Positions 1-64,000 of a stretch of 64,000 nucleotides of DNA are shown here, piece by piece. The stretch's first letter is position 1, and each line of letters starts with the position of its first letter. This stretch comes from Vicinamibacterales bacterium (lineage in GTDB: Bacteria > Acidobacteriota > Vicinamibacteria > Vicinamibacterales > JAENWD01): contig DASVDJ010000196.1 in assembly GCA_036381155.1 (NCBI GenBank), positions 52,823 through 116,822 of the forward strand, read 5' to 3'. The position numbers were made by a program, and so were the translations under genes. The notes under the pieces are model-generated. The model had not been told where the DNA came from and did no database searches. It saw only the letters and a program-made list of their open reading frames with translations.

Positions 1-1408
1 CCCGCATGACCGACGGGTCCGGCGTGCGGCCGGTCCAGATCCGGAACTGCTCGACGGCCTGCGCGACCAGCATGTCGAGTCCGCCGAGGGTGGCGCAGCC
101 GGCCGCGCGCGCCTCGCGCAGCAGCCGCGTCTCCGGCGGGTTGTAGACGAGGTCGTAGACCAGCTGCCCGTCCAGTTGCGCACCGGGCAGCGGTGTCTCG
201 TCGACGGCCGGGTACATGCCGGCCGACGTCGCGTTGACGAGCAGATCCCAGCTGCCCGGCGCCGGCGGCAGCGGCGCCGACGCCACGCCGACCTCCGCAG
301 CCACGGCGCGCGCGCGATCCGGGCGACGCGCGGCAATCGTCACCGACGCGCCGGCCCGGCGCAGCGCGATCGCCGCCGCGCGGGCGGCGCCACCTGCCCC
401 GAGCACCGTCGCTCGCTTCCCGGCGATCTCGACGCGTTGCGCAAGCGGGGCCAGCAGCCCGGCGACGTCGGTGTTGAAGCCCTCCCACGCGCGGCCGGCG
501 CGGCGCAGCGTGTTCACCGCCCCGACCTCGCGCGCGACGTCGTCGGGCGTGCAGTACGGCAGCACGTCGACCTTGAACGGCACCGTGACGCTGGCGCCGG
601 CGAGATCGAAGGCCTCGGCGAAGGCGAACAGGTCCGCGGCATCTGCCGCCTGCAGCGGCACGTACACCGCGTCGAGCCCGGCAGCACGGAACGCCGCGTT
701 GTGCATGGCCGGCGAGACCGAGTGCCCCGCCGGGTTCGCCGCCAGGCCGTAGAGCGCGGCGCCGGCGCTGACTTCGCCGAACCGGAACTCCTCGCGCATG
801 CGCCCGGCCGGGACCTGCCCCGGCGCCGCGCCGTCGCCGGCATAGGTCCACGCCGACGCGAAGCGATCCGGCAGCAGCCGCGTCACCAGTCCCGCGGCGC
901 CCATCGCGATCACCACGTGGCGGCGCCCGGCCGGCGGCCGCAACCCGCGCAGCGGCACGCAGTCACGGAGCGCCCGCGCCGTGACGGCCAGCTTCACCAC
1001 GGCCGCACCGGTCGCCGCCATCGCGGCATGCCGGTCCTCGAGGTCGCCGGGCACGCCGGAGAAGTCGTGGTGCGAGACGACGATCCGCTCGCCGCGGGTC
1101 TCGCCGATCCATGGGGCCCGCGTCCAGGCCTGCCACTCGACGTCCACGAAGTCAGCGGACGCGCGCCAGGCGCGTTCGAGCAGCCGGAGGCGCTCCTCCT
1201 CGGACCCGCGGAACTGCCCGCCCTCCCAGGCCGCGCGGCACGTCACGATCACCGGGCCGGTCCGGCCGGCGAGCGCGCCGTCGGGGTCGGGATCCGCCAC
1301 GGTGTCCAGACGCAGCTCGACCAGATCCGCCTCGCGGGCGGCGGCATCGCGCCGCGCGCGCAGGTCGGCAAGGGTCGGCGCCGTCACCGTGACACACAAT
1401 CGGGCCAT
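1..1408 (-). CDS. aroDE: Bifunctional 3-dehydroquinate dehydratase (type I) / shikimate 5-dehydrogenase; 3' end runs off the window
   Basis: Absent from the ORF track because no stop lies inside the window. My translation from the ATG at 1408 gives MARLCVTVTAPTLADLRARRDAAAREADLVELRLD (AroD-like). In frame further on are TVLGAGGAARAAAIALRRAGASVTIAARR (AroE Rossmann loop) and LVYDLVYNPPETRLLREARAAGCATLGGLDMLVAQAVEQFRIWTG (AroE C-terminus). Confidence 0.85.
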   Translation of the reverse strand, partial: MARLCVTVTAPTLADLRARRDAAAREADLVELRLDTVADPDPDGALAGRTGPVIVTCRAAWEGGQFRGSEEERLRLLERAWRASADFVDVEWQAWTRAPWIGETRGERIVVSHHDFSGVPGDLEDRHAAMAATGAAVVKLAVTARALRDCVPLRGLRPPAGRRHVVIAMGAAGLVTRLLPDRFASAWTYAGDGAAPGQVPAGRMREEFRFGEVSAGAALYGLAANPAGHSVSPAMHNAAFRAAGLDAVYVPLQAADAADLFAFAEAFDLAGASVTVPFKVDVLPYCTPDDVAREVGAVNTLRRAGRAWEGFNTDVAGLLAPLAQRVEIAGKRATVLGAGGAARAAAIALRRAGASVTIAARRPDRARAVAAEVGVASAPLPPAPGSWDLLVNATSAGMYPAVDETPLPGAQLDGQLVYDLVYNPPETRLLREARAAGCATLGGLDMLVAQAVEQFRIWTGRTPDPSVMR

Positions 1409-1452
1409 AAAATGAAAAAGCCTCTTGCACCTGTTCGGTGAAGAGGCTCTCC
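1409..1452 (-). terminator. Intrinsic terminator / attenuator hairpin immediately upstream of the aroDE start codon
   Basis: The minus-strand RNA reads GAGAGCCUCUUCACCGAACAGGUGCAAGAGGCUUUUUCAUUUUAUG. Arms AGCCUCUU/AAGAGGCU pair, plus inner CACC/GGUG, followed by a U-tract that runs into the ATG. Confidence 0.7.
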
Positions 1453-1482
1453 GGTTCGTCGACGCGCTGGCCGGTGCGTGCG

Positions 1483-1623
1483 CTACGCCTCTTCCCTCCT
1501 GGGCGTGCCAAACCACCACCAGCTCCGGTACGCACCGGTCCCCGCCACCGCGGCCGCGCCGATTTGCACACGGCTGCCGTACGGGGTATAGAACAGCACG
1601 GCGTCGTACCGAAAAGCAGACAT
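1483..1623 (-). CDS. 46-aa aromatic-rich leader peptide (putative attenuation leader for aroDE)
   Basis: This is the tail of track ORF 1483..2034(-), read from an internal ATG: MSAFRYDAVLFYTPYGSRVQIGAAAVAGTGAYRSWWWFGTPRREEA. 10 of 46 residues are F/Y/W. The WWWF codons lie at 1510-1521. The stop overlaps the antiterminator segment. Confidence 0.55.
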   Translation of the reverse strand: MSAFRYDAVLFYTPYGSRVQIGAAAVAGTGAYRSWWWFGTPRREEA

Positions 1624-1642
1624 ACCGCGTCGAGTGGAAAAA

Positions 1643-1671
1643 ACGCTACCAGAGCCGCCAGCGCGTGTCAA
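1643..1671 (-). promoter_or_regulatory. Sigma-70-type promoter for the leader/aroDE transcript
   Basis: Minus strand reads TTGACA (1671-1666), a 17-nt spacer, then TAGCGT (1648-1643). It lies about 20 nt upstream of the leader ATG. Confidence 0.45.
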
Positions 1672-1768
1672 CCAAGGCCGCGCGCCTCTTGTCCGCGCTG
1701 TATACTGGACCATGGCAATACCGTCCCACCCGCGCGCCGAAACGTCCAAGGGGAAAACAGTGCACGTG

Positions 1769-3601
1769 ATGGGGTTTGGCCGCGCATTTCTTACACTCTC
1801 CCTGGCCCTGCTCGCCCTGCTGCCCCTGCGCGCGGCGGCGCCGCTGATGCCGGTCTCGGAGATCAAGCCGGGCATGGTCGGCGTCGGGCGGACGGTCTTC
1901 ACCGGGTCCCGGCTCGAAGAATTCAAGGTCCACATCCTCGGCGTGCTCGAGAACGTCATGGGCCCGAGCCGCAACCTGATTCTGGCGCGGCTCGAGGGCG
2001 GGCCGCTCGAGAAGACCGGCGTCATCGCCGGCATGAGCGGCAGCCCGGTCTACGTGGACGGCCGCCTGATCGGCGCCGTGTCCTACTCGCTCGGCGCGTT
2101 CTCCCGTGAGCCGATCGCGGGGATCACGCCCATCGAGGAGATGATCGACGCCACGCGCACGACGTCCCGGCGCGCGCCCGGCACGCAGGCCAGCCTGACG
2201 CTGCCGGTCAGCACCGCCTCGCTGGCCTCCACCCTCCAGGACGTCTTCGCGCGCACGCCCCCCTTCGCGCAGTCGCCGGCCGACGTGCGGCCCGCCGCCC
2301 TGGGCCCCGGCGTCGCCCCCGATCTGGCGACGATGCTGCGGCCGATTTCGACGCCGCTCGTGATGGGCGGCTTCCGCGGCGACGTCGCGACGATGATTGC
2401 CACCGCGTTCTCGTCGAGCGGCTTCACGCCGATGGCCGCGGGCGGCGGAACCGCGCCCGACGCGCCCGAACTGGATCGGCCGCTGCAGCCCGGCGACGCG
2501 ATCGGCGTGGGTCTCATCGACGGCGACCTCTCGCTCGGCGGCACCGGGACGGTCACGGCGGTCGAGGGCGACCGCGTCTACGCGTTCGGACATCCGTTCT
2601 ACAACCTCGGTCCGACGAAGTTCCCGATGACGCGGGCGTGGATCCACACGCTGCTGCCCAGCCTGATGAACTCGTCGAAGCTCGGCAGCCTCGGCCGGGT
2701 CATCGGCACGTTCGAACAGGATCGGGCGACGGCGATTGCCGGCACGCTCGGCCCCGGCCCCTCGATGCTGCCGATCCGGCTCGTGCTCGACACGGATCGC
2801 GGTCCGCGCCGCGAGTTCCGCTTCTCGGTCGTGCGCGACCAGCTGTTCACGCCGCTGCTGACGTACCTCACCGTCGTCAACACGCTGAAGTCTTATGAGC
2901 GTGAGTTCGGGACGGCGAGCTTCGTCGTGACCGGGCGGGCGCTCGTCGCCAAGCACGGCGAGATCGCGTTCGAGGACATCTTCACCGGCGAGTCCCCGTC
3001 GGTCGGTGCCGCCAGCTACATCGCCGGGCCGATCACGTTCCTGCTGAAGAACGAGTTCGAGCCGGTCGAGATCGACGAGCTCGATCTGCGGATCGTCTCC
3101 TCGGAGGAGCCGCGCACGGCGGTGCTCGAGCGCGTGTGGCTCGACGCGCCGACGGTGCGGCCGGGACGCAGCGTGCCGGTGAAGCTCCTGATGCGGACCT
3201 CGCGCGGCGAGGACGTCCTGCACACGGTCCCGGTCGACATCCCCGTCAACGCGAGCGGCACGCTGACGCTCATCGTGGCCGACGGCGCGCGGCTGGCGCA
3301 GATCGAGCAGCGCGAGACCCGGCAGACGCAGCGCGCGCAGGACGCCGCGCAGATCGTCAAGGCCTTCAACAAAGCCCGCAAGAACAACCACCTCTACGTG
3401 CGGCTCGTCAGCTCCGAACCGGGGGCGGTCGTCAGCGGCGAGACGCTGTCGGCGCTGCCGCCTTCGGTGCTGGCGGTGCTCGACGCCGACCGCCACGGCG
3501 GCTCGATCGGCAGTCTGCGCAGTGCGACCCTGGGCGAGTGGGCGATCCCCACCGACTACGCGGTCTCGGGCGCCCGTTTCCTCTCGCTGCCGCTCCGCTG
3601 A
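1769..3601 (+). CDS. Secreted peptidase S55 (SpoIVB-like) domain protein
   Basis: Internal ATG of track ORF 1634..3601. Signal-like MGFGRAFLTLSLALLALLPLRAAAP, then PGMVGVGRTVFTGSRLEEFKVHILGV...GVIAGMSGSPVYVDGRLIGAVSY (S55-type Ser protease core). Confidence 0.8.
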   Translation: MGFGRAFLTLSLALLALLPLRAAAPLMPVSEIKPGMVGVGRTVFTGSRLEEFKVHILGVLENVMGPSRNLILARLEGGPLEKTGVIAGMSGSPVYVDGRLIGAVSYSLGAFSREPIAGITPIEEMIDATRTTSRRAPGTQASLTLPVSTASLASTLQDVFARTPPFAQSPADVRPAALGPGVAPDLATMLRPISTPLVMGGFRGDVATMIATAFSSSGFTPMAAGGGTAPDAPELDRPLQPGDAIGVGLIDGDLSLGGTGTVTAVEGDRVYAFGHPFYNLGPTKFPMTRAWIHTLLPSLMNSSKLGSLGRVIGTFEQDRATAIAGTLGPGPSMLPIRLVLDTDRGPRREFRFSVVRDQLFTPLLTYLTVVNTLKSYEREFGTASFVVTGRALVAKHGEIAFEDIFTGESPSVGAASYIAGPITFLLKNEFEPVEIDELDLRIVSSEEPRTAVLERVWLDAPTVRPGRSVPVKLLMRTSRGEDVLHTVPVDIPVNASGTLTLIVADGARLAQIEQRETRQTQRAQDAAQIVKAFNKARKNNHLYVRLVSSEPGAVVSGETLSALPPSVLAVLDADRHGGSIGSLRSATLGEWAIPTDYAVSGARFLSLPLR

Positions 3602-3643
3602 GCCGGTGGCCCGCTGGTCCGTTGTAACGACACAGAAGTTGCC

Positions 3644-5875
3644 ATGACTCGGAAAATCGCCGGGCTCGCGACGAGCCTGCTCGTGGTGTGCGTGTTCTCG
3701 TCGCCGCTGCTCGGAGCCGGCGCGCGGTTCTGGGAGGTGGCCACGCTGGCCGACTTCCTCGAAGGCGAGGTCACGAACCTCTCGATCGACCTGCACGGCC
3801 GGCTCGTGCTCGGACCGGAGCTCACCGAGCTGGCGGCGCCGACGGCGCCCGTGCTCTGGAACGCGCTCGAGGGCCGGGACGGCGCGCTCTACATGGGGAC
3901 CGGCAACGACGGCCAGGTGCTCCGCATCGCGCCGGACGGCCAGCTGTCGGTGTACTTCGACTCGGCAGAGCTCGAAGTGCACGCGCTCGCCATGGCGCCG
4001 AACGGCACGATTTACGCGGGGACGTCCCCGGACGGTCGCATCTACCGCCTGACGGGCGAGGGGCAGGCCACGCCCTTCTTCGATCCCGACGACAAGTACA
4101 TCTGGGCCCTCGCGGTCGGACCGGACGGCGCCGTCTACGCTGCCACCGGCGACAAGGGGCTCGTCTACCGGATCACGCCGGACGGCCAGGGCGAGGTGTT
4201 CTACAGCACGCGGGCGACCCACGTCCGTGCGCTGCACGTCGCGCGCGACGGCTCGCTGCTGGTCGGCACGGAGTCGCCCGGGCGCGTCTTCCGCGTGACA
4301 CCCGACGGCCAGGGATTCCTGCTGCTCGATTCCGGGCTGCAGGAGATCAGCGCGATTCGGCCCGGCCGCAACGGGGTCGTGTACGCCGCGGCGCTCACCG
4401 CCTCGAGCGCGCCCGAGCCCTCACGTCCGACCACGGCACCCGAGCAGCAGGAGCAGCGTGCGCCCGTTCCGACGGTGTCTGCCGAGATCACCTCGATGGC
4501 GGTGGTCGAGCAGCCGCCGCCGGCGCCGGAACCGTCGCGCCCCGCGCGCGAGGCGGGTCGCTCGTCCGGTCGCGGCGCGGTCTACCGGATCCAGCCGGAT
4601 GGCGACTGGGATCCGATCTGGTCCTCCGCGGAGGACACGCCGTACGACGTCGCGCTCGACACCGACGGCGCGGTGCTCGTGGCGACGGGCGGCCAGGGCA
4701 AGATCTACCGCGTCTACGGCGACCCCGCCCGGACGATGCTGCTGGCCCGCGCCGCCGCGCAGCAGGTGATGACGCTCGTGCCGGACGGTCCGCGCGGCCT
4801 GGTGGTCGCGACGGCGAACCCGGCCAAGGTGTTCCGGCTCTCGGCGCGGCCGGCGGAGACCGGGACGTACGAATCCACCGTGCGCGATGCGCAGTCGATC
4901 GCGACGTGGGGCGCGATCAGCTGGCGCGGGCTGGCGCCGGCCGGCACCGACGTGCGGCTCTACACCCGCGCCGGCAACACGCCCGCGCCCGACGAGACCT
5001 GGAGCCCCTGGTCCGAGGCCTACCGCAATCCGGACGGCGAGCAGATCACGAGCCCTCGCGCGCGGTACCTCCAGTGGAAGCTCGAGCTCGTCGGCACGCA
5101 GGGGCGCACGCCGGTCGTAACGTCCGTCACGGCGGCGTACCTCCAGCGCAACGTGCGCCCCGAGATCACCGGCATCACGATTCACCCGCCGGGTGTCGTC
5201 TTTCAGAAGCCCTACTCGAGTGGCGAGACCGAAATCGCCGGCTTCGACGCCGGGCCGCTCGACCGGCGACCGGGAGCCGGCAATCAGCAGGGCGCTGCGC
5301 TCGCGCTCGGCCGCCGCGGCTACCAGAAGGGGCTGCAGACGATCATCTGGAAGGCCCAGGACGAGAACGAGGACGACCTCTCCTACGACGTGCTCTACCG
5401 CCGTGAGGGGGAGACGAGCTGGAAGATCCTGAAGGAGAACCTGCTCGAGCCGATCTTCGTGTGGGACACGACCTCGGTGCCGAACGGCACGTACGTCGTG
5501 AAGATCGTCGCGACCGACGCGCTGGCGAACCCTCCGGGCTCGGCGCTGGTCGCGGAGCGCGAGAGCGGGCTCTTCGACATCGACAACACGCCGCCCACGA
5601 TCACGGTGCTCTCCGCCGTCCGCTCGAACAACCGCACGTCGGTCCGCTTCGTGGTCCGCGACTTCGACTCGACGATCCAGCGGGTGGAGTACGCGATCGA
5701 CGCCGACCGCTGGCGCCCGATCTACCCGAAGGACGGCATCGCGGACACGCGCGTGGAAGAGTTCGAGCTGACGCTCGAGGTCGACACCGTCGACAAGGCC
5801 ATCATCCTCCGGGCGGTCGACGCGATGAACAACGTCGCCACCGGACGGGCCGAGCCGCTGGAGCCGCAGAACTGA
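3644..5875 (+). CDS. Secreted beta-propeller repeat protein with Ig-like C-terminal region
   Basis: Signal peptide MTRKIAGLATSLLVVCVFSSPLLGAGA. Blades of about 40 aa recur (DGALYMGTGNDGQVLRI, NGTIYAGTSPDGRIYRL, DGAVYAATGDKGLVYRI, DGSLLVGTESPGRVFRV). Confidence 0.75.
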   Translation: MTRKIAGLATSLLVVCVFSSPLLGAGARFWEVATLADFLEGEVTNLSIDLHGRLVLGPELTELAAPTAPVLWNALEGRDGALYMGTGNDGQVLRIAPDGQLSVYFDSAELEVHALAMAPNGTIYAGTSPDGRIYRLTGEGQATPFFDPDDKYIWALAVGPDGAVYAATGDKGLVYRITPDGQGEVFYSTRATHVRALHVARDGSLLVGTESPGRVFRVTPDGQGFLLLDSGLQEISAIRPGRNGVVYAAALTASSAPEPSRPTTAPEQQEQRAPVPTVSAEITSMAVVEQPPPAPEPSRPAREAGRSSGRGAVYRIQPDGDWDPIWSSAEDTPYDVALDTDGAVLVATGGQGKIYRVYGDPARTMLLARAAAQQVMTLVPDGPRGLVVATANPAKVFRLSARPAETGTYESTVRDAQSIATWGAISWRGLAPAGTDVRLYTRAGNTPAPDETWSPWSEAYRNPDGEQITSPRARYLQWKLELVGTQGRTPVVTSVTAAYLQRNVRPEITGITIHPPGVVFQKPYSSGETEIAGFDAGPLDRRPGAGNQQGAALALGRRGYQKGLQTIIWKAQDENEDDLSYDVLYRREGETSWKILKENLLEPIFVWDTTSVPNGTYVVKIVATDALANPPGSALVAERESGLFDIDNTPPTITVLSAVRSNNRTSVRFVVRDFDSTIQRVEYAIDADRWRPIYPKDGIADTRVEEFELTLEVDTVDKAIILRAVDAMNNVATGRAEPLEPQN

Positions 5876-5902
5876 TCAGGACGGATCGGGTCGCGTCGGA
5901 TC

Positions 5903-5953
5903 GAATCAGGCCGCCCCGCCTTCGCCCTTCGGGCGACGGGGCAAGCCTGATTC
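5903..5953. terminator. Long GC hairpin between convergent genes (bidirectional terminator candidate)
   Basis: GAATCAGGC-CGCCCCG..TCGCCCTTCGGGCGA..CGGGGC-GCCTGATTC: nested inverted repeats between stop 5875(+) and stop 5954(-). Confidence 0.55.
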
Positions 5954-6817
5954 TCAGGCCGTGGCGGACCCGACCGGGTTGGCGGCGGGGAGCTCGCTGA
6001 TCGGAAGCTCCGGGTCCTGGATCAGCGGCGGGCTCGCCGGCGTGTGTGGCGTCTGCAGCCCGGGCAGCGTGTCGGCGATCTTGCCGCGCACGGTCGTGTG
6101 GGCGACGAGCCAGATCATGCTCACCGCCACGGGCGAGCCGCCCGACGACCGGGCAGGCAGGAAGCGCGCCTGGGAGGCCGCGTCGAGCAGCTGCAGCACC
6201 TCGGCCCGATCGAGCTCGATGGCCTGCCCGCCGTTGGTCAGCAGCTGGACGCTCTGCACGGTGCCGTCGCGCGAGACGACCGCCGCGAGCGCGAAGACCC
6301 CCTCCTCGCTGTCGAGCAGCGCGCCGACGATCGTGTCGGGATCGAAGCGCGGGAGCAGCCGCTGATCGCTGACGCGCATCGGATTCAGGTCCGATCCGGT
6401 CGGTGACGACAGCGACGCGATCAGCGCCGACATCGAGGCCGGCTGCTGCTGCAGCGTGAGCCGCATCAATCCGAAGACCGCCAGCACGACGGTGACGGTT
6501 GCCACCGTCGCCCCTGCGGCCGCCCACACCAGGTGCATGTCCTCGAACAGGCGGTTGAGCCGCCCGTGCCAGGACGTCTGCCGCTCCGCCTGAAGCCGCG
6601 CGAGCACGTGCCGCTCGAGCCGGCCCGGCTCCTCGGGCGCCCGCGAGCCCACGACCCGCAGCAAGGCGCCGAGCTCGCGCAGGCGCCGCCGCTCCTCGCG
6701 GCACGCCGCGCACGCGCGCAGATGGGACTGGACCGCCGCCTGCTGGTCCAGCGGCAGCTCGCCGTCGTGATAGGGCGCCAGCAACCGGCGCGCCTGGCGG
6801 CAGGTCAGGGTACTCAT
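5954..6817 (-). CDS. Anti-sigma factor (zf-HC2 type) with one TM segment and a periplasmic domain
   Basis: MSTLTCRQARRLLAPYHDGELPLDQQAAVQSHLRACAACREERRRL (H-x3-C-x2-C). TM segment VWAAAGATVATVTVVLAVFGLM. Its start overlaps the sigma-factor stop (ATGA). Confidence 0.85.
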   Translation of the reverse strand: MSTLTCRQARRLLAPYHDGELPLDQQAAVQSHLRACAACREERRRLRELGALLRVVGSRAPEEPGRLERHVLARLQAERQTSWHGRLNRLFEDMHLVWAAAGATVATVTVVLAVFGLMRLTLQQQPASMSALIASLSSPTGSDLNPMRVSDQRLLPRFDPDTIVGALLDSEEGVFALAAVVSRDGTVQSVQLLTNGGQAIELDRAEVLQLLDAASQARFLPARSSGGSPVAVSMIWLVAHTTVRGKIADTLPGLQTPHTPASPPLIQDPELPISELPAANPVGSATA

Positions 6818-7446
6818 GCCGGCACCTCCTGCAGCGCCTGGCGCAGCGCCTGCCGCGCGCGTGTCAGCCTCGACTTGACCGTACCGAGCGTCACACCGAG
6901 CGAATACGCGATCTCGTCGTAGCTCAGGCCGTCGATTTCCCGCAGGACGATCGCGGTGCGCTGGTCGAAGGGCAGCCGGTCGAGCGCCCGGGCCAGCCGG
7001 TCGGCCAGCTCCTTGCGGGCGAAGATCCGGTCGGGCGCGGCCCCCTCGAGTCCGGCCAGCTCGTCGCCGTGTGCCTCGAGATGCTGGTCGAGCGACACCT
7101 GGTGGCTGCGATGCCGCCGCCGCCACCAGCGCTGCCGGTTCCGGGCCTGATTGACGACGATGCGGTAGATCCAGGTGCGGAGCTGGGACTGCCCGCGGAA
7201 CTGGTGGAGGGTGCGGAAGACCCGCAGGAACACTTCCTGCGACAGGTCGAGCGCCTCGTCGCGGTCGCCGAGGAGGTTGCAGGCGAGCTGGAACACCATC
7301 CGCTGGTGCTCCGCGACGAGCTCCGCGCTGGCCTCTTCGTCGCCGGCCGCACACCGGCGGATGAGGTCAGCCTCGCGGCTGCCGAGATCGTCCCACGTCT
7401 GCGAGACGGCCGGTTTGACGAGGAGATCGTCTGCCAAGGCTCCCAT
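6814..7446 (-). CDS. ECF (group IV) sigma-70 family RNA polymerase sigma factor
   Basis: From the internal ATG: MGALADD...EHQRMVFQLACNLLGDRDEALDLSQEVFLRVFR (region 2) and LPFDQRTAIVLREIDGLSYDEIAYSLGVTLGTVKSRLTRAR (region 4). Confidence 0.9.
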   Translation of the reverse strand: MGALADDLLVKPAVSQTWDDLGSREADLIRRCAAGDEEASAELVAEHQRMVFQLACNLLGDRDEALDLSQEVFLRVFRTLHQFRGQSQLRTWIYRIVVNQARNRQRWWRRRHRSHQVSLDQHLEAHGDELAGLEGAAPDRIFARKELADRLARALDRLPFDQRTAIVLREIDGLSYDEIAYSLGVTLGTVKSRLTRARQALRQALQEVPA

Positions 7447-7450
7447 GTCG

Positions 7451-7456
7451 ACTATA
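7451..7456 (-). promoter_or_regulatory. -10 box TATAGT only 4 nt upstream of the ECF sigma ATG (leaderless-type arrangement)
   Basis: Minus strand reads GGCTGGTATAGTCGACATG. It is an AT-rich island in GC-rich surroundings. Confidence 0.4.
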
Positions 7457-7641
7457 CCAGCCCTTTCCGGGCGAGGGGCGCCCTTTTCCACCTTAGACAC
7501 CGGTTCGGCGGAAACCGGCTCATCCGGGCCCCCGAGGCGGCGGCAGCCGACAGCCCTCGGCAAGTGCCCAAGGTGCAGGCGTTTCGCCGGAGGGGCCCGG
7601 CCGCTGCGCTAGGATTACGCTGTGAAACCCGGGTGTACCGC

Positions 7642-8928
7642 GTGAAACGCTGGTGGCTGGCGATGCTCGTGGTGCTGGGGCTGGGGGCCACGGCGGCCAC
7701 CGCCTGGCTGAACGCCGCGCGCGAGCGGGCCTTCCAGCAGCTCGTCGCCGCCGGCGAGGACGCGATCGCCCGCGACGACCTCGGCGTCGCCATCGAGGCG
7801 TTCAGCGGCGCCATCGCGCTGAAGCCCGACTCGATGCTCGCCCACCTGCGACGCGGCGAGACGTACCGGCGGAGTGGCGACCTGCGTGCCGCGCTGCGCG
7901 ACCTCCGCGAGGCGGCGCGCCTCGACCCGGCCGCGACCCATCCGCTCGAACAGCTCGGAGACGTGCTGGCCGCCATGGATCGCCACGACCGGGCGGCCGA
8001 GCAGTACGCCGCGTATCTCGCGCTCGACGACCGCGCGGCCCGCGTGCTCTACAAGCAGGCGGCGGCGCTCTACCGTGCGGGCGAACCGCGCCGCGCGCTC
8101 GAGCCGCTCGAGCGCGCGCTCGCGTTGTCGCCCGGAATGAGCGAGGCGTTCTACCTGCGGGGCCTCTGTCTCCAGTCGCTCGGCGACGAGGCGGGCGCGC
8201 GGGAGGCGCTCCAGCGAGCCGTCACGCTTGCGCCAGGTACCGCACCGGCACGGGAGGCGCTGGCCGCGGTGCTCCTCGGCGCCGGACGAGCGCAGCCCGC
8301 CACCGAGCAGCTCGAGGCACTGGCCGCGCTCGAGCCCGATCGCCCCGAGCGGCTGATCGCGCTCGGGCTCGCCTACGCGTCGGCGCACCGGACGGATCTC
8401 GCCATCGTGACGCTCGGCCGCGCGGCCGAGCGCTTCCCCGACAACGTCGAGGTCTACACCGCCCTGGGACGCGTCTGGCTCGATGCCGCCGCCGCGACCG
8501 GCGATCGGATTGCGCTCGGCAAGGCGCTCGAAGCGCTGCGGACCGCGGCGCTGCGGGGCACCAGTGCTGAAGCGCTCGCGCTCTACGGCCGGGCGCTGCT
8601 GCTCGCGGGAGATCCGTCCGCGGCGGTGCGCCCGCTGCGTGATGCCGCAGGAACCCTGCCGGTCCACCCCGACACGCTCCTCTGGCTTTCGCAGGCGCTC
8701 GACGCCACGGGCCGGCGGCGCGAGGCGCGCGATGCGCTGCAGCAGCACGTCGCGCTGCTCGGCGGCGAGCGTCCGCCGCTGGCCGTCCTGCGCCGGCTGG
8801 GCGATCTGTCCGAGCGTATCGGCGACCGCACGGCCGCGCTGCGCTGGTTCCGCGAAGCGGCGGCTGTCGCACCCGACAGCGCCGCGCTGGCGGCGCGCAT
8901 CGCCCGCCTCGAAGCGCGCGCCCGCTGA
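7642..8928 (+). CDS. Membrane-anchored TPR repeat protein
   Basis: GTG start. N-terminal TM VKRWWLAMLVVLGLGATAATAW, then repeated TPR-like helices (AIEAFSGAIALKPDSMLAHLRRGETYRRSGDLRAALRDLREAARLDP and others). Confidence 0.75.
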   Translation: MKRWWLAMLVVLGLGATAATAWLNAARERAFQQLVAAGEDAIARDDLGVAIEAFSGAIALKPDSMLAHLRRGETYRRSGDLRAALRDLREAARLDPAATHPLEQLGDVLAAMDRHDRAAEQYAAYLALDDRAARVLYKQAAALYRAGEPRRALEPLERALALSPGMSEAFYLRGLCLQSLGDEAGAREALQRAVTLAPGTAPAREALAAVLLGAGRAQPATEQLEALAALEPDRPERLIALGLAYASAHRTDLAIVTLGRAAERFPDNVEVYTALGRVWLDAAAATGDRIALGKALEALRTAALRGTSAEALALYGRALLLAGDPSAAVRPLRDAAGTLPVHPDTLLWLSQALDATGRRREARDALQQHVALLGGERPPLAVLRRLGDLSERIGDRTAALRWFREAAAVAPDSAALAARIARLEARAR

Positions 8929-8971
8929 GCGCACGCTGCATCCCTGAATCCTTCTGTCAGTCAGTCGTCCG

Positions 8972-11900
8972 TCACCGCCGCGGCGCGGCGCCGGAATCGG
9001 TGACGTCGATCTGCAGCCGCCCCACCAGCTTCGCGAGTCCCTGACGCGAGAGCCCGAGCGCCTCGGCGGCGCGGCCGCGATGGCCGCCGGCCCGGGCCAG
9101 CGCGGCGCGTACCGCCTGCGCATCGGCGCGTCGCCGCGTCTCCTCCAGCGTCTCTCCGCCCATCGCGGCAGGCGCGCGCACGGCGGGCGGCAACGCCGCG
9201 GGGCCGACCACCCCACGCCGCGGCGCATGCACCGCCAGCGCCGCGAGCACGTTCTGCAGCTCGCGGACGTTTCCGGGCCATCGATAGCGCGTCAGGCACT
9301 CGACGAGCGCCCGCGACAGCGTCGCGCGGCTGTCGACGCGCTCCAGCGCACGCAACCAGAAGTGGCGCGCCAGCAGCGGAATGTCTTCCGGGCGTTCGCG
9401 CAGCGGCGGCACGTCGATGTGGACGACGTCGAGACGGTAGCGGAGGTCGGCGCGGAAGGCGCCGGAGGCGGCGGCCTCGGCGAGCGGACGGTTCGTGGCC
9501 GCGACGATCCGGACGTCCACGCGCCGCGGGCGTGTCTCCCCCAGCCGCCGGACCTCGCCCTCCTGAATCGCCCGCAGCAGCTTGGCCTGTGCGCGCGGGC
9601 TCAGCTCGCCGACTTCATCCAGGAACAGCGTGCCGCCGTCGGCTTCCTCGAACAGACCGGCACGCTCGCCGACAGCCCCGGTGAACGCGCCGCGCGCGTG
9701 GCCGAACAGCTCCGCCTCGCACAGCTCGTCGGTCAACGCCGCGCAGTTGATCGCGCAGAACGCCCGTCCGCGCCGTGGCCCGAGCCGGTGCACCTCCCGG
9801 GCCACGAGCTCCTTGCCGCTGCCGCTCTCCCCTTCGACGAGCACGGTGAACGGCACCCGCGCGGCCGCGGCGACGGCACGACGCAAGGCCTCGATGGCCG
9901 GGCTGATGCCCAGCAGCGCCGACTCGAAGCCTGGCGGCGCCGCCGGCGCGCGCAGCTCGAGCGCCAGCCGCACGTGCGGCGCCAGCGCGGTCGCGGCCGC
10001 CTCCATCCAGACGACGAGCGGCGAGGGCGGCTGGGCGTCGGGCAGGCGCCAGCCGATCGCGAGCGCGCCGATCACCTCGCCGGCCATGACCACCGGCACG
10101 GCGCAGGCCGGCTCGCCGGGCGACGGACGCACGCCCTGGCGCAGCTCCAGAGCGCGCCGCGCGATCTCGCGCAGATCCCCCTGCCCTGCCGCCGCCAAGA
10201 CCGGCAAGTCCGCCCCGGCGCCGGCCACCAGCACCGCGGAGGCCCCGAAGTGATCGCGCAGCCGGAGTGCGGCCTTCTCCAGCGCGTCCCGCGGCGCCTC
10301 GCACTCCTGGCAGATCCGCAGGAGCGCGACGATCTCGTCGAGCATGATGGCGGTCTCCTTGCGAGATGGCGGCCAGGGCGACAGCGCGGCGCCGGGTCCG
10401 AGCGCCCGCGCGCCCGTCACCGAGACGACGCGGTTGAGCTCTGAGGGGAGGGCGGCGGGGCCGGTGTCGCGCGCGGCGTCGAGCGCGAGCACGAGCCGCG
10501 CGCGGGCTCTGACGAGGCGCGGCTGTCCGCGCCGCGCCAGCGTACGCGCGCGGTCGCGTGCCGCATCGGGCAATGGCGCCCCGTGCCGGACGAGCCCTTC
10601 CATCGGCAGCAGCCGCAGGTCGTCCGCGATCGCCGGTTCCGCATCCGTGCCCTCCGGTGCGCTCCCTTCCAGGGCGGCGTGCAGGCGATCGAGCCGGCTC
10701 GTCGCGACGTCCAGACGGAGACGCGCGACGCACAAGCGGATGGCGACTGCCGAATCGCCCGCAGCCTCACGCTCGGCGGCCGCCAGATCGCGGGCCGCGC
10801 CGTCGTAGTCGCGCACGGCGAGGCGAGCCCACACGCGAGCGACGCGAACCGGCGCCGCGTCCGCCTGGGCATCGCTCTCGCCCAGCGCGTCGACCGGCCG
10901 TCCCTGCCAGCACAGACACGCGACGAGGTCGTGCAGCAGCAGGTCGTCGACCGCAGGTCTGGTCGATCCGATCGCCGCGATCGAGGCGCGAAGCGCGCGC
11001 AGCAGGCGCTCGCCCTCGCGCAGCGCCGCCTGACGGATCCACTCGCCTGCCAGCAGGCGTCCCGGCTCGACGAGCAGCGGGACCGATGGTCCGGACGCGG
11101 CCGTCAGCGCGGCGTCCCAGCACCGCGCCGAGCACGGCAGGTCACCGCGTCGCGCAGCGAGCCGGGCCGCTTCGACGAGCAGGCGGGCCTGCTCGCTGTC
11201 ACGGCCACGGCGTCCGGCCGTGCCGGCCGCGCGCCGGACCACACGCATGGCGGCGGCCGCGCGGCCTCGTGCAGCCAGCGCCCGTGCCCGCACGACGGCC
11301 TGCGCCGCCCCGGCGTCCGGTTCCGTCTCTGCGGAGCGCGCGCGCCCATCGGACGCCGACTCGAACGCGGCGTGCCGTTCGTGCACCATCGGCGGGCGCC
11401 GCGGCATCGCGGCCAGCCGCGCAACCGCGTTGACGAACGCGCCCGGCGCACCGCCATGCGCGGTACGCGCGGCCGCAGCACGCACCCAGTCGAACCGTCG
11501 TCCTGGCGGCAGTCTCACGGCTGCGGCGAGCACGTCCGGCTCGATCGGATCGACGACGAACTCCCCCTGCACCGGGCGCCGATCGCGGACGACATCCAGC
11601 AGCACGATCGCGGGGCTGTCGGCGCCGCCGAGCCGGACGAGGAGCCGCGCGAGTGCCTGCCGTTCGCTCACGGCCCACGCCGGCGTCTCGCGGAGCACGA
11701 GCAGCCGGTGTCCGCCGAGCAGCGACAGCCACGAGGTGGGTCGCCCCTCCCGGTCCAGTCCTCGCGCGTCGAGCATCGGCGCGGACACCGGCGCGAACCC
11801 GCGCAGGCGCGCCTCACGCGCGAGCCGACGCCACGACGTGCGCCACCCGCATCCGGGCGGCGCATCCACCCGCCAGACCCGCGGTCCGACGCCGAGCGGC

Positions 11901-12475
11901 TCGTCGAGACACGCGAGCAGCCGGCCCTCGATCGCCCGCGGCACCAGCTGCATGCCGAACGCCGTCGCGCGTGCAGACCACGGCGCTCGCGCTCCGGCGT
12001 CCGGACTTCTCGCGCGGCTGCCGGCATCCGGCACCGGCATGGCGGCGCCCCCGAGCGCCGGCAGCAGCTCGATCCCGCACGTGAGGCCCTCGCCCCCCAG
12101 AAACGCATCGACCACTCCGCCGACATCGATCGCCTGCCGTCCGCCGCCTTTCACCGGCACGGTCGCGTACGCATCGAACCACTCGTCGTCCGTGATCCAG
12201 CCGAAGTCGAGGGCCGACGCGAGATACGGATGCCAGAGGTGCCACAGTCTGGCGGCCTGCTCGGGCCACGCGGCCGCCGCGACCTCCGTGGCGGCACGGC
12301 GGATCACCAATGCGGTGCTGCCGGTCGCGAGGTCCTGCCAGGTGCCGTCGGCGCGCGGCGCGAAGCGCAGGGCGAGCAGCGGAACCGGCGGAGCCATGCC
12401 GCGCGGCCGTGCAAGAAGCGGGACAGCATGTGTGGCGAATCGGTGCGCGCTGCACGCCGCGGACGCAAGCCGCAT
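8972..12475 (-). CDS. Very large sigma-54-dependent transcriptional activator (bEBP): long N-terminal region + GAF + AAA+ (GAFTGA) + HTH
   Basis: C-terminal third: [19 protein letters not shown] (Walker A), [10 protein letters not shown] (GAFTGA at 9674-9691), [23 protein letters not shown], and [20 protein letters not shown]. The start is uncertain (12475 or 12397). The track ORF start at 12688 would overlap aroC. Confidence 0.85.
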
Positions 12476-12573
12476 GACCGGCGGAACTTGCGGCGCAGCT
12501 GCGGTGCCGGTGCGAGCGCGAGCGTGCCGCGCACACCCGGCCGTGCGCACCGGCCGTCGCAGAAAGTTCGTTA

Positions 12574-12579
12574 TAGAAT
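12574..12579 (+). promoter_or_regulatory. -10 box (TATAGAAT region) 8 nt upstream of the aroC ATG
   Basis: gttATAGAATgcgctgatATG; AT-rich island. The predicted TSS is at or next to the start codon. Confidence 0.35.
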
Positions 12580-12587
12580 GCGCTGAT

Positions 12588-13820
12588 ATGCTGCGCTTTC
12601 TCACCGCCGGCGAGTCGCACGGGCAGGGCCTCGTCGCGCTGCTCGAGGGCATGCCGGCGGGACTGCGCGTCGACCTCGACGCCATCACGACGCAGTTGCG
12701 TCGCCGTCAGGGCGGCTACGGCCGCGGGCGACGGATGGCCATCGAGTCGGACCGCGCGCAGATCCTCTCCGGCGTGCGCCGCGGCGTGACGACCGGCGCG
12801 CCAATCGCGCTGCTCATCCCCAACAAGGACTGGCAGAACTGGCAGAAGACGATGCACGTCGAGCCGGAGATGCCGGCGGACGCGACCGGCGCCAACCGGG
12901 CGCCAGTCACGCGGCCCCGTCCCGGTCATGCCGACCTCGCCGGCGCGATCAAGTACGGCCACGACGACATCCGCGACGTTCTCGAGCGCGCCAGCGCGCG
13001 CGAGACGGCGGCCCGCGTGGCGCTCGGCGCGCTCGCGCGCCAGCTGCTGGCGCGGTTCGGCATCGAGATTCTCAGCCACGTGACCACGATCGGCGGCGTC
13101 TCCGTCGATGATCCGCTCGCGATCAGCGTCGAGCAGGTGCGCGCGATTCCAGACGACTCGCCGTTGCATTGCGCGGACCCGGAGGCCGAGCGCCGGATGG
13201 TGGCCGCCATCGATCAGGCGCGCGAGGCGGGCGACACGCTCGGCGGCGCCTTCGAGGTCATCGTCTGCGGCGTGCCGGTCGGCCTGGGCAGTTACGTGCA
13301 ATGGGATCGCAAGCTCGACGGCCGCCTGGCGCAGGCGCTGATGTCGATCCCCGCGATCAAGGCCGTGGGCATCGGACGCGGGCCCGAGGTCGCGCGGCTG
13401 CCCGGCTCGCGGATCCACGACGAGATCGTCCCGCGGAGCGGGAGCGGGACCGGCCATCCGGCGGTCGCCCTCGACCGGCTGACGAACAATGCCGGCGGTC
13501 TCGAAGGCGGGGTCACCAACGGCGAGCAGATCCGCGTCACCGGCTACATGAAGCCGATCGCGACGCTGATGAAGCCGCTGCGCTCCGTCGATCTCACCAC
13601 GCTGGAGCCGTCCCCCGCGGCCATCGAACGCAGCGACGTCTGCGCCGTGACGGCAGCGGCGGTGGTCGGCGAGGCCATGGCCGCCCTGGTCCTGGCCGAC
13701 GCGTTCGTGGAGAAGTTCGGCGGCGATTCGGTCGACGAGATCGCGCGCGCGGTCGAGAGCACCAACGCCGCGGTGGGTGCGCGCTTCGACGCCGTCCGCG
13801 GCACGACCACCCGCGCCTGA
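12588..13820 (+). CDS. aroC: Chorismate synthase
   Basis: [26 protein letters not shown]...[12 protein letters not shown]...RPGHADLAG: canonical AroC motifs. Confidence 0.95.
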
Positions 13821-13843
13821 GCCGTGCGGCGCCGCCCGACCGC

Positions 13844-14347
13844 ATGACCCGGCCGCTCATTCCCTACGGCCATGCCGTCCTGCGCCGTCCCGCATCGCCG
13901 GTGGACGCCATCACTCCCGAGATCCAGGCGCTCATCGACGCGATGATCGAGACGATGCACGCGGCGCCGGGCGTGGGGCTGGCCGCTCCGCAGGTCGGCA
14001 TCCCGCTCCGCCTGTTCGTCATCGACCTGAGCGTGGGGCGGGATCCGGAGGCCGTGCACGTGTGCATCAACCCGTCGTTCGTCGCGCGTGAGGGCATCCA
14101 GTTCGAGGAGGAGGGCTGCCTCAGCCTTCCGGGGTTCACCGCCTCGGTCGTCCGGCCGGCGCGCGCGGTCGTGCAGGCCCTCGATCGGGACGGACGCTCG
14201 CGCGTGATCGAGGGACGCGGCCTGCTCGCACGCGCGCTGCAGCACGAGATGGATCACCTCGAAGGGTTGCTGTTCGTCGACCGGATCCGGCCGCTGCTCC
14301 GGCGCGACATCCTCCGCCGCTTCGCGGCCACGCGACAGACCGCCTGA
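13844..14347 (+). CDS. def: Peptide deformylase
   Basis: GVGLAAPQVG, EEGCLSLPG and QHEMDHLEG motifs. Confidence 0.95.
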   Translation: MTRPLIPYGHAVLRRPASPVDAITPEIQALIDAMIETMHAAPGVGLAAPQVGIPLRLFVIDLSVGRDPEAVHVCINPSFVAREGIQFEEEGCLSLPGFTASVVRPARAVVQALDRDGRSRVIEGRGLLARALQHEMDHLEGLLFVDRIRPLLRRDILRRFAATRQTA

Positions 14348-15300
14348 TGGCGAGACATGCTCCCCTGCGAATCGTGTTCTTCGGCACGCCGGCGTTCGCG
14401 GTGCCGACGCTCGAGGCGCTCATCGAGTCCCGGCACCCCGTGGTCGGCGTCGTCACGCAGCCGGACCGGCCGCGCGGGCGCGGGCAGCGCGTGACCTTCG
14501 GGCCGGTGAAGACGCTCGCGCTGACGCATGCGATTCCGGTCCTGCAGCCGGAGCGCCTCCGCGACGAGACCTTCCTGAGCGCCCTGCGCGCCTTCGACGC
14601 CGACCTCGGCGTCGTCGCGGCGTACGGCCGGATCCTCCCCGATGCCGTGCTGGCCACGCCGCGCCTCGGGATGATCAACGTCCATGCCTCGCTGCTTCCG
14701 CGGTGGCGCGGCGCGGCGCCGATTCATCGCGCGCTGCTCGCCGGAGACACGGAGACCGGCGTGACCATCATGCGGGTCGTCCGCGAGCTGGACGCCGGGC
14801 CGATGCTCGCGCAGGCGAAGACGCCGATTGCACCCGACACGACCACCGGCGAGCTCGCGGCGGTGCTCGCACGGATGGGCGCCGAGCTCCTCGTGGAGGT
14901 CGTCGATCGGCTGGCCGAAGGACCGGTCCATGAGGAGCCGCAGCCACCGGGCGGCATCACATACGCCGACCGGATCACCAAGGACGACTCCCCCATCTTC
15001 TGGTGGCGCCCGGCCAGCGAGATCTACAACCAGGTGCGCGCGCTGAATCCGTGGCCGCTCGCCTCGACGTCGCTCGACGGTGAGCGGCTGCTCGTCGTGC
15101 GCGCTGAGCAGGGCACCGAGGCGGCGCCGCCGGGGGCGTTGCCCGGGACCGTGCTCGAAGCCTCGGGCGACCGGCTCGTCGTCGCGGCCGGGCACGGCAC
15201 GATCCGGCTGGTCGAGGTCAAGCCGGAAGGGCGCCGCGCGATGCCCGTCCGCGACTTCCTCGCGGGCCACCGGATTCAACCCGGCGCGCGACTGGGATGA
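14347..15300 (+). CDS. fmt: Methionyl-tRNA formyltransferase
   Basis: LRIVFFGTPAFAVPTLEAL...VVTQPDRPRGRGQ...NVHASLLPRWRGAAPI. Confidence 0.95.
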   Translation: MARHAPLRIVFFGTPAFAVPTLEALIESRHPVVGVVTQPDRPRGRGQRVTFGPVKTLALTHAIPVLQPERLRDETFLSALRAFDADLGVVAAYGRILPDAVLATPRLGMINVHASLLPRWRGAAPIHRALLAGDTETGVTIMRVVRELDAGPMLAQAKTPIAPDTTTGELAAVLARMGAELLVEVVDRLAEGPVHEEPQPPGGITYADRITKDDSPIFWWRPASEIYNQVRALNPWPLASTSLDGERLLVVRAEQGTEAAPPGALPGTVLEASGDRLVVAAGHGTIRLVEVKPEGRRAMPVRDFLAGHRIQPGARLG

Positions 15301-16703
15301 TCGCGCCGGCACGGCGGGCTGCGCTGGCCGCCCTGACGGCACTGGAACGCGGCACCGATCTGCCGGCTGCGCTGGCGCGCACCCGCGACGACCTGGCCGA
15401 CGAGCGCGATCGCGCCCTGGCCGCCACGATTGTGACCGGGACGCTGCGCTGGCGCGCCCGGCTCGACGCGCTCGTCCGGCAGCACGCCTCCCGCCCATTG
15501 GACGCGCTCGACCCCGAGGTCCTGCAGATCCTCCGGCTCAGCATCTTCCAGCTGCTCTTCCTCGACCGCGTCCCCGCCGCCGCAGTCGTCGACGACGCGG
15601 TGAGCCTGACGCGGGCACAGCGGAAACGGAGCGCCGGCGGGTTCGTCAATGCGGTGCTCCGCGCGGTTTCCCGCAACCGTCACCGGATCGCATGGCCGGA
15701 ACCGCCGGCGCGCATCGCCGGCGACGCGGATCGGCAGGCGGCACTCGACACGCTCTCGGTGAGCGGATCTCATCCGCGGTGGCTGATCGCGCGGTGGGTC
15801 GATCGACTCGGGCTCGAGGCGGCCCGCGCCTGGGTGGCCTTCAACAACACCGAGCCGCCGATGATCCTGCGCGCGAACCGGTCGCGGACGACGCGAGAAG
15901 AACTGGCAGCGCGGCTGCTGGAATTCGGAGTCGAGACGGAGCCTGCGACATGGGCGCCCGACGGCCTCGTCGTGCGCGCCGGCAACCCGCTGCGGACGCC
16001 GCTCGCCGACTCGGGCCTCTTCCTGGTGCAGGACGAGGCCTCGCAGATCGTGCCGCTCGCCGCCGGCGTGCGGCCCGGCATGCGCGTGCTGGACGCGTGC
16101 GCGGCGCCGGGCGGCAAGACGCTCGCTCTCGACGATGCGCTGCGGGCCGGCGCCGACAGCGGCACACCGGGACTGCTGGTCGCCGCCGATTTCCGGGAAC
16201 GCCGGCTGCGCGTGCTGCGGACCCTGCTGACGCGGCATGGATCGGGTGCGCGGCTCGTCCAACACGATCTCACCCGCGGTGTGCCGTTCGGCGACGTCTT
16301 CGATCGCGTGCTCGTCGACGCGCCCTGTACCGGGCTGGGGACCCTGCGGCGGGACGTCGACATCCGGTGGAAGCGACGCGAGGAGGACATCCACCTGGCT
16401 GCAGGGCGGCAGCGTGCGATGATCGCGCAGGCCGCGCAGGCGGTCGCACCCGGAGGACGGCTGGTCTACGCCACCTGTTCGAGCGAGCCGGAGGAGAATG
16501 ACGGGATCGTCGACGAATTCCTGGCGTCCCGGCCGGATTTCGTGCGGGTCCCCCGCGAGCGTCTGGTCGAGGACGGCGTGCCCGAGGCGCTCCTGGACGG
16601 ACTCGGCATCCTGCGCACACGCCCCGATCGGCATGGGCTCGAGCCGTTCTTTGCCGCCGCGCTCGAGCGGACCCGCCGGCGGCGGCCGACGTCCCCTGTG
16701 TAG
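15297..16703 (+). CDS. rsmB: 16S rRNA (cytosine967-C5)-methyltransferase
   Basis: NusB-like N-terminus, then VLDACAAPGGKTLAL and DRVLVDAPCTGLGTLRR, YATCS. Confidence 0.9.
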   Translation: MIAPARRAALAALTALERGTDLPAALARTRDDLADERDRALAATIVTGTLRWRARLDALVRQHASRPLDALDPEVLQILRLSIFQLLFLDRVPAAAVVDDAVSLTRAQRKRSAGGFVNAVLRAVSRNRHRIAWPEPPARIAGDADRQAALDTLSVSGSHPRWLIARWVDRLGLEAARAWVAFNNTEPPMILRANRSRTTREELAARLLEFGVETEPATWAPDGLVVRAGNPLRTPLADSGLFLVQDEASQIVPLAAGVRPGMRVLDACAAPGGKTLALDDALRAGADSGTPGLLVAADFRERRLRVLRTLLTRHGSGARLVQHDLTRGVPFGDVFDRVLVDAPCTGLGTLRRDVDIRWKRREEDIHLAAGRQRAMIAQAAQAVAPGGRLVYATCSSEPEENDGIVDEFLASRPDFVRVPRERLVEDGVPEALLDGLGILRTRPDRHGLEPFFAAALERTRRRRPTSPV

Positions 16704-16718
16704 TACACTTCGAGCCTC

Positions 16719-17441
16719 ATGGTGCTTCGCTCGCGCGTCTGGAGCGCAGGCAAGGTGCTCGCCCTCGTCGTCGCGCTCGGCGCGACGTTCCTGCTGTCGG
16801 CGTTCATCGCGGTGCGGCTCGCGGTCCGGGCCCGCGAGGTGACGGTCCCCGACCTGACGAAGAGCACGGTGAACCAGGCATCGGCGCGGCTCGAGGAGCT
16901 GGGGCTGACGCTGCGGGTGGACGAGAACCGCCGCATCGATCCCGCGGTCCCGGCCGGGCGCATCCTCCAGCAGGATCCGGCGCCGGGCACGCGCGTCCGC
17001 CGGGCGCGTTCCGTGCGCGTCTGGGTCAGCCAGGGGGAACCGACGATTGTCGTGCCCTCGCTCGTGGGCCAGACGGAGCGGACCGCGCAGATGCAGCTGC
17101 AGCAGGAAGGACTCGCGGTCGCCGCCGTGGCGGAAATCCGGTCGCACGACTACGCGACCGAAGCGGTCGTGGCGCAGGATCCGGCGCCGAACACGCGAGG
17201 GGACCGCGTTGCGCTGCTGGTGAACCGCGGCGAGCGCGCGGCGACCTATGTGATGCCGGACCTCATCGGCGCCGACGGCGAGCGCGCCGCCGAGTTCCTC
17301 CGCCGTCGCGGCTTCCGGGTCGCGGTGACCGGCACGCAGCCGTATCCGGGCGTGCCGGCCGGCATCGTGTTGCGTCAGACGCCGCAGGGCGGCTTCCAGA
17401 TCGCGCCCGGCGAGGCGATCGCCCTCGAGGTGAGCCGGTGA
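16719..17441 (+). CDS. Membrane-anchored PASTA domain protein (three PASTA-like units)
   Basis: N-terminal TM, then repeated VPDLTKSTVNQASARLEELGL / VPSLVGQTERTAQMQLQQEGL / MPDLIGADGERAAEFLRRRGF units. Confidence 0.8.
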   Translation: MVLRSRVWSAGKVLALVVALGATFLLSAFIAVRLAVRAREVTVPDLTKSTVNQASARLEELGLTLRVDENRRIDPAVPAGRILQQDPAPGTRVRRARSVRVWVSQGEPTIVVPSLVGQTERTAQMQLQQEGLAVAAVAEIRSHDYATEAVVAQDPAPNTRGDRVALLVNRGERAATYVMPDLIGADGERAAEFLRRRGFRVAVTGTQPYPGVPAGIVLRQTPQGGFQIAPGEAIALEVSR

Positions 17442-18121
17442 ACGTCCAGCTGTCCGCGTCGATTCTCTCCGCCGACTTCACGCGCCTCGGCGAGGCGGTC
17501 GCCGCCACCGAACGCGGAGGGGCCGATCAGATTCACCTGGACGTCATGGACGGCCACTTCGTCCCGAACATCACGTTCGGGCCGGGTCTGGTCGCCGCCG
17601 TACGCCGCGTCACGCGCCTGCCGCTCGACGTGCACCTGATGATCGCGGATCCGGATCGCTATCTCGACGCCTTCGTGGAGGCGGGCGCGACGACGATCTC
17701 GGTCCACGCGGAGGTCCTGCCCCATCTGCACCGGACGCTGACGCGCATCCGCGAGCTCGGATGCCGCGCGGGCGTCGCGCTCAACCCCGCCACCCCGCTG
17801 TCAGCGATCGAAGAGATCGCCGGCGAGCTCGACCAGCTGCTGATCATGTCCGTCGACCCCGGCTTCGGCGGGCAGGCCTTTATTCCCGGTATCGAGTCTA
17901 AGATCGCGAGGGCGCGCGACCTGCTCGCGCGGGCCGGGAGCCGCGCCGACATCGAGGTCGATGGGGGCATCGCGCCGCACACCGTGCGGCTGGCCGTCAA
18001 CGCCGGCGCCACCATCCTGGTCGCGGGGAACGCCGTTTTCGGGACGCCGGACGCGGAATCGGCCACGCGGGCGCTCAAGGCTCTGGCAGCCGACGCGCTG
18101 CCCACCCCGCACCGTTCCTGA
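17438..18121 (+). CDS. rpe: Ribulose-phosphate 3-epimerase
   Basis: SILSADFTRLGE...HLDVMDGHFVPNITFG...MSVDPGFGGQAF. Confidence 0.95.
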   Translation: MNVQLSASILSADFTRLGEAVAATERGGADQIHLDVMDGHFVPNITFGPGLVAAVRRVTRLPLDVHLMIADPDRYLDAFVEAGATTISVHAEVLPHLHRTLTRIRELGCRAGVALNPATPLSAIEEIAGELDQLLIMSVDPGFGGQAFIPGIESKIARARDLLARAGSRADIEVDGGIAPHTVRLAVNAGATILVAGNAVFGTPDAESATRALKALAADALPTPHRS

Positions 18122-18516
18122 TGCCGGCCGGCTGCAGCCTGATCCGCGTCCGGTACGCGGAAACGGACCAGATGGGCGTCGTCTACCACGCCAACTACCT
18201 GGTGTGGTTCGAGATCGGACGCACGGACCTCCTGCGGCAGCTCGGCTGGACGTACCGGGAAATGGAGGCCGACGGCATCCAGCTGCCCGTCATCGAGGCC
18301 CACTGTTCGTACGAGCGTCCGGCACGTTACGATGACGAGATCGAGATCCGGACGACGGGGCGGCTGGTGTCCCCGGTCCGGCTGGAGTTCGACTACGAGG
18401 CCGTCCGGCGGGCGGATGGCTGTCTCACCGCGCGGGGACGGACCATGCACGCGGCCGTGACGGCTGCGGGGCGTCCGTGCCGGCTGCCGGCGCGGATTCG
18501 CGAGCTGTTCGCATGA
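18121..18516 (+). CDS. Acyl-CoA thioesterase, 4HBT/YbgC family
   Basis: VRYAETDQMGVVYHANYLVWFEIGRTDLLRQLG: hotdog-fold thioesterase signature. Confidence 0.85.
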   Translation: MPAGCSLIRVRYAETDQMGVVYHANYLVWFEIGRTDLLRQLGWTYREMEADGIQLPVIEAHCSYERPARYDDEIEIRTTGRLVSPVRLEFDYEAVRRADGCLTARGRTMHAAVTAAGRPCRLPARIRELFA

Positions 18517-19460
18517 AGGCACTTGTCACCGGCGCGGCGGGGTTCATCGGATCGCACCTGACCGCCAGGCTGCTGCGCGGCGGCGCCGAGGTCGTCGGGA
18601 TCGACTGCTTCACGGACTACTACCCCCGTCCGATGAAGGAGACGAACCTCGGTGTGAACCGCGGGCACCCGGGCTTCCGGTTCGTCGAGGCGCGCCTGCA
18701 GGATGCCGACCTGCCCGCGCTGCTCGAGGGCGTCACCCACGTGTTCCACCTGGCGGCGCAGGCGGGGGTCCGCCGGAGCTGGGGCCGTGAATTCGCGGTC
18801 TACACGTCGCACAACATCGACGCGACGCAGCGGCTCCTCGAAGCCTGTGTTGGGCGGCCGATCCGGAAACTGGTCTACGCGTCCAGCTCCTCCGTGTACG
18901 GCGACGAGGTGAGCATCCCGATGCGGGAGGATCAGCTGCCGCGTCCGGTCTCCCCGTACGGCGTGACGAAGCTCGCCGCCGAGCACCTGTGTCACCTCTA
19001 CGCGGTGAACCACGGCGTGCCGGCGACCTCACTGCGCTACTTCACCGTCTACGGACCGCGGCAGCGGCCCGACATGGCGTTCCGGCGTTTTCTCACGGCC
19101 GCCATCGCCGGTGAGCCGTTGACGGTGTACGGCGATGGCACGCAGACCCGCGACTTCACGTTCGTCGACGACGCGGTGGCCGCGACGGTCGCCGCGGCCG
19201 AGCGTGGCGTGCCGGGGCGCGCCTACAACATCGGCGGCGGCTCGCGTGTGTCGGTCAACGACGTCCTGGCGATTGTCGAGCGCCTGGCCGGCCGGCCCCT
19301 GAAAGTGCGTCGTGAGTCCGCCCAGAAGGGGGACATGCGCGACACCTACGCTGACACCACCCTCGCGAAGACGGACCTGGGGTTCGAGCCGTCGGTGACC
19401 CTCGCAGACGGTCTGGAGGCCGAGTACCGCTGGCTGGTAGAGAGTTCAGTTCCGGCATGA
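18513..19460 (+). CDS. NAD-dependent nucleotide-sugar epimerase/dehydratase
   Basis: MKALVTGAAGFIGSHL, YGVTKLAAEHL (YxxxK). The start overlaps the upstream stop (ATGA). Confidence 0.85.
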   Translation: MKALVTGAAGFIGSHLTARLLRGGAEVVGIDCFTDYYPRPMKETNLGVNRGHPGFRFVEARLQDADLPALLEGVTHVFHLAAQAGVRRSWGREFAVYTSHNIDATQRLLEACVGRPIRKLVYASSSSVYGDEVSIPMREDQLPRPVSPYGVTKLAAEHLCHLYAVNHGVPATSLRYFTVYGPRQRPDMAFRRFLTAAIAGEPLTVYGDGTQTRDFTFVDDAVAATVAAAERGVPGRAYNIGGGSRVSVNDVLAIVERLAGRPLKVRRESAQKGDMRDTYADTTLAKTDLGFEPSVTLADGLEAEYRWLVESSVPA

Positions 19461-20365
19461 ACACACGTTCGACGTCCCGTTTCCTCGCGCTGATCCTGGC
19501 ATTTGCGGCCCTGTCGCTGGCCGCCGCGTGCGCCGGCCGGGACAACGACGTGCCCACCGGCATCAGCGAGCCCGACCGGTTCCTGTTCGAGCGCGGCGCG
19601 GAGTCGCTCAAGGAGAAGCGCTGGTTCACGGCGCGCGAGTACTACCGGCGCATCCTCGACGGCTATCCGCAGAGCCAGTACCGCGAAGAGGCGAAGCTCG
19701 GGGTCGCCGACTCGTATCTCGGCGAAGGCACCATCGAGTCGCTGCTGCTGGCGGCCAACGAGTACCGGGAGTTCCTGACGTTCTATCCGACGAGCCCGCG
19801 CGCCGACTACGCGCAGTACAAGCTGGGCATGGTGCACTTCCGGCAGATGCGCGGTCCCCAGCGGGATCAGACGGAAACGCGCGCCGCCGTCCGCGAGTTC
19901 CAGACGTTCATGGAGCGGTACCCGAACAGCCAGTACCGCGAAGAGGTCGCTCAGAAACTGCGGGAGGCGCAGGATCGCCTCAGCATGTCGGAGTACCAGG
20001 TCGGGTACTTCTACTTCCGGCAGGGCTGGAATCCCGGCGCGATCGATCGGTTCCGCTCGATCCTGAAATCCGACCCCGGGTTCTCCTATCGCGACGCGGT
20101 CTACTTCCACCTCGCCGAGGCGCTGCTGAAGCTGAAGCTGGATGCCGAGGCGCTGCCGCTGTACGAGAAGCTGCTGGCCGAGTTCGAGCGGAGCGAGTAT
20201 CTCGAGGAGGCGCGGCAGCGGGTGGTCGAACTGCGGGCGGCGCTGGAGAAGTCGGGCGCCCAGCCGCCCGCCGCGGACGGTCAGCCCAAGGCCAGCAGCC
20301 GTGCTGACGGGGAGACGTCGGCCCAGGGCAGCGGGGCTGGTACGTCCGCGTCCCGGCCCGACTGA
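19457..20365 (+). CDS. bamD: Outer membrane protein assembly factor BamD (TPR lipoprotein)
   Basis: Lipobox LSLAAAC. YPQSQYREEAKLGVADSY, FLTFYPTSPRADYAQYKLG, FMERYPNSQYREE...YQVGYFYFRQG. Confidence 0.85.
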   Translation: MNTRSTSRFLALILAFAALSLAAACAGRDNDVPTGISEPDRFLFERGAESLKEKRWFTAREYYRRILDGYPQSQYREEAKLGVADSYLGEGTIESLLLAANEYREFLTFYPTSPRADYAQYKLGMVHFRQMRGPQRDQTETRAAVREFQTFMERYPNSQYREEVAQKLREAQDRLSMSEYQVGYFYFRQGWNPGAIDRFRSILKSDPGFSYRDAVYFHLAEALLKLKLDAEALPLYEKLLAEFERSEYLEEARQRVVELRAALEKSGAQPPAADGQPKASSRADGETSAQGSGAGTSASRPD

Positions 20366-20374
20366 TCACGGGGG

Positions 20375-20983
20375 CTACCCCGTTCGGCGCGCGCGACGCG
20401 CCTGCTCGAAGTCCGCGACGTTGGGTGCCGCCGGCGTCTGCTGGAACCGCCGATAGTAGTCGATCCCCGAGGCCAGCGCGGTCACCAGCACGACCCACAG
20501 CCCGATCTGGCCAAGCAGCAGAAACGGCTGCTGCCCGTCCTGCCCCAGAATCAGCAGCAGAATCGTCGTCACCTGGGACGCCATCTTGATCTTGCCGAGG
20601 CGTGAGGCGCCGAACGCCACCCCTCGTGAGGCGGCCAGGCTCCGGAGCCCCGTGATGGCGAGCTCGCGACCGATGATGACGGCCACCATCCAGGCCGGCG
20701 CGACGTCCAGCTGCACCAGCGAAATGAACGCTCCGGACGTCAGCAGCTTGTCGGCGAGCGGGTCCATCATCCGCCCGAGGGCCGTCACCTGGCCGCGGAG
20801 TCTCGCCAGGTAGCCGTCCAGCCAGTCGGTGAACGAGGCCAGGCCGAAGATGGCCGCCGCGACGACGGAACGCGGCACGCCGAGGATGAGCTGCTCCTCG
20901 AACTTCGTGAGCAGCACCACGACGAGCAGCGGAACCAGGAAAATCCGCGCCAGCGTCAGCGAATTGGGCAGATTCAGCACCAC
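20375..20983 (-). CDS. pgsA: CDP-diacylglycerol--glycerol-3-phosphate 3-phosphatidyltransferase
   Basis: NLPNSLTLARIFLVP...DWLDGYLARLRGQVTALGRMMDPLADKL (CDP-alcohol phosphatidyltransferase motif). I chose the GTG start; the upstream part of the track ORF looks non-coding. Confidence 0.85.
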   Translation of the reverse strand: MVLNLPNSLTLARIFLVPLLVVVLLTKFEEQLILGVPRSVVAAAIFGLASFTDWLDGYLARLRGQVTALGRMMDPLADKLLTSGAFISLVQLDVAPAWMVAVIIGRELAITGLRSLAASRGVAFGASRLGKIKMASQVTTILLLILGQDGQQPFLLLGQIGLWVVLVTALASGIDYYRRFQQTPAAPNVADFEQARRARRTG

Positions 20984-21071
20984 GGCGGATTGTAACGCGT
21001 GCGGGCCCGCCACGCTCGCCCGACCTGGCGACACGTGGCCAGCACCCCGTCCGGGCCGTCGGCCCATGAGC

Positions 21072-21077
21072 TATGAT
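21072..21077 (+). promoter_or_regulatory. -10 box TATGAT 11 nt upstream of the ATG of the NDP-sugar pyrophosphorylase gene
   Basis: gagcTATGATcgctggctgacATG. Confidence 0.35.
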
Positions 21078-21088
21078 CGCTGGCTGAC

Positions 21089-22147
21089 ATGAGAGCCATC
21101 CTGCTTGCCGGCGGGAAGGGCACGCGCCTGCGCCCGCTGACGCTTCATACGCCGAAGCCCATCGTCCCGATCTTCAACCGGCCGTTCCTGCACTACCAGA
21201 TCGATCTGCTGCGGCAGATTCCCGAGGTCGACGAGATCATCCTGAGCCTCAACTACCAGCCGCGACGGATCGAGGACGTCTTCGGCGACGGCTCCACGCT
21301 CGGCATCCGCATCCGCTACGTCGTCGAGCCGGCCCCGCTGGGGACCGGCGGGGCGGTGAAGTTCGCGGCGCGGGGGGTCGACGACACGGTGATCGTCTTC
21401 AACGGCGACGTCCTCACCCAGGTCGATCTGGCCGCCGTGCTCGCCCGGCACCGCGAGCGCCAGGCGCGCGCGACGATCGTCCTGACGCCCGTGGACAATC
21501 CGTCCGCCTACGGGCTCGTCGAGACCGACGCGCAGGACAACATCCTGCGGTTCCTCGAGAAGCCGAGCGCCGACGAGATCACGACCAACTACATCAACGC
21601 GGGCATCTACATCCTCGAGCCGTCGACGTTCGACCGCATCCCGGACAACACCGCGTGGTCGATCGAGCGCAGCTTCTTCCCGTCGTTCATCGAGCGCGGC
21701 GAGACGTTCGTCGCCTACCGCTACGACGGGTACTGGATCGACATCGGCACGCCGGAGAAGTACACGCAGGTGCACCGCGACATCATGGACGGGCGGTTCG
21801 CCGCGCCGCCGTTCGCGTCGAGCGGTCCGAACCACGTGCACCGCGGCGAGGACGTCCGGATCGAGGACGGCGCCATCATCGAGGGCCCGGCCTTCCTGGA
21901 CGACGGCACGGTCGTGCGGGCGGGGGCGCACATCGGCCCGTATTCCGTGCTCGGGCGGGGCTGCCACGTCGAAGCCGACGCGCGCGTTCGCGGCAGCATC
22001 GTCTGGGCGAACAGCCGGCTGGGACAGGAGTCGTCGTTTCACGACGCGATTGCGGGGCGGCACGTCCACGTCGGCCGCGGCGCCGTGGTGAGCCCGGGCG
22101 CGGTGCTCGGGGACAAGACCTCGCTGACGGATTACAGCCGGGCGTGA
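21089..22147 (+). CDS. NDP-sugar pyrophosphorylase (mannose-1-phosphate guanylyltransferase-like) with C-terminal left-handed beta-helix
   Basis: MRAILLAGGKGTRLRPLTLHTPKPIVPI; C-terminal hexapeptide-like repeats. Confidence 0.85.
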   Translation: MRAILLAGGKGTRLRPLTLHTPKPIVPIFNRPFLHYQIDLLRQIPEVDEIILSLNYQPRRIEDVFGDGSTLGIRIRYVVEPAPLGTGGAVKFAARGVDDTVIVFNGDVLTQVDLAAVLARHRERQARATIVLTPVDNPSAYGLVETDAQDNILRFLEKPSADEITTNYINAGIYILEPSTFDRIPDNTAWSIERSFFPSFIERGETFVAYRYDGYWIDIGTPEKYTQVHRDIMDGRFAAPPFASSGPNHVHRGEDVRIEDGAIIEGPAFLDDGTVVRAGAHIGPYSVLGRGCHVEADARVRGSIVWANSRLGQESSFHDAIAGRHVHVGRGAVVSPGAVLGDKTSLTDYSRA

Positions 22148-22193
22148 GCCTCGCCGGTTGCGACCTCAGCCCCTTTTCCGAGCTTCAGTGGCG

Positions 22194-23543
22194 ATGAACC
22201 CGAACATCTTCAAGGCCTACGACATCCGCGGACTCTACCCTTCCGAGCTCGACGAAAGCATCGCGCGGCAAATCGGGCGCGGCTTCGTCGCCTATCTCGG
22301 GGCCTCGCGCATCGCGGTGTCCCGTGACATGCGGCTGTCGTCGCCCGCGCTCGCCGAGGCCTTCATCGACGGCGCGCTCGAACAGGGCGCCGACGTCGTC
22401 GACTACGGGATGATGGCGACCGACATGCTCTACTACGCGGTCGCAAGCGCCGGGCTCGAAGGCGGCGCGCAGATCACCGCCTCGCACAACCCGTCGCAGT
22501 ACAACGGAATCAAGATGGTGCGGGCCGAAGCGCTCCCGCTCAGCGGAGACGCCGGTCTCGGCGAGATCCGCGACATGATCCGGCAGGGCACACTGCCCGC
22601 GCCGGCCGCCGGGCGCGGGACCCGGACACGGACCGACATCCTGCCCGCCTACGTCGAGCACGTCTTCTCGTTCATCGACCGGAGCGCCATCAAGCCGTTC
22701 ACGTGCGTGCTCGACGCCGGCAACGGGATGGCCGGCCTCGTCGCGCCGAAGCTGTTCGAGCAGCTGCCCACGCGCGTGATCCCGATGTGCATGGAGGTCG
22801 ACGGCAGCTTCCCGAACCACGAGTCGAACCCGCTCATCGAGGAGAACCGCGCACACATCGTCGAGCGCGTGGTGCAGGAGAAGGCCGACATCGGGATCGC
22901 CTGGGACGGCGACGCGGACCGCTGCTTCTTCATCGACGGCACCGGCGACTTCGTGCCGGGCGACTTCATCACGGCGCTGCTCGCCGAGGCGATCCTGCGC
23001 AAGAATCCCGGTGCCGCCATCGTGTACGACCTGCGCGCCAGCTACGCCGTGCGCGATACCGTGCTGCGCATGGGCGGCACGCCCATCATGAACCGCGTCG
23101 GCCACTCCTTCATCAAGCGGACGATGCGCGAGCACGACGGCGTGTTCGGCGGCGAGGTCACGGGCCACTACTACTTCCGCGACAACTTCTACGCGGACAA
23201 CGGGTTCATCCCGGCGCTCATGCTGCTGGAGCTGATGTCCGTCAAGGGGCAGTCGCTCGCCGAGCTGCTCGCGCCGCTCAAGGCGAAGTACTTCATCTCC
23301 GGCGAGATCAACACGAAGGTCGCCAGCATGGACGCGGTGCACGAGAAGCTGGATGGCCTGGCGCGCACCTTCGCGGACGGCAGGGTCTCGCACCTCGATG
23401 GCATCTCGGTGGAGTACGACGACTGGCACTTCAACGTCCGGCCGTCGAACACCGAGCCGCTGCTGCGGCTGAATCTGGAAGCGAAGACGCCGGAGCTGAT
23501 GGCGCAGAAGCGCGACGAGGTGCTCGCGTTCATCCGGGGGTAG
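22194..23543 (+). CDS. Phosphomannomutase/phosphoglucomutase
   Basis: IFKAYDIRGLYP, ITASHNPSQYNGIK (phosphoserine loop), GIAWDGDADR. Confidence 0.9.
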   Translation: MNPNIFKAYDIRGLYPSELDESIARQIGRGFVAYLGASRIAVSRDMRLSSPALAEAFIDGALEQGADVVDYGMMATDMLYYAVASAGLEGGAQITASHNPSQYNGIKMVRAEALPLSGDAGLGEIRDMIRQGTLPAPAAGRGTRTRTDILPAYVEHVFSFIDRSAIKPFTCVLDAGNGMAGLVAPKLFEQLPTRVIPMCMEVDGSFPNHESNPLIEENRAHIVERVVQEKADIGIAWDGDADRCFFIDGTGDFVPGDFITALLAEAILRKNPGAAIVYDLRASYAVRDTVLRMGGTPIMNRVGHSFIKRTMREHDGVFGGEVTGHYYFRDNFYADNGFIPALMLLELMSVKGQSLAELLAPLKAKYFISGEINTKVASMDAVHEKLDGLARTFADGRVSHLDGISVEYDDWHFNVRPSNTEPLLRLNLEAKTPELMAQKRDEVLAFIRG

Positions 23544-23549
23544 GCTTCC

Positions 23550-23572
23550 CCGGTGCACCAGGCGTGCACCGG
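23550..23572 (+). terminator. Hairpin after the phosphomannomutase stop
   Basis: CCGGTGCAC-CAGGC-GTGCACCGG: 9-bp stem, no clear U-tract. Confidence 0.4.
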
Positions 23573-23602
23573 CGGCGGGTGCGACGCGCGCGGGCTTGCT
23601 GC

Positions 23603-23608
23603 TATAAT
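23603..23608 (+). promoter_or_regulatory. -10 box TATAAT 16 nt upstream of tRNA-Gly
   Basis: cttgctgcTATAATtcaggagcgaacggac then the tRNA 5' end. Confidence 0.5.
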
Positions 23609-23624
23609 TCAGGAGCGAACGGAC

Positions 23625-23698
23625 GCGGGCTTAGCATAGTGGTAATGCCCTGGCTTCCCAAGCCAGCCAGACGGGTTCGATTCCCGTAGCCCGCTCCA
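23625..23698 (+). tRNA. tRNA-Gly (anticodon CCC)
   Basis: Hand-folded cloverleaf. Acceptor GCGGGCT/AGCCCGC, D-arm GCAT-AGTGGTA-ATGC, anticodon arm CTGGC-TTCCCAA-GCCAG, T-arm ACGGG-TTCGATT-CCCGT, discriminator U, encoded CCA. Confidence 0.9.
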
Positions 23699-23755
23699 CT
23701 CCCCACCTCGTCGCGCCCCGACATATCAACCGCGCCGGTCTGCGGCGCTTGCGCG

Positions 23756-24631
23756 TCAGTAGCCGGCTGAGCCGGAGCGCGGCACCGGCTGCCCGGCCGC
23801 CTCGCGGACGATGCGGACGCCCGCGCTGGCGCCGATGCGGGTGGCGCCGGCGCCGACCATCGCCTGGAAAGTCCCGAAGTCCCGGATCCCGCCGGCGGCC
23901 TTGATGCCCATGCCGGTGCCGACGACGCGCCGCATCAGCGCGACGTCCTCGACGGTCGCACCGCCCGGCCCGAAGCCTGTCGACGTCTTCACGAAGTCCG
24001 CGCCGGCCGCCTGCGCGAGGGCGCACGCCGCGACCTTCTCCTCATCGGTCAGCAGCGCCGTCTCGAGAATGACCTTGCACACCGCGCCGGCCTCGTGACA
24101 CGCCGAGACGACGGCCTCGATGTCGCGTCCGGCCGTCTGCAGGTCGCCCGACTTCAGCGCGCCGATGTTGAGGACCATGTCCACCTCGTGCGCGCCGTCG
24201 AAGATCACCCGCCGCGTCTCGTACTGCTTGACGTCGGTCGTGCTGGCGCCGAGGGGGAACCCCACGACCGCGCAGACCTTCGGCGCGGCGCCGGCCAGGA
24301 GCCGCCGTGCAAGCGGCACCCAGGAGGGGTTCACGCACACCGTCGCGAAGCCGTGCGCGACCGCCTCGCGGCAGAGGGCTTCGACGTCGGCGCGGGTGGC
24401 ATCGGGCCGCAGGAGCGTGTGATCGATCAGGGCTGCGACCGACCCGGCCGTTCCGCCGGACGCGTGCAGCCCCAGGCGGCTCGCGCCGGCCTCCAGCACG
24501 GGTCGGAGCCGGTCGGGACAGCAGTCCGCGAGCACGCCGTGGCAGCGGCACGGCCCCGGCGCCGCGCCGGGAGTCCGGGCGGCCTCCTCCAGCACGATCT
24601 CGACCAGGCGGCGTACGGCGGCGGCGTCCAT
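23756..24631 (-). CDS. deoC: Deoxyribose-phosphate aldolase with a roughly 70-aa Cys-containing N-terminal extension
   Basis: [11 protein letters not shown]...VCVNP...VVGFPLGA...VDMVLNIG...VKVILET...[10 protein letters not shown] (Schiff-base Lys context). N-terminal extension: [42 protein letters not shown]. Confidence 0.85.
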
Positions 24632-24638
24632 CACGGAT

Positions 24639-25178
24639 GTGGTACTCTGGCCGGCCGGACCGGACGTGAGCACCCCGCCTATCTTACTGTCACCGGACGC
24701 CATACAGGCGCGCGTGGCCAGCCTCGCCGCCGAGATCTCCCGCGACTTCCCCGAGGGCGTCCATCTCGTCTGCGTGCTGAAGGGCGCCTTCATCTTCCTC
24801 GCCGACCTCGTGCGGGCCCTCGACGTCGAGGCCACGCTCGACTTCATGGCGGTCTCGAGCTACGCCACGGGCACGACGACGACCGGCGAGGTTCGTGTGC
24901 TGAAGGATCTCGACATGGCGCTCGACGGGCGCGACGTGCTCATCGTCGAGGACATCGTCGACACGGGGCTGACGCTCCAGTACCTGCAGAAGATCCTGCG
25001 CGCGCGGCGGCCGCGCTCGCTGCGCACCGTGTGCCTGCTCAGCAAGCCGGCGCGGCGGCGGGTCGACGTGCCCGTCGACTACATCGGCTTCGAGATCGAG
25101 GACCGGTTCGTCGTCGGGTACGGCCTCGACTACGCGGGCCGCTACCGGCATCTGCCCTACATCGGCACGCTCGACTGA
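24639..25178 (+). CDS. hpt: Hypoxanthine phosphoribosyltransferase
   Basis: [14 protein letters not shown]...[14 protein letters not shown]...[13 protein letters not shown]. The start may instead be the GTG at 24669. Confidence 0.9.
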
Positions 25179-25185
25179 GCCGTCG

Positions 25186-26580
25186 TCAGCGCGCGGCGAC
25201 CGCCGCGCGGACCTGTGCCGCCATCGCGCGCGCCTCGCGCAGCACCTGCGCCTCGTCGAGCGTCTGCACCTGCCGGTCCCGCATGAGCACCCGGCCGTTG
25301 ACGATCGTCGTGCGGACGTCGGCGCCGCGGGTCGCGTACACGAGGTGGGAGACCGGATCGTAGAGCGGCGTCTGGCCGGGGCGGGTCATGTCCACCACGA
25401 TCAGGTCGGCCAGCTTCCCCGCTTCGATCGACCCGATGCGGTCGGCCATCCCGAGCGCACGGGCGCCGTCGATCATCGCCATCGCCAGCGCGGCGCCGGC
25501 CGGCACGACACGCGGGTCGCGCGTGTTCACCTTGTGCAGCAGGGCGGCCTGGCGCATCGCCTCGAACATGTCGAGGTCGTTGTTGCTGGCGGCGCCGTCG
25601 GTGCCGAGGCCGACGGCGAGGCCGGCCTCGAGCATGGCGGGGACCGGCGCCACGCCGCTGGCCAGCTTCATGTTGCTCTCGGGGTTGTGCGACACCCCCA
25701 CCCCGCGCCGCCGCAGCAGCGCGATCTCGCCAGCGTCGAGCCACACCGCGTGCGCGGCGAGCGTGCGGGGACCGAGCAGGCCGATCGACTCGAGGTATTC
25801 CGCCGGACGCTGCCCGGTCTGTTCCCGTACCAGCCGCACTTCGTCTTCGGTCTCCGCGAGATGGATGAGCAGCGGCGCATCGTGAGCGGCCGCGAGATCA
25901 CGGCTGGCGACGAGCGACTCGCGATCGAGCGTGTAGGCCGCATGCGGCGCCACCGCCGGGGTGATGAGCGGATCGTCCGCGAACGTCTCGAGGAAGCGCT
26001 TCGCCCGTTCCAGCGCGGCCGCCGGCGTCGGCGCGTCGGGCGCCGGGAACCGGATCACGGTCTGGCCGAGCACGCCGCGCAGTCCCGCCTCGCGCGCGGC
26101 GCGGGCGATCTCCTCCTCGAAGTAGTACATGTCGACGAAGGTCGTCGTCCCGGTGCGGATCATCTCTAGCGCCGCGAGCCTGGTGCCGGTCCGGACCATC
26201 GCCGGCGATACCGTCTTCGCCTCGGCCGGGAAGATGTAGCGCTCCAGCCACTCCATCAGGGCCAGGTCGTCCGCCAGGCCGCGGTAGAGCACCATCGGCG
26301 CATGGCCGTGGGTGTTGATCAGCCCGGGCAGGACGACCTGGCCGGACGTGTCGATGACGGTATCGGCCTGCCAGCCCGCGGTCATGGACTCGACAGGGCC
26401 GACCGCCGCAATGGTGCCGCCCCGGATGGCGACGGCTCCCGGGTCGAGGACGCGGCGTTCCGCGTCCATGGTCACGACGATGCCGCCGGTGAGGAGGAGG
26501 TCGGCGGATTGCGGCTGCCGGGCGGCGGACAGCGCGGCGGGCAGGAGCAGGATGACGAGGCTGATGCGCCGGCGGAACAT
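25186..26580 (-). CDS. Secreted amidohydrolase of the MtaD/TRZ-ATZ deaminase type
   Basis: Signal-like MFRRRISLVILLLPAALSAA, then PGLINTHGHAPM (HxH metal site) and AVWLD...SHNPESN...GTDGAASNN. Confidence 0.8.
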   Translation of the reverse strand: MFRRRISLVILLLPAALSAARQPQSADLLLTGGIVVTMDAERRVLDPGAVAIRGGTIAAVGPVESMTAGWQADTVIDTSGQVVLPGLINTHGHAPMVLYRGLADDLALMEWLERYIFPAEAKTVSPAMVRTGTRLAALEMIRTGTTTFVDMYYFEEEIARAAREAGLRGVLGQTVIRFPAPDAPTPAAALERAKRFLETFADDPLITPAVAPHAAYTLDRESLVASRDLAAAHDAPLLIHLAETEDEVRLVREQTGQRPAEYLESIGLLGPRTLAAHAVWLDAGEIALLRRRGVGVSHNPESNMKLASGVAPVPAMLEAGLAVGLGTDGAASNNDLDMFEAMRQAALLHKVNTRDPRVVPAGAALAMAMIDGARALGMADRIGSIEAGKLADLIVVDMTRPGQTPLYDPVSHLVYATRGADVRTTIVNGRVLMRDRQVQTLDEAQVLREARAMAAQVRAAVAAR

Positions 26581-26627
26581 CCGCGCATCCTACACCGGCC
26601 GGGCCGGACGGGCGGGATGCTTCGGGA

Positions 26628-26633
26628 TATAGT
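26628..26633 (+). promoter_or_regulatory. -10 box TATAGT 8 nt upstream of the upp GTG start
   Basis: cgggaTATAGTttccccccGTG. Confidence 0.35.
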
Positions 26634-26641
26634 TTCCCCCC

Positions 26642-27265
26642 GTGCCCGTTCATGTCATCGACCACCCGCTGGTGCACGACGCGCTGGCGACGTTGCGCGA
26701 CGCATCCACCCCCATCGATGCGTTCCGCAGGGCCGCGCGCCGGATCAGCCTGCTCATGGCAGCCGAAGCGCTGCGTGCGCTCCCCACGGAGTCCTTGACG
26801 GTCGAGACCCCGCTCGAGCCCGCCGAGGGGCGCCGCCTCCGCGGCGACATCGTCGTGGTGCCGGTGCTGCGGGCGGGTCTCGGCATGCTCGAGGCCGTGC
26901 TCGAGCTCGTGCCGCATGCCCGGGTCGGCTATCTCGGCCTCAGGCGTGACGAGACGACGGCGATTGCGTCGCGGTACTATGAGAATCTGCCGTCCGAGCT
27001 GGAGCACAGCTACGTGCTCATGATCGACTCGATGCTGGCGACGGGCGGCAGTGCCGTCGCGGCGCTGGATCGGCTGGCCGCGGCCGGTGCGCACGCCGTC
27101 CACCTCGCGTGCATCGTCGCCGCGCCCGAAGGGATTGCCGCCGTGCAGGGGCGGCATCCCGAGGTCCACATCTACACGCCCGTCATCGATCGCGAGCTGA
27201 ACGCCCGGAAGTTCATCCTGCCCGGCCTCGGGGACTTCGGCGACCGGCTCTATGGGACGAGCTGA
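26642..27265 (+). CDS. upp: Uracil phosphoribosyltransferase
   Basis: VIDHPLV...VPVLRAGLGM...MIDSMLATGGSA...PGLGDFGDRLYGT. Confidence 0.95.
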   Translation: MPVHVIDHPLVHDALATLRDASTPIDAFRRAARRISLLMAAEALRALPTESLTVETPLEPAEGRRLRGDIVVVPVLRAGLGMLEAVLELVPHARVGYLGLRRDETTAIASRYYENLPSELEHSYVLMIDSMLATGGSAVAALDRLAAAGAHAVHLACIVAAPEGIAAVQGRHPEVHIYTPVIDRELNARKFILPGLGDFGDRLYGTS

Positions 27266-27267
27266 CC

Positions 27268-28101
27268 ATGAGTCCACGACGCATCGCCAACCCGGCCACG
27301 ACCGCGTCCGACGAAGCCTGGCACACCGCGGTCACCTGCATCGAGCCCAACCGCATCCTCGTACGCGGCTACCCGCTCGACGAGCTGATGGGGCGCGTCA
27401 GCTTCAGCGACGCGATCTACCTGCTCTTCCAGGGCGAGCTGCCGACGCCGGCGATCAGCCGGATGATCGCCGCCATTCTCGTCTCCTCCGTCGACCACGG
27501 CGCGATGCCGCCGTCGACGCTGGTCGCGCGCAACGTCGCGACCACCGGCGCGCCGCTGCGCGCGGCGGTCGCCGCCGGCGTGCTCGCCTTCGGGTCGTAC
27601 CATGGCGGCGACGTCGAGGCGGGCATGCAGACGCTGGAGCGCGGCCTCGCGCTCGTCCGCCAGGGGCGGTCGTACCGGGACGCGGCCGAAGAGATCGTGC
27701 ACGGGCTGCTCGCCGAGGGACGGCGCGTGCCGGGATTCGGCCACCGGCTGCACACGCGCGACCCGCGCGCCGACAAGCTGCTGGCCATGGCCTACGAGCT
27801 CGATCTCGAGGGGGAACACGTCCGGTTCCTCCGCGTGATGGAGCGCGTGCTCGGCGCGGCGAAGAAGACGGAGCGCGACCCGATCCCGATCAACGTCGAC
27901 GGGGCCATCGCGGCGATCTGCGCCGATCTGGGGCTCGACTCGGAGTTCGGCAACGCCCTGTTCATCATCTCGCGGGTCCCGGGGCTCATCGCCCACGCGC
28001 ACGAGGAGCGCCTGCGCGAGCGCCCGATGCGCCAGATCGACCCGAAGGACGCGGTCTACGACGGCCCCGGGGAGCGGCGCGTCCCGGAAGGGCGCAAGTA
28101 G
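27268..28101 (+). CDS. Short citrate synthase-family protein (citryl-CoA lyase-like)
   Basis: ILVRGYPLDELMGRVSFSDAIYLLFQGELP...SSVDHG...GFGHRLHTRDPRA...VDGAIAAI...HAHEE. Confidence 0.75.
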   Translation: MSPRRIANPATTASDEAWHTAVTCIEPNRILVRGYPLDELMGRVSFSDAIYLLFQGELPTPAISRMIAAILVSSVDHGAMPPSTLVARNVATTGAPLRAAVAAGVLAFGSYHGGDVEAGMQTLERGLALVRQGRSYRDAAEEIVHGLLAEGRRVPGFGHRLHTRDPRADKLLAMAYELDLEGEHVRFLRVMERVLGAAKKTERDPIPINVDGAIAAICADLGLDSEFGNALFIISRVPGLIAHAHEERLRERPMRQIDPKDAVYDGPGERRVPEGRK

Positions 28102-28131
28102 CCCGGCCACTCCGGAGGCGGTGCGCCCCGC

Positions 28132-28161
28132 TTGCGCGCGTCTTCTCCGCTGGGCTAAGAT
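28132..28161 (+). promoter_or_regulatory. Sigma-70-type promoter for tRNA-Val
   Basis: TTGCGC (28132-28137), 18 nt spacer, TAAGAT (28156-28161). The tRNA 5' end is 17 nt downstream. Confidence 0.45.
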
Positions 28162-28178
28162 CGAAGGTCTCACCCGGG

Positions 28179-28253
28179 GCGCGCTTGGCTCAGTGGTAGA
28201 GCATCGCCTTCACACGGCGGGGGTCGGTGGTTCGAATCCACCAGCGCGCACCA
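28179..28253 (+). tRNA. tRNA-Val (anticodon CAC)
   Basis: Hand-folded. Acceptor GCGCGCT/AGCGCGC, D-arm GCTC-AGTGGTA-GAGC, anticodon arm TCGCC-TTCACAC-GGCGG, T-arm GGTGG-TTCGAAT-CCACC, encoded CCA. Confidence 0.9.
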
Positions 28254-28526
28254 CCTTCCACTCCCCCATCATCTGAATCGCGGGAACCGGCTCCGGAATG
28301 CGGACGCACGCGTTCGCTCCGTCCGCACGCGTGGCGTGAGTACGTCGCATTTGCGTCCGCTGCATCGAATCCACGCACACGCGCCGCGGCACGCCGCGAG
28401 CGACCGCGCCGATTGCCCGCGTGCACACGGGAACGATCCGCGCGCGCCCGACCGACACCGCGCTGGCAGGCAGTCTGAATCTCCTTCGCACCATTCCAAA
28501 GCCCGACCGGGCCGGAAGGAGACGAT

Positions 28527-29285
28527 ATGCCGCGACTTGCGAGTCTGATTCTGTGCTGCGCCGCCGGCGTCCTGGCCGCGTGCGACAGCGCGTCCACGCC
28601 CCTCTCCCCCACAGACATCGTCGATCGCGCCGGCGCGCCGCATCCGCAATCACCCGCGCCACCAGCTCCGGCCCCAACCGCTCCGCCCACCCCGGCACCG
28701 CCCCAGACGTCCGGGACGGCCCCGGCACCTGCCGACGACGGCGCCGTGACGATCGAGCGCGGCACGCTCGACTTCGCCGGCAGCCGCGGAGCCCTTCAAC
28801 TGCGCGGCACGCGCGGTTTCACCTTGCAGGGCGAGGTCAGCGCGACGGGCGGCATCATCGCGCCGATCCAGGACTGTCAGTCGCCGGCGTGCGTCCCGGG
28901 GGCGGCCGTCTCGCTGCACGCCCTCTTTGCCGGCACCGACCTGCGCGCGACCATCACGCTGGACGACACGACCTACACGGTCGGCTCCGCGTTGTCGCAG
29001 GCCTCCGCCATGGTCGAGTTCGTCGGCACGATCCTGGCGCCCCCCTTCACGCGGCGCGGCCAGGAACGTGTCAGCGCGCCATTCACCTTCTCCGGCCAGT
29101 TCTTCACGGGTGGTGAGCCGCCGGACGCCGAAACGGTGACGCTGAACGGCGGAGGCGTCGCGACGGTGTGGTTCCGTCAGCCTGCCGGCGCGCCGTACTG
29201 GCAGGTCGATCGCGTGCGCTATGAATTCACCCGCCAGCGGTCGAGGACGATGACCGACGCCGCGCCGATGGCTTCTCAACGCTGA
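28527..29285 (+). CDS. Lipoprotein with Pro-rich linker, function unknown
   Basis: Strong SD (ggAAGGAGacgatATG). Lipobox LAAC in MPRLASLILCCAAGVLAACD. Linker PQSPAPPAPAPTAPPTPAPPQTSGTAPAP. Confidence 0.7.
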   Translation: MPRLASLILCCAAGVLAACDSASTPLSPTDIVDRAGAPHPQSPAPPAPAPTAPPTPAPPQTSGTAPAPADDGAVTIERGTLDFAGSRGALQLRGTRGFTLQGEVSATGGIIAPIQDCQSPACVPGAAVSLHALFAGTDLRATITLDDTTYTVGSALSQASAMVEFVGTILAPPFTRRGQERVSAPFTFSGQFFTGGEPPDAETVTLNGGGVATVWFRQPAGAPYWQVDRVRYEFTRQRSRTMTDAAPMASQR

Positions 29286-30289
29286 CCGCGGAACAGCGCA
29301 TGGAGCGACGGGAACCGACCGTCCCGTTGCTCCATCGCTCCGGCCAGCCGCTGCGCGACCCGCGCAATCACGTCCTCCCAGCGTCCGGGCTCGGACTGCC
29401 TGAACAGCCGCATCGTGGGGTACCAGGGCGTGTCCTCACGCTGCTCCATCCAGCGCCAGTCGGCATCCGCCGGCAGCAGCGTCCACACGGGAACGCCAAG
29501 CGCTCCCGCCAGGTGCGCCGGCATCGAGTCGATCGTGATCAGCAGGTCCAGGCTCCGGACGGTGCGCGCGTAAGTCATGAGGTCCCATGCGGCCGGCCAG
29601 TGGCCGTCGTCGCGTCCCCAATCACGGCGGCTCGCCCCCGGCTGCATGACCACCCATCTCACACCCCGCGCCGCGAGCAGCGGCTCCAGCAGCCGACGCG
29701 GGATGGAGCGCCGCTGGTCCCAGTCGCCGGCCTGCCAGACGAGCCCGATGCGCGGCCGGGCGCCGGGCACCGGCCAGGCCGGACTCACGTGCAGATACGG
29801 CACCCGCGCCGGCAGGGTCGCGAGCGTGACGCGGAAGACGTGCAGCAGTTCCATCAGCTCGACATCGACGTCGCAGTCGACGTCCGGCGTGCCATCGTGC
29901 AGCGCGATCAATCGCCCCTGATGCGGCATGGTGGCGAGCAGCGGAACGAGCTTCGCCTGCGCCCAGACCGTCACCTCCGGGCACGACGCCGTGAGCCACG
30001 GCACGAACCGGATGCACTGCAGCGTGTCACCAAGGCCGTGATAGCAGCGCACCAATACACGCCGCCCCTCGAGCGGCGTGCCGTCCCAGATCTGCTGTTC
30101 GTGCCGCGGCAGGTGGTGAGACGGGGCGCCGGCGTGAGCCAGCAGCACGCCGTCGGCAATCTCCCACGCGCGCGCGAAGTCGGCGCGGCGCATCGCCGCC
30201 ACCCAGCCTTCGCGCGGATCCATCCGGGACACCGGCGCGGCGGACGCGGTGGCATCCAGGTTGCTGCACTCGACAGGACCTTCGTTCAT
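29276..30289 (-). CDS. Glycosyltransferase family 9 (heptosyltransferase-like) protein
   Basis: RVLVRCYHGLGDTLQCIRFVPWL and LITIDSMPAHLAGALGVPVWTLL resemble GT9 signature regions. The start is uncertain (30289 or somewhat upstream or downstream). Confidence 0.7.
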   Translation of the reverse strand: MNEGPVECSNLDATASAAPVSRMDPREGWVAAMRRADFARAWEIADGVLLAHAGAPSHHLPRHEQQIWDGTPLEGRRVLVRCYHGLGDTLQCIRFVPWLTASCPEVTVWAQAKLVPLLATMPHQGRLIALHDGTPDVDCDVDVELMELLHVFRVTLATLPARVPYLHVSPAWPVPGARPRIGLVWQAGDWDQRRSIPRRLLEPLLAARGVRWVVMQPGASRRDWGRDDGHWPAAWDLMTYARTVRSLDLLITIDSMPAHLAGALGVPVWTLLPADADWRWMEQREDTPWYPTMRLFRQSEPGRWEDVIARVAQRLAGAMEQRDGRFPSLHALFRGQR

Positions 30290-30554
30290 GAAAGGAGTCG
30301 CCGTGAAGAGACGAAGCACTTCGAAGAGCAGGGCGTCCGGGATGGAGAAGGCGGAGGGGTCCCGCCGCAACGTTCCGACGGGCTCGGCGCGCGCCACCCG
30401 TGGCGCCGTGAGCGAAGCCTCCGATCGCGCACCGCGGTCCGGCACGCGCGCCTCCGGTCGCAGCCGGAAAACGGGGAGCACGCGGTCCGGCAGTTCGCGC
30501 GCACGCTCGAGCAGCGCGGGCTCCCGGAGCCGGAAACGGAGCTGACTCGAGCGC

Positions 30555-30791
30555 CTACCGGCTGCGGCGTTCGCGCCGCCGCACGTCCGCGGCGGCGCGG
30601 CGCGCCGCCTCCTCACCCGTCGAGTCGGCCGGCCGCGGCTCATCGGGCAGCGGGTCCGTGTCATCCGGCTCAGGCAACGGCACTCCGCCGCGCACCGCCT
30701 TGTCGTACCCGCGGTTCTGCTCGGGCCGGTCCTGCGCCTCGTCCGGCAGCTCCTGCCCGCCGCGCCGTCGGCGTCCATCCTGCTCAGCCAT
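30555..30791 (-). CDS. 78-aa highly charged, probably disordered small protein
   Basis: MAEQDGRRRRGGQELPDEAQDRPEQNRGYDKAVRGGVPLPEPDDTDPLPDEPRPADSTGEEAARRAAADVRRRERRSR. The start overlaps the upstream stop (ATGGCTGA). G/C-rich third positions. Confidence 0.5.
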   Translation of the reverse strand: MAEQDGRRRRGGQELPDEAQDRPEQNRGYDKAVRGGVPLPEPDDTDPLPDEPRPADSTGEEAARRAAADVRRRERRSR

Positions 30792-31515
30792 GAATCGCCT
30801 CGTCGGAGGACACCCGCTCGATCGGCCGCAGCGCGTACTGGGTCGCCTGCGCACGGATGCGGCCGTTCCTGATGTGGAAGAAGTCGACGCCCTCGGCCTC
30901 GACGCCCGCCGTGGACGTCGCCCGCCAGTCGAGCATCGCGTAGCCGTTGCCGATGGCGACGCGATCGAAGGTGTACCGCGCGTCCGGCACCTGCTGCGCA
31001 AGCCGCAACGCCGCGCGACGCACCCCGTCCCACCCTCGCAGCAGCTCGCCGTTGTCGACGATGGTGACCGCGGGCGAGTAGTTGTGCCGGAGATCGGGCT
31101 CGACGCGATGCCCGGCGCGGTCCTGGAGATGACGTTCGAGCACGCGCAGCACGGCCGTGTCATCCGCCCGCCCCGCCCAGGCCGCGGCGAAGAGCGCGCC
31201 GGCAACCGCATCCATCAGGTAGACCGGCCGGATTCGCCCGCGCCGTACGTAGGTCACCTCTGCCGCGCCGAGCGCCAGCGCCGAAGCGGCACCCAGGAAG
31301 CGCGCGTGCGGGCGCCGGATGAGCTCGAGCCCGATCACGGCGATCACGGCGCCGAAGGTCCTGACCAGCCAGTCGTCGGCCTTCGGTCCCGTCACGGCGG
31401 TGAACGAGCGGTAATGCACGAGCGGCCAGAGGCCGGAGGCCAGGTAGTACCAGCCCTGCGCGCGACCCGGCCAGTGATCGGTGCGCGACGGAACGAGCGT
31501 CAGCGGTGCGTCCAT
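30784..31515 (-). CDS. Fusion of an N-terminal multi-TM domain with a C-terminal SnoaL/NTF2-like domain
   Basis: MDAPLTLVPSRTDHWPGRAQGWYYLASGLWPLV...VIAVIGLELI... (TM helices), then YSPAVTIVDNGELLRGWDGVRRA...GYAMLDWRATSTAG...VDFFHIRNGRI (NTF2-like). Confidence 0.65.
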   Translation of the reverse strand: MDAPLTLVPSRTDHWPGRAQGWYYLASGLWPLVHYRSFTAVTGPKADDWLVRTFGAVIAVIGLELIRRPHARFLGAASALALGAAEVTYVRRGRIRPVYLMDAVAGALFAAAWAGRADDTAVLRVLERHLQDRAGHRVEPDLRHNYSPAVTIVDNGELLRGWDGVRRAALRLAQQVPDARYTFDRVAIGNGYAMLDWRATSTAGVEAEGVDFFHIRNGRIRAQATQYALRPIERVSSDEAIHG

Positions 31516-31528
31516 CGCGTCGTGCGAT

Positions 31529-31544
31529 AGCAACCCGTGTGCCT
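31529..31544 (-). promoter_or_regulatory. Sigma-54-type -24/-12 promoter (P10)
   Basis: Minus strand AGGCACACGGGTTGCT, with GG and GC 10 nt apart. It lies 13 nt upstream of the ATG at 31515. Confidence 0.6.
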
Positions 31545-31563
31545 TCCCAGCCGCCCGTGCGCC

Positions 31564-31599
31564 GCCTGTGACGAGCGACCACACGCGCCTGTGACGAGC
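31564..31599. repeat. Two direct copies of GCCTGTGACGAGC spaced 23 bp (candidate activator sites)
   Basis: The copies are at 31564-31576 and 31587-31599, between the divergent units 31515(-) and 31748(+). Confidence 0.6.
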
Positions 31600-31747
31600 C
31601 GCCGCACGACGTATTTGATTCGCCACGCCAGCGTGTTGGATCGAGCTCGTCCGGCAACGCCGCGAAACCGCTCGTGATACCGGTGGTCACGCGCCGCACG
31701 CCTCTTGCACCGGTCCTGAGGTGACACATCCCCAGGCGAGGGACCAC

Positions 31748-34675
31748 ATGACACGCTTGCGCTTCATCACCGTCGTCCTGCTCCTCGCCCTGCCCGCTCT
31801 GGCGGCGGGACAGGAAACCACGACCGGCTCCATCGGCGGGCTGATCACCGACCCGCAGGGCCTTGCGTTGCCCGGCGTGACGGTCACCGTCACCTCCGCG
31901 CAGGGTGAGCGCTCCGTCGTCACCCAGCCGGATGGCCGTTACTTCGTGCCGTACCTCACGCCGGGCACGTACACCGTGCGCGCCGAGCTGCAGGGCTTCC
32001 GCACGATCGAACAACAGGAGGTCCAGGTCCGGCTCGGCCAGCGGGCGGTGGTCAACCTCACCCTCCAGGTCGGCGCCGTCACGGAGACCGTCCAGGTCAC
32101 GGGCGGATCGCAGGTGGTCGACACGACGAACACCACGGCCGGCACGAACCTGGACAGCGAGACGCTGTCGCGGCTGCCCGTCGGCCGCAGCTTCAGCGAC
32201 ACGCTGTACGTCGCGTCAGGCGTCAGCAGCGGCGGCGGGACCGGCCGGGCCAACCCGTCCGTGTCCGGTGCCAGCGGCCTCGAGAACCTGTACGTCGTCG
32301 ACGGCGTGAACATCACGAATCCCGGCTACGGCGCGCTGGGCTCCTACTCGATCGTCTTCGGCTCACTCGGCACGGGGGTGACGTACGACTTCGTGCAGGA
32401 GGTGCAGGTCAAGACGGCCGGGTACGAAGCCGAGTACGGCCAGTCGACCGGCGGCGTGGTCAACGTCGTCACGAAGAGCGGCACGAACGACCTGCGCGGC
32501 ACCGTGTTCGGCTACTGGCGGCCCGAGCAGCTCGAGGGGGACTTCACGCCGATCCTGACCGAGAACGCGACCCGGCCCGAGAGCGTGAACTTCACCGAGT
32601 CGCGCCTGAGCGACATCGGAGTCGAAATCGGCGGGCCGATCATGCCGGATCGCCTCTTCTTCTTCGGCGCCATCGATCCCCAGTGGGAGCGCACGTCGTT
32701 CATCGCGCCCATCGGGTTCCCGCTGCGTGAGCTCGGCGAACAGCCACGGGATCGACGGATCGTGGCGTACGCCGCCAAGGGCACGTACCAGATCGCGACC
32801 GGGCAGCGGATCGACGCATCGTTCTTCGGCGATCCGGCGAAGGGCGACATGGGCCCGCAGCGCCGCACGGCCCTGCTGCGCACCGACACGGCCGGCTTCA
32901 GCGAGATCGAGTACGGCGGGCACAACCAGGTCGTCCGTTACGACGCGGCCGTGACGCCAAGCTGGCTCGTCGAGGCCTCCTACGCGCGCGCCTTCAACAA
33001 CATCGAAGAGACGCCCTCGGTCGACTCCTGGTCGGTCGTCGACCGCACGGTGACGCCGAACGTGCGCGCGGGCGGCATCGGGTTCTTCGAGGTCGGGAAC
33101 GAGGGCACGAACCACCAGTTCCAGGTCAAGTCGACCAACATCGTCGAGGCAGCCGGCAACCATCAGATCCGGTACGGGCTGCTCTACGAGAAGGTCTTCT
33201 ACGACAACATCATCGACCGCACCGGTCCCGCGTTCACGCTGCCTGACGGCTCCACGACCGTGACCGGCGCCGAGATCGAAGTGCTGCCGGACCCGGTCTT
33301 CGGGCGCATCTACAGCGTCGCGCGCGCGAACCTCTCGAACGTGCGCGAGACCGAACAGGACTACGTCGCGTTCTTCGTGCAGGACGTCTGGCGGATCGGC
33401 ACGCACCTGACGATCCGGCCCGGGATCCGGTACGAGCAGCAGAAGCTGATCGGCAACCTGACGGACCACTCGTGGGACGGCAACTGGGCGCCCCGGATCG
33501 GCGCCGTCTACGACCCGCTGGGGACCGGCCGCATGAAGGTGTACGCGAACTACGGCCGCTTCTTCGCGCGGATTCCGAACGACCTGGCCGCCCGGGCGCT
33601 GTCGGCGGACGCCGGCGTGACCCGCGCCGACTACTTCGACGCCGGACTCACCCAGCCGGTGCCCGACGGCGTGCTGGCGGCCGGGCAGACCGAGCACTTC
33701 ACGCTCGCCGGCCTGGAGCCGTCCGTCATCGATCCGGACTCGAAGTCCACGTACCTGAACGAGTACCTCGCGGGCTTCGAGTGGGAGCCGCTCATCGGAC
33801 TCAGCGTCGGCGTCCGCTACACGCACCGCAACTTCGGCCGCGTGCTCGAGGACGTCGGCACGTTGCCGATGGTGGCGTACTTCCTGCCCGACATCCCCGG
33901 CGCCGACAGCGTGGAGTACTTCATCACGAACCCGGGTCCGGGCACGCCGGTCGCGTCGAACCTGCCGGCCTCGTTCGAAGAGGCCATCCACGACTACGAC
34001 GCCGTGGAGGTCCTCGCGAACAAGCGGTTCGGCAACAACTGGTCGCTCTCGACCTCCTATCGCTGGTCGCGGCTGGAAGGCACGTTCGAGGGCTTCTACC
34101 GGAACGACAACGACCAGTCGGATCCGTCGATCACCTCGCTGTTCGACTTCCCGACCAACGACCCGACCTACACGGCGATCGGCGTCCCGCAGTTCGGCTT
34201 CCGGGGCGACATCCGGTTCCTCGGCGCGCTGGGGGCCGGACCGCTCCCGAACGATCGCCGGCACCAGGGCAAGGTCTTCGGGGCCTACATGTTCCCGTTC
34301 GGCCTGACCGCCGGGCTCGGGATGGTCGTCAACTCGGGCCAGCCGCTGACCGCGCTCGCCGCCAACCCGGCGTATCGCAGCGACGGCGAGATTCCCGAGA
34401 CGCCGCGCGGCACCGGCATCGAGACCCAGGACGGGTTCCGGCGGCGCACGCCGACCGAGATGCAGTTCGACATGCACCTCGATTACGGCCTCCCGATTGC
34501 AGGACGGCGTCTGCGGCTGATCGCGGATGTGTTCAACCTCTTCGATCAGCAGCGGGTGACGGACTACGACAACTACACCGAGAGCACCTTCGGGGCGCTG
34601 AATCCGGACTTCGGCCGGATCATCGAGTATCAGACGCCGCGCCAGGTGCGTATCGGTGCACGCTTCGAGTTCTGA
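31748..34675 (+). CDS. TonB-dependent receptor-like outer membrane protein with N-terminal CarboxypepD_reg domain (Oar-like)
   Basis: Signal MTRLRFITVVLLLALPALAAGQ; GSIGGLITDPQGLALPGVTVTV...PDGRYFVPYLTPGTYTVRAELQGF; plug-like SRLPVGRSFSDTL; C-terminal ...RIGARFEF ending in Phe. Confidence 0.85.
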   Translation: MTRLRFITVVLLLALPALAAGQETTTGSIGGLITDPQGLALPGVTVTVTSAQGERSVVTQPDGRYFVPYLTPGTYTVRAELQGFRTIEQQEVQVRLGQRAVVNLTLQVGAVTETVQVTGGSQVVDTTNTTAGTNLDSETLSRLPVGRSFSDTLYVASGVSSGGGTGRANPSVSGASGLENLYVVDGVNITNPGYGALGSYSIVFGSLGTGVTYDFVQEVQVKTAGYEAEYGQSTGGVVNVVTKSGTNDLRGTVFGYWRPEQLEGDFTPILTENATRPESVNFTESRLSDIGVEIGGPIMPDRLFFFGAIDPQWERTSFIAPIGFPLRELGEQPRDRRIVAYAAKGTYQIATGQRIDASFFGDPAKGDMGPQRRTALLRTDTAGFSEIEYGGHNQVVRYDAAVTPSWLVEASYARAFNNIEETPSVDSWSVVDRTVTPNVRAGGIGFFEVGNEGTNHQFQVKSTNIVEAAGNHQIRYGLLYEKVFYDNIIDRTGPAFTLPDGSTTVTGAEIEVLPDPVFGRIYSVARANLSNVRETEQDYVAFFVQDVWRIGTHLTIRPGIRYEQQKLIGNLTDHSWDGNWAPRIGAVYDPLGTGRMKVYANYGRFFARIPNDLAARALSADAGVTRADYFDAGLTQPVPDGVLAAGQTEHFTLAGLEPSVIDPDSKSTYLNEYLAGFEWEPLIGLSVGVRYTHRNFGRVLEDVGTLPMVAYFLPDIPGADSVEYFITNPGPGTPVASNLPASFEEAIHDYDAVEVLANKRFGNNWSLSTSYRWSRLEGTFEGFYRNDNDQSDPSITSLFDFPTNDPTYTAIGVPQFGFRGDIRFLGALGAGPLPNDRRHQGKVFGAYMFPFGLTAGLGMVVNSGQPLTALAANPAYRSDGEIPETPRGTGIETQDGFRRRTPTEMQFDMHLDYGLPIAGRRLRLIADVFNLFDQQRVTDYDNYTESTFGALNPDFGRIIEYQTPRQVRIGARFEF

Positions 34676-34676
34676 A

Positions 34677-35126
34677 ATGCGACGACTCTGCGGATCACGG
34701 CCGGGACGCGTCGTCCCGGCCGCAGCGCTGGTCCTGGCAGCCGCCCTGTCGGCGGCTGCCGGCGCTCCCGACCCCATCACCGTCCGGCTCCTCCCGGCCA
34801 CGGTGATGGAACACAACGACGTGAAGGCCATGGTGACCGTCGAGGAACGGGCGGAGAACCGGCGCCTGGTCGTTTCGCTGGACGGGCCCGAGTTCTACTC
34901 CAGCACGCAGCGGACGCTCGACGGGAAGAAGGGACCCCGGAGCCACGAGTTCTTCTTCCGCGCCCTGCCCGCCGGCGTGTACGAGCTTCGCGTCACGGTC
35001 GAGGACGACCGGGGGCACACGGCGTCGGTTGCGCGGAACTTCCAGGTCCACGGCATGAGCCAGGAGGAAGAGGTCGTACCCACCGGCCGTCGACGGCGTC
35101 CTCCCGGGCAGCGCTTCCGGCCCTAG
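34677..35126 (+). CDS. Small secreted Ig-like protein, 1 nt after the receptor stop
   Basis: Signal MRRLCGSRPGRVVPAAALVLAAALSAAAG, then beta-rich VRLLPATVMEHNDVKAMVTV...GVYELRVTVEDDRGHTASV. Confidence 0.6.
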   Translation: MRRLCGSRPGRVVPAAALVLAAALSAAAGAPDPITVRLLPATVMEHNDVKAMVTVEERAENRRLVVSLDGPEFYSSTQRTLDGKKGPRSHEFFFRALPAGVYELRVTVEDDRGHTASVARNFQVHGMSQEEEVVPTGRRRRPPGQRFRP

Positions 35127-38100
35127 AAGCCTGGACGGACTCCGAAACTGAACAGCCAGCCGCGGTCGCGGTCGAGCGGCCGTACGGCCGCGAACTCCAG
35201 AACGGCGAAGCCCAGCGCGTTGACGCGCACCCCCGCGCCGGTACTGCGGATCCAGTCGTCACCGAAGGATGGGTTGCGGTCGCCGCTCCAGGCGAAGCCG
35301 GCGTCGAAGAACACCAGCCCCTCCACCGGAACCGGCCCGTACTCGAGCTCGCCGGTGAAGATCCCGACCAGCGGGAAGCGCACCTCGGCGTTGAGGACGG
35401 CGATGCCGTCGCCGAAGAGCCGGTCGACCTCCTGACAGGTGCTGTCCGCCGTCACCGTGCACTCGGAGACGCGGAAGGAATCCCATTCGTACCCGCGCAC
35501 GAGCGTCGGGTAGCCGAGGAACAGCGGCGTCAGGCGGGGGTCGTCGATGTCGCCGCCGAAACGTCCCAGCACGAGGCCGCGCCCGGCAAGCGTCAGCGGA
35601 CGCACGGGCATGTAGTACTGCCGGAAGTCGGCGAGGAGGCTGGTAAAGGTCAGCCCTCCGGCGGTCTGCGTCGCTTCGAGCCGGTAGCGCCGGCCGAGCA
35701 GCGGACTCGTCGGGCCGAAGATGCCGGTGTCGAAGACGAGCGCGGCGCTGGCCTCGGCCATGTTCACCGTGTCGAGCCCGGGAATGTCCTCGCGCGCCTC
35801 GCCGAGGAACTGGCCCGTCGCAAGGTCGAACGCCTGCGAGATCTGCTCGGCGCTGACGCCGATCGACCGCAGGCCACCGGTGAACTCGAACCGCTGCGCG
35901 CGACTGAACGGGTACTCCAGGACCCCTGACACCTGCCGGTAGTACTGCCGGAACTGCGTGATTTCGTCGACGACCGCGGGACGCCCGTCGATCATTTCGA
36001 GGCGCTGGGTCACGAAGCCGCTGCGGTACGAGAGCTGCTCGGCGGTGCCGCCCCACCCGAGGCGCCTCCGGCGATTCAGGTAGGCCAGCTGGCCCGAGAA
36101 GTCGCGGACGTCTCCCTGGATCTGCGCCGTCGCGCCCAGGAGGTGATCGCCGAGCAGATCGCTCCAGAGGAAGGACACGCCGCCGCCGAAATAGGTGCCG
36201 AACGCGTCGGTGCCGACCCCGACCGACGGCTGGCCGACGAACTCGAGCCCGAGGTTCGCCTGGTACGGCCGAACGGGGAACTCCTGCGGCGGCGGCAGGC
36301 CGGCCGTCGCGTTCGCCAGCACCCGCGCCACGTCGCCGTCGTCACGGCGGACCGGCGGCAGCGTCGCCGCGTCTGCACGGGTGTGCGCCGGCAGCTCCAC
36401 CGCCGCCGCATCGTCGAGGAGCATGACCTGGTAGGCGTTGCGCCAGAGCACCGAGAAGGCCACGCGCCCGCTCTTCGACGCGACGGACAGGGCCGGGCTG
36501 TTGTTCGTGATGCCGGTCGCGCCGGTCGCCAGCCGAGAGACCGGCACCACCTGCCCCGAATCGAGGCTCAACCGGAAGACGTCGCTGACGCCCTGCGGCG
36601 CGGCGATGAAGTAGAGCGTCCGGCCGTCGGGGCCCCACTGCGGGTTCATCTGCTTCGCGTCACGGAACGCCTCGGGCAGGGGCACGGGCCGGATCTCGCG
36701 CGTCCGGACATCCATGATGGCGAGCTTCAGCGGCCCGAACGTCAACGTCTTCAGGTCCGAGGAGAACCGCTCCGTCGCAAAGGCGATGTGCCGGCCGTCC
36801 GGCGACCAGGCCGGCTGCTGATCCGACAGCAGATCCCGTGTGACCCGCGTCAGCGTCTCGCTCTCGAACTCGTACAGGTACAGGTCGGTGACGCCACCCT
36901 GGATGGCGGAAAATGCCACGACCTTGCCATCGGGCGACAGCGCGGGGTGGAAGATCTCACCGAGCTCCCGGAGCCGGACATCCTCGACGGTGTCGCCGCT
37001 CTCGACGTCGACGACGGTGATGTGAGGCTGCCCGCGCTGGATGGACGAGAACGCGAACCGCCGGCCTTCGCCGTCCCACGAACCGGACGCGTTCACGAAC
37101 TGGAGGCTGTCGAGGTGCGGGTTGGTCGCGGAGCGCGACAGGCGGCGGATGATGCGGCCCGTGTCGGCCTCGGCCAGGTACAGGTCGATCGACAGGCGCG
37201 AGCGCGACGACAGGAACATCAGGCGGCGTCCATCAGGGCTCAGCGACGGGGCCACCGTGATCTCATCCTCGCTCTGGTCGGGATTGAGCGGCCGTCCCGC
37301 CTCGAGCGGCGGCCGGCGCGCCTGGATGATCCCGCCGTACGCCTCCCGGATGGCCGCATGCCACTGGTTGGAGAGCTCCTCTTCTTCGATCCCGGTCAAC
37401 CGCTCGAGGACGTCAATCGGATCGCCGGACACGGCCAGCCGGTACGCGTCTCCGACGATCCGGTCGCCCCACCGCCCGGCCAGATAGGACCAGAGCGCGT
37501 GGCCGTAGCGATACGGGAAGAACTCGGGGCGGGACAGCTGCGAGATGCGCGGCAGGTTCTCGTTCAGCATCGCGTCGCGCAGCCACATGGCGGTGTGCGG
37601 GTCGAACGGCCCGATTGAGAGGTACTCCGCCATTCCCTCGACGAACCACAGCGGCAGGTGCAGCCCGCGCGTCCGCGTGTTGGCCGCGATGTCGAACTGG
37701 AAGGCGTGCACGAGCTCGTGGCCGATCACGTGATCGGTGTCGGCCCCGCTGGCCCCGAACGGCAGGACGATGCGGCGCCGCAGCGCCTCGGTGAGCCCGC
37801 CGGTGCCCTCGCCGATCATCCCCTGGACGACGTTCGTCTGCTGGAAATGGGGGTGGCTGGCGTAGAGGATCAGCGGCTGGCGGCTCGACAGCTCGTGATC
37901 CAGCACGGCCGACAGCCGCATGTACCAGCGCTCGGCCATGCGGGCGGCATCGCGCGCCGCATCTACTTCCTTCTCGTAGTGGTAGATGTCGAAACGTTCG
38001 GTCTCCAGCACCTTGAAGTCGAACGTCTCGTAGCGGACCTTGTTGGGACCGAAGTACTGCGCGGAGGCGCCCGCGGACAATCCGAACCAGAGTGCGACCA

Positions 38101-38143
38101 GCAGGCCCGCGCGGGCCCACCAAGCGGTTCCGCCCGACCTCAT
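35123..38143 (-). CDS. Outer-membrane fusion protein: HExxH metallopeptidase-like domain + TolB/PD40-type beta-propeller + Omp85-like C-terminal barrel
   Basis: Signal peptide. HVIGHELVHAFQF (HExxH). PD40-like SPDGRRLMFLS, SPDGKVVAFSA, SPDGRHIAFAT, GPDGRTLYFIA. C-terminus ...GWLFSFGVRPGF ends in Phe. SD GGAGGGAG. Confidence 0.8.
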   Translation of the reverse strand: MRSGGTAWWARAGLLVALWFGLSAGASAQYFGPNKVRYETFDFKVLETERFDIYHYEKEVDAARDAARMAERWYMRLSAVLDHELSSRQPLILYASHPHFQQTNVVQGMIGEGTGGLTEALRRRIVLPFGASGADTDHVIGHELVHAFQFDIAANTRTRGLHLPLWFVEGMAEYLSIGPFDPHTAMWLRDAMLNENLPRISQLSRPEFFPYRYGHALWSYLAGRWGDRIVGDAYRLAVSGDPIDVLERLTGIEEEELSNQWHAAIREAYGGIIQARRPPLEAGRPLNPDQSEDEITVAPSLSPDGRRLMFLSSRSRLSIDLYLAEADTGRIIRRLSRSATNPHLDSLQFVNASGSWDGEGRRFAFSSIQRGQPHITVVDVESGDTVEDVRLRELGEIFHPALSPDGKVVAFSAIQGGVTDLYLYEFESETLTRVTRDLLSDQQPAWSPDGRHIAFATERFSSDLKTLTFGPLKLAIMDVRTREIRPVPLPEAFRDAKQMNPQWGPDGRTLYFIAAPQGVSDVFRLSLDSGQVVPVSRLATGATGITNNSPALSVASKSGRVAFSVLWRNAYQVMLLDDAAAVELPAHTRADAATLPPVRRDDGDVARVLANATAGLPPPQEFPVRPYQANLGLEFVGQPSVGVGTDAFGTYFGGGVSFLWSDLLGDHLLGATAQIQGDVRDFSGQLAYLNRRRRLGWGGTAEQLSYRSGFVTQRLEMIDGRPAVVDEITQFRQYYRQVSGVLEYPFSRAQRFEFTGGLRSIGVSAEQISQAFDLATGQFLGEAREDIPGLDTVNMAEASAALVFDTGIFGPTSPLLGRRYRLEATQTAGGLTFTSLLADFRQYYMPVRPLTLAGRGLVLGRFGGDIDDPRLTPLFLGYPTLVRGYEWDSFRVSECTVTADSTCQEVDRLFGDGIAVLNAEVRFPLVGIFTGELEYGPVPVEGLVFFDAGFAWSGDRNPSFGDDWIRSTGAGVRVNALGFAVLEFAAVRPLDRDRGWLFSFGVRPGF

Positions 38144-38177
38144 CAGAGCTCCCTCCGCGCAGTACCGGACGCAGCCG

Positions 38178-38438
38178 TCAGACGGTACGGCGGCGCCCGA
38201 CTACCATCCGGTAGATGCCGAGCAGCACCACGGCCCCGAGCAGCGACATCAGGAAGCCCGCAGCGTCATCCGGCCCGTAGAGCCCCAGCGCGCGGCCGAT
38301 GTAGCCCCCCACGACCGCCCCGACAATGCCCAGCAGGATCGTCACGATGATACCGCCGGGATCCCTGCCGGGCATCACGAGCTTCGCGATGGCGCCGACG
38401 ATGAGCCCGAAGATGATCCAGCCGATGATGCCGAACAT
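38178..38438 (-). CDS. GlsB/YeaQ/YmgE (transglycosylase-associated) family stress membrane protein
   Basis: MFGIIGWIIFGLIVGAIAKLVMPGRDPGGIIVTILLGIVGAVVGGYIG: family-typical sequence. Confidence 0.85.
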   Translation of the reverse strand: MFGIIGWIIFGLIVGAIAKLVMPGRDPGGIIVTILLGIVGAVVGGYIGRALGLYGPDDAAGFLMSLLGAVVLLGIYRMVVGRRRTV

Positions 38439-38490
38439 AGGCCCCTCCTGCTTGCCGGTCCCCCACGGACCGGACGTCCGTCAGACGCTG

Positions 38491-38506
38491 AGCAACCGCC
38501 GTGCCG
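38491..38506 (-). promoter_or_regulatory. Sigma-54-type -24/-12 promoter (P1)
   Basis: Minus strand CGGCACGGCGGTTGCT (near-consensus GGCACG-N4-TTGCT). It lies 52 nt upstream of the ATG at 38438. Confidence 0.7.
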
Positions 38507-38566
38507 CCGCACGGTGCCGTCCTGTCGACCCGGGGACGCCGCCGTTGTCGGCTTCCGCGACAGACG

Positions 38567-39085
38567 TCACGGGGCGGACAGTTGCAGCGTCAGCCAGAGC
38601 ACACCAGGCAGCGTCTCGAAATGCCCCGATCGGATCCAGGAGGTGAACACCCGGGCGTCGCCCTCGGGCGCAAGCTCGGCCAGCCAGACGAGAACCTGCC
38701 GGCCGGACAGGATGACTCCGCGCGGGAGCGGGAGCCCGAGCGTGCCAGCGAGCTGCGCCGCGGATCCTGCCAGCCCGGACGCGACCTCCGCGACGACGGT
38801 CGGCCCGGGGTCAAACGCGAGCTCCGGATGGAGGAAGAGGGGAACGGTGAAGGGGGGCAGCCAGCGCGGCTGTGCGATCGCGACGCGCACGTCGATGCGG
38901 TTCGACGCGCCGACGGCGATCCCGATCGATCGCACGTATCGCTCGTGCCGCGCCGCAACCGCCGCGGCGATCTGATTGAGCACGGCGTCCGAGAACGGCA
39001 CCCGAAGCTCGAGCTGGGCGCCAGGGAAGTCCCGGAAGGTGCTGGCCCGCCACAGCTCGAGCAATCGGGTGATCTCGGGCGTCAC
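38567..39085 (-). CDS. Hypothetical protein (172 aa)
   Basis: Ordinary amino-acid composition, overlaps the upstream gene by 4 nt (operon). No motif recognised. Confidence 0.6.
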   Translation of the reverse strand: MTPEITRLLELWRASTFRDFPGAQLELRVPFSDAVLNQIAAAVAARHERYVRSIGIAVGASNRIDVRVAIAQPRWLPPFTVPLFLHPELAFDPGPTVVAEVASGLAGSAAQLAGTLGLPLPRGVILSGRQVLVWLAELAPEGDARVFTSWIRSGHFETLPGVLWLTLQLSAP

Positions 39086-39801
39086 GCCGGTGGCGGCGGC
39101 TCCGCCCTGGACTCGCCGGTGCCGGTCACCTCGCGTGCCCGCTCGATCACGGTGTCGCGCGCCTCGCGCGCGCGTTCGACGATCCGTTCACGAGCCTCAC
39201 CAAGCAGCTCCTTCTCGGCCTCCGTGCCCGGCACGGAGAGCCCCACGGCCGCGCCGGCCGCCAGCGCGGCGACGCCGAACGGCAGCGGGTGCTCGCGCAT
39301 CATCCGGCCGATCTGACCGGAGCGTCTGGACAGCGCGTGGCCCGTGGAGCGGATGCGCCGCCTCGCCGCACCCGCCATCTCGTGGGCCGTCCCGCTCCAC
39401 GCGACGTTGCCGAAACCCGCCCAGCCGGCGTGTTCCCCTTCCGCGCCGTGGGCCTCGGCGCCTTGCGCCGGCTCATCCCAGTGCGGCTGACCGGCATGGC
39501 GGACGTTGCGCACGAGCCATCCCAGCCCGAACGCGATCAGCGCCGCAGGCAACGGGTTGCGGCGAGCCTCGCGCATGAGCGACGAGCGGCCGGTGCTCCC
39601 GTATTCGCCGTAGTCGACTTCCTCCTCCGGCCAGGATCCGGCGGATTCATGGCGTGAACGCCCGCCCGCGTTCGACGTGGCCATCCGGTAGACGAGGTAG
39701 CCGAGCGCGACGCCGATCAGTGCCGCGGCGACGGGGTGTCCGCGTGCCGCGTCCCGCGTGTGGCGGGCCAGCTCGCTGGCCCTTCCGGTTGCATCCGTCA
39801 T
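39082..39801 (-). CDS. Hydrophilic stress-type protein carrying three ElaB/YqjD-like membrane-anchor segments
   Basis: GHPVAAALIGVALGYLV, RNPLPAALIAFGLGWLV and EHPLPFGVAALAAGAAVGL are separated by charged regions. SD GGGAGAG. Confidence 0.65.
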   Translation of the reverse strand: MTDATGRASELARHTRDAARGHPVAAALIGVALGYLVYRMATSNAGGRSRHESAGSWPEEEVDYGEYGSTGRSSLMREARRNPLPAALIAFGLGWLVRNVRHAGQPHWDEPAQGAEAHGAEGEHAGWAGFGNVAWSGTAHEMAGAARRRIRSTGHALSRRSGQIGRMMREHPLPFGVAALAAGAAVGLSVPGTEAEKELLGEARERIVERAREARDTVIERAREVTGTGESRAEPPPPA

Positions 39802-39861
39802 GACACTCTCCCTGCGCGGCCGTCCTGAATCCCGGGTTGCGACAGCGCGTCACGCGCCGTC

Positions 39862-40377
39862 TCAGGTGAGCGGCCCGCCGCCGTGCAGCTCGCTCGTCGG
39901 CCTCAGAGGCTGGCCGCTGCCCAGGCCCGGTTGCTGAACGCGCGATCCGCCGTGGAACCCCGGGCCGGACGCGGTGTGCCGATCGCCGTGCGACGAGCTC
40001 TTGAGCAGGCGTCCGCCCAGCAGCCCGAGCCCGAACGCCGCGCCGATGAACAGCGCAGGCTGCCGGCGCGCGAACTGCTGCACCTGCTCGATCATCTGCT
40101 GCAGGTCCTGCTCGTCGATGCGGTGCGAGAACTGCTCGATGCGATCGGACGCCCGCTGGACGTAGTTCGCCAGACCCGAACGACCGTCCTCACGCAGCAC
40201 GTCCGTCGCGCGCCGCAGTGCCTGCGCCACCTGCCCGAGGCTTTCGGTCGCGCGATGCTTCTGCTCGGACGCCTTCGCGGCGGCCATGCCCCTGACCGCG
40301 TCGCCGAACGACCGTCGCGTGCCGCCGACGTGCTGGTCTCCACCCTCAGCGTGACCGCCGGTGTGTTGCGTCTCCAT
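39862..40377 (-). CDS. Hydrophilic stress-type protein with a single C-terminal-proximal membrane anchor
   Basis: METQHTGGHAEGGDQH...IEQFSHRIDEQDLQQMIEQVQQFARRQPALFIGAAFGLGLLGGRLLK. This is the internal ATG of track ORF 39862..41829. Confidence 0.65.
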   Translation of the reverse strand: METQHTGGHAEGGDQHVGGTRRSFGDAVRGMAAAKASEQKHRATESLGQVAQALRRATDVLREDGRSGLANYVQRASDRIEQFSHRIDEQDLQQMIEQVQQFARRQPALFIGAAFGLGLLGGRLLKSSSHGDRHTASGPGFHGGSRVQQPGLGSGQPLRPTSELHGGGPLT

Positions 40378-40404
40378 GCGCTTCTCCGTACCGGAGCGGG
40401 AGGT

Positions 40405-40420
40405 AGCGAACGGCATGCCA
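40405..40420 (-). promoter_or_regulatory. Sigma-54-type -24/-12 promoter (P2)
   Basis: Minus strand TGGCATGCCGTTCGCT (-12 is TCGC rather than TTGC). It lies 27 nt upstream of the ATG at 40377. Confidence 0.5.
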
Positions 40421-40508
40421 TGCGGGATTCGGCGGGACGCGCCGCCGCCGCACGCGGACAGAGCCGTCGCTGTCGGCCAGTCAGACACGGCGTGTAATGC
40501 GTCGCGCG

Positions 40509-41321
40509 TCACGACGCCGGCGGGACCTCGACGTGGGCCGCGTCCTGCTCCGCTCCCCCCTTGGCGGGCGTGCCGACTGCTGGAGGACGCACGTGCTGCT
40601 CGACCAGTTCGAGTGCCTGACGGTAGCCGAGCGGCGTGCCGACGTCGACGTAGGCGCGTCCGGTCCGCACACCGGTTGCGGAGCCTCCTGCCTCGATGAA
40701 CGCGTGGATCAGTGTTCCGAGGTACTCGTCGCGGCAGGACCGTTCGTGCCAGAGCCGGCGCAGCGCAAGCAGGACGTGCCCCGGCATGCCCATCGCGCCC
40801 CAGATCCACCGCGAGCGCACGAGCGGCTGCTTCACGTCGATGCGGCGCACCGCTCCGCTTCCGTCCGTCTCGACGGCATCGAACAGCTCGGGGCGCTCCG
40901 ACGGGAACAGCAGGAGTCCGAGCCGGTCGCCCGGCAGCGTGCGCAGCGCGGGAATCGGGAACCAGACCGTGTCGGGCAGCCCGACCAGCACGCGGTCGTC
41001 GTCCCGGATGAGCGGCGCCGCCCGGAACACCGCATCGCAGAGCCCCGACGGGCGCGGTTGGACCACATAACAGACGGGACGCCCGAGCGCCGACCCGCCG
41101 TAGTACTCGAGGATGTCCGACTTTCCCGGTGCGATCACGAAGCAGAGGCGGTCGGCTCCGCCGGCGGCGAGGCGCTCGACCAGGAACTCGCTCACCGCGC
41201 GCGGGCGCTCGACGCCGCTCCCGTCGCGCCGGAACCCGACCGGCAGCAGCTCCTTCGAGAAGGCGAGCGGTTGAATGCGCGTGCCCGCCCCGGCCGCCGG
41301 CACGATGCCCCATACCGCCAT
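40509..41321 (-). CDS. Sugar-phosphate nucleotidyltransferase (RmlA/GalU-like fold)
   Basis: MAVWGIVPAAGAGTRIQPLAFSKELLPV (GxGTR loop); VDVGTPLGY near the C-terminus. Confidence 0.75.
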   Translation of the reverse strand: MAVWGIVPAAGAGTRIQPLAFSKELLPVGFRRDGSGVERPRAVSEFLVERLAAGGADRLCFVIAPGKSDILEYYGGSALGRPVCYVVQPRPSGLCDAVFRAAPLIRDDDRVLVGLPDTVWFPIPALRTLPGDRLGLLLFPSERPELFDAVETDGSGAVRRIDVKQPLVRSRWIWGAMGMPGHVLLALRRLWHERSCRDEYLGTLIHAFIEAGGSATGVRTGRAYVDVGTPLGYRQALELVEQHVRPPAVGTPAKGGAEQDAAHVEVPPAS

Positions 41322-41389
41322 CACGACCTCCAGGCGCCCACGACAGACGTGTCCGCGCGCACGCGCGCGGTGTCGGACGGTGCCGCACG

Positions 41390-41405
41390 TGCAAGGGAGC
41401 TGCCG
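41390..41405 (-). promoter_or_regulatory. Sigma-54-type -24/-12 promoter (P8)
   Basis: Minus strand CGGCAGCTCCCTTGCA. It lies 68 nt upstream of the ATG at 41321; SD GGAGG. Confidence 0.6.
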
Positions 41406-41406
41406 C

Positions 41407-41422
41407 AGGAACCGGCCTTGCA
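41407..41422 (+). promoter_or_regulatory. Sigma-54-type -24/-12 promoter (P7), back-to-back with P8
   Basis: AGGAACCGGCCTTGCA. It lies 11 nt upstream of the GTG at 41434. Confidence 0.55.
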
Positions 41423-41433
41423 GCGCCAACGCC

Positions 41434-42069
41434 GTGCTCGAGCCTCTGCTGGTGCTCGTCCGCCACGGCGACGTCGAACGCGGCGGCGACGTGCTCTGGG
41501 GCCGCAGCCCCGGCGTCGCGCTCACCGCGCACGGGCGACGTGCGATCGAGGCGCTGACGCCGGCGCTGCGAGGCCTGCGCGTGTCGCGTCTCGTGACGAG
41601 CCCGTGTCAGCGGGCCGTCGAGTCCGCCGCGCTGGTCTCGGATGCGCTTGGACTCCCGGTTGCCGCCGACGCGGGCTTTGACGAGTTCGACTACGGGGAC
41701 TGGAGCGGGCGTCCGTTCACGGCGCTGGCCCGCGATTCCCGCTGGCGGGCCTTCAACGAGGGTCGGGAGGACCGGACCGCGGCGCCCGGTGGCGAATCGG
41801 TCCTCGACTTCCAAACGCGCATTCGGCACTCACTCGATCGCCAGCTCCAGCACGCGACGGGCCGGACATGCATCGTCACGCACGCGGAGGTGGTGCGCGT
41901 CATCGTGCTCGACGCGCTCGGGCGGCCCCCCGCGGCGTGGGCCGAGGTGACGATACCGACCGCCTCGCTCACGCTGCTGCGCGGACCTTCGCGTGCGCGT
42001 CGGATCGTGGCCGTCGGGATTGGCGCGCGCGACGTCGCCGCACTCGCCGATACGCTGACCCTTCGGTAG
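41434..42069 (+). CDS. Histidine phosphatase (phosphoglycerate mutase-like) family protein
   Basis: LLVLVRHGDVE (RHG catalytic motif), SPCQRAVESA, THAEVVR. The start is uncertain (GTG 41434 or GTG 41452). Confidence 0.75.
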   Translation: MLEPLLVLVRHGDVERGGDVLWGRSPGVALTAHGRRAIEALTPALRGLRVSRLVTSPCQRAVESAALVSDALGLPVAADAGFDEFDYGDWSGRPFTALARDSRWRAFNEGREDRTAAPGGESVLDFQTRIRHSLDRQLQHATGRTCIVTHAEVVRVIVLDALGRPPAAWAEVTIPTASLTLLRGPSRARRIVAVGIGARDVAALADTLTLR

Positions 42070-42101
42070 CCCGCTGTGAGCGGCGCGTGTCCGACGCGCG
42101 A

Positions 42102-42308
42102 TCAGAAGCCACGGCTGCCGCTGCGCCGGCCCGAGCCCCGCTTCCCGCGCGGCATCTCGAGCTCGATGCCCTCCGAGCCGCCTTCGGATCCGACGGCGCC
42201 CGAGCGCGCGGGCAGATCCTCGGGGGGCGGCGTCTCGGCGCGATCGGGCCACAGGGGCTCCGTCGGCGACCGTCCCTCTCGCTGCGTGCGCTCGACGTGC
42301 CTGGCCAT
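42102..42308 (-). CDS. 68-aa hydrophilic, Gly/Arg/Glu-rich small protein
   Basis: MARHVERTQREGRSPTEPLWPDRAETPPPEDLPARSGAVGSEGGSEGIELEMPRGKRGSGRRSGSRGF. SD GGAGG 5 nt upstream of the ATG. Confidence 0.5.
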   Translation of the reverse strand: MARHVERTQREGRSPTEPLWPDRAETPPPEDLPARSGAVGSEGGSEGIELEMPRGKRGSGRRSGSRGF

Positions 42309-42371
42309 CAGGCCTCCAGACGCGGACGCGCGGCGCCACGTCAGCGGCACCGCGCCGTACCGCGATGCGTG

Positions 42372-42656
42372 TCAGTAGCTGCCCTGCCGGCTGAACTGAT
42401 CCGACCCGAGCTGCTTCACCAGCTTGTTGTAGATGCCGAGCATCAGGAACACGGGCGCCCACTGGCCGACGAACAGGCTGCCGTGCTTCTGTCCCATCGC
42501 CTGCATCGTCGCGGACGCGGTGATGGCTCCCAGTGCCGCCCAGAGGAACGTGTCCGAGGGAAGCTTCGCCGTCTGCTCCTCGATGCGACGCGCAACGGGC
42601 CCTTCCGTGTGCTGCGACTCGCCGGTCCGGGACATGCCCGCGTGCAGGTTCTCCAT
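42372..42656 (-). CDS. 94-aa small membrane protein
   Basis: Hydrophilic N-terminus, then FLWAALGAITASATMQAM and WAPVFLMLGIY hydrophobic segments. SD AGGAGGAGG. Confidence 0.65.
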   Translation of the reverse strand: MENLHAGMSRTGESQHTEGPVARRIEEQTAKLPSDTFLWAALGAITASATMQAMGQKHGSLFVGQWAPVFLMLGIYNKLVKQLGSDQFSRQGSY

Positions 42657-42697
42657 GTATGCCTCCTCCTGGTCCGGAATCTCCGACGTACGGCGAG

Positions 42698-42713
42698 TGC
42701 AAGCACAGGACCA
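42698..42713 (-). promoter_or_regulatory. Sigma-54-type -24/-12 promoter (P3)
   Basis: Minus strand TGGTCCTGTGCTTGCA. It lies 41 nt upstream of the ATG at 42656. Confidence 0.6.
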
Positions 42714-42731
42714 CCAGCGGCGCGCGGCACG

Positions 42732-43607
42732 TCAGGCGTGACGGTACCGCCGCACCATGCGCAGGCAGAAGTCCGCGAACCTCGCCGGATCGCGCGGGGG
42801 ACTGGTGTGATGCGGCCGGATGCCGCACGACTCGGGTGTGAAGCAGAACGTCGCGGTCACCCGGAAGCGCGACAGCGCCGACATCTGCCGATCGAACCAT
42901 GCGTCCGCGCCGGGCCGGTGGCTGTCGGCCCAGCTCAATCCCGTGCGCAGGTATTCCACGCCGAGCTCGTCGAGCCACCGCACGGCGCAGTCGAGGCGAT
43001 GGTCCTCGAAGTGGAACCACTGGCAGATCCCCAGGTCGGGTGTATGCGCCGCGAACCGGGACAGCGCCCGTTTCGGCACCCCGTCCTCGCGAACCAGGCC
43101 CATGTAGAAGTGGCGATAGTACGAGGACCCTTCCGCCTCGCGATGGCGGGTGGTGGCCGGCCATGCCTTCGGCAGATCGAAGAGGCTGTACCAGTGAATC
43201 CGCGGCGTTCGTCCGATCACGAGCTCCGCCGTGCGCTGCAGGCCGAACTCCTGGACTTCCTCGGCGCCGAAGCTCGACGCCCCCGCCTCGGAGATCCACA
43301 CCGGCAGCGTGGTCAGCGACGCAATCGCCTCGAGCCGCGACGGCCACTCGTCAATCGTCCAGTGGTTCCAGTCGAGCGGGAAACCGTGAATCGCGACGGC
43401 GTCGACGGCCTCGAGCACGCCGTGCCCCTGCAGCAGCTGCAGGAACTGCGGGTCGATCGGCGACATCCCGCCGAGCACGATCGGCACGTCCCGCGTCTCG
43501 CTCCGGACCGCGTGGCTGGCCAGTCGCACCATGTCGCTGAAGAGCCGCCAGTCGGGATCGATCTGGAAGTCCCAGTGGGACAGGTTGTTGGGCTCGTTCC
43601 AGAGCAT
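42732..43607 (-). CDS. Clan GH-A-like glycoside hydrolase; TIM-barrel strand order appears circularly permuted
   Basis: Starts MLWNEPNNLSHW (acid/base NEP motif at residues 4-6). LPVWISEAGASS is the nucleophile-type motif. The C-terminal 95 aa (GICQWFHF...LGVEYLRTGLSWAD...RVTATFCFTP...FADFCLRMVRRY) look like barrel strands 1-3. An alternative GTG start lies at 43619. Confidence 0.7.
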   Translation of the reverse strand: MLWNEPNNLSHWDFQIDPDWRLFSDMVRLASHAVRSETRDVPIVLGGMSPIDPQFLQLLQGHGVLEAVDAVAIHGFPLDWNHWTIDEWPSRLEAIASLTTLPVWISEAGASSFGAEEVQEFGLQRTAELVIGRTPRIHWYSLFDLPKAWPATTRHREAEGSSYYRHFYMGLVREDGVPKRALSRFAAHTPDLGICQWFHFEDHRLDCAVRWLDELGVEYLRTGLSWADSHRPGADAWFDRQMSALSRFRVTATFCFTPESCGIRPHHTSPPRDPARFADFCLRMVRRYRHA

Positions 43608-43614
43608 CACCGCT

Positions 43615-44388
43615 TCAAGCACGGCCCTGCTCCGTGACGATGCGTGGCACGTCCGGCCCGGGCCCGGACGGCCGGCAGAGATACACCTCGGGCACGGGGT
43701 TGTCGACGATCTCGAACCCGGCGCTGCGCAGCATCGCCTCGGCGCAGGCACGGTTCGGCACCCACCAGTTCGTCCAGTCCTGCGCGAACTGCCGCTCGAT
43801 GAACTGCAGCCGCGGGAAGCCCGGCGTGGAGAACGGGGTGCTGTCGTGGAAATCGTAGTCCGGCTGGACCGGCGCGATCACGGCATCGCCACGAATCAGC
43901 GACTGGAACACCAGCAGGCGCCCGACGGCGTGACGCCGCAGCAGGTCCAGCGCGAGCAGCGGATGGCGGAGATGGTAGAGCACGCCCATGAAGAGCACGA
44001 GGTCGAAGGGGCCGCCGAGCTCCGCGACCTCGTAGACGGACCGCTCCTGGAACTCGACGTCCTCGTACCCGAGCCGTGCAGCCGCGAAGCGGGCCTGCCG
44101 CACGTACCGCGGGTCGGCGTCGATGCCGAGGACGTGCGCGGCGCCGCGGCGCTTCATCTCGAACGCGTAGAAGCCGGCGTTGCAGCCGACATCCAGCACA
44201 CGCCAGCCGCGCAGATCTTCGGGGAGACGGTGGGCGAAGTGCCGGAAGAATGTCGAGGGGAAATCGCCCAGATAGTGGCCGGGAGCGGTCTCCACACCGT
44301 CGAGCCGGAGATTGTGGAACCACGGGCCCAGCGCGTCGATGTGCGATCGGACCTCGTCTGGCTGCATGGATGGTGTCGCGTGCGCCAT
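43615..44388 (-). CDS. Class I SAM-dependent methyltransferase (CmoB-like architecture)
   Basis: GPWFHNLRLDG...WRVLDVGCNAGFYAFEM (motif I)...LVLFMGVLYHLRHPLLAL...NWWVPN. Confidence 0.8.
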   Translation of the reverse strand: MAHATPSMQPDEVRSHIDALGPWFHNLRLDGVETAPGHYLGDFPSTFFRHFAHRLPEDLRGWRVLDVGCNAGFYAFEMKRRGAAHVLGIDADPRYVRQARFAAARLGYEDVEFQERSVYEVAELGGPFDLVLFMGVLYHLRHPLLALDLLRRHAVGRLLVFQSLIRGDAVIAPVQPDYDFHDSTPFSTPGFPRLQFIERQFAQDWTNWWVPNRACAEAMLRSAGFEIVDNPVPEVYLCRPSGPGPDVPRIVTEQGRA

Positions 44389-44417
44389 GCGGACCTCAGC
44401 GCCTCCGCGCGCCCGGG

Positions 44418-44433
44418 TGCAATCGACGTTCCG
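44418..44433 (-). promoter_or_regulatory. Sigma-54-type -24/-12 promoter (P9)
   Basis: Minus strand CGGAACGTCGATTGCA. It lies 29 nt upstream of the ATG at 44388; SD GGAGG is in between. Confidence 0.6.
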
Positions 44434-44677
44434 CCCCGTCCGCACACGCGCGTGCGCAAGCCCGTGCGTGTGCGCGCCCGTTGTTCGCATCCCTGACAGG
44501 GCTGTTCATCTCCGATGCGACTGCCCCGCCGCGTGTGGCAGCACGTCGCGGAGTCTTCAACGGCCCGCGCGCGTTCCGCGTGCGCCGCGCGCGAGCCGGC
44601 CCGCTGCGTCATCCCGCACCCGCGACGTCCGAATCGTTGACGAATCAACAAAGATGGCGGTCGCTGCATACGTTGCG

Positions 44678-44693
44678 TGGAACATACGTTGCA
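44678..44693 (+). promoter_or_regulatory. Sigma-54-type -24/-12 promoter (P4) in front of the nine-gene glycan operon
   Basis: TGGAACATACGTTGCA. It lies 50 nt upstream of the ATG at 44744; SD GGGAGG. Confidence 0.65.
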
Positions 44694-44743
44694 GCCGCCG
44701 TGTTGCGGCACGGCTCTCAGCCGGGCGGGAGGTCGCAGCACGC

Positions 44744-45856
44744 ATGCGGATCCTGATCACGGGCGGCGCGGGATTCATCGGGTCTCACCTCGCCGATCAC
44801 CTGCTCGAGCACGGCTATGCCGTGCGCGTGCTCGACAGCCTCGTTCCGCAGGTGCATCCCGATCGGACGCGCCCCGACTATCTCCATCCGCGCGTCGAGC
44901 TCGTGCACGGCGACGTCCGCGATCCGGCTGCCGTGCGTCTGGCCCTCACCGGCGCGGACGCCGTCGTGCACTTCGCCGCACGCGTCGGCGTCGGCCAGAG
45001 CATGTACGAGATTGCGGAGTACACCGGCGTCAACAACGTCGGCACCGCCGTGCTGCTCGAGGCGTTGATCGACCGGCGGGTCCGCCGGCTCGTCGTGGCC
45101 TCGAGCATGAGCCTCTACGGCGAAGGCCTCTACCGTGAGGCGTCCGGCTCGTTCGTCACCGATGCCGGGCGCTCACCCGGACAGCTGCGCCGGGGAGACT
45201 GGGAGCCGCGCGGCGCCGACGGCCGGCCGCTCGTGCCGGTGCCGACGCCCGAGTCGAAGCCGCCGCGCCTCGCCTCCGTCTACGCGCTGTCGAAGTTCGA
45301 CCAGGAACAGCTCGCCCTGATCGTCGGGCGGACCTACGACATCCCGACCGTCGCGCTCCGGTTCTTCAACGTCTACGGCACGCGACAGGCGCTTTCGAAC
45401 CCGTACACGGGCGTGCTCGCGATCTTCGCGGCGCGGCTGCTGAACCGGCGTCCGCCGCTCATCTTCGAGGACGGCGCGCAGCAGCGCGATTTCGTCAGCG
45501 TGCACGACGTCGTGCGGGCCTGCCGCCTCGCGCTCGAGCGGCCGGCCGATGACGTCGCGGGACGTGCGTTCAACATCGGCAGCGGCGTCGCGCACAGCGT
45601 CGCGGAGGTCGCCGAGCTGCTCGCCGGCGCGCTCGGCGTGCCGCTCGCGCCGGAGCGCACCGGCCGGTACCGCGCAGGCGACATCCGCCATTGCTTCGCG
45701 GATCTCGCCGCCGCGCGGACCGGTCTGGGCTACGAGCCGCAGGTGTCGCTCGACCAGGGACTCGTGGAGCTCGCGGACTGGCTCGCGACGCAGGCGCCGG
45801 AGGATCTCGTGCCGGCGGCGAGCCTCGAGCTCGAACGCCGGGGGCTCACGGCATGA
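44744..45856 (+). CDS. NAD-dependent nucleotide-sugar epimerase/dehydratase (with internal insertion)
   Basis: MRILITGGAGFIGSHL; YALSKFDQE (YxxxK). A roughly 45-aa insertion precedes the catalytic Tyr. Confidence 0.85.
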   Translation: MRILITGGAGFIGSHLADHLLEHGYAVRVLDSLVPQVHPDRTRPDYLHPRVELVHGDVRDPAAVRLALTGADAVVHFAARVGVGQSMYEIAEYTGVNNVGTAVLLEALIDRRVRRLVVASSMSLYGEGLYREASGSFVTDAGRSPGQLRRGDWEPRGADGRPLVPVPTPESKPPRLASVYALSKFDQEQLALIVGRTYDIPTVALRFFNVYGTRQALSNPYTGVLAIFAARLLNRRPPLIFEDGAQQRDFVSVHDVVRACRLALERPADDVAGRAFNIGSGVAHSVAEVAELLAGALGVPLAPERTGRYRAGDIRHCFADLAAARTGLGYEPQVSLDQGLVELADWLATQAPEDLVPAASLELERRGLTA

Positions 45857-46950
45857 CCGTCAGGACCGACACTCACGACGCTCCGGACGCGACGTCGGCC
45901 GGCCGCGTGCTGGTCACCGGCGGTGCCGGCTTCATCGGCACCAATCTCGCCGGCCGGCTGGCCGCCTCGGGCCGGCCGGTCGTCGTGCTCGACACGCTCA
46001 GCCGCGCCGGCGTCGAGCGCAACGCGCGCTGGCTGCGCGAGACGTACGGCGACCGCATCGAGCTGGTCGTCGGCGACGTCAGGCAGCCCGCGGCGCTCGA
46101 GCGCGCGCTGGACGGTGTGTCCGAGGTCTATCACCTCGCCGCACAGGTCGCCGTGACGACGAGCCTCGACGACCCGCTGCATGATTTCGACGTCAACGCG
46201 CGCGGGACGCTGACGCTGCTCGAGGCGATCCGCCGCATGCGCTCCTTCCCCACGCTGCTGTTCACGTCGACCAACAAGGTGTACGGCGCCCTCGAGGACG
46301 TCCCGCTGGCGCGGGCCGGCCGGCGCTATCGCCCCGTCGACGAGACGCTCTGCTGCCATGGCGTCGACGAAGAGCGCCCGCTCGCCTTCCACAGCCCGTA
46401 TGGCTGCTCGAAGGGGTCCGCGGATCAGTACGTGCTGGACTACGCGCGCACGTTCGGCCTGCCGGCGGCGGTGCTGCGCATGAGCTGCATCTACGGCCCG
46501 CATCAGCACGGCAACGAAGATCAGGGCTGGGTCGCACACTTCCTGAAGCGCGCGCTGGCGGGCGAGCCGCTCGTGATCTACGGCGACGGCTGCCAGGTCC
46601 GCGACGTGCTCTACATCGACGATCTCGTCGACGCGTTCCTCGCGGCGCGCGCGGCCATCGGACGGATTGCCGGACGCGCCTTCAACATCGGCGGCGGGCC
46701 GGACCGCGCCGTGAGCCTGCTGGAGCTGATCGATCGGCTGGAGGGACTGACGCGCCGCACGGTGGCGTGCTCGATGGCGCCCTGGCGTGCCGCCGATCAG
46801 CGCTATTACGTCTCCGATTGCCGGCGCTTCGCGCGGGCCACGGGCTGGACGGCACAGGTGTCCGTGGACGAGGGGCTCACGCGTCTGGCCGGGTGGCTGC
46901 AGCCCGCCGGGACGCCGGACGCCGTGCCGCGCCGGCTCGCGGTCTCGTGA
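45853..46950 (+). CDS. NAD-dependent epimerase, CDP-paratose/tyvelose 2-epimerase-like
   Basis: VLVTGGAGFIGTNL; YGCSKGSADQYVLDYARTFGL; GNEDQGWVAHF. ATGA overlap with the upstream gene. Confidence 0.8.
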   Translation: MTVRTDTHDAPDATSAGRVLVTGGAGFIGTNLAGRLAASGRPVVVLDTLSRAGVERNARWLRETYGDRIELVVGDVRQPAALERALDGVSEVYHLAAQVAVTTSLDDPLHDFDVNARGTLTLLEAIRRMRSFPTLLFTSTNKVYGALEDVPLARAGRRYRPVDETLCCHGVDEERPLAFHSPYGCSKGSADQYVLDYARTFGLPAAVLRMSCIYGPHQHGNEDQGWVAHFLKRALAGEPLVIYGDGCQVRDVLYIDDLVDAFLAARAAIGRIAGRAFNIGGGPDRAVSLLELIDRLEGLTRRTVACSMAPWRAADQRYYVSDCRRFARATGWTAQVSVDEGLTRLAGWLQPAGTPDAVPRRLAVS

Positions 46951-46952
46951 TC

Positions 46953-48062
46953 ATGGGCACACCGACTCCGGCTCACGTCCTGATGACCGCGGATGCCGTC
47001 GGCGGCGTGTGGACCTATGCCACCACGCTTGCCGAAGGTCTTGGCGCCCGCGGCGTCCGGATTACGCTCGCCGTCCTCGGCCCGCCGCCGCGGCCGGAGC
47101 AGCTCGACGCCGTGCGAAGGCTGCCGTTCGTCGACGTGTGCCACGCCCGGTTCGCGCTGGAGTGGATGCCCGGTGCCGAGCGGGACGTCGAGCGCTCCGC
47201 TGAGTGGGTACTGCGGCTGGTCCAGGAGCGCCGGCCCGACGTCGTCCAGATCAACGGCTACGCGCTCGCGACCTATCCGTTGGGCTGTCCGACGTTCCTG
47301 GTTGCGCACTCGTGCGTGTGCTCGTGGTGGCGTGCCGTGCACGGGTGCCAGGCGCCACACGCGTGGCGCACGTATCGACAGCGCGTGGACATCGGCCTGC
47401 AGCGTGCCAGCCGGGTCGTGGCGCCGACCGCGGCGATGCTCCGCGCGCTCCGTCGGGAGTTCCGGTGGAAGGGGGACGGGCTCGTGATCCACAACGGCCT
47501 GCCACCACCCGGCGCGCCGCCGGCGTCACCCCGCGTCGGGGTGCTGGCCGCCGGCCGCGTGTGGGATGCCGCCAAGAACATCGCCGTGCTCGACACGGTG
47601 GCGCCTGACGTCGACGGCCCGGTGGCCATCGCCGGCGACGCCAGCAGTCCCGACGGCAGCCAGCGGTTGCCGCGTCACGCCGAGTGCCTGGGATCGCTGC
47701 CGAGAGACGCGGTGCTGGCCCGGATGACCGAGACTGCCGTCTACGCCCTGCCGGCCCGGTACGAGCCGTTCGGGCTCTCCGTGCTCGAGGCCGCACAGCG
47801 CGGCTGTGCGCTCGTGCTCGGCGACATCTCGACGCTGCGCGAGCTCTGGGAGGGAGCCGCGGTGTTCGTGCAGCCCGACGACCGGGTGGGGCTCACCCGC
47901 GTGCTGAACCGGCTCGTGCACGATCCCGCGGCGCGCCAGCGGCTGGCCGAGGCCGCCCGGCTGCGCGCGACGCGCTACACGCTCGCCGCGATGGTCGACG
48001 GGTACCTGCGTTTGTATCGTGCGCTCGCGCGCACCGGGGAGGCGGTTCCGTGCGCGTCGTAG
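46953..48062 (+). CDS. GT-B glycosyltransferase, GT4-like
   Basis: ADAVGGVWTY N-terminus; EPFGLSVLEAAQRGCALVLGDISTLRE (E-x7-E region). Confidence 0.8.
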   Translation: MGTPTPAHVLMTADAVGGVWTYATTLAEGLGARGVRITLAVLGPPPRPEQLDAVRRLPFVDVCHARFALEWMPGAERDVERSAEWVLRLVQERRPDVVQINGYALATYPLGCPTFLVAHSCVCSWWRAVHGCQAPHAWRTYRQRVDIGLQRASRVVAPTAAMLRALRREFRWKGDGLVIHNGLPPPGAPPASPRVGVLAAGRVWDAAKNIAVLDTVAPDVDGPVAIAGDASSPDGSQRLPRHAECLGSLPRDAVLARMTETAVYALPARYEPFGLSVLEAAQRGCALVLGDISTLRELWEGAAVFVQPDDRVGLTRVLNRLVHDPAARQRLAEAARLRATRYTLAAMVDGYLRLYRALARTGEAVPCAS

Positions 48063-49177
48063 TCCTGTGCCACTCGCTGCGGTCGGACTGGAACCACGGC
48101 AACGCGCACTTCCTGCGCGGCATCTGCCGCGACCTGCTGCGGCGCGGGCACGAGGTCGTCGTCCTCGAGCCCGCGAATGGCTGGAGCGCGCTGAACCTGA
48201 CACGGGAAGCCGGCATGGCCGGGCTCGACGCCTATCGCGCGGCGTACCCGGAACTGGAGTCGTCCGTCTACGACCCGTCGCGCTTCGATGCCGACGCCGC
48301 GCTCGACGGCGCCGATCTCGTCATCGTTCACGAGTGGACCGATCCCGCCATCGTGCACGCCGTCGGCCGGTACCGGCGCAGGGCCTGCTGCGTCCTGCTG
48401 TTCCACGACACGCATCATCGCAGCGTCTCCAGCCCGGACGAGATCGACCGGCTCGACCTGTCGGACTACGACGGCGTGCTCGCCTTTGGCGCGGCCGTCG
48501 CCGACCAGTACGTCGCCCGCCGCCTGGCGGCGAACGTCTGGGTCTGGCACGAGGCCGCCGACGTCTCGGTGTTCGCGCCGCGCGAGGGCGTGGCGCGCGA
48601 GGCCGACGTCGTCTGGATCGGCAACTGGGGCGACGACGAGCGGACGGCGGAGCTGCACGAGTTCCTGCTCGAGCCTGTACGAGCGCTCGGGCTCGGCGGC
48701 TCCGTGCACGGCGTCCGCTACCCGGCCGGCGCACGCGAGTCGGTCGCACGCGCGGGGCTCGCCTACCACGGCTGGCTGCCCAATCACGCCGTGCCGGAGG
48801 TCTTCGCGCGGCATCGCGTGACGGTGCACATCCCGCGCCGCCCCTACGCCGACGCGCTGCCCGGGATCCCGACCATCCGGGTCTTCGAGGCGCTCGCCTG
48901 CGGCATCCCGCTCGTCTGCGCGCCCTGGACCGACAGTGAGGGCCTGTTCACGCCTGGTGCCGACTATCTGGTGGCGCGCGACGGCGCCGACATGCGGGCC
49001 CACCTGCGGTCGCTGACGTCGGACGCCGCGCTGGCCGATGCGATCGCACGGCACGGGCGCCACACGGTGCTGACGAGGCACACCTGCCGCCATCGGGTCG
49101 ACGAACTGCTGGCCATCGTCTCGTCGCTGGCCGGCGCGGCGGCTGCGACGCCGCACCGCGAGGTCGAGGTGTTCTGA
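48050..49177 (+). CDS. CgeB-like glycosyltransferase paralog 1 (Glyco_trans_1_2-type C-terminus)
   Basis: GTG start after GGGGAGG. VRVVVLCHSLRSDWNHGNAHFLRGI; RVFEALACGIPLVCAPWTDSEGLFTPGADYLVA. Confidence 0.75.
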   Translation: MRVVVLCHSLRSDWNHGNAHFLRGICRDLLRRGHEVVVLEPANGWSALNLTREAGMAGLDAYRAAYPELESSVYDPSRFDADAALDGADLVIVHEWTDPAIVHAVGRYRRRACCVLLFHDTHHRSVSSPDEIDRLDLSDYDGVLAFGAAVADQYVARRLAANVWVWHEAADVSVFAPREGVAREADVVWIGNWGDDERTAELHEFLLEPVRALGLGGSVHGVRYPAGARESVARAGLAYHGWLPNHAVPEVFARHRVTVHIPRRPYADALPGIPTIRVFEALACGIPLVCAPWTDSEGLFTPGADYLVARDGADMRAHLRSLTSDAALADAIARHGRHTVLTRHTCRHRVDELLAIVSSLAGAAAATPHREVEVF

Positions 49178-50352
49178 TGCGGCCGACGCTGGCCTTCTTC
49201 GGATCGAGTCTGGTGTCCGCGTACTGGAACGGCGCCGCCACGTACTACCGCGGCATCCTCCGCGCGCTGGACACGCGCGGATGGCGCGCGACCTTCTTCG
49301 AGCCGGACGCCTTTGGACGGCAGGCCCATCGCGACATCCCCGATCCGTCGTGGGCGCGCGTCCTGGTGTACCAGCCGACACCTGACGGACTGCAGCGCGC
49401 GCTCGATGAAGCCGCGAGTGCCGACGTCCTGGTCAAGGCGAGCGGCGTCGGCGTCTTCGATGCCGAGCTCGAGGCCGCTCTGCCGGCCATGCGCCGGCCC
49501 GGGCAGATCTGCCTCTTCTGGGACGTCGACGCGCCCGCGACGCTGGAGCGGCTGGACCGGACACCGGACGACCCGCTCCGCGCCCGGATTCCGTCGTTCG
49601 ATCTCGTGCTGACGTACGGCGGCGGCCCGCCGGTGGTGGCACTGTACCGCGCGCTCGGCGCTCGCGACTGCGTGCCCATCTACAACGCCCTGGATCCGGA
49701 CACCCACCATCCGGTCCCGCCGCACGACGCCTATCGCGCCGACCTGGCGTTCCTCGGCAACCGCCTGCCCGATCGCGAGGAGCGGGTGCGCGAGTTCTTC
49801 CTCTCGGCGGCGGCCGCGCGGCCGGCCCGCTCGTTCCTGCTTGGCGGCAACGGCTGGCACCCGGACGACGTGCCTCCGAACGTGACCGTGCTCGGGCACG
49901 TGCCGACGGCCGCGCACAACACGTTCAACTGCTCGCCGCTCGCCGTGCTGAACATCAACCGCTCCAGCATGGCGCGGATCGGCTTCTCGCCGGCCACACG
50001 CGTGTTCGAGGCGGCAGGGGCCGGCGCCTGTCTCGTCACCGATGCGTTCGAGGGTGTCGAGGCGTTCCTCTCGCCCGGCGAGGAGATTCTCGTCGCGGAC
50101 AGCGGCGCCGACGTGATCGGTCTCCTCGACGCGCTCACGCCGGAGCGCGCCCGGGCCATCGGGCGCGCCGCGCGCGCCCGCGTGCTGGCCGCGCACACGT
50201 ACGAACACCGGGTCGTCCAGCTCGAACGCGTGCTGGACGCCGCACTCACCGGATCGCCTCGATGCAGCCAACGCTCCGCTTCGTCTTTCTCGGCCTCTCC
50301 GTCACGTCCTCGTGGGGAAACGGCCACGCCACGACGTACCGCGGCCTCGTAA
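49177..50352 (+). CDS. CgeB-like glycosyltransferase paralog 2
   Basis: MRPTLAFFGSSLVSAYWNGAATYYRGIL; RVFEAAGAGACLVTDAFEGVEAFLSPGEEILVA. The 3' end overlaps the next gene by 91 nt. Confidence 0.75.
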   Translation: MRPTLAFFGSSLVSAYWNGAATYYRGILRALDTRGWRATFFEPDAFGRQAHRDIPDPSWARVLVYQPTPDGLQRALDEAASADVLVKASGVGVFDAELEAALPAMRRPGQICLFWDVDAPATLERLDRTPDDPLRARIPSFDLVLTYGGGPPVVALYRALGARDCVPIYNALDPDTHHPVPPHDAYRADLAFLGNRLPDREERVREFFLSAAAARPARSFLLGGNGWHPDDVPPNVTVLGHVPTAAHNTFNCSPLAVLNINRSSMARIGFSPATRVFEAAGAGACLVTDAFEGVEAFLSPGEEILVADSGADVIGLLDALTPERARAIGRAARARVLAAHTYEHRVVQLERVLDAALTGSPRCSQRSASSFSASPSRPRGETATPRRTAAS

Positions 50353-51461
50353 CCGCCCTGGCACGGCGCGGACACGACGTGCTCTTCCTCGAGCGCGACG
50401 CGCCGTGGTACGCGCGGCACCGTGATCTGACGGAGCTGGCCGGCGCCCGCGTCGAGCTGTACGGATCGGTCGTCGATCTCCGCCGCCGGTTCACCAGGGA
50501 GATCCAGCGCGCGCACATCGTCGTGGTCGGGTCGTACGTGCCGGAAGGGCGCCGGGTCGGGCGCTGGGTGCGGGCGGCGGCGCGCGGCATCGTTGCCTTC
50601 TACGACATCGACACGCCGGTGACGCTCGCGACGCTCGAGACGGATCGCTGTGAGTACCTGTCGCGGCGCCTGCTGCCTGCCTACGACCTGTACCTGTCCT
50701 TCAGCGGCGGCCCCGCGCTCCGCCGGCTCAACCGGCTCGGCGCACGCATGGTCCGTCCGCTGTACTGCGCGGTCGATCCAGCGCAGTACCTGCCGGCCGG
50801 CGGGCCTTCCGCGTGGGACCTGGGCTATCTCGGCACGTACGCCGCGGATCGGCAGCCCGCGCTCGAGTCGCTGCTGCTCCGGGTCGCGGACGGCTGGCCC
50901 GACGGGCGCTTCGTGGTCGGCGGTCCGCTGTATCCGCCCGACATCCACTGGCCCGCGAACGTGGAGCGCACCGAGCATGTCCCGCCGGCGGATCACAGCC
51001 GCTTCTACGGCCGCCAGCGGTTCACGCTGAACCTGACGCGCGCCGACATGCGCCGGCTCGGACACTCCCCGAGCGTCCGGCTGTTCGAAGCCGCGGCGTG
51101 CGGCGCCGCCATCCTGACCGATGACTGGAGCGGGCTCGACGAGTTCTTCACGCCCGGCATCGACCTGGTCCGCGTGCGATCCGCGCGCGACGTCGTCGAG
51201 GCACTGCGTGACATGCCCGAAGAGCGGCGCGTCGCGCTCGGGTGCTCGGCGCGGGCGCGCGTGCTGGCCGCCCACACGGCCGACGACCGCGCGCGAAGGC
51301 TCGAAGAGTACGCGTTCGAGCTGCTCGAGACCCGGGCGGTCGCGTCCCGGGCGGCCGACATGTCCCGCGGGCGGCCGCGCCGACGCTCGCAGCCGCCCGC
51401 GCGACCACGAGTCGCGGCCGTGCAGCGGCAGCTCGGAATTGACGAGGACCTCACGGCATGA
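50262..51461 (+). CDS. CgeB-like glycosyltransferase paralog 3
   Basis: MQPTLRFVFLGLSVTSSWGNGHATTYRGL; RLFEAAACGAAILTDDWSGLDEFFTPGIDLVRV. Confidence 0.75.
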   Translation: MQPTLRFVFLGLSVTSSWGNGHATTYRGLVTALARRGHDVLFLERDAPWYARHRDLTELAGARVELYGSVVDLRRRFTREIQRAHIVVVGSYVPEGRRVGRWVRAAARGIVAFYDIDTPVTLATLETDRCEYLSRRLLPAYDLYLSFSGGPALRRLNRLGARMVRPLYCAVDPAQYLPAGGPSAWDLGYLGTYAADRQPALESLLLRVADGWPDGRFVVGGPLYPPDIHWPANVERTEHVPPADHSRFYGRQRFTLNLTRADMRRLGHSPSVRLFEAAACGAAILTDDWSGLDEFFTPGIDLVRVRSARDVVEALRDMPEERRVALGCSARARVLAAHTADDRARRLEEYAFELLETRAVASRAADMSRGRPRRRSQPPARPRVAAVQRQLGIDEDLTA

Positions 51462-52411
51462 TGCGCGCGGCGGTCCTCACCGGCGACGGCGGCGTGACGC
51501 TGACGCGCTGTGCCCCTCCCGAGCCCGGTCCGGGCCAGCTGCGCGTGCGGCTCGAAGGGTCGGGTGTCTGCGGCTCCAATCTGCCGGTCTGGGAAGGGCG
51601 ACCGTGGTTCGAGTATCCCCGCCCGCCCGGATCTCCGGGCCACGAGGGCTGGGGCGTCGTCGATGCCGCGGGACCGGGCACGGAGTCGACCCTGGTGGGC
51701 CGCCGGGTCGCGCTGCTCTCCGAACATGCGTTCGCGGAGTGGGATCTCGCGCCGCCGTCGGCCGTCGTGCCCGTCCCGGACGCGCTGGCCGGGCGCGCCT
51801 GTCCTGCCGAGCCGCTGGCCTGCGCAGTGAACGTCATGCACCGCGCCGCCATCCACGACGGCGACGTCGTCGTCGTGCTCGGCGTCGGGTTTCTCGGGGC
51901 GTCGCTGGTGGCGCTGGCGTCGAGCGCGGGGGCCCGGGTCGTCGCCGCGTCGCGCCGGCCGTTCGCGCGCCGGCTGGCGTCGCAGCTTGGTGCGGCGCAC
52001 GTCTGTCCGCTCGAGCACGACGCGCTCGTGAACGCCGTCGCGGCGCTGTCGGGCGGCCAGCTTGCCGACTGCGTGATCGAGGCGGCCGGCACCCAGGAGA
52101 CGCTCGATCTGGGCGGTGAGCTGACGCGCGTGCGCGGACGGCTCGTCGTCGCCGGCTATCACCAGGACGGCCCGCGCCTCGTCAACCTGCAGCTCTGGAA
52201 CTGGCGCGGGATCGACGTGGTCAACGCGCACGAACGCGACGAGGCGGTGTACGTCGAGGGGATGCGGCAGGCCCTGGCGCTCGCGGCCGACGGCGTCCTG
52301 CCGCTCGATCTGCTGATCACGCACGTCCTCCCGCTCGACGGCATCGACCAGGCATTCCACCTCATGGCGGAACGCCCGGATGGCTTCCTGAAGGCTGTTG
52401 TCGTCTGTTGA
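51458..52411 (+). CDS. Zinc-dependent MDR-family alcohol/polyol dehydrogenase
   Basis: GVCGSNLPVWEG...PGHEGWGVV (GHE zinc site)...VVVLGVGFLG (Rossmann). Confidence 0.8.
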   Translation: MMRAAVLTGDGGVTLTRCAPPEPGPGQLRVRLEGSGVCGSNLPVWEGRPWFEYPRPPGSPGHEGWGVVDAAGPGTESTLVGRRVALLSEHAFAEWDLAPPSAVVPVPDALAGRACPAEPLACAVNVMHRAAIHDGDVVVVLGVGFLGASLVALASSAGARVVAASRRPFARRLASQLGAAHVCPLEHDALVNAVAALSGGQLADCVIEAAGTQETLDLGGELTRVRGRLVVAGYHQDGPRLVNLQLWNWRGIDVVNAHERDEAVYVEGMRQALALAADGVLPLDLLITHVLPLDGIDQAFHLMAERPDGFLKAVVVC

Positions 52412-53484
52412 GTCCCATGGGGTCCGCCACCGCATCCCGCCCACGGCCGAGACTCGGGTTTCTCGGTCTCGGCTGGATCGGCCGTCACCGCCTCGAGTGC
52501 GTCGCCGCCGCCCGGACCGCGGAGATCGCGGCGCTCGCCGATGCCGACCGCCATGCGCTGTCCGATGCGCAGCGGCTCGTCCCGGGCGCCGTCTGCGCGC
52601 GCTCGCTCGAAGCGCTGCTCGGTCGGGCGGACCAGCTCGACGGCCTCGTCATCGCGACGCCCAGCGCCGGGCACGCCCCCGAGACTGCGGCCGCGCTCGA
52701 CGCCGGGCTCGCCGTCTTCTGCCAGAAGCCGCTCGGACGCACCGCGGCCGAAGCGAGTCGGGTCGTCGAGATCGCGCGGCAGCGTAATCGGCTGCTCGAC
52801 GTCGATCTCGGCTACCGGCACCTCGCGGCCACGCAGGCCGTGCGGAATTCGCTCGAGGCCGGTGAACTGGGCGACATCGTCGCCGTGGACCTCACCTTCC
52901 ACAACGCCTACGGCCCCGACAAGCCGTGGTACTACGACCGGACACTCTCGGGAGGCGGCTGTCTGATCGACCTCGGCGTCCATCTGATCGACCTGCTCCA
53001 TGTCCTCACCGGACGGCGTGCCTGGCGCGTCACCGCTGCGGCGCTCTTCGCGAGCGGCCGGCGCTGGACGCGCGATTCGGAGGCGGTCGAAGACCTCGCG
53101 ATCGCGCAGCTGGATCACGCCTCCGGCATGGCAGCACGCCTGGCCTGCTCGTGGCGTTTGCCAGCCGGATGCGACGCGGTGATCGAGTGGACGGTGCAGG
53201 GCACGACGTCCGCCGCGCGGGTGCGCAACGTCGGCGGGTCGTTCTACGACTTCACCGCCGAGCGGCTCGATCGCGGCCGGCTCCGGACGCTCGTGCAGCC
53301 GCCCGACGCGTGGGGCGGGCGGGCCCTGCTGGACTGGACCGCACGCCTTGCTGAAGGAAACCGCTTCGATCCGCGGGCAGACCGGCTTGTCGACCTCGCG
53401 GCCGCGATCGACGCGATCTACGACGCGGCCACACCGTCCGCCGGGGTCGGCCCGCCAGCCGGGTCACGCGTGGTCAGCGCCTGA
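52408..53484 (+). CDS. Gfo/Idh/MocA family oxidoreductase
   Basis: RLGFLGLGWIGRHR (N-terminal Rossmann), VFCQKPL (EKP-like motif), GGGCLIDLGVHLIDL. Confidence 0.8.
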   Translation: MSPMGSATASRPRPRLGFLGLGWIGRHRLECVAAARTAEIAALADADRHALSDAQRLVPGAVCARSLEALLGRADQLDGLVIATPSAGHAPETAAALDAGLAVFCQKPLGRTAAEASRVVEIARQRNRLLDVDLGYRHLAATQAVRNSLEAGELGDIVAVDLTFHNAYGPDKPWYYDRTLSGGGCLIDLGVHLIDLLHVLTGRRAWRVTAAALFASGRRWTRDSEAVEDLAIAQLDHASGMAARLACSWRLPAGCDAVIEWTVQGTTSAARVRNVGGSFYDFTAERLDRGRLRTLVQPPDAWGGRALLDWTARLAEGNRFDPRADRLVDLAAAIDAIYDAATPSAGVGPPAGSRVVSA

Positions 53485-54542
53485 TTCGCGCGCGCCCAGG
53501 AGAGCAGGCGTTCGAGCGCCGCCGCGCGATGCCGCGCCGTGTGCCCGGCCAGGACACGCGCCCGCGCCGCTTCCGCGATCCGGCGCCGCCGGCGGGGCGG
53601 CATGTCCAACGCTGCCAGCACCTCGTCACACCCGGCCGCCGTCACGATTTCTTCGCCGGCCGTGAAGAACTCCTCCAGACCGGGCCAGACATCGGTGACG
53701 ATCGCGGCCTCGCAGGCGGCGCCCTCGAACAGTCGGCCGGATGGACAGTGCCCCATCGCCGCCATCGGCCCGCGGGTGACGTTGATCGTCCATCGCGACG
53801 AGGCGTACAGCGCCGGATGCCGCGCGGGCGACAGGTGCGGCACGGTGCGCAGACCCGGACGCGCCGCGACGTCCGGCGGATACAGCGCGCCGGCCAGCAG
53901 CAGCCGCAGTGAGGGCCGCCGCTCGCCGGGGACCAGGAACAGCTCGCGCAGGCCCGCGAGCCGATCGGCCGCGTAGGTGCCCAGATGTGAGAGGTCGCAG
54001 CGGAGCCACCGTTCCGGGCGGCCGGGTCTGTAAGCGTCCGCGTCGACGAAGCCCGGGAGCGCCGCCGTCGCGCGCGCGCCGAGACGCCGCTCGAGCGCAG
54101 CCAGCGCCGGTCCACCGGCATAGCTCAGTACCAGATTGAACCGTCCGAGGCCGCCTGCGGGCACGTAGTCGACGCGCTCACCGGTGTCGAGCCGCGCGAG
54201 CGTCACGGGCGTGTCGAGGTCGTAGAAGACGCGCAGCGCGTCGGCCTGCTCCATCGCGGCGACGGCTGCCTCCGCATCAGGACAGTACGACGTGACGATG
54301 GCGGCATCGGTTTCCGCGAGGACCTGCAGGGCGCGACGGGGGTTCCAGGCGTCGTACAGGACAAGCGTGCCCCACGGCAGTTCGACGAGGTCGCGATGAT
54401 CGGCGTAGTACGGAACGTTCCGTTCGAAGAAGGTGACCTGATGCCCACGCTCGGCCAGCGCACGGATCAGCGCGCGCCACAGCGTCGCGTGGCCGTTGCC
54501 CCAGGAGGAGCTGACGGTCAGCCCGAAGACGGCGAGCCGCAT
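53418..54542 (-). CDS. CgeB-like glycosyltransferase paralog 4 (opposite strand)
   Basis: MRLAVFGLTVSSSWGNGHATLWRALIRAL; RLFEGAACEAAIVTDVWPGLEEFFTAGEEIVTA. Its 3' end overlaps the convergent oxidoreductase gene by 67 nt. Confidence 0.75.
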   Translation of the reverse strand: MRLAVFGLTVSSSWGNGHATLWRALIRALAERGHQVTFFERNVPYYADHRDLVELPWGTLVLYDAWNPRRALQVLAETDAAIVTSYCPDAEAAVAAMEQADALRVFYDLDTPVTLARLDTGERVDYVPAGGLGRFNLVLSYAGGPALAALERRLGARATAALPGFVDADAYRPGRPERWLRCDLSHLGTYAADRLAGLRELFLVPGERRPSLRLLLAGALYPPDVAARPGLRTVPHLSPARHPALYASSRWTINVTRGPMAAMGHCPSGRLFEGAACEAAIVTDVWPGLEEFFTAGEEIVTAAGCDEVLAALDMPPRRRRRIAEAARARVLAGHTARHRAAALERLLSWARANQALTTRDPAGGPTPADGVAAS

Positions 54543-54556
54543 GATTCGGGACAGGC

Positions 54557-54901
54557 TCAGCGGGACGCCTGCAGCGGCTCGTCCTCGTCCTCCTCGTCCT
54601 CGTCGTCGTAATCGTCTTCGTCCTCTTCGTCTTCCCAGCCGCCGTCATCCTCCTCGTCGTCGCTCTCCTCCTCCTCCTCCTCGTTCTCGTCGTCCTCCTC
54701 GTCCTCGAGGTCGTCGTCGTCCAGCTCGTCGTCGTCATCGGGGTCCGCGAGCCGCACGCGTCGGTACTCGACCGAAGCCGAATCGTCTGGCATGCCGGCG
54801 CTCCACAGGGCGCAGACACAGCGATCGCCTGCGACAGCGCCCGGAGCCGACAGCCGTGTCATCAGGTCCGCGACATCGATCGACAGTCCGTGTGGTGCCA
54901 T
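54557..54901 (-). CDS. 114-aa protein with an extreme poly-Asp/Glu C-terminal tail
   Basis: MAPHGLSIDVADLMTRLSAPGAVAGDRCVCALWSAGMPDDSASVEYRRVRLA, then DPDDDDELDDDDLEDEEDDENEEEEEESDDEEDDGGWEDEEDEDDYDDEDEEDEDE. By my count 47 of 56 tail residues are D/E. Confidence 0.6.
   Translation of the reverse strand: MAPHGLSIDVADLMTRLSAPGAVAGDRCVCALWSAGMPDDSASVEYRRVRLADPDDDDELDDDDLEDEEDDENEEEEEESDDEEDDGGWEDEEDEDDYDDEDEEDEDEPLQASR
54578..54745 (-). repeat. Low-complexity GAC/GAG/GAA codon tract encoding the acidic tail
   Basis: The plus strand shows runs of gtcctc/gtcgtc/ctcctc. Confidence 0.8.
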
Positions 54902-54927
54902 GGCTTCTCTCGAGTTGGCGCCGGGAA

Positions 54928-55806
54928 TCACGCGGCGCGGGTTTCACCGCCGAGGAGCGTCAGGACTTCGCCCGTGACGAAACTGGAGTCCGCGGGCGAG
55001 GCGAAGAACACGTACGCCGGCGCAATCTCCTCGGGCTGCGCCGGCCGTTCGAGCGGTGTCTTCTGGCCGAACGTCGCAACCTGCGCCGCGGGCTTGTCGG
55101 CCACGTTGAGCGGCGTCCAGACCGGACCCGGTGACACGCAGTTCACGCGAATGCCGCGCTCCACAAGGCTCCGGGCAAGCGACTTCGTGAAGGCGTGGAT
55201 GGCGCCCTTCGTAGCCGAGTAGTCGAGCAGCTGCGGATTGCCTTCGAGCCCCGTGATCGAGCCGGTGTTGATGATCACGCTTCCCGGACGCAAATGGGAC
55301 AGGGCGGCGCGGGCCATGTAGAAGTAGCCGTAGATGTTGGTCCGGAAGGTCCGGTCCCACTGCGCGTCGTCGATGGCCTCGGGCCGCTCCTGTCGATGCT
55401 GGTACGCGGCGTTGTTCACGAGGATGTCGAGGTGTCCGAACGCGGCGACCGTCTGCTCCACGGCGTCCCGGCAGAACGCCGACTCGCGCACGTCGCCCGC
55501 GATCCGGATGGCGCGGCGTCCTTCCCGCTCCACCGCGGCGACGGTCTCGTCCGCATCGGACTGCTCCTCGGGCAGGTGGACGATTGCGACGTCAGCCCCT
55601 TCACGGGCGAACAGCACGGCGACGGCGCGCCCGATGCCGGAATCGCCTCCCGTGATCAGGCCGACCTTGCCGTCCAGCTTTCCGGACCCGGCATAGCGCG
55701 GCGCCTCGTACCGCGGGCGGGGCTCGATTCGGCTCTCCAGCCCGGGCCGCTCCTGCGCCTGCTCGGGGAATGGCGGCTTCGGCTGCGGCGCGCCCGTCTC
55801 GGCCAT
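54928..55806 (-). CDS. SDR-family oxidoreductase of the YghA/YhxC general-stress type
   Basis: GKVGLITGGDSGIGRAVA (TGxxxGIG), NNAA, YSATKGA (YxxxK), and the long N-terminal PKPPFPEQ...PRY extension typical of this subgroup. Confidence 0.85.
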   Translation of the reverse strand: MAETGAPQPKPPFPEQAQERPGLESRIEPRPRYEAPRYAGSGKLDGKVGLITGGDSGIGRAVAVLFAREGADVAIVHLPEEQSDADETVAAVEREGRRAIRIAGDVRESAFCRDAVEQTVAAFGHLDILVNNAAYQHRQERPEAIDDAQWDRTFRTNIYGYFYMARAALSHLRPGSVIINTGSITGLEGNPQLLDYSATKGAIHAFTKSLARSLVERGIRVNCVSPGPVWTPLNVADKPAAQVATFGQKTPLERPAQPEEIAPAYVFFASPADSSFVTGEVLTLLGGETRAA

Positions 55807-55893
55807 GACACTCCTCTCTCCGCTTCAAGGGCTCTCCGGATGGCGGCCCATCGGCGTGCCGCTACCCGGTCTTCGGCCCTGCCGGCCCGGCGG

Positions 55894-55909
55894 TGCAAGA
55901 GAGTTGCCG
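55894..55909 (-). promoter_or_regulatory. Sigma-54-type -24/-12 promoter (P5)
   Basis: Minus strand CGGCAACTCTCTTGCA. It lies 87 nt upstream of the ATG at 55806. Confidence 0.6.
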
Positions 55910-56037
55910 CCTCCGTCCGACGTGTTCGCGCGATGGCCGTCATTTGGGCGTGGAGCGATTTGTACATGCCGTTCCGAAAGCCAACAGCGCCATCCAGCGC
56001 GGCCTTGCCCGGGGCCGACGAGGCGCGCGGAACGGCC

Positions 56038-56053
56038 GTTGCAACCCGGGCCG
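56038..56053 (+). promoter_or_regulatory. Sigma-54-type -24/-12 promoter (P6)
   Basis: CGGAACGGCCGTTGCA. It lies 50 nt upstream of the ATG at 56104. Confidence 0.6.
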
Positions 56054-56103
56054 TCATGCGCGCGGCCGGTCGGGCCGGTGCAGACGACCCTGGAGGGTCA
56101 ACC

Positions 56104-56316
56104 ATGCCGCATACGGGAATCAGCAATCGCGAATCGCCTGATGAAGAGCAGGAGGAGCGGAACCGGCTGAAGCGCCATCCGGACACGGCGCGTGACCGGG
56201 CCGGACACGTGATGACGGAAGAGCCCGCAGAGCGGCTCGAGCGGGAGGACGACGAGCACAGGCAGGCGCCGACGGACGAGAGCCCGCGAGGGCGCCGGAT
56301 CAGGCAGAGTCGGTAA
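56104..56316 (+). CDS. 70-aa highly charged, probably disordered small protein
   Basis: MPHTGISNRESPDEEQEERNRLKRHPDTARDRAGHVMTEEPAERLEREDDEHRQAPTDESPRGRRIRQSR. SD GGAGGG 6 nt upstream. A hairpin follows the stop directly. Confidence 0.55.
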   Translation: MPHTGISNRESPDEEQEERNRLKRHPDTARDRAGHVMTEEPAERLEREDDEHRQAPTDESPRGRRIRQSR

Positions 56317-56323
56317 GCGCAGG

Positions 56324-56363
56324 CCGTCGGGACAGGGCCGCATCGACGGCCGTGTCCCGGCGG
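56324..56363 (+). terminator. Long hairpin after the small-protein stop
   Basis: CCGTCGGGACA..GGCCG-CATCGA-CGGCC..TGTCCCGGCGG: about 16 bp in total including one G-U pair; no U-tract. Confidence 0.4.
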
Positions 56364-56388
56364 CACCGGGTTGTCGGGCGCATCAGCC

Positions 56389-56409
56389 CCGCGCCGGATC
56401 CCGGCGCGG
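56389..56409. terminator. Hairpin next to the stop of the convergent minus-strand gene
   Basis: CCGCGCCGG-ATC-CCGGCGCGG: 9-bp perfect stem. Confidence 0.4.
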
Positions 56410-56411
56410 CG

Positions 56412-56954
56412 TCAGCTCGTCTTGCGGATCTCGGTCAGCAGCGCCTGGATGATCCGCTCGTACTCCGCGTCGGCTTCGGCGAACGTCCGCTCGTACTGCG
56501 CTTCGCTGATCTTCTTCGCCTTCGTCTCTCCATCCAGGAGGAACGGCGCGTTCGTTCCCCGCGTGACGATGTCGAAGGGGTCGTCCCCCTTGCGGCGTGG
56601 ATGCAGGCCGTCGGCGCGCATGTCCTCGATGAAGAGCTTCGATTCGGGCACCGACGCGGCGGAGAGATCGAGATAGACGTCGCGGTAGTTGCGGTTGATG
56701 ATCTTCTCGTTGAGCAGAGCCGGCGCCGTGTACTTCGCGGACACCACCAGCAGCTGCACGCCGGGAATATAAAGCGCGGCCGCGAACTCCTCTTCCCCGA
56801 TCCGCGCGGCAATCGCGTCGAGCTTCTGCTTGTCGAGGAGCGAGACGAGTTCCCGGGTTGGAGCTTCGGACCTGGAGTCCTGGGCGGCGGCGGGGCCCAC
56901 CAGGAGCACCGGAGCAAGGGCGAGAGCGAGTGACAGGGCCTGGAGACGCCTCAT
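56412..56954 (-). CDS. Secreted hypothetical protein
   Basis: Signal MRRLQALSLALALAPVLLVGPAAAQ. The mature part has normal composition (LVSLLDKQKLDAIAARIGEEEF...). Confidence 0.65.
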   Translation of the reverse strand: MRRLQALSLALALAPVLLVGPAAAQDSRSEAPTRELVSLLDKQKLDAIAARIGEEEFAAALYIPGVQLLVVSAKYTAPALLNEKIINRNYRDVYLDLSAASVPESKLFIEDMRADGLHPRRKGDDPFDIVTRGTNAPFLLDGETKAKKISEAQYERTFAEADAEYERIIQALLTEIRKTS

Positions 56955-56963
56955 GCGGGAAGC

Positions 56964-56992
56964 ATTTATCACCCGCTCGGGGCGCAAGTCAA
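56964..56992 (-). promoter_or_regulatory. Sigma-70-type promoter, near-leaderless
   Basis: Minus strand TTGACT (56992-56987), 17 nt spacer, ATAAAT (56969-56964), then 9 nt to the ATG at 56954. Confidence 0.45.
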
Positions 56993-57028
56993 TCGAACCG
57001 CGCACCACTTTCCACGCCGCGGCGCGGT

Positions 57029-57460
57029 CTATCCGATGAAGAGGGCGTCGTCTTCGTCGGGGTGCGGATGACGCGGGATCGGCGAGGCCTGCCGCATCCC
57101 CTTCAGGGCGGCGATCGCCGCGCGGATGCCGCTGAAGACCGCCATCCCCTCGCGGGCGGGCGCGACGAGCGTCGCCTGGATCGCGGCCACCGATTCCTCG
57201 ATGCGCGCGCTCACGTCGGCGAACAGCCGGTCGACCCGCTCCATCTGGGCGCTCGCCAGCGTCGCGGCCTTCGCGGCCTCCTGGCCGACGGTGTGCAGGC
57301 TGGTCAGCAGCGGCTTGATCTCCCGATCGAGCTGGTCGGCCAGCCGGTCGACACGGCGGGCGAGCCGGGCGCCGTACACGACCATCCCGACCTGGATCGC
57401 CGCCATCACCGTCACGGCCAGGGCGATCACGCCGAGGAAGACGACCGCCCAGTCGCTCAC
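57029..57460 (-). CDS. DUF948-type membrane-anchored coiled-coil protein
   Basis: N-terminal TM MSDWAVVFLGVIALAVTVMAAI, then helical LARRVDRLADQLDREIKPLLTSL... Confidence 0.7.
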   Translation of the reverse strand: MSDWAVVFLGVIALAVTVMAAIQVGMVVYGARLARRVDRLADQLDREIKPLLTSLHTVGQEAAKAATLASAQMERVDRLFADVSARIEESVAAIQATLVAPAREGMAVFSGIRAAIAALKGMRQASPIPRHPHPDEDDALFIG

Positions 57461-57726
57461 GCAGTCTCCTCGCCGGCGCGGGCCTTCGCGTAGGCCTCGC
57501 GGCCCCGGTCGATGGCCTCGGCGAGCTGGTCCTTCTGCCGCTTCAGCGCTTCACGGCCGTCGCGGGCGGCCGCGCGCGCCCGCTCGCGGCTCTCGCGCGC
57601 CTTCTCCGACAGGAACTGGCGCGTCTCCTCGCCCGCCGCCGGCGCAAACAGCAGCGCCGCCGCGGCGCCGGCGATGGCGCCCGCCACGAACGCGAGCAGA
57701 ACGGACCCCGAATCGTGATTCGACAT
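57457..57726 (-). CDS. YtxH-like membrane-anchored stress protein
   Basis: MSNHDSGSVLLAFVAGAIAGAAAALLFAPAAGEETRQFL: the YtxH family signature (LFAP..G..TR). Confidence 0.75.
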   Translation of the reverse strand: MSNHDSGSVLLAFVAGAIAGAAAALLFAPAAGEETRQFLSEKARESRERARAAARDGREALKRQKDQLAEAIDRGREAYAKARAGEETA

Positions 57727-57766
57727 CGTGACGCCTCCGCGCGGCAATGACCGCCCTGCCGCTACT

Positions 57767-58807
57767 CTAGAAAAGACTCACGCGCACGCGCAAGTACTTC
57801 TGGGGATCCTTGCGGACGTCGGCCACGAGCCCGCGCAGCTCGCTGATCGCCGCGTTCAGGTTGTCGTAGAGCTGACGGTCGTTCAGCAGCTGGCCGGCCG
57901 TGCCCTCTCCCCCGTTCAGACGCCGGATCGTCTCGTCGAGCCGTGCCGTCAGCGAATCGAGCTGCTTGTAGAGCGCGTCGTCGGTCAGGAGCCGCCCCGC
58001 GGTGCCCTCGCCGCGATTGAGCCGCGCGGTGAGCGCCTCGAGGTTCCGGGTCGTCCCCGTGGCGGATTCGGCGAACGCCGGATCCTGCATCAGCCGGCCG
58101 AGGCTTCCCTCACCCCGGTTGATGCGGTCCGTCATGTCGCGCAGGTTCCGGACGGAGGCCTCGAGCGAGGTGTAGAGCGCCTCGTCGTTCAGGAGCCGTC
58201 CGGCCGTGCCCCGCCCCTGCTCCAGATTCCGGGCGACGCGCTCGGCGGCGTCGACGAACCCCTGGATCTCCTTGTACAGCTGCTCGTCGGTGAACAGCTT
58301 GCCGACCGTACCCTTGCCCGACCGGATGTCGCGCAGCAGCGCCGTCGCTTCCTGCAGTCCGCGGGTGGCGGACTCGGCGACGTCGGACAGCTGTCCCGGC
58401 GCCCGCGCCGTCTGCACGGTCCCGCCCGGCGGCACGGGCGTGCCGCCCGCCCCGACGGTGATGTCGAGCGCCCCCTCGCCGAGCAGCGAGACGGATCCGA
58501 TCGTCGCCACCGACTTGTCGGTGATCCGGCTCTGCATGTCCTCGGAGACCTCGAACCGGACTTCGACCTCGGATCCCCGGAAGGCGATCTCGCTGACGCT
58601 GCCCACCTCGAGGCCCGCCACGCGGACTGGCGCGCCCGGCTTGAGCGTCGCGACGTTGTCGAAGATCGCCCGCAGCTCGTAGCGCTGCCAGAAGAAGCCC
58701 CCTTCCCCGCTCAGAAGGAAGATGACGATGGCCGCCAGGGTCAGGGCGGTGGCGGCCAGCACCCCGATCTTCAGCTCCGCCCAGGCCAGGGATCGCGTTC
58801 GTGGCAT
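57767..58807 (-). CDS. mlaD: MlaD/MCE-family protein with repeat-containing C-terminal extension
   Basis: N-terminal TM, MCE core (LKPGAPVRVAGLEVGSVSEI), then five 34-aa repeats. Confidence 0.85.
   Translation of the reverse strand: MPRTRSLAWAELKIGVLAATALTLAAIVIFLLSGEGGFFWQRYELRAIFDNVATLKPGAPVRVAGLEVGSVSEIAFRGSEVEVRFEVSEDMQSRITDKSVATIGSVSLLGEGALDITVGAGGTPVPPGGTVQTARAPGQLSDVAESATRGLQEATALLRDIRSGKGTVGKLFTDEQLYKEIQGFVDAAERVARNLEQGRGTAGRLLNDEALYTSLEASVRNLRDMTDRINRGEGSLGRLMQDPAFAESATGTTRNLEALTARLNRGEGTAGRLLTDDALYKQLDSLTARLDETIRRLNGGEGTAGQLLNDRQLYDNLNAAISELRGLVADVRKDPQKYLRVRVSLF
57809..58318 (-). repeat. Five tandem 102-bp (34-aa) coding repeats inside mlaD
   Basis: Units start at G164, G198, G232, G266 and G300: GKGTVGKLFTDEQLY / GRGTAGRLLNDEALY / GEGSLGRLMQDPAFA / GEGTAGRLLTDDALY / GEGTAGQLLNDRQLY. 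Confidence 0.8.
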
Positions 58808-58873
58808 GGTTGACTTCCCGGTTTCCGGGGCGGCGCGCCGCCCGCGTCCTTTCTCCGGCGTCCGTCGCCGGCT

Positions 58874-59728
58874 CTACGAGAGGAACTCCTGCAGATACGG
58901 ATCCGTCGAGCGTCGCAGCTCGCCGGCCGGTCCCTCGAAGCAGATGCGCCCGTCGCGCAGCATCAGGAACTCCGCCTCCTCCGCCTTGTCCTCGTCGGCG
59001 GGGACGATGCGGACCCGGCCGTCGGCGTCCCGGACGGCCGTGTGCATCGCGATGTAGAAGGCGTCGCGGAGCTGGTGCGTGACGACGATGGAGCTGACCC
59101 CCTCGAGATCGCGCAGCTTGATGATCTCCTGATCGACCGTCGTCGACGTGATGGGATCCAGCCCGGTGGTCGGCTCGTCGTACAGCAGCACGCGCGGCTT
59201 GGCGGCCATCGCCCGGGCGATCGCCACGCGCCGGCGCTGCCCGCCCGACAGCTCCGACGGCATCTTGTCGATGTGCTCGGCGAGGCCGATGAACCCGAGG
59301 ATCTCCTCCACGCGCGCGTCGGCCTGCTCCGGCGGCCAGCGCAGCTCGTCGTACAGCTTGTAGCCGACGTTCTCCCGCACCGTCAGCGAATCGAACAGCG
59401 CCCCTTCCTGGAACACCATGCCCAGGTCGGCACGCACCCGCATCAGCTCGCGCTCGCTCAACTGGTCGACGCGCTCGCCGTTGACCCAGATCACGCCGGA
59501 ATCGGGGCGCAGCAGCCCGGTGATCAGCTTGAGGATCGTCGACTTCCCGGCGCCGCTGGCGCCCAGGATGATCTTCGTGTGCCCCTTGATCAGCGTGAAG
59601 CTGATGCTCCGCAGGATCACCTTCTCGTCGAACGCCAGCGACACCCGGTCGAAGACGACCACGGGCGCGCCGGTGGCGTCGAGAATCTCCTGGCGATCGA
59701 GCGGGACGGTGTTGTTCGAGACCGTCAT
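58874..59728 (-). CDS. mlaF: ABC transporter ATP-binding protein MlaF
   Basis: GASGAGKST (Walker A), LSGGQRRRVAIARA (signature), LLYDEPTTGLD (Walker B). Confidence 0.9.
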   Translation of the reverse strand: MTVSNNTVPLDRQEILDATGAPVVVFDRVSLAFDEKVILRSISFTLIKGHTKIILGASGAGKSTILKLITGLLRPDSGVIWVNGERVDQLSERELMRVRADLGMVFQEGALFDSLTVRENVGYKLYDELRWPPEQADARVEEILGFIGLAEHIDKMPSELSGGQRRRVAIARAMAAKPRVLLYDEPTTGLDPITSTTVDQEIIKLRDLEGVSSIVVTHQLRDAFYIAMHTAVRDADGRVRIVPADEDKAEEAEFLMLRDGRICFEGPAGELRRSTDPYLQEFLS

Positions 59729-59729
59729 G

Positions 59730-60503
59730 TCAGTACATGAGCGTGATCAGCAGCCGCGTCAGGAAGAAGTCCACGGCCAGGACCGCGACGGCGCCGACCA
59801 CCATCGCGCTCGTCGTCGATCGTCCGACGCCCTGTGTCCCGCCGGTGGTGCGCAACCCCACGTGACAGCCGATGCTCACGATGGCGAACCCGAGGAAGAA
59901 CGGCTTGATGAGCCCCATCCACGGGTCCTGGGGATAGAGGCCTTCGAGCACCGACGACCAGTACACGCTCGACGCCACGCGCAGCTGCGTCACGGCAATC
60001 AACCAGCCGCCGAGGATGCCGATGAAGTCGGCGATGACCGTCAGCACGGGCGCCATCAGCGTGCCGGCCAGGACGCGCGGCACGACCAGCTTGCGCACGG
60101 GATCGGTGCCGAGCGCGCGCAGCGCGTTCACCTGCTCCCCGACGACCATCGAGCCGAGCTCGGCGGCGATGCCCGCGCCGACGCGGCCGGTCAGCATCAG
60201 CGCGGTGAGCACCGGCCCGAGCTCCTTGACCATCGAGGCGGAGACCAGCCGGCCCACGAACGGCCGCGCGCCGAACTGATCGAGCGTGATGCCGGTCTGC
60301 AGCGCGAGCACGGCGCCGGTGAAGAGCCCCGTGAGGATCACCACCGCGAGCGAGCCGACGCCGATGAGCTCCAGCTGCAGGATGACGTCGCGGTAATAGA
60401 AAGGACTGGTCACGGCGCCGACCAGCGCCGCGCGGCACATCCGGGTGTATTCCTGCAGTTCCAGCGCCGCGGCCTTCAGCCGCTCGTTAACCCAGTTCAG
60501 CAC
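59730..60503 (-). CDS. mlaE: ABC transporter permease MlaE
   Basis: Multi-TM; [43 protein letters not shown] is the MlaE family core. Confidence 0.9.
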
Positions 60504-60506
60504 CGG

Positions 60507-62516
<2,010 letters not shown>

Positions 62517-62580
62517 GGCACGGCCGGTCCGCCCGTACGGACCGGATCCGTCAATCGTACCATGACCCGCGCCGCGGGCG

Positions 62581-63519
62581 TCAGGGCAGCCGGCTCCCTC
62601 CGGCCGCCGCCGCGTCGTAGGGGGCGTAGTAGCCCCTGCGCGAACGCACCCGCAGATCCTGCAGGTGCTCCGGCACCAGGCGCACCTCCAGCCGCCGCCA
62701 GGTGCCGTCCTTCGCCGGGTTGGTGCTCGTGAACCCGAGGCTGTACTGCGCCCGCACCTGCGCGACGATCTGCCCGAACACGTCGTCCAGCATCTTCGTC
62801 GAGGACGGGAAGAAGGCCTGGCCACCCGTGACGTCGGCCAGCTGCTGGAGCCGCAGCCGCTGCTCCGTCCGGACGTTCTGCGGCTGGTGATCCAGGAACC
62901 CGATCGCGTAGACGATGACGTCGGACGACTTGAGCATCTCGAGGACGTCGGCGAACGTCTGGGCGCTGCGCGTGTCCCCGCCGTCGCTGTAGACCACGAG
63001 GACCTTCCGCCCGTCGAGGGTGTGGACGCCGTCCAGATAGATCCCGAGCGCGTCGTAGAGCGCCGTCCACCCCGACGGCTTGCGCGTGCGGATGCGCTCG
63101 ATGAGACGCGGCAGGGACGCCACGCCGTAGCGCGACACGCGCACTTCCGTGTCGAAGTCGACGAGCGTGATGTCGTGTGCCTCGGGGAGGGCGTTCAGGA
63201 AGCGGATGGCGGCGGTGCGGGCCAGGGCGATGTCGCTCTGCATGCTGCCGCTGGTGTCGAGCAGCAGCCCGAGCCGCAGGTTGAGCGCCTCGCGGTCGGC
63301 GTCGCCGCGCAGGAAATGGGTGACGTCCTGCGGGCGCCCGTCCTCGAAGATCGCGAAATCCTCGGCCTTCAGGTCGGTGATGAAGCGCCCCTGCCGGTCC
63401 ATGACCATCACGGCCACGTTGACCAGCTCCACGCCGGCCCGGTACCGCCCGGGCTGCCCGGCAAGCCCGGACGCCGCCACGACGATGAGCGCCGCGCTCA
63501 GCAGCAGACTCCGCACCAC
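62581..63519 (-). CDS. Secreted VWA domain protein (acidobacterial VWFA-related type)
   Basis: Signal [22 protein letters not shown]; [32 protein letters not shown]; LLLDTSGSM (MIDAS DxSxS). Confidence 0.8.
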
Positions 63520-63715
63520 AGCCTCCGCGTGACCCGGCGCCCGGCCGCGCGGGCGCGCGGGCCGCCGCCCTTACGGCGGATAATAGCATCGGCGCCGCGC
63601 GCGCCGCGTCCACCGGATCCCCCGCCCGGCCGCTGTGGTCGCGGCAGGTATATAATCCGGGGTTTCAAGCGATGGTCGCCGTGTTCGCGCTCCGCCCGTC
63701 GGCGCCGGGTCGCCG

Positions 63716-64000
63716 ATGAGGTGTGTCGCCATCTGCCAGGACGAACTCGTCATCAAGGTCCTCGACGAGATCCTCCTGCCGAGCTTCGAGATCGAGTTCC
63801 TCGTGGACAGCCCGGCGCTCGCGCGCCGGCTGAGCGAGGCGGGCGTCCAGATCACCGCCGCCGATCTGCGCCGGAAGGATACCTACACCCGCGCCGACAT
63901 CTCGCCGAGCACCTGCGTGATCGTGCAGGACAGCGGCCGGCGCGGCCTGCGCCGCATCCTCGAGAACATCCGTGACGCGGGGGGCACGCTCGTCTACGTC
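63716..64000 (+). CDS. Hypothetical protein, 5' fragment (runs off the window)
   Basis: My translation from the ATG at 63716: MRCVAICQDELVIKVLDEILLPSFEIEFLVDSPALARRLSEAGVQITAADLRRKD... No stop before 64000, so it is absent from the track. TATAAT lies at 63651-63656. Confidence 0.5.
   Translation, partial: MRCVAICQDELVIKVLDEILLPSFEIEFLVDSPALARRLSEAGVQITAADLRRKDTYTRADISPSTCVIVQDSGRRGLRRILENIRDAGGTLVYV

Follow-up and report, generated by a model that had tools for sequence, protein, structure and literature searches.

In Escherichia coli and Salmonella, the trpL leader contains a short ORF with adjacent Trp codons, and the position of the ribosome on this ORF picks the helix that forms in the RNA (PMC11802643). 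Trp-containing leader peptides are also found before trpE in Corynebacterium glutamicum (trpL) and in Streptomyces venezuelae (the trpE attenuator), where attenuation depends on tRNA-Trp (PMC4833913; PMC11802643). In the aroR-aroF system of C. glutamicum, a Phe-Tyr-Phe leader peptide controls the DAHP synthase operon and responds to Phe limitation, going by the account of Neshat et al. 2014 given in PMC11802643; on that account, a leader peptide is therefore already known to control an aromatic gene of the common pathway. Our literature search found no such element described for Acidobacteria or Vicinamibacteria (one 2008 review of trp operon evolution was outside its reach).

The window, by which we mean the whole 64,000-nt stretch of DNA that was analysed, carries an element of this kind upstream of aroDE. 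We consider it likely that transcription of a tryptophan/aromatic amino-acid operon is controlled here by ribosome-mediated (leader-peptide) attenuation, a reading built on sequence comparison between the window and 22 related loci (AroDE 54-93% identical). An earlier, sequence-only reading had described a TTGACA-17-TAGCGT promoter, a 46-codon ORF with 10 aromatic residues and a WWWF run, a second copy of a terminator arm and the terminator itself, and all of these lie on the minus strand exactly where that reading had placed them. The same terminator and second 3'-arm copy recur in 22/22 related loci and the other elements recur wherever the sequence reaches, while outside this conserved architecture the leaders of the 22 relatives have diverged beyond alignment.

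The promoter, read directly from the sequence, consists of the -35 hexamer TTGACA (1666-1671, minus strand, as for all features below), a 17-nt spacer and an extended -10 element (1643-1651) in which TG (1651-1650) and one further base precede TAGCGT (1648-1643). Among the 18 loci with enough upstream sequence to be checked, the pattern TTGACA, 17-18 nt, TAnnnT is present in all except L020 and L045, where TTGACA-17/18-TAnnnT was not found; the -35 hexamer varies to TTGACC in L002 and to TTGACG in L046. Most relatives have TG two bases ahead of the -10 hexamer, usually as TCTGn. A consensus scan of the window reported neither this promoter nor the terminator described below, and we judge it uninformative here: the -10 is missed because TAGCGT alone matches three of six consensus positions. 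Downstream, the leader ORF of 46 codons plus TAG occupies 1483-1623 (ATG 1623-1621, stop TAG 1485-1483) and encodes the peptide MSAFRYDAVLFYTPYGSRVQIGAAAVAGTGAYRSWWWFGTPRREEA, with three F, four Y and three W. Its ATG is 19 nt downstream of the -10 hexamer.

The last codons of this ORF and the stretch from there to aroDE hold the elements of two mutually exclusive helices. Region 3 (AGCCUCUUCACC, 1437-1448) is the strand shared by both, being at once the terminator 5' arm and the antiterminator 3' strand, and its GCCUCUU is identical in 23/23 sequences. It is followed by the hairpin loop GAACA (1436-1432, read from the sequence), by region 4, the terminator 3' arm GGUGcAAGAGGCU (1419-1431), which holds a Shine-Dalgarno-like AAGAGG (1426-1421) ending 12 nt ahead of the aroDE ATG, and by the U tract UUUUUCAUUUU (1409-1419). 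The terminator stem carries a bulged C, a caveat to be kept beside the silence of the consensus scan on this hairpin. Including the closing G-U pair, the hairpin has a folding energy of -20.6 kcal/mol in the window; across 23/23 loci the terminator folds at -17.6 to -27.2 kcal/mol and is followed by a U-rich tail. Region 2, the antiterminator 5' strand, is GG plus GAAGAGGC (1487-1496, core 1494-1487); it is the second copy of the terminator 3' arm, and its core covers codons 44-46 of the leader ORF. It pairs with 1447-1440 (1447-1437 at its widest) with a duplex energy of -16.9 kcal/mol. The spacer between regions 2 and 3 (1449-1486 in the window, 38-53 nt in relatives) is not conserved in sequence, its alignment columns being poorly conserved, and its internal pairing stabilises the antiterminated fold further, to -24.2 kcal/mol in the window.

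This leader arrangement is beyond chance, given its conservation over 22 loci, a hairpin pattern with a single occurrence in the window (0.06 expected), and the rarity of T runs: both strands of the 64-kb window (71% G+C) hold only two runs of at least five T, and both are inside this leader, one at the T-rich transcript start (1635-1643) and the other in the U tract. The complementarity of the arm copy to the terminator 5' arm had been claimed from the window by itself; the pairing is indeed there and is kept in 22 relatives, but as a single-sequence observation it is marginal. Among upstream dinucleotide shuffles of the window, 39/1000 bind the 5' arm at least as well as GAAGAGGC (p about 0.04), and the same comparison of 2:3 complementarity with shuffles, taken sequence by sequence, gives p values of 0.00-0.10.

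Support for both helices comes from comparison. A whole-leader MAFFT alignment misplaced region 2 between clades, and alignments A2 and A3 were made from sequences re-cut at region 2. In the terminator, 97.4% of cells are paired, two of the outer pairs have changed on both sides in a compensatory way (AU to CG or GC), and the pairing score was reached by 0/500 shuffles. In the antiterminator core, 166/168 cells are paired (21 sequences); opposite U, region 2 changes only from A to G and so keeps a G-U pair, and one extension pair is C-G in 10 sequences and G-C in 7. RNAalifold returns the antiterminator helix when region 4 is left out and the terminator when it is included. Double-sided covariation is confined to a few pairs and represents few independent events, because it tracks clade structure. 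Folding of individual leaders agrees with the alignments: when the nucleotides under a ribosome on the first or last UGG are masked, the 2:3 helix appears in the remaining RNA up to region 3 at probabilities of 0.77-1.00 (22/22 loci); a complete, ribosome-free leader folds into the terminator at probabilities of 0.85-1.00. Comparison gives good support to the proposal that the Trp codons of the leader decide which of two helices forms, an antiterminator (GAAGAGGC with GCCUCUUC) or a terminator. The ORF and the helices that the sequence-only reading had drawn from one leader are conserved in 22 related loci, with a limited set of compensatory pairs, and the footprint-masked folds give the antiterminator that it had proposed for a stalled ribosome.

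On these elements, the following mechanism is proposed. The transcript would begin a few bases past the promoter, and translation of the short ORF would start very close to the 5' end of the RNA. With ample charged tRNA-Trp, the ribosome would pass UGG UGG UGG and, nearing the stop, cover region 2 (GGGAAGAGGC); region 3 (GCCUCUUC...) would then pair with region 4, and RNA polymerase would be released just before aroDE at the resulting hairpin and U tract. When tRNA-Trp (perhaps also tRNA-Tyr or tRNA-Phe) is scarce, the ribosome would stall on the codon cluster, 9-21 nt upstream of region 2, leaving region 2 free to pair with region 3 as soon as that is made. The terminator would be blocked and polymerase would continue into aroDE-trpEGDCFBA and the aromatic genes beyond. 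Translation of the leader ORF, termination at the U tract and tRNA charging as the signal are the predicted parts of this scheme. In the window, the antiterminated fold should also help aroDE translation, because region 4 holds the only Shine-Dalgarno-like sequence before the aroDE ATG.

This last point raises an alternative of the ermC type, namely translation attenuation, in which the hairpin would hide the AAGAGG of aroDE, stalling on the leader would free it through 2:3 pairing, and termination would be secondary or absent. The position of aroDE speaks for it, since in the window and in 13/22 relatives the aroDE start comes directly after the U tract and the sole Shine-Dalgarno-like sequence is then in the hairpin 3' arm; so does the near-absence of T runs elsewhere in the window, from which the organism may seldom use canonical intrinsic terminators. 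Against this, the aroDE start lies 42-68 nt past the U tract in L002, L022, L034 and L023, of which at least L022 and L034 have a GAGAGG of their own just ahead of the aroDE start codon, and the hairpin and U tract are nevertheless intact in all four. Moreover, 5-10 U right after a GC-rich stem, kept over 23 loci in a lineage of roughly 70% G+C, is what a terminator needs and not what masking needs. For these reasons we regard translation attenuation as the main mechanism as unlikely. A point against the terminator is L038, whose U tract contains an interruption (UUUCGUAUUUU). The data suggest that the clade uses canonical hairpin-plus-U-tract termination at least here, though T runs are nearly absent from the rest of the window.

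A second alternative would do away with the leader peptide: the hairpin of the 5' untranslated region could serve RNA stability, or terminate transcription constitutively or under the control of a protein, with an untranslated ORF and Trp codons that are a by-product of G+C-rich sequence. Several features of the ORF are compatible with this. No Shine-Dalgarno sequence was found ahead of the leader ATG in the window or in relatives, where leader ORFs of 30-48 codons start 9-23 nt past the -10 hexamer, and a 5' untranslated region of no more than about 2-16 nt is predicted; translation therefore has to be assumed. The frame is open far upstream in the window, the leader ORF being part of a longer open frame (1483-2034) in which ATG 1623 is the first start codon past the promoter. 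Variable columns at codon positions 1/2/3 number 15/17/22, a third-position excess too weak to use alone, and at the Trp cluster conservation of codons is indistinguishable from conservation of RNA because UGG is the sole Trp codon. The leader peptide had no candidates in a protein database search, because gene callers leave such an ORF uncalled; one relative only has a called ORF, of 47 residues. The marginal complementarity of single sequences fits this alternative as well.

The comparison of leaders points the other way. The regulatory cluster of the window, UAC CGG AGC UGG UGG UGG UUU (Y-R-S-W-W-W-F), lies at 1510-1530 (TGG TGG TGG TTT at 1521-1510), and 22/22 loci whose sequence reaches that far have two or three UGG within three or four codons, always with an adjoining Tyr codon and usually with a Phe codon, in forms such as WWWF, WWRFY, WRYW, YWWWY and WWYW. 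The UGG cluster is the one invariant feature of the leader. It is in one frame and at a constrained distance from region 2, the last UGG ending 9-21 nt ahead of it (22 loci). The in-frame stop falls in a narrow zone, between 14 nt before and 22 nt after the region 2 end (22 loci), unlike stops in the other two frames, which are scattered from 5 to 166 nt past the last UGG. In the three closest-relative groups, all unambiguous indels within the ORF are multiples of three (3, 6, 18, 3, 15 and 27 nt), while upstream of the leader start codon indels of 1, 1, 3 and 4 nt occur. Every locus keeps region 2 and its pairing with the shared strand, and the codons match the product of the operon. We find a by-product origin of the ORF quite improbable, less likely still than translation attenuation, and return to the attenuator with a translated leader.

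For this attenuator, the way in which region 2 is kept from pairing deserves comment. The sequence-only reading had a ribosome at the stop mask the arm copy. This suits the window, and in relative after relative the second arm copy is followed or overlapped by a nearby in-frame stop; as a general rule it goes too far, since the stop may precede the end of the copy by up to 14 nt or follow it by up to 22 nt. L023 and L045 have their stops 19-22 nt beyond region 2, and a ribosome waiting there would therefore leave region 2 uncovered. In one relative the second arm copy is outside the ORF, for which reason region 2 is conserved as RNA and not as Glu-Glu-Ala. A region 1, that is, a 1:2 hairpin partner sequestering region 2, was not found conserved across clades; the 1:2 hairpin is a feature of the E. 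coli paradigm and is not required of the class of leader-peptide attenuators. The T-rich transcript start UUUUUUCC (1635-1643) is a possible partner of region 2 when the leader is untranslated. Among upstream partners it ranks first in the window and in L017 and close to first in L001, but not so in other clades; a T-rich 5' end able to pair with region 2 exists only in these three loci, in which it might perhaps sequester region 2.

Sensing without translation was considered through searches for known RNA elements. T-box leaders are recognised by a stem I bearing a specifier codon and by a conserved antiterminator sequence, and TRAP-controlled trp leaders of Bacillus by 9-11 (G/U)AG triplets set 2-3 nt apart. 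An Rfam cmscan of 1200-2000 with E up to 10 gave four chance-level matches only and no leader family, including T-box (RF00230) and Trp_leader (RF00513); over the whole window only two tRNAs reach gathering scores, and for a TRAP-type (G/U)AG triplet array the longest run in the leader is 0. In favour of such sensing, the UGG repeats are kept at the sequence level, in an unstudied lineage. Even so, a T-box-like RNA binding uncharged tRNA-Trp by its UGG triplets, a TRAP-like site or a riboswitch is very improbable, given these searches, the conservation of reading frame and stop position, and the lack, beyond the UGG cluster and regions 2-4, of any conserved sequence able to build a ligand- or tRNA-binding fold.

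Next, we considered what a leader-peptide attenuator would control at this locus. The gene immediately downstream, aroDE (1-1408, minus strand, ATG at 1408), encodes a 3-dehydroquinate dehydratase/shikimate dehydrogenase fusion (Pfam DHquinase_I, Shikimate_dh_N, SDH_C), and the window edge cuts it at residue 469 of about 494, 25 codons ahead of its stop. What follows lies outside the window, and for this reason the remainder of the operon was taken from relatives. One relative, 92% identical, has aroDE and trpE overlapping by their stop and start codons (ATGA), with trpG next. All nine relatives whose gene content was looked up have aroDE followed by trpE; trpD is present in 8/8 contigs reaching that far, and trpG is called separately in 7 of those 8. 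Two relatives were read further and continue with trpC-trpF-trpB-trpA-chorismate mutase-DAHP synthase, to which one adds tyrA (prephenate dehydrogenase), giving the order aroDE-trpE-trpG-trpD-trpC-trpF-trpB-trpA-chorismate mutase-DAHP synthase-(tyrA). The operon of the window presumably continues in the same way. A consensus scan of the operons of two relatives found no convincing internal terminators, with rules too strict for this to argue for a single transcript. The downstream genes fit the amino acid that would be sensed, a trp set following a UGG-rich leader in the relatives. The sequence-only reading had seen here the trpL/pheL logic applied to a common shikimate-pathway gene. Its attenuator logic stands; its view of the target is incomplete, because the window ends 25 codons ahead of the aroDE stop and in relatives aroDE heads the trp operon. 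Most likely, the predicted control target is a trp/aromatic supraoperon of which aroDE is the first cistron, not aroDE on its own.

A more ambitious version of the attenuator may be put forward tentatively, and we hold it to be rather doubtful. A single peptide on a nearly leaderless mRNA could read tRNA-Trp, tRNA-Tyr and tRNA-Phe together and gate a transcript of 11-12 genes (aroDE, DAHP synthase, the whole Trp branch, chorismate mutase and TyrA), operating without a 1:2 hairpin and with a terminator arm that doubles as the ribosome-binding site of the first gene. If this multivalent version were true, it would, on the literature searched, give Acidobacteriota their first described leader peptide that senses amino acids.

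Acidobacteriota rank with the most abundant bacteria of soil, Vicinamibacterales especially, and to our knowledge almost nothing is known about their gene regulation. The element is a concrete candidate regulatory RNA for the Vicinamibacterales lineage, and it would head an unusual operon in which shikimate-pathway, tryptophan and tyrosine genes are coupled under one leader. The attenuation mechanism is textbook, and what is new is the lineage (Acidobacteriota, Vicinamibacterales-like) and the operon. Our understanding of attenuation is unchanged; the value of the finding is for genome annotation, for the comparative study of the repeated origin of attenuators and for the engineering of hard-to-culture bacteria.

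Compared with known systems, the element is closest in design to trpL of E. coli and Salmonella (RF00513), with which it shares adjacent Trp codons, a terminator with a U tract before the first gene and an antiterminator that uses the terminator 5' arm. Unlike E. coli trpL, to which it has no sequence or covariance-model similarity, it has 46 codons instead of 14, among them three for Trp and others for Tyr and Phe; a conserved 1:2 hairpin was looked for without success, and the leader starts without a Shine-Dalgarno sequence 9-23 nt past the -10 hexamer. Its first structural gene is aroDE and not trpE, and the operon, as seen in relatives, reaches common-pathway and Tyr-branch genes. Whereas aroR, in the account of it cited above, has Phe and Tyr codons, the element here is centred on Trp codons and heads a whole trp branch. 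With the actinobacterial trp leaders it has in common a high-G+C host and a Trp-bearing leader peptide; it differs from them in belonging to another phylum with no homology detected, in having aroDE between leader and trpE, and in the chorismate mutase, DAHP synthase and tyrA genes appended to the operon in relatives. The thr and ilvGMEDA leaders of enterobacteria are multivalent attenuators with codons of several amino acids served by the operon. The peptide here likewise mixes codons, but the Trp cluster is its sole invariant, and it may or may not respond to Tyr or Phe. In Bacillus subtilis, the supraoperon aroFBH-trpEDCFBA-hisC-tyrA-aroE is under TRAP control via (G/U)AG repeats. The locus described here has no (G/U)AG array and differs in gene order and content, and it resembles the B. 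subtilis supraoperon in that, judging from its relatives, the trp genes are in one unit with common-pathway and Tyr-branch genes.

On the minus strand of the window, the sequence-only reading had described a promoter, an aromatic-rich leader ORF, a second copy of the terminator 3' arm and a terminator ahead of aroDE, and all of these elements are read in the sequence exactly as described. The promoter consists of a -35 hexamer TTGACA (1671-1666) and, after a 17-nt spacer, a -10 hexamer TAGCGT (1648-1643), with a TG at 1651-1650 in extended -10 position. It is followed by a 46-codon ORF (ATG at 1623, TAG at 1485-1483) whose predicted peptide, MSAFRYDAVLFYTPYGSRVQIGAAAVAGTGAYRSWWWFGTPRREEA, has the expected 10 aromatic residues (3 F, 4 Y and 3 W), with a run of UGG UGG UGG UUU at 1521-1510. 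The second copy of the 3' arm, GAAGAGGC (1494-1487; region 2), precedes a terminator hairpin, AGCCUCUUCACC/GAACA/GGUGcAAGAGGCU (1448-1419; folding energy including the closing G-U pair -20.6 kcal/mol), whose 5' and 3' arms we call regions 3 and 4. The U tract, UUUUUCAUUUU, ends at 1409, and the ATG of aroDE, which encodes DHquinase_I and shikimate dehydrogenase domains, begins at the next base. Since the neighbouring S55 peptidase gene (1769-3601, plus strand) is divergently transcribed, the hairpin cannot serve to terminate a gene upstream. The folded leader is more stable than its shuffles (z = -2.6), and both the minimum-energy and the centroid structures of the whole leader contain the terminator. 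Rfam searches, local and of the whole window, returned no family for the leader region; the only two RNA genes found in the window are tRNA-Gly (CCC; 23625-23698, plus) and tRNA-Val (CAC; 28179-28253, plus).

Taken alone, the window provides only moderate evidence for a leader above chance. When the upstream sequence is dinucleotide-shuffled 1000 times, 39 shuffles bind the terminator 5' arm no less well than the original, and a consensus scan of the window reported neither the leader promoter nor the leader terminator. Two observations set the site apart. The 64 kb contain a single match to the hairpin pattern, where 0.06 would be expected. At 71.3% G+C, the window has, over both strands, only two runs of at least five T, both within the leader: the U tract (1415-1419) and a T6 run after the -10 box (1638-1643). 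As no hairpin followed by five T's is found at any gene end in the 64-kb window either, canonical intrinsic terminators may be rare in this organism. The T6 run and the CC after it (1635-1643, minus) lie at the predicted transcript 5' end, immediately after the -10 hexamer. This T-rich end can pair with region 2 only in the window and two related loci (L001 and L017), not in other clades; it may serve as a 'region 1' in this clade alone, or be a property of the initially transcribed sequence.

We gathered 22 related loci through the AroDE protein (54-93% identity). The terminator and the second copy of its 3' arm are present in 22 of 22, and the remaining leader elements are found wherever the locus sequence extends far enough, so the leader is conserved in relatives; the sequence between the elements is unalignable across clades. 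No such leader precedes AroDE homologues from Bryobacteraceae (38% identity) and from Planctomycetota. Among loci with enough upstream sequence, the promoter reads TTGACA, 17-18 nt, TAnnnT in all except two (L020 and L045), and most have a TG two bases upstream of the -10 hexamer, usually as TCTGn. The leader start codon lies 9-23 nt downstream of that hexamer and is not preceded by a Shine-Dalgarno sequence. The ORFs have 30-48 codons and carry two to three UGG codons each, as YRSWWWF, YRGWWWFY, WWRFY, AWRYW, YWWWY, WWWYRY or WWYW; a Tyr codon always adjoins the UGG cluster and a Phe codon usually does. The region 2 core, G[AG][AG]G[AG]GG[CG], begins 9-21 nt past the last UGG. A small hairpin, CCGGUGCGUACCGG (1525-1538, minus), ends 4 nt upstream of the first UGG in the window, and GGTGCGTACCGG (peptide G-A-Y-R) is retained in most relatives to about 72% AroDE identity; the hairpin could be a polymerase pause hairpin or reflect a peptide constraint.

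Region 2 had been placed just before the leader stop, and this holds in the window; in relatives the stop falls anywhere from 14 nt before to 22 nt after the region 2 end. In the other two frames the distance from the last UGG to a stop varies widely, from 5 to 166 nt. In one locus (L043, 2349-2500) the ORF ends in AWWWFYAP followed by TGA, 6 nt upstream of a region 2 that still reads GAAGAGGC. Because this stop precedes it, region 2 is conserved as RNA and not as Glu-Glu-Ala. Among three closest-relative groups, unambiguous indels measure 3, 6, 18, 3, 15 and 27 nt inside the ORF and 1, 1, 3 and 4 nt upstream of the start codon. The ORF indel lengths are the best evidence that the reading frame is important; the excess of third-position substitutions is weak.

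The two competing helices proposed from the window alone are both recovered in the comparison of loci. In the terminator, 97.4% of cells are paired, the two outer pairs alternate A-U with C-G or G-C, and 0 of 500 shuffles reach the observed covariation score. In the antiterminator core, 166 of 168 cells are paired. The shared strand GCCUCUU is identical in 23 of 23 sequences; opposite its U's the sole region 2 change is A to G, leaving a G-U pair, and opposite its C's the G's of region 2 are invariant. Two alternative pairings would be expected to leave the shared strand unchanged and to allow its partners only those changes that wobble pairing tolerates. One antiterminator extension pair occurs both as C-G (10 sequences) and as G-C (7 sequences). 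The double-sided changes track clade structure and thus represent few independent events, so the covariation in both helices is supportive, not proof. Without region 4, RNAalifold gives the 2:3 helix as sole consensus structure; with region 4 present, it gives the terminator. To represent a stalled ribosome, we masked the RNA as far as 12 nt downstream of the first nucleotide of the A-site UGG and ended the transcript where region 3 ends: the 2:3 helix then has a probability of 0.77-1.00 in 22 of 22 loci, whichever UGG is chosen, and the window fold reaches -24.2 kcal/mol because the spacer contributes pairing of its own. When the complete leader is folded with no ribosome, the terminator has a probability of 0.85-1.00 in every locus checked. 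Across the loci examined, no conserved partner was found that would hold region 2 in untranslated RNA.

Classical ribosome-mediated attenuation is the best-supported reading of the leader, and we consider it likely. Rapid translation past the UGG codons would cover region 2 and let the terminator form, and a stalled ribosome would leave region 2 free to capture region 3, giving polymerase read-through; we infer that the leader is translated, that termination occurs in vivo and that tRNA provides the signal. The hairpin may also act on translation. The aroDE ATG directly follows the U tract in the window and 13 of 22 relatives, where the sole Shine-Dalgarno-like sequence lies in the terminator 3' arm (AAGAGG, 1426-1421, in the window), so the antiterminated fold should also expose the ribosome-binding site. 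In four loci (L002, L022, L034 and L023) aroDE starts 42-68 nt past the U tract, at least L022 and L034 having their own ribosome-binding site before it. As hairpin and U tract are still kept there, we regard termination as the function that is conserved, with masking as an addition.

The sequence-only reading saw trpL/pheL logic applied to a common shikimate-pathway gene. The logic is supported; the target in relatives is a trp/aromatic supraoperon of which aroDE is the first gene, only aroDE having been visible because the window ends 25 codons before its stop. In the 92% identical L001, the aroDE stop overlaps the start of anthranilate synthase component I (ATGA), and a glutamine amidotransferase gene is next. 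Nine relatives examined for gene content share the order S55 peptidase (divergent), then aroDE and trpE; trpD comes next in all eight contigs long enough to show it, seven of which have a separately called trpG. L049 (82% identical) continues with trpC, trpF, trpB, trpA, a CM_2 chorismate mutase and DAHP synthase, the genes overlapping or abutting, and L048 (67%) has prephenate dehydrogenase in addition. Judged by this gene order, the leader heads a putative aromatic supraoperon, built from a tryptophan operon with further genes at either end; this explains why the leader is Trp-centred. The Trp cluster is the sole invariant; the Tyr and Phe codons beside it are worth testing.

In L048 (11476-13521) trpE is called as 617 residues, trpG is not called separately and trpD follows after a 192-nt gap, and in L039 (4479-5964) trpE is called as two genes of 229 and 271 residues; these calls could be true gene-structure differences or assembly frameshift errors. 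Of the two divergent neighbours (1769-7354, plus), one is an S55 (SpoIVB-type) peptidase that carries a signal peptide and the other a beta-propeller protein of about 745 residues. They keep their order next to the operon in every relative whose contig is long and have no obvious connection to aromatic metabolism; in L048 and L049 an ECF sigma and anti-sigma pair follows. L001 (CAYUPN010000013.1) is labelled 'uncultured Bifidobacteriaceae bacterium', probably wrongly: its gene content, G+C and AroDE identity to the window fit Acidobacteriota. Among close relatives the one protein that carries a name, a 62% identical AroDE, comes from a Vicinamibacterales MAG; we assign the window to Acidobacteriota, probably to Vicinamibacterales.

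The sequence-only reading was not aware of such a leader being described in this lineage, and the literature searched, which did not cover one key review, contained no account of it; a 2010 survey described attenuators in Acidobacteria as essentially unannotated. The leader falls outside Trp_leader and T-box by Rfam search, and outside the TRAP class by a triplet search. We judge the element to be real and its conservation strong. Its kind is already known: trpL of enterobacteria and actinobacteria follows the same logic (PMC11802643; PMC4833913), and in Corynebacterium glutamicum aroR-aroF already shows a common-pathway aromatic gene under leader-peptide control (PMC11802643). Compared with the E. 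coli paradigm, the leader described here is longer, lacks a Shine-Dalgarno sequence and a conserved 1:2 hairpin, has a very short predicted 5' untranslated region and, with the operon taken from relatives, differs in its supraoperon content and in having aroDE as first cistron.

Follow-up and report, generated by a model that had tools for sequence, protein, structure and literature searches.

Putative sigma-54-type (-24/-12) promoters clustered before stress, envelope and glycan genes in a Vicinamibacterales bacterium

Gene content and motifs of the 31-56 kb block

The window analysed here is a 64,000-nt stretch of DNA, whose source is an uncultured soil Acidobacterium of the order Vicinamibacterales. 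One group of its transcription units between 31 and 56 kb (Table 1) belongs to a widely conserved, uncharacterised sugar/glycan cassette, made up of a TIGR04290 methyltransferase (score above the family cut-off), a glycoside-hydrolase-like protein, a nucleotidyltransferase (nucleotidyltransferase-like gene within the cassette at 43/80 loci), a histidine phosphatase, epimerases, a GT4 and CgeB-like glycosyltransferases. The other units are of stress or envelope type, encoding GlsB and a PD40/Omp85 fusion, anchored hydrophilic and small hydrophilic proteins, an SDR and a SnoaL-like protein. The glycan operon encodes two NDP-sugar epimerase/dehydratases, a GT4, three CgeB-like glycosyltransferases, a Zn-ADH and a GFO/IDH/MocA oxidoreductase, and a weak 127-aa ORF (53529-53912) may also be a member. 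Between the orthologs of the 171-aa and 172-aa genes of the P2 unit, the corresponding operon of the relative L082 contains genes with Phage_holin_3_6 and DUF3618 matches.

A first-pass annotation had reported ten intergenic 16-mers of -24/-12 type in this block. Direct inspection of the window confirmed the coordinates and strand of nine of them exactly; the tenth is genuine but lies 10 nt to the left of the reported 56038-56053 (P9, Table 1). The other stated properties were reproduced on recounting: GG and GC are separated by 10 nt at all ten sites, TTGC[AT] occupies -12 at nine (the exception being TCGCT at 40405-40420), and every site faces the neighbouring start codon at a distance of 11-87 nt. 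Each site matches 9-11 of the 12 specified positions of TGGCAC-N5-TTGC[AT]. Across 33 sites from the window and its relatives, the -12 element reads T (33/33), T (31/33), G (33/33), C (33/33) and A/T (33/33), with A at -21 in 26/33, C at -20 in 20/33, and A (17) or C (13) at -22. Four or five sites carry GGAAC at -24 instead of the canonical GGCAC, and one carries GGTCC. The intergenic status of the sites is supported by the gene starts: the methyltransferase ATG at 44388 agrees with a 257-aa database protein, the NTP-transferase and histidine phosphatase domains start at residues 5-6 of the short gene models, and the SnoaL gene and its ortholog differ by a 1-nt indel 5' of the ATG.

Table 1. 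Putative promoters, the units they precede and candidate regulatory features, with positions counted from the first letter of the window
Feature	Position	Strand	Sequence or match	Start codon	Orthologous sites in relatives
P1, -24/-12 promoter	38491-38506	-	CGGCACGGCGGTTGCT	52 nt downstream	L082 11961 CGGCACGTCGGTTGCT
P1 unit	glsB 38178-38438; PD40/Omp85 fusion 35123-38143		Pfam Transgly_assoc, PD40, Omp85		
P2, -24/-12 promoter	40405-40420	-	TGGCATGCCGTTCGCT	ATG 27 nt downstream	L082 9240 TGGCACACCGTTCGCT
P2 unit	171-aa C-terminally anchored protein 39862-40377; 239-aa protein 39082-39801; 172-aa protein 38567-39085				
P3, -24/-12 promoter	41390-41405	-	CGGCAGCTCCCTTGCA	ATG 68 nt downstream	L082 8270 CGGCAGCAGCTTTGCA
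P3 unit, sugar-1-phosphate nucleotidyltransferase-like	40509-41321		NTP_transferase		
P4, -24/-12 promoter	41407-41422	+	AGGAACCGGCCTTGCA	GTG 11 nt downstream, leaderless geometry	L082 8205-8220(-) CGGAACTCTGTTTGCA; L089 16000-16015(-), upstream of His_Phos_1
P4 unit, histidine phosphatase	41434-42069		His_Phos_1		
P5, -24/-12 promoter	42698-42713	-	TGGTCCTGTGCTTGCA		L082 6898 and L083 2815, TGGCCTGTGCATTGCA (protein orthologs 82% and 57% identity)
P5 unit, small proteins	94 aa 42372-42656; 82 aa 42102-42350				
P6, -24/-12 promoter	44418-44433	-	CGGAACGTCGATTGCA		Conserved in L082, L084, L088, L089, L091, L043
P6 unit	methyltransferase 43615-44388; glycoside-hydrolase-like 296-aa protein 42732-43622		TIGR04290		
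P7, -24/-12 promoter	44678-44693	+	TGGAACATACGTTGCA		Identical or near-identical in L082, L084, L088, L089, L091, L043
P7 unit, glycan operon	44744-53484	+	Pfam		
P8, -24/-12 promoter	55894-55909	-	CGGCAACTCTCTTGCA		L092 3432 CGGCAGACCTCTTGCA; L093 9290 CGGCAACTCTCTTGCA
P8 unit	SDR 54928-55806; acidic 124-aa protein 54557-54931; CgeB-like glycosyltransferase 53418-54542				
P9, -24/-12 promoter	56028-56043	+	CGGAACGGCCGTTGCA		L092 3301-3316(-) CGGAACATCCGTTGCA; L093 9153-9168(-) CGGAACGTGCATTGCA
P9 unit, 70-aa hydrophilic protein	56104-56316				
P10, -24/-12 promoter	31529-31544	-	AGGCACACGGGTTGCT	ATG 13 nt downstream, leaderless geometry	L094/L095 AGGTACGCGAGTTGCT, then 12 nt, then ATG
P10 unit, SnoaL-like protein with N-terminal membrane segment	30784-31515		SnoaL_2		
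Candidate enhancer (UAS), methyltransferase/glycan divergent pair	44480-44507	-	GAACAGC-CC-TGTCA-GGGATGC-GAACAAC		L082 5073-5098 and L089 7301-7326 orthologous; L088, L091 degenerate
Central block between divergent P8/P9	55970-55986	-	TGTTGGCTTTCGGAACG		Invariant in L092, L093
Sigma-54 activator (bEBP), ~1141 aa	8972-12397	-	Sigma54_activat (AAA+), HTH_8	Uncertain	

Spacing, matrix ranking and conservation of the motif

In a sequence of 71% G+C, motifs of this kind could be chance products picked by eye from the AT-richer gaps. Mononucleotide composition predicts ~11 occurrences of GG-N8-TTGC[AT] in 128 kb, against 13 observed on both strands of the window, and generic consensus scoring returns many 9/12 matches in coding DNA. 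However, the true background, as estimated by placing GG at the other spacings (k = 0 to 40), is 0-11 matches with a mean of 3.8 (Poisson P(>=13) ~2e-4); of just 40 TTGC[AT] occurrences in the window, 13 are preceded by GG at a distance of exactly 8 nt. Furthermore, 9 of the 13 matches fall in the ~9% of the sequence that is non-coding. The four further matches (6780-, 30250+, 34486+ and 38571+), which is about background level, are all coding according to GC3 gene calls, in keeping with the earlier statement that such motifs are lacking from the gaps left of 31 kb and right of 56.1 kb.

When scored with a log-odds matrix derived from the relatives' sites alone, all ten sites ranked inside the top 13 matches of the window. 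Against this, two equally strong matrix matches lie inside genes (30250+ and 34486+).

All ten sites recur in the orthologous gap of at least one collinear relative (45-89% protein identity; L082, L084, L088, L089, L091, L043, L092, L093 and L094) with the flanking DNA randomised, bearing out the expected conservation. In 20 pairwise comparisons, identity was 73% at the non-core positions of the 16-mer and 31% in ungapped flanks; the core is 100% conserved, although pattern-based location of the orthologous sites accounts for part of this figure. A match was present in the orthologous gap in 20/20 comparisons, at an estimated chance rate of ~0.006 per gap from the spacing background. The two motifs are the sole conserved blocks in alignments of the methyltransferase/glycan gap, and in the SDR/70-aa gap two motifs and one central block are conserved. 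The motif is missing from the 300 nt upstream of the methyltransferase in 74/80 distant-phylum loci, and thus it is not a by-product of this gene; among the six motif-bearing loci is L043, an Acidobacteria relative that also has a cassette bEBP. The enriched spacing, the high ranking by the relatives' matrix and the recurrence in orthologous gaps show that the motif is not an effect of composition, and the chance explanation is refuted by the spacing control and conservation.

Sigma factor type, candidate activators and enhancers

The canonical sigma-54 (RpoN) promoter has the consensus TGGCACG-N4-TTGCW. The window motifs agree with it in their invariant GG/GC spacing, TTGC[AT] at -12 and proximity to start codons, as well as in the presence of a GAFTGA activator in the genome and the lack of -35/-10 elements. 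They depart from the consensus in that A is roughly as frequent as C at -22 (GGAAC), either C or T precedes GG where T is canonical, two promoters would yield near-leaderless mRNAs, and ten promoters in 25 kb is an unusually high density. A search of 38000-45000 on either strand for sigma-70-like promoters (-35/-10 hexamers with a 16-18 nt spacer) returned none, consistent with the earlier view that these are not -35/-10 promoters.

GGAAC is also the classic ECF -35 element, and the motif could instead be bound by an ECF sigma factor reading it as such, or by a dimeric transcription factor. GGAAC is present in four or five sites, the window encodes an ECF sigma factor and zf-HC2 anti-sigma pair (5954-7563), the glycan site is compatible with a relaxed GGAAC-N18-GTT pattern (44679-44704), and a 7-nt inverted repeat (TGCAAGG-N19-CCTTGCA) spans P3/P4. 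However, the strict ECF/EcfG pattern (GGAAC, 16-17 nt, CGTT) is found at 0/10 sites, and the relaxed pattern at just one, where it is absent in L082 and L084. The conserved part is GG-N10-GC with TTGC[AT], the sigma-54 signature; P3 and P4 are 49 nt apart in L082, so they are not a fixed palindrome; and in relatives the cassette is accompanied by bEBP genes. We regard binding by a factor other than sigma-54 as very unlikely.

The spacing enrichment, relatives' matrix, conservation and bEBP genes support the sigma-54 architecture proposed in the first-pass annotation well, and the ten motifs are, judged from sequence, very probably sigma-54-dependent core promoters of this Vicinamibacterales (Acidobacteriota) genome, serving several enhancer-specific modules. 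Sigma-54 RNA polymerase would bind GG(-24)/TTGC(-12) as a closed complex, to be opened by upstream-bound, ATP-hydrolysing bEBPs, and transcription would start ~11 nt past the 16-mer. Eight units would then have ordinary leaders with a Shine-Dalgarno sequence, and the histidine phosphatase and SnoaL-like gene near-leaderless mRNAs. Against this reading, P3 and P4 lie immediately next to each other in divergent orientation, so that two holoenzymes would clash there, and their enhancers would have to sit inside genes.

The previously reported activator was recovered (Table 1), with an intact GAFTGA at residue 903 and no Pfam match in its 800-aa N-terminal region. Its presence points to sigma-54 use by the genome, and it is a candidate regulator of the ten promoters. 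In L088, L089, L091 and L043, bEBP genes orthologous to each other directly adjoin the methyltransferase/glycan cassette, those of L088 and L089 having their own -24/-12 motif in front. The window bEBP was rejected as an ortholog of these proteins, to which it is ~40% identical, compared with 68% identity among themselves. A search covering the window and 1.65 Mb of fetched loci detected no ORF with an RpoN box; RpoN is present in 3/3 Acidobacteria genomes surveyed elsewhere (PMC3372290).

The candidate UAS at 44480-44507 lies 47-74 nt upstream of the P6 -24 element, occurs once in the window and may be bound by a bEBP. The central block between P8 and P9, likewise with one occurrence in the window, may represent a shared enhancer or a second promoter. 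Conserved candidate enhancers are thus present in two gaps, and a k-mer search of the upstream regions found none for the other promoters. A tandem 23-nt repeat is located at 31563-31608.

Regulatory organisation and relation to known systems

The first-pass annotation placed all ten promoters in one regulon, which would put a general-stress/desiccation programme under a single activator, for example that at 8972-12397. Several points would fit such a regulon: the ten promoters crowd into 25 kb of a window that otherwise has none, their genes share a stress/envelope/glycan flavour, the window encodes a bEBP, and the cassette is EcfG-wired in Alphaproteobacteria. Nevertheless, the upstream regions have no k-mer in common beyond shuffled controls, the two conserved candidate enhancers are dissimilar and neither occurs a second time in the window, the dedicated cassette bEBP of the relatives is non-orthologous to the window bEBP, and the latter lies 19 kb off among housekeeping genes. 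Because every sigma-54 promoter needs an activator, dependence on a common sigma factor is not enough to define a regulon. Control by a single activator appears improbable, and a dense sigma-54 'sigmulon' of several enhancer-specific modules describes the block best.

Sigma-54 targets in Myxococcus include surface glycans. In Myxococcus xanthus, sigma-54/bEBP cascades (Nla28, Nla6, ActB and MrpB) drive a starvation programme leading to stress-resistant spores, and examples of Myxococcus sigma-54 promoters have been tabulated (PMC9765219). The present system is similar in its many sigma-54 promoters, several dedicated bEBPs and stress-resistance-linked targets (PMC9765219), and in bEBP genes with sigma-54 promoters of their own (here L088 and L089). 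It differs in belonging to another phylum with no sign of sporulation or development, in promoters that are predicted from sequence, and in their intergenic position, whereas those of Myxococcus are mostly intragenic. Sigma-54 has also been called the 'central controller of the bacterial exterior', with established control of exopolysaccharide, lipopolysaccharide and the envelope (Francke et al. 2011, PMC3162934). Exopolysaccharide/glycan synthesis, outer membrane and envelope genes are targets here too; in contrast, the small hydrophilic, GlsB, SDR and SnoaL-like targets are elsewhere of general-stress-sigma type, and the word 'Acidobacteria' appears nowhere in the main text of that paper. 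In the light of the Myxococcus cascades and the bacterial-exterior theme, the claim that such a programme had not been described was overstated: the promoter type is well known, and the controlled gene set is new for the phylum.

It is conceivable, and we propose it only tentatively, that in Vicinamibacteria-like Acidobacteriota sigma-54 and a few dedicated activators have replaced EcfG, SigB or RpoS in driving a stress, desiccation or dormancy programme, partly via leaderless transcripts, that includes the phylum-spanning cassette (inositol-linked in Alphaproteobacteria). If so, different phyla would drive the cassette with different sigma factors (EcfG or sigma-54), a naturally occurring case of one sigma factor displacing another. 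The alphaproteobacterial general stress response uses sigma-EcfG promoters of the form GGAAC-N16/17-CGTT (PMC6599016), and we found EcfG-type motifs at the operon starts of the cassette (methyltransferase, GH-like protein, nucleotidyltransferase, histidine phosphatase and CgeB-like glycosyltransferases) in at least 13 alphaproteobacterial loci. The two systems have in common this cassette and gene classes typical of EcfG regulons; they differ in sigma family and in the predicted use here of ATP-dependent activators with no anti-sigma partner switch, and the likeness is one of functional analogy, not of membership. The presence of EcfG-type promoters in the same cassette indirectly supports a stress-related character for these genes and suggests a sigma-factor swap between phyla, which is new here.

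Ten candidate sigma-54 promoters and their spacing

By every feature tested, the ten 16-mers (P1–P10) proposed as -24/-12 elements in the first-pass annotation are predicted to be ordinary sigma-54 promoters. Nine lie exactly where they had been placed; the tenth, given as 56038-56053, is actually at 56028-56043(+). Generic consensus-match scoring gave no discrimination in the 71 % G+C DNA of the window and was dropped in favour of a spacing control and a log-odds matrix. For the former, GG-N(k)-TTGC[AT] was tallied for k=0..40 on both strands of the window, returning 13 matches at k=8 and from 0 to 11 at each other value of k (mean 3.8; Poisson P ~2e-4). TTGC[AT] itself is rare (40 in 128 kb, both strands), and one third of its occurrences carry GG at the exact sigma-54 distance. 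The k=8 matches comprise nine of the proposed sites and four others (6780-, 30250+, 34486+ and 38571+), all four coding by our gene calls and close to background in number. The matrix was trained on the relatives' sites alone and is thus independent of the window, where its scan ranked all ten sites among the top 13 matches.

Genes were called from third-position G+C (GC3), and starts were then corrected using Pfam, NCBIfam and orthologs. Four sites fell within ORFs in the first GC3 calls; this placement was ruled out, as homology and ortholog comparison showed the ORF starts to be too long. Each site is oriented toward its adjacent start codon, 11-87 nt downstream, with a Shine-Dalgarno sequence in between in 8/10. 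The SDR of the P8 unit belongs to subfamily NF005214, while a Pfam search at E<=1 returned nothing useful for the small proteins of the block.

Alternative readings were checked for sigma-70, ECF and a P3/P4 palindrome (list headed by ALTERNATIVES). No sigma-70-like promoter was found in 38-45 kb. An ECF reading of GGAAC was rejected, since none of the ten sites has a strict GGAAC-N16/17-CGTT and the lone relaxed match is not conserved. The nucleotidyltransferase and histidine phosphatase promoters (P3 and P4) abut and are palindrome-like in the window but stand 49 nt apart in the relative L082, and are therefore independent units rather than a fixed palindrome.

Several sites show individual features. 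P4 and the SnoaL-like promoter P10 have a short promoter-start gap (41422-41434 and 31515-31529, respectively) without a Shine-Dalgarno sequence, and this leaderless-type geometry is kept in orthologs (L094 900-930, L089 15985-16015, L091 14950-14967), with gaps of 11-16 nt overall; sigma-54 transcripts from such promoters would be essentially leaderless. The glycan operon promoter P7 carries a second copy of its -12 half directly upstream (44665-44693(+); gCATACGTTGCg TGGAACATACGTTGCA), a duplication absent in L082. Two strong sigma-54-like matches are intragenic: 30250-30265(+) (TGGCATCCAGGTTGCT), antisense inside gene 29276-30616, and 34486-34501(+) (CGGCCTCCCGATTGCA), in the 3′ end of a TonB-type receptor and 175 nt upstream of a 149-aa gene at 34677. 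These may be chance matches, or they may be promoters within genes such as have been reported in Myxococcus.

Features of the window and of comparison loci (L numbers)
Feature	Locus	Position	Strand	Remarks
Housekeeping region	window	1-31 kb		shikimate and chorismate enzymes, def/fmt, rsmB, rpe, BamD-like, others; also ECF sigma/anti-sigma pair and 1141-aa sigma-54 activator
Genes served by P1–P10	window	31-56 kb		genes at issue
Right-hand region	window	56.4-64 kb		YtxH/DUF948-like genes, mlaDEF, uvrB; by synteny with L092, L093
zf-HC2 anti-sigma factor	window	5954-6817	-	overlaps ECF sigma gene; pair spans 5954-7563
ECF sigma factor	window	6814-7563	-	Sigma70_r2/r4_2, Sigma70_ECF
Sigma-54 activator (bEBP)	window	8972-12397	-	Sigma54_activat, AAA_lid_14, HTH_8; GAFTGA at residue 903
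Cassette stretch	window	40509-53484
Candidate enhancer GAACAGC-CC-TGTCA-N7-GAACAAC	window	44480-44507		orthologous copies in L082, L089; unique in each locus
Conserved block TGTTGGCTTTCGGAACG	window	55970-55986	-	invariant in L092, L093; single occurrence in window
Cassette-linked bEBP	L088	10911-12023
Cassette-linked bEBP	L089	9282-10688		receiver domain
Cassette-linked bEBP	L043	11268-12614
Cassette-linked bEBP	L091	11770-13117		frameshift near 12988; only 46-aa HTH_8 fragment called
MIPS gene	L077	6392-7486		further examples in L034, L005, L020, L033
EcfG-type motifs, cassette operon starts	L034, L046, L062, L066, L077	6292, 6323, 6300, 6315, 6321 (in this order)
EcfG-type motifs, cassette operon starts	L005, L020, L033	6307 + 13077, 6269, 3648 (in this order)
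EcfG-type motifs, cassette operon starts	L007, L056, L019	8004, 8188, 9211-9235 (in this order)	- (L019)

Conservation at orthologous gaps

Relatives were gathered via the methyltransferase, the SDR and the SnoaL-like protein, and all ten motifs (10/10) are present at orthologous gaps. L082 is collinear with 35-49 kb of the window (protein identity 45-86 %), and L092 and L093 with 49-59 kb (60-92 %). L082 retains seven of the ten motifs; the methyltransferase and glycan promoters are kept in six lineages (L082, L084, L088, L089, L091 and L043), the SDR and 70-aa protein promoters (P8 and P9) in L092 and L093, and the SnoaL promoter in L094 and L095. Outside its core, the 16-mer has ten positions; over 20 pairwise comparisons these were 73 % identical, versus 31 % at 60 flanking positions, the latter being about the chance expectation for 70 % G+C DNA. 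Core identity was 100 %, partly by construction, since orthologous sites were located by pattern; from the spacing background, we estimate the chance of any match at ~0.006 per 200-nt gap. In multiple alignments of the methyltransferase/glycan gap, nothing but the motifs forms an invariant block; in the SDR/70-aa gap, they make up two of three such blocks.

A profile search of genome contigs with the methyltransferase returned distant phyla only, and these loci (L001-L080) provided a negative control as well as the material for analysing the cassette and EcfG-type motifs. The motif is missing from the 300 nt upstream of the methyltransferase gene in 74/80 of these loci from other phyla. One of the six motif-bearing control loci, L043, is an Acidobacteria relative with a cassette-linked activator too.

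The SDR unit has its two closest relatives in L092 and L093, and both have a BON-domain (OsmY-like) gene (3507-4094 and 9630-9986, respectively) inserted downstream of the conserved sigma-54 promoter, ahead of the SDR gene; the window is without this insertion.

Activators and upstream elements

The GAFTGA activator named in the first-pass annotation is present in the window. It is unusually long (~1141 aa), with an 800-residue Ala/Arg-rich N-terminal region without a Pfam match, and follows a TPR protein to the right of the ECF sigma/anti-sigma pair. A GG-less look-alike of the motif (TGTCCCGCTTCTTGCA, 12410-12425(-)) lies 12 nt before its ATG.

In relatives, another bEBP, not that of the window, is encoded directly after the methyltransferase/GH-like pair, and this physical linkage independently supports sigma-54 dependence of the cassette. 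The L088 and L089 proteins are 68 % identical to each other and each only ~40 % to the window bEBP, and their genes are themselves preceded by a -24/-12 motif. The L091 gene, from a Vicinamibacterales MAG, is either a pseudogene or misassembled at the frameshift. A six-frame search of all fetched DNA found no RpoN box; RpoN occurs in all three Acidobacteria genomes surveyed (PMC3372290).

The single regulon proposed for all ten promoters found no support. A search for an upstream enhancer element (UAS) common to all of them was negative, their upstream regions sharing no k-mer beyond shuffled controls, and the conserved elements, at 44480-44507 and 55970-55986, are locus-specific, each at an enhancer-like distance (~70-100 nt) from predicted start sites. 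We therefore regard the block as clustered sigma-54 promoters served by several distinct candidate enhancers. The conserved block in the SDR gap reaches to about 55950 (CTGTTGGCTTTCGGAACG...AC.A.TC) and lies halfway between the two divergent promoters (SDR and 70-aa). It may be an enhancer serving both, or another promoter, perhaps ECF-like; the block has no match upstream of the window's ECF sigma gene and no second copy. Immediately upstream of the P10 (SnoaL) -24 element, a 23-nt sequence occurs twice in tandem and in direct orientation (31563-31608; CGCCTGTGACGAGCGACCACACG, second copy 87 % identical), with nothing comparable evident upstream of the L094 ortholog.

The TIGR04290 cassette and its probable sigma factors

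The protein at 43615-44388(-) is 100 % identical to the database entry 'TIGR04290 family methyltransferase [Vicinamibacterales bacterium]', a family that no paper in our literature search mentions; this match places the window in an uncultured Acidobacteriota MAG. The cassette around it recurs in most of 80 loci from Alphaproteobacteria, Acidobacteriota, Myxococcota, Verrucomicrobiota, Bacteroidota and others. Within 10 kb of the methyltransferase, these loci encode the GH-like 296-aa protein (66/80), CgeB-like (69) and GT4 (46) glycosyltransferases, epimerases (41-45), the nucleotidyltransferase (43; 55-65 % identity) and the histidine phosphatase (30). Four of the ten units thus constitute one conserved module.

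The EcfG-type sequence GGAAC-N16/17-CGTT, the consensus of PMC6599016, is enriched in the 80 loci, with 27 and 19 matches versus ~10 at other spacings. Approximately 39/80 loci, mostly alphaproteobacterial, encode a myo-inositol-1-phosphate synthase (MIPS, PF01658) in the cassette region, in many cases directly upstream of the histidine phosphatase gene; 12/39 have an EcfG-type motif 46-98 nt upstream of the MIPS gene (158 nt in one weaker case), and in other loci the motif is directly upstream of the epimerase operon. This suggests that the alphaproteobacterial cassette belongs to the general stress regulon, so that it looks wired to the general-stress sigma factor there versus sigma-54 here. 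By inference, these EcfG-type motifs support the stress role suggested for the block in the first-pass annotation; for the GlsB plus PD40/Omp85, anchored or small hydrophilic, SDR and SnoaL-like units, functions are putative.

The suggestion that such a programme had not been described was too broad. Envelope and exopolysaccharide genes are under sigma-54 control in general, like the theme here (PMC3162934), and in Myxococcus multi-bEBP sigma-54 cascades run a starvation programme leading to stress-resistant spores (PMC9765219). Sigma-54 promoters of Acidobacteria were not described in any paper that the literature search turned up. New are the lineage, the density (ten promoters in 25 kb) and the probable rewiring of a widespread cassette from EcfG to sigma-54. 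Because the promoter class is textbook, the advance lies in regulon content and evolution, not mechanism. Vicinamibacteria-class Acidobacteria are abundant in dry soils and hard to culture, and we know of no gene-regulation circuits described for them. The ten conserved promoters offer the phylum a sigma-54 network concrete enough to be tested, and in two phyla a very widespread TIGR04290-anchored cassette appears to be under stress-type regulation, by a different and unrelated sigma factor in each. Confirmation would make this a case of a stress module passing from ECF control by partner switching to ATP-dependent enhancer control, and would yield candidates for sensor-activators and for a protective glycan or solute in soil drought survival. 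No MIPS gene is present in the window or in the loci of close relatives; its occurrence in the ~39 loci hints that the cassette product may be an inositol-linked or inositol-derived sugar or solute.

Follow-up and report, generated by a model that had tools for sequence, protein, structure and literature searches.

Two sigma-54-type -24/-12 elements stand back-to-back on opposite strands within 33 bp of intergenic DNA of an uncultured soil acidobacterium (a Vicinamibacterales MAG), each aimed at its own gene, and both are kept in at least five lineages. Taken as a whole, the best explanation that we can offer, and one that we regard as fairly probable, is that the segment holds two independent, back-to-back sigma-54-dependent promoters, one for a sugar-phosphate nucleotidyltransferase (NTase) gene and one for a histidine phosphatase gene. 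The window denotes here the whole 64-kb stretch of DNA that was analysed, by computation throughout, and positions refer to it unless a locus is named.

Two opposed elements between divergent genes

The window has a G+C content of 71%, and genes were called by third-position GC. The NTase gene (40509-41321, minus strand; identified by translation, PF00483) starts with ATG, carries GGAGG in front of the start codon and heads a minus-strand cluster of small stress and membrane proteins; small membrane/stress-type proteins, a Transgly_assoc protein and a PD40/Omp85 protein are encoded downstream of it. A protein from a Vicinamibacterales MAG (Acidobacteriota) matches its product with 100% identity. 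In the PD40/Omp85 protein (1006 aa; 35123-38143, minus strand), which is kept in the related loci L081 and L084, WD40-like PD40 beta-propeller repeats are joined to a C-terminal domain of the Omp85 type. On the other side of the gap, the histidine phosphatase gene (41434-42069, plus strand; His_Phos_1, Pfam E=1e-39) starts with GTG and is not preceded by a Shine-Dalgarno sequence. Its translation shows VLEPLLVLVRHG, with the His_Phos_1 domain beginning at residue 6 and the RHG motif at residues 10-12. The gene calls contain no plus-strand gene upstream of the phosphatase gene from 35123 to 41321, and a scan of the 112-bp gap detected no sigma-70-like promoter, terminator or Rfam element. Since there is neither an upstream plus-strand gene nor a sigma-70-like promoter nor an Rfam element, each of the two genes would need a promoter within the 112-bp gap.

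The phosphatase and GT-NTase genes are also divergent neighbours at locus L093, and this neighbourhood suggests a functional link between phosphatase and NTase and hence their co-regulation. Among relatives with listed neighbours, the NTase gene often adjoins a PF13524 glycosyltransferase gene, and at L093 it additionally lies near a histidine phosphatase gene. Members of the NTase family that are 58-68% identical occur across Acidobacteriota, Gemmatimonadota, Alphaproteobacteria, Verrucomicrobiota and others (loci L001-L080), and the family may represent a widespread module in a pathway for a sugar-derived compound.

Read directly from the window, positions 41390-41422 are TGCAAGGGAGCTGCCGCAGGAACCGGCCTTGCA, that is TGCAAGGGAGCTGCCG-c-AGGAACCGGCCTTGCA, exactly as a preliminary description of this DNA had written them. 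The segment consists of two GG-N8-TTGCA (-24/-12) motifs on opposite strands, each pointing towards its own gene. The element facing the NTase gene, here called P_NTase, occupies 41390-41405 on the minus strand (5'-CGGCAGCTCCCTTGCA-3'), with GG at 41404/41403 and GC at 41392/41391, and the element facing the phosphatase gene, P_phos, occupies 41407-41422 on the plus strand (5'-AGGAACCGGCCTTGCA-3'), with GG at 41408/41409 and GC at 41420/41421. Both have GG-N10-GC geometry, with exactly 10 bp between the GG and GC dinucleotides. In the window a single nucleotide lies between the two 16-mers, and a 3-nt spacer (41405-41407) between the -24 GG dinucleotides. Compared with TGGCAC-N5-TTGCW, each element has 2 mismatches at 11 specified positions: TTGCA is perfect and A stands two positions past GG in both, T at -26 is absent from both, and P_phos has A in place of the C after GG (AGGAAC), with the result that its GGAAC resembles ECF-type -35 elements too. 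With 2 mismatches allowed, TGGCAC-N5-TTGCW has 23 matches against 15.6 expected, which alone is not significant. The predicted transcription start sites (TSSs) lie at about 41379 (minus strand) and 41433 (plus strand), about 54 bp apart. Transcription from P_NTase would thus begin with a 58-nt leader (41322-41379, minus strand) that contains the Shine-Dalgarno sequence GGAGG (41327-41331), and would continue through the NTase gene and the small stress and membrane genes behind it. Two inward-facing GG-N9-TGCA matches, at 41379 (plus strand) and 41433 (minus strand), were discarded as candidates; they follow from TGCA being identical to its reverse complement, and their GG spacing is apparently not kept in relatives.

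The divergent arrangement of phosphatase and NTase genes and the genes downstream recur on contigs that carry close NTase homologues. For comparison we used the window and four further lineages, L081, L084, L089 and L090, the NTases of which are 88%, 75%, 76% and 78% identical, respectively, to that of the window; L082 and L083 are identical to L081 in the region of the pair, as are L091 and L092 to L090. Both motifs are found in all five lineages, as TGCAA-N8-CC followed by GG-N8-TTGCA. Across the five, P_NTase (GGCAGC-N4-TTGCA) aligns free of gaps with 11 of 15 columns invariant (73%), and P_phos (GG[AC]A[CT]C-N4-TTGCA), likewise gap-free, with 10 of 15 (67%), compared with 15-18% invariant columns and many gaps in the inter-motif spacer, the stretch to the phosphatase start and the NTase leader (14 of 77 alignment columns in the last). 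Insertions and deletions occur only between the motifs and never inside them, and the internal spacing of each motif is intact; the lengths of these indels are not multiples of three, which marks the intergenic gap as non-coding. In the order given, the GG-to-GG gap measures 3, 5, 6, 6 and 3 nt and the whole pair spans 33, 35, 36, 36 and 33 bp. The preliminary description had placed the -24 elements 1 nt apart, which is correct for the window genome but does not extend to the relatives, in which the GG dinucleotides stand 3-6 nt apart. Measured from centre to centre, the GG dinucleotides are 5-8 bp apart in the five lineages, and hence no helical phase is conserved between the -24 elements. 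The earlier assignment of the left half to the NTase gene and of the right half to the phosphatase gene is borne out by this comparison, in which both halves behave as independent conserved -24/-12 elements.

A palindrome had been pointed out as well, and the outer 7 nt of the pair (TGCAAGG/CCTTGCA) do form a perfect inverted repeat in the window. This repeat is what speaks for regarding the 33 bp as one palindromic operator (TGCAAGG...CCTTGCA) at which a dimeric transcription factor would control both genes, a reading that we consider very improbable: the distance from TGCAA to TTGCA shifts by up to 3 bp among relatives, the symmetry past TGCAA is lost in L084 and L089 (TGCAAGC versus TGCAAAG in the reverse complement), and many other genes are preceded by a lone half-motif, with its GG at N8, in a single orientation. 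The variable gap between the motifs argues for two separate promoters rather than for a single operator.

At 80 NTase loci from other phyla, the motif was found in none within 300 nt upstream of the gene; these loci were of no use for footprinting and were kept as negative controls only. A Blastocatellia locus, the only such case among these loci, has a canonical site that lies beyond 300 nt upstream. The putative sigma-54 control of the NTase gene is lineage-specific on this evidence, the distant homologues in other phyla being without the motif. EcfG-type promoters of the form GGAAC-N15-18-CGTT were not found upstream of those other-phyla homologues either. A metagenome scan with the phosphatase protein returned 2 loci only, and the intergenic region was covered by neither.

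Sigma-54-type sites elsewhere in the window

In the 64-kb window GG-N8-TTGCA has 9 matches against 3.1 expected, and at least 9 matches were obtained in none of 100 shuffles, whereas TTGCA alone is not over-represented (23 versus 36.7 expected). When GG-Nn-TTGC[AT] was scanned from N3 to N15, 13 sites were found in the window at N8 and 1-6 at the other spacings. Of the N8 sites, 11 of 13 fall in DNA scored as intergenic, which makes up 7.6% of the window; one of these 11, at 6780 (minus strand), really lies inside a zf-HC2 ORF. The N8 spike recurs in the syntenic relatives (19 sites versus 1-5 at other spacings) and is absent from the loci of other Acidobacteriota, Gemmatimonadota and Alphaproteobacteria that served as negative controls. 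In the window the ten intergenic GG-N8-TTGC[AT] sites are at 30251 (+), 31543 (-), 38505 (-), 41404 (-), 41408 (+), 42712 (-), 44432 (-), 44679 (+), 55908 (-) and 56029 (+), an unusually dense set for 64 kb and about 58 genes. This lineage may make heavy use of sigma-54. Wider divergent pairs, which the preliminary description had also named, exist at 44418 (-)/44679 (+) and 55894 (-)/56029 (+).

Seven of the window sites were aligned, and every one is directed at its downstream gene. Leaders of about 20-75 nt with clear ribosome-binding sites follow five of the seven, and the site at 30251 (+) as well. A two positions past GG, which lies outside the searched pattern, is present in 6 of the 7 aligned sites, as it is in TGGCAC. 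The aligned sites have no -10-like element at the distance of sigma-70-family promoters after GGAAC or TTGCA.

The window also encodes an enhancer-binding protein of 1141 aa (8972-12397, minus strand) with a Sigma54_activat domain (E=4e-62), a GAFTGA motif, a Walker A motif, an AAA lid and an HTH_8 domain. Enhancer-binding proteins of this kind are known to work only with sigma-54, and the presence of this gene therefore points to a sigma-54 system in the organism. We regard the predicted activator as a sign of such a system and, at most, as a possible regulator of the pair. Its first ~820 residues match no Pfam family at E<=0.001, and its gene adjoins that of a 619-aa TPR protein (7069-8928). 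Given the spacing-specific enrichment, the intergenic location and the activator gene in the window, the GG-N8-TTGCA motif is not a product of chance.

It might nevertheless be read by something other than sigma-54, namely a lineage-specific sigma factor or a monomeric DNA-binding regulator positioned at a fixed distance upstream of starts. We consider this improbable, with a small chance of being right. In its favour, rpoN is not in the 64-kb window and was not directly observed, GGAAC, which resembles ECF -35 elements, occurs in four window sites, 10-11 sites per 64 kb is a high number for a sigma-54 regulon, and no enhancer motif was found. However, two conserved blocks at a strict 10-bp separation are the signature of sigma-54, a sigma-70-family factor needs ~17 bp between its elements, and no conserved -10-like element is found 16-18 nt past GGAAC. 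In addition, gene starts 11-13 nt past TTGCA (see below) fit the position of a sigma-54 TSS, a GAFTGA activator is encoded in the window, and some sites read canonical GGCAC-N5-TTGCT.

Several of the sites around the pair are kept in the relatives. They comprise the putative sigma-54-type promoters of a 94-aa gene (42372-42656; GGTCCTGTGCTTGCA at 42698-42712, minus strand, kept in L081, L084, L089 and L090), of a TIGR04290 methyltransferase gene (43615-44388; GGAACGTCGATTGCA at 44418-44432, minus strand, kept in L081 and L084), of an epimerase/glycosyltransferase operon that begins at 44744 (GGAACATACGTTGCA at 44679-44693, plus strand, identical in L081 and L084) and of the Transgly_assoc gene (38178-38438; GGCACGGCGGTTGCT at 38491-38505, minus strand, kept in L081, L084 and L090), the last of which reads canonical cGGCACGGCGGTTGCT. 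The island genes served by such sites encode two epimerases, a GT4 glycosyltransferase, four PF13524 glycosyltransferases, oxidoreductases, an SDR and the TIGR04290 methyltransferase, and YtxH and DUF948 stress-type genes lie just past the island (57029-57726, minus strand). Its gene content gives the region the look of an island under sigma-54 control, devoted to a sugar-derived product and to stress proteins, and P_NTase and P_phos would be part of the dense local set of sigma-54-type promoters that drives this sugar-nucleotide, glycosyltransferase and stress-protein island. Sigma-54 has been proposed to be linked with the cell exterior (PMC3162934), and the putative sugar/stress island would fit that proposed link.

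The island has further features of its own. Its four PF13524 (Glyco_trans_1_2) genes are paralogous and lie at 48050-51461 (plus strand) and 53418-54542 (minus strand), together with two epimerase genes, a GT4 gene, a zinc alcohol dehydrogenase gene and a GFO/IDH/MocA oxidoreductase gene. DUF948, YtxH and Transgly_assoc proteins and uncharacterised small proteins are encoded nearby, at 57029-57726, 38178-38438 and 39862-40377, all on the minus strand; in other bacteria, DUF948, YtxH and Transgly_assoc proteins are characteristic members of general-stress regulons. Overlapping the epimerase promoter tGCATACGTTGCgtggaaCATACGTTGCa, at 44666-44693 (plus strand), is a direct repeat of the form CATACGTTGC-N6-CATACGTTGC, nearly identical in L081 and L084; a second -12-like box and a regulator site are both possibilities for it.

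The start of the phosphatase gene and its predicted message

The GTG at 41434 opens the His_Phos_1 ORF and is 11 nt past the plus-strand motif, as had been noted. In all five lineages the phosphatase start codon, GTG in four and ATG in one, lies 11-13 nt past TTGCA and is not preceded by a Shine-Dalgarno sequence, and the alternative GTG downstream (41452 in the window) is missing in L084 and L089. With the C of TTGCA taken as -12, the TSS would be at 41433 and the phosphatase leader would measure 0-3 nt. The phosphatase mRNA is thus, by the geometry of its promoter, probably leaderless: transcription from P_phos would start at about 41433, at or within 1-3 nt of the GTG, and the message would be translated without a leader. 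The preliminary description had proposed a near-leaderless transcript, and the recurrence of this distance in five lineages and at other genes strengthens that proposal.

This start-codon geometry is shared by seven further genes, of which one lies in the window and six belong to related loci. In the window this is a SnoaL-like gene (site at 31514-31543, minus strand), the ATG of which is 13 nt past TTGCT. In another Vicinamibacterales genome, a GT-NTase operon (L085:4746-4775) starts with a GTG 12 nt past TTGCA, and the GT-NTase operons of L094-L098 carry tGGCG[CT]-N5-[TA]ATGCA with the start codon 11-13 nt further on (L094:1856-1886, L095:1915-1944, L096:1861-1890, L097:1293-1322 and L098:1116-1144). 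Together with the five phosphatase genes, 12 gene starts that have no Shine-Dalgarno sequence are found 11-13 nt past TGCA or TGCT. All twelve fit, and support, a predicted TSS ~12 nt past the -12 element, and they suggest that leaderless sigma-54 transcripts recur in this group. The public gene calls for the phosphatase disagree with one another, the gene being truncated at L081:5413-5901, over-extended at L089:2226-3002 and called from the downstream GTG, 18 nt on, at L090:940-1548. The promoter geometry suggests one common start for all of them, and the motif set helps to correct start codons that gene callers have miscalled in these MAGs.

According to a published study (PMC3616915), leaderless mRNA that begins with GTG is inefficient in E. 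coli. Such a GTG-initiated leaderless mRNA would be required by four of the five phosphatase orthologues. In a literature search for sigma-54-dependent leaderless mRNAs we found no discussion of them, an absence that is no proof of novelty.

These observations bear on whether both motifs are productive. If one motif only were a working promoter, it would most likely be P_NTase, which is closer to GGCA; the phosphatase gene would be served by an unrecognised promoter, and the other motif would be a non-productive sigma-54 binding site or be kept for another reason. P_phos is farther from the consensus (AGGAAC) and would yield an unusual GTG-started leaderless mRNA, and gene callers chose other phosphatase starts in 3 of 4 relatives, all of which agrees with a single working promoter. 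We nonetheless think that arrangement rather unlikely, as conservation is equal in the two motifs (10 of 15 columns invariant in P_phos, 11 of 15 in P_NTase), the distance of 11-13 nt from TTGCA to the start is fixed in five lineages and at unrelated genes, and neither a sigma-70-like promoter nor an upstream plus-strand gene that could provide read-through was found.

Possible control of the pair and known sigma-54 systems

Enhancer-dependent transcription in bacteria has its model in the sigma-54 promoters. Sigma-54 forms closed complexes that are stable and require an ATPase activator; in the textbook layout the activator binds ~100 bp upstream and reaches the promoter by DNA looping. The enhancer is typically 80-150 bp upstream of the promoter. 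The preliminary description had placed any activator site of one promoter inside the other gene, which presupposes an activator bound to upstream DNA; an activator might instead bind downstream or be devoid of a DNA-binding domain. With 3-6 bp between the -24 GG elements, no enhancer fits between P_NTase and P_phos. The five-lineage alignment contains no conserved, enhancer-like non-coding block near the pair, and no k-mer was found to be shared upstream of the 10 window promoters (best 7-mer, p ~4e-4 before correction). A GC-rich palindrome in the NTase leader (41351-41378) was rejected as a hairpin or operator, being lineage-specific and not conserved in sequence; the folding z-scores of the leader range from -1.3 to +0.7 in the five orthologues and are no better than those of shuffled sequence. 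For two independent promoters, an activator would consequently have to bind inside the transcribed DNA of one gene or farther off, or act independently of a site.

Elsewhere in the window, the DNA that separates the methyltransferase promoter from the epimerase promoter contains a conserved block (44482-44520) with the inverted repeat TCGCATC-N22-GATGCGA and CCCTGACAGGG inside; being ~50-90 bp upstream of the -24 element of the methyltransferase gene, this block is a candidate enhancer. The inverted repeat at 44485-44520 was rejected as a common enhancer, as it occurs once only in the window.

The published model of the sigma-54 closed complex includes DNA from about -33 to -5/-9 and has the RpoN domain seated on the -24 element (PMC5505868). 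On the pair described here, two closed complexes would both need 41400-41412, 13 bp common to both. By analogy with the modelled complex, simultaneous occupancy by two holoenzymes is doubtful, and simultaneous remodelling by two activator hexamers seems unlikely. The two promoters would probably fire in alternation and not together. A mutually exclusive or shared-activator switch, as had been proposed, could result from such an arrangement; the apparent linkage of the two genes favours co-regulation over an either/or switch. As one package, heavy use of sigma-54 for a regulon of stress and cell-surface sugar genes (about one promoter per 6 kb), leaderless mRNAs, an enhancer-independent or downstream-binding activator and obligatory alternation of holoenzymes on 13 bp strikes us as unlikely.

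A conserved pair with nearly touching -24 elements breaks the textbook layout of sigma-54 promoters, in that its enhancer, if one is needed at all, would have to be located within transcribed or coding sequence or serve both promoters from one flank. Should it be confirmed, the pair, which is 33-36 bp long and varies naturally in its spacer (3, 5 and 6 nt), would be a compact system for studying holoenzyme co-occupancy, activator access and promoter interference in a sigma-54 system, and sigma-54-driven leaderless mRNAs would be documented in the poorly studied Acidobacteriota. A literature search for back-to-back or overlapping divergent sigma-54 promoters returned no described case, which again is no proof of novelty.

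Considering its geometry, core elements, orientation and conservation, the predicted pair fits the class of sigma-54 promoters. Like a canonical member of this class, each element has GG and GC 10 bp apart, TTGCA at -15 to -11 and A two positions past GG, and stands upstream of a gene in the right orientation. Unlike canonical TGGCAC-N5-TTGCW, the sites described here usually have C rather than T before GG, and P_phos has GGAAC for GGCAC; the pair also differs from a canonical promoter in its lack of a recognisable upstream enhancer and in one predicted leaderless transcript. Helicobacter FlgR and Chlamydia CtcC are enhancer-independent sigma-54 activators without a DNA-binding domain. Sigma-54 activation without enhancer binding is reportedly treated in a 2007 review by Beck, Smith and Hoover. 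Activation of the FlgR/CtcC type would explain promoters that have neither room nor a motif for an enhancer, but the one activator encoded in the window, unlike FlgR and CtcC, carries an HTH_8 DNA-binding domain.

Divergent sigma-54 pairs with a shared intervening enhancer are known from zraP/zraSR and hyc/hyp of E. coli, and in pairs of this type the -24 elements are ~100 bp or more apart, with the activator sites between them. As in those systems, two sigma-54-type promoters point outward from one intergenic region and are presumably under common control, and the pairs at 44418/44679 and 55894/56029 in the window have the wider, zraP/zraSR-like layout. In contrast to zraP/zraSR and hyc/hyp, only 3-6 bp separate the -24 elements of P_NTase and P_phos, and the DNA of the closed complexes would overlap. 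At bidirectional sigma-70 promoters, divergent transcription arises from compact, pseudo-symmetrical DNA, and competition between polymerases is of consequence only under strong activation of one direction (Warman et al., NAR 2026, PMC12825309). By analogy, competition at the pair described here may likewise matter only under strong one-sided activation. Whereas bidirectional sigma-70 promoters share or overlap one symmetrical element, the pair consists of two complete, non-overlapping -24/-12 sets, and, should obligatory alternation prove true, it would be the sigma-54 counterpart of the bidirectional sigma-70 promoter.
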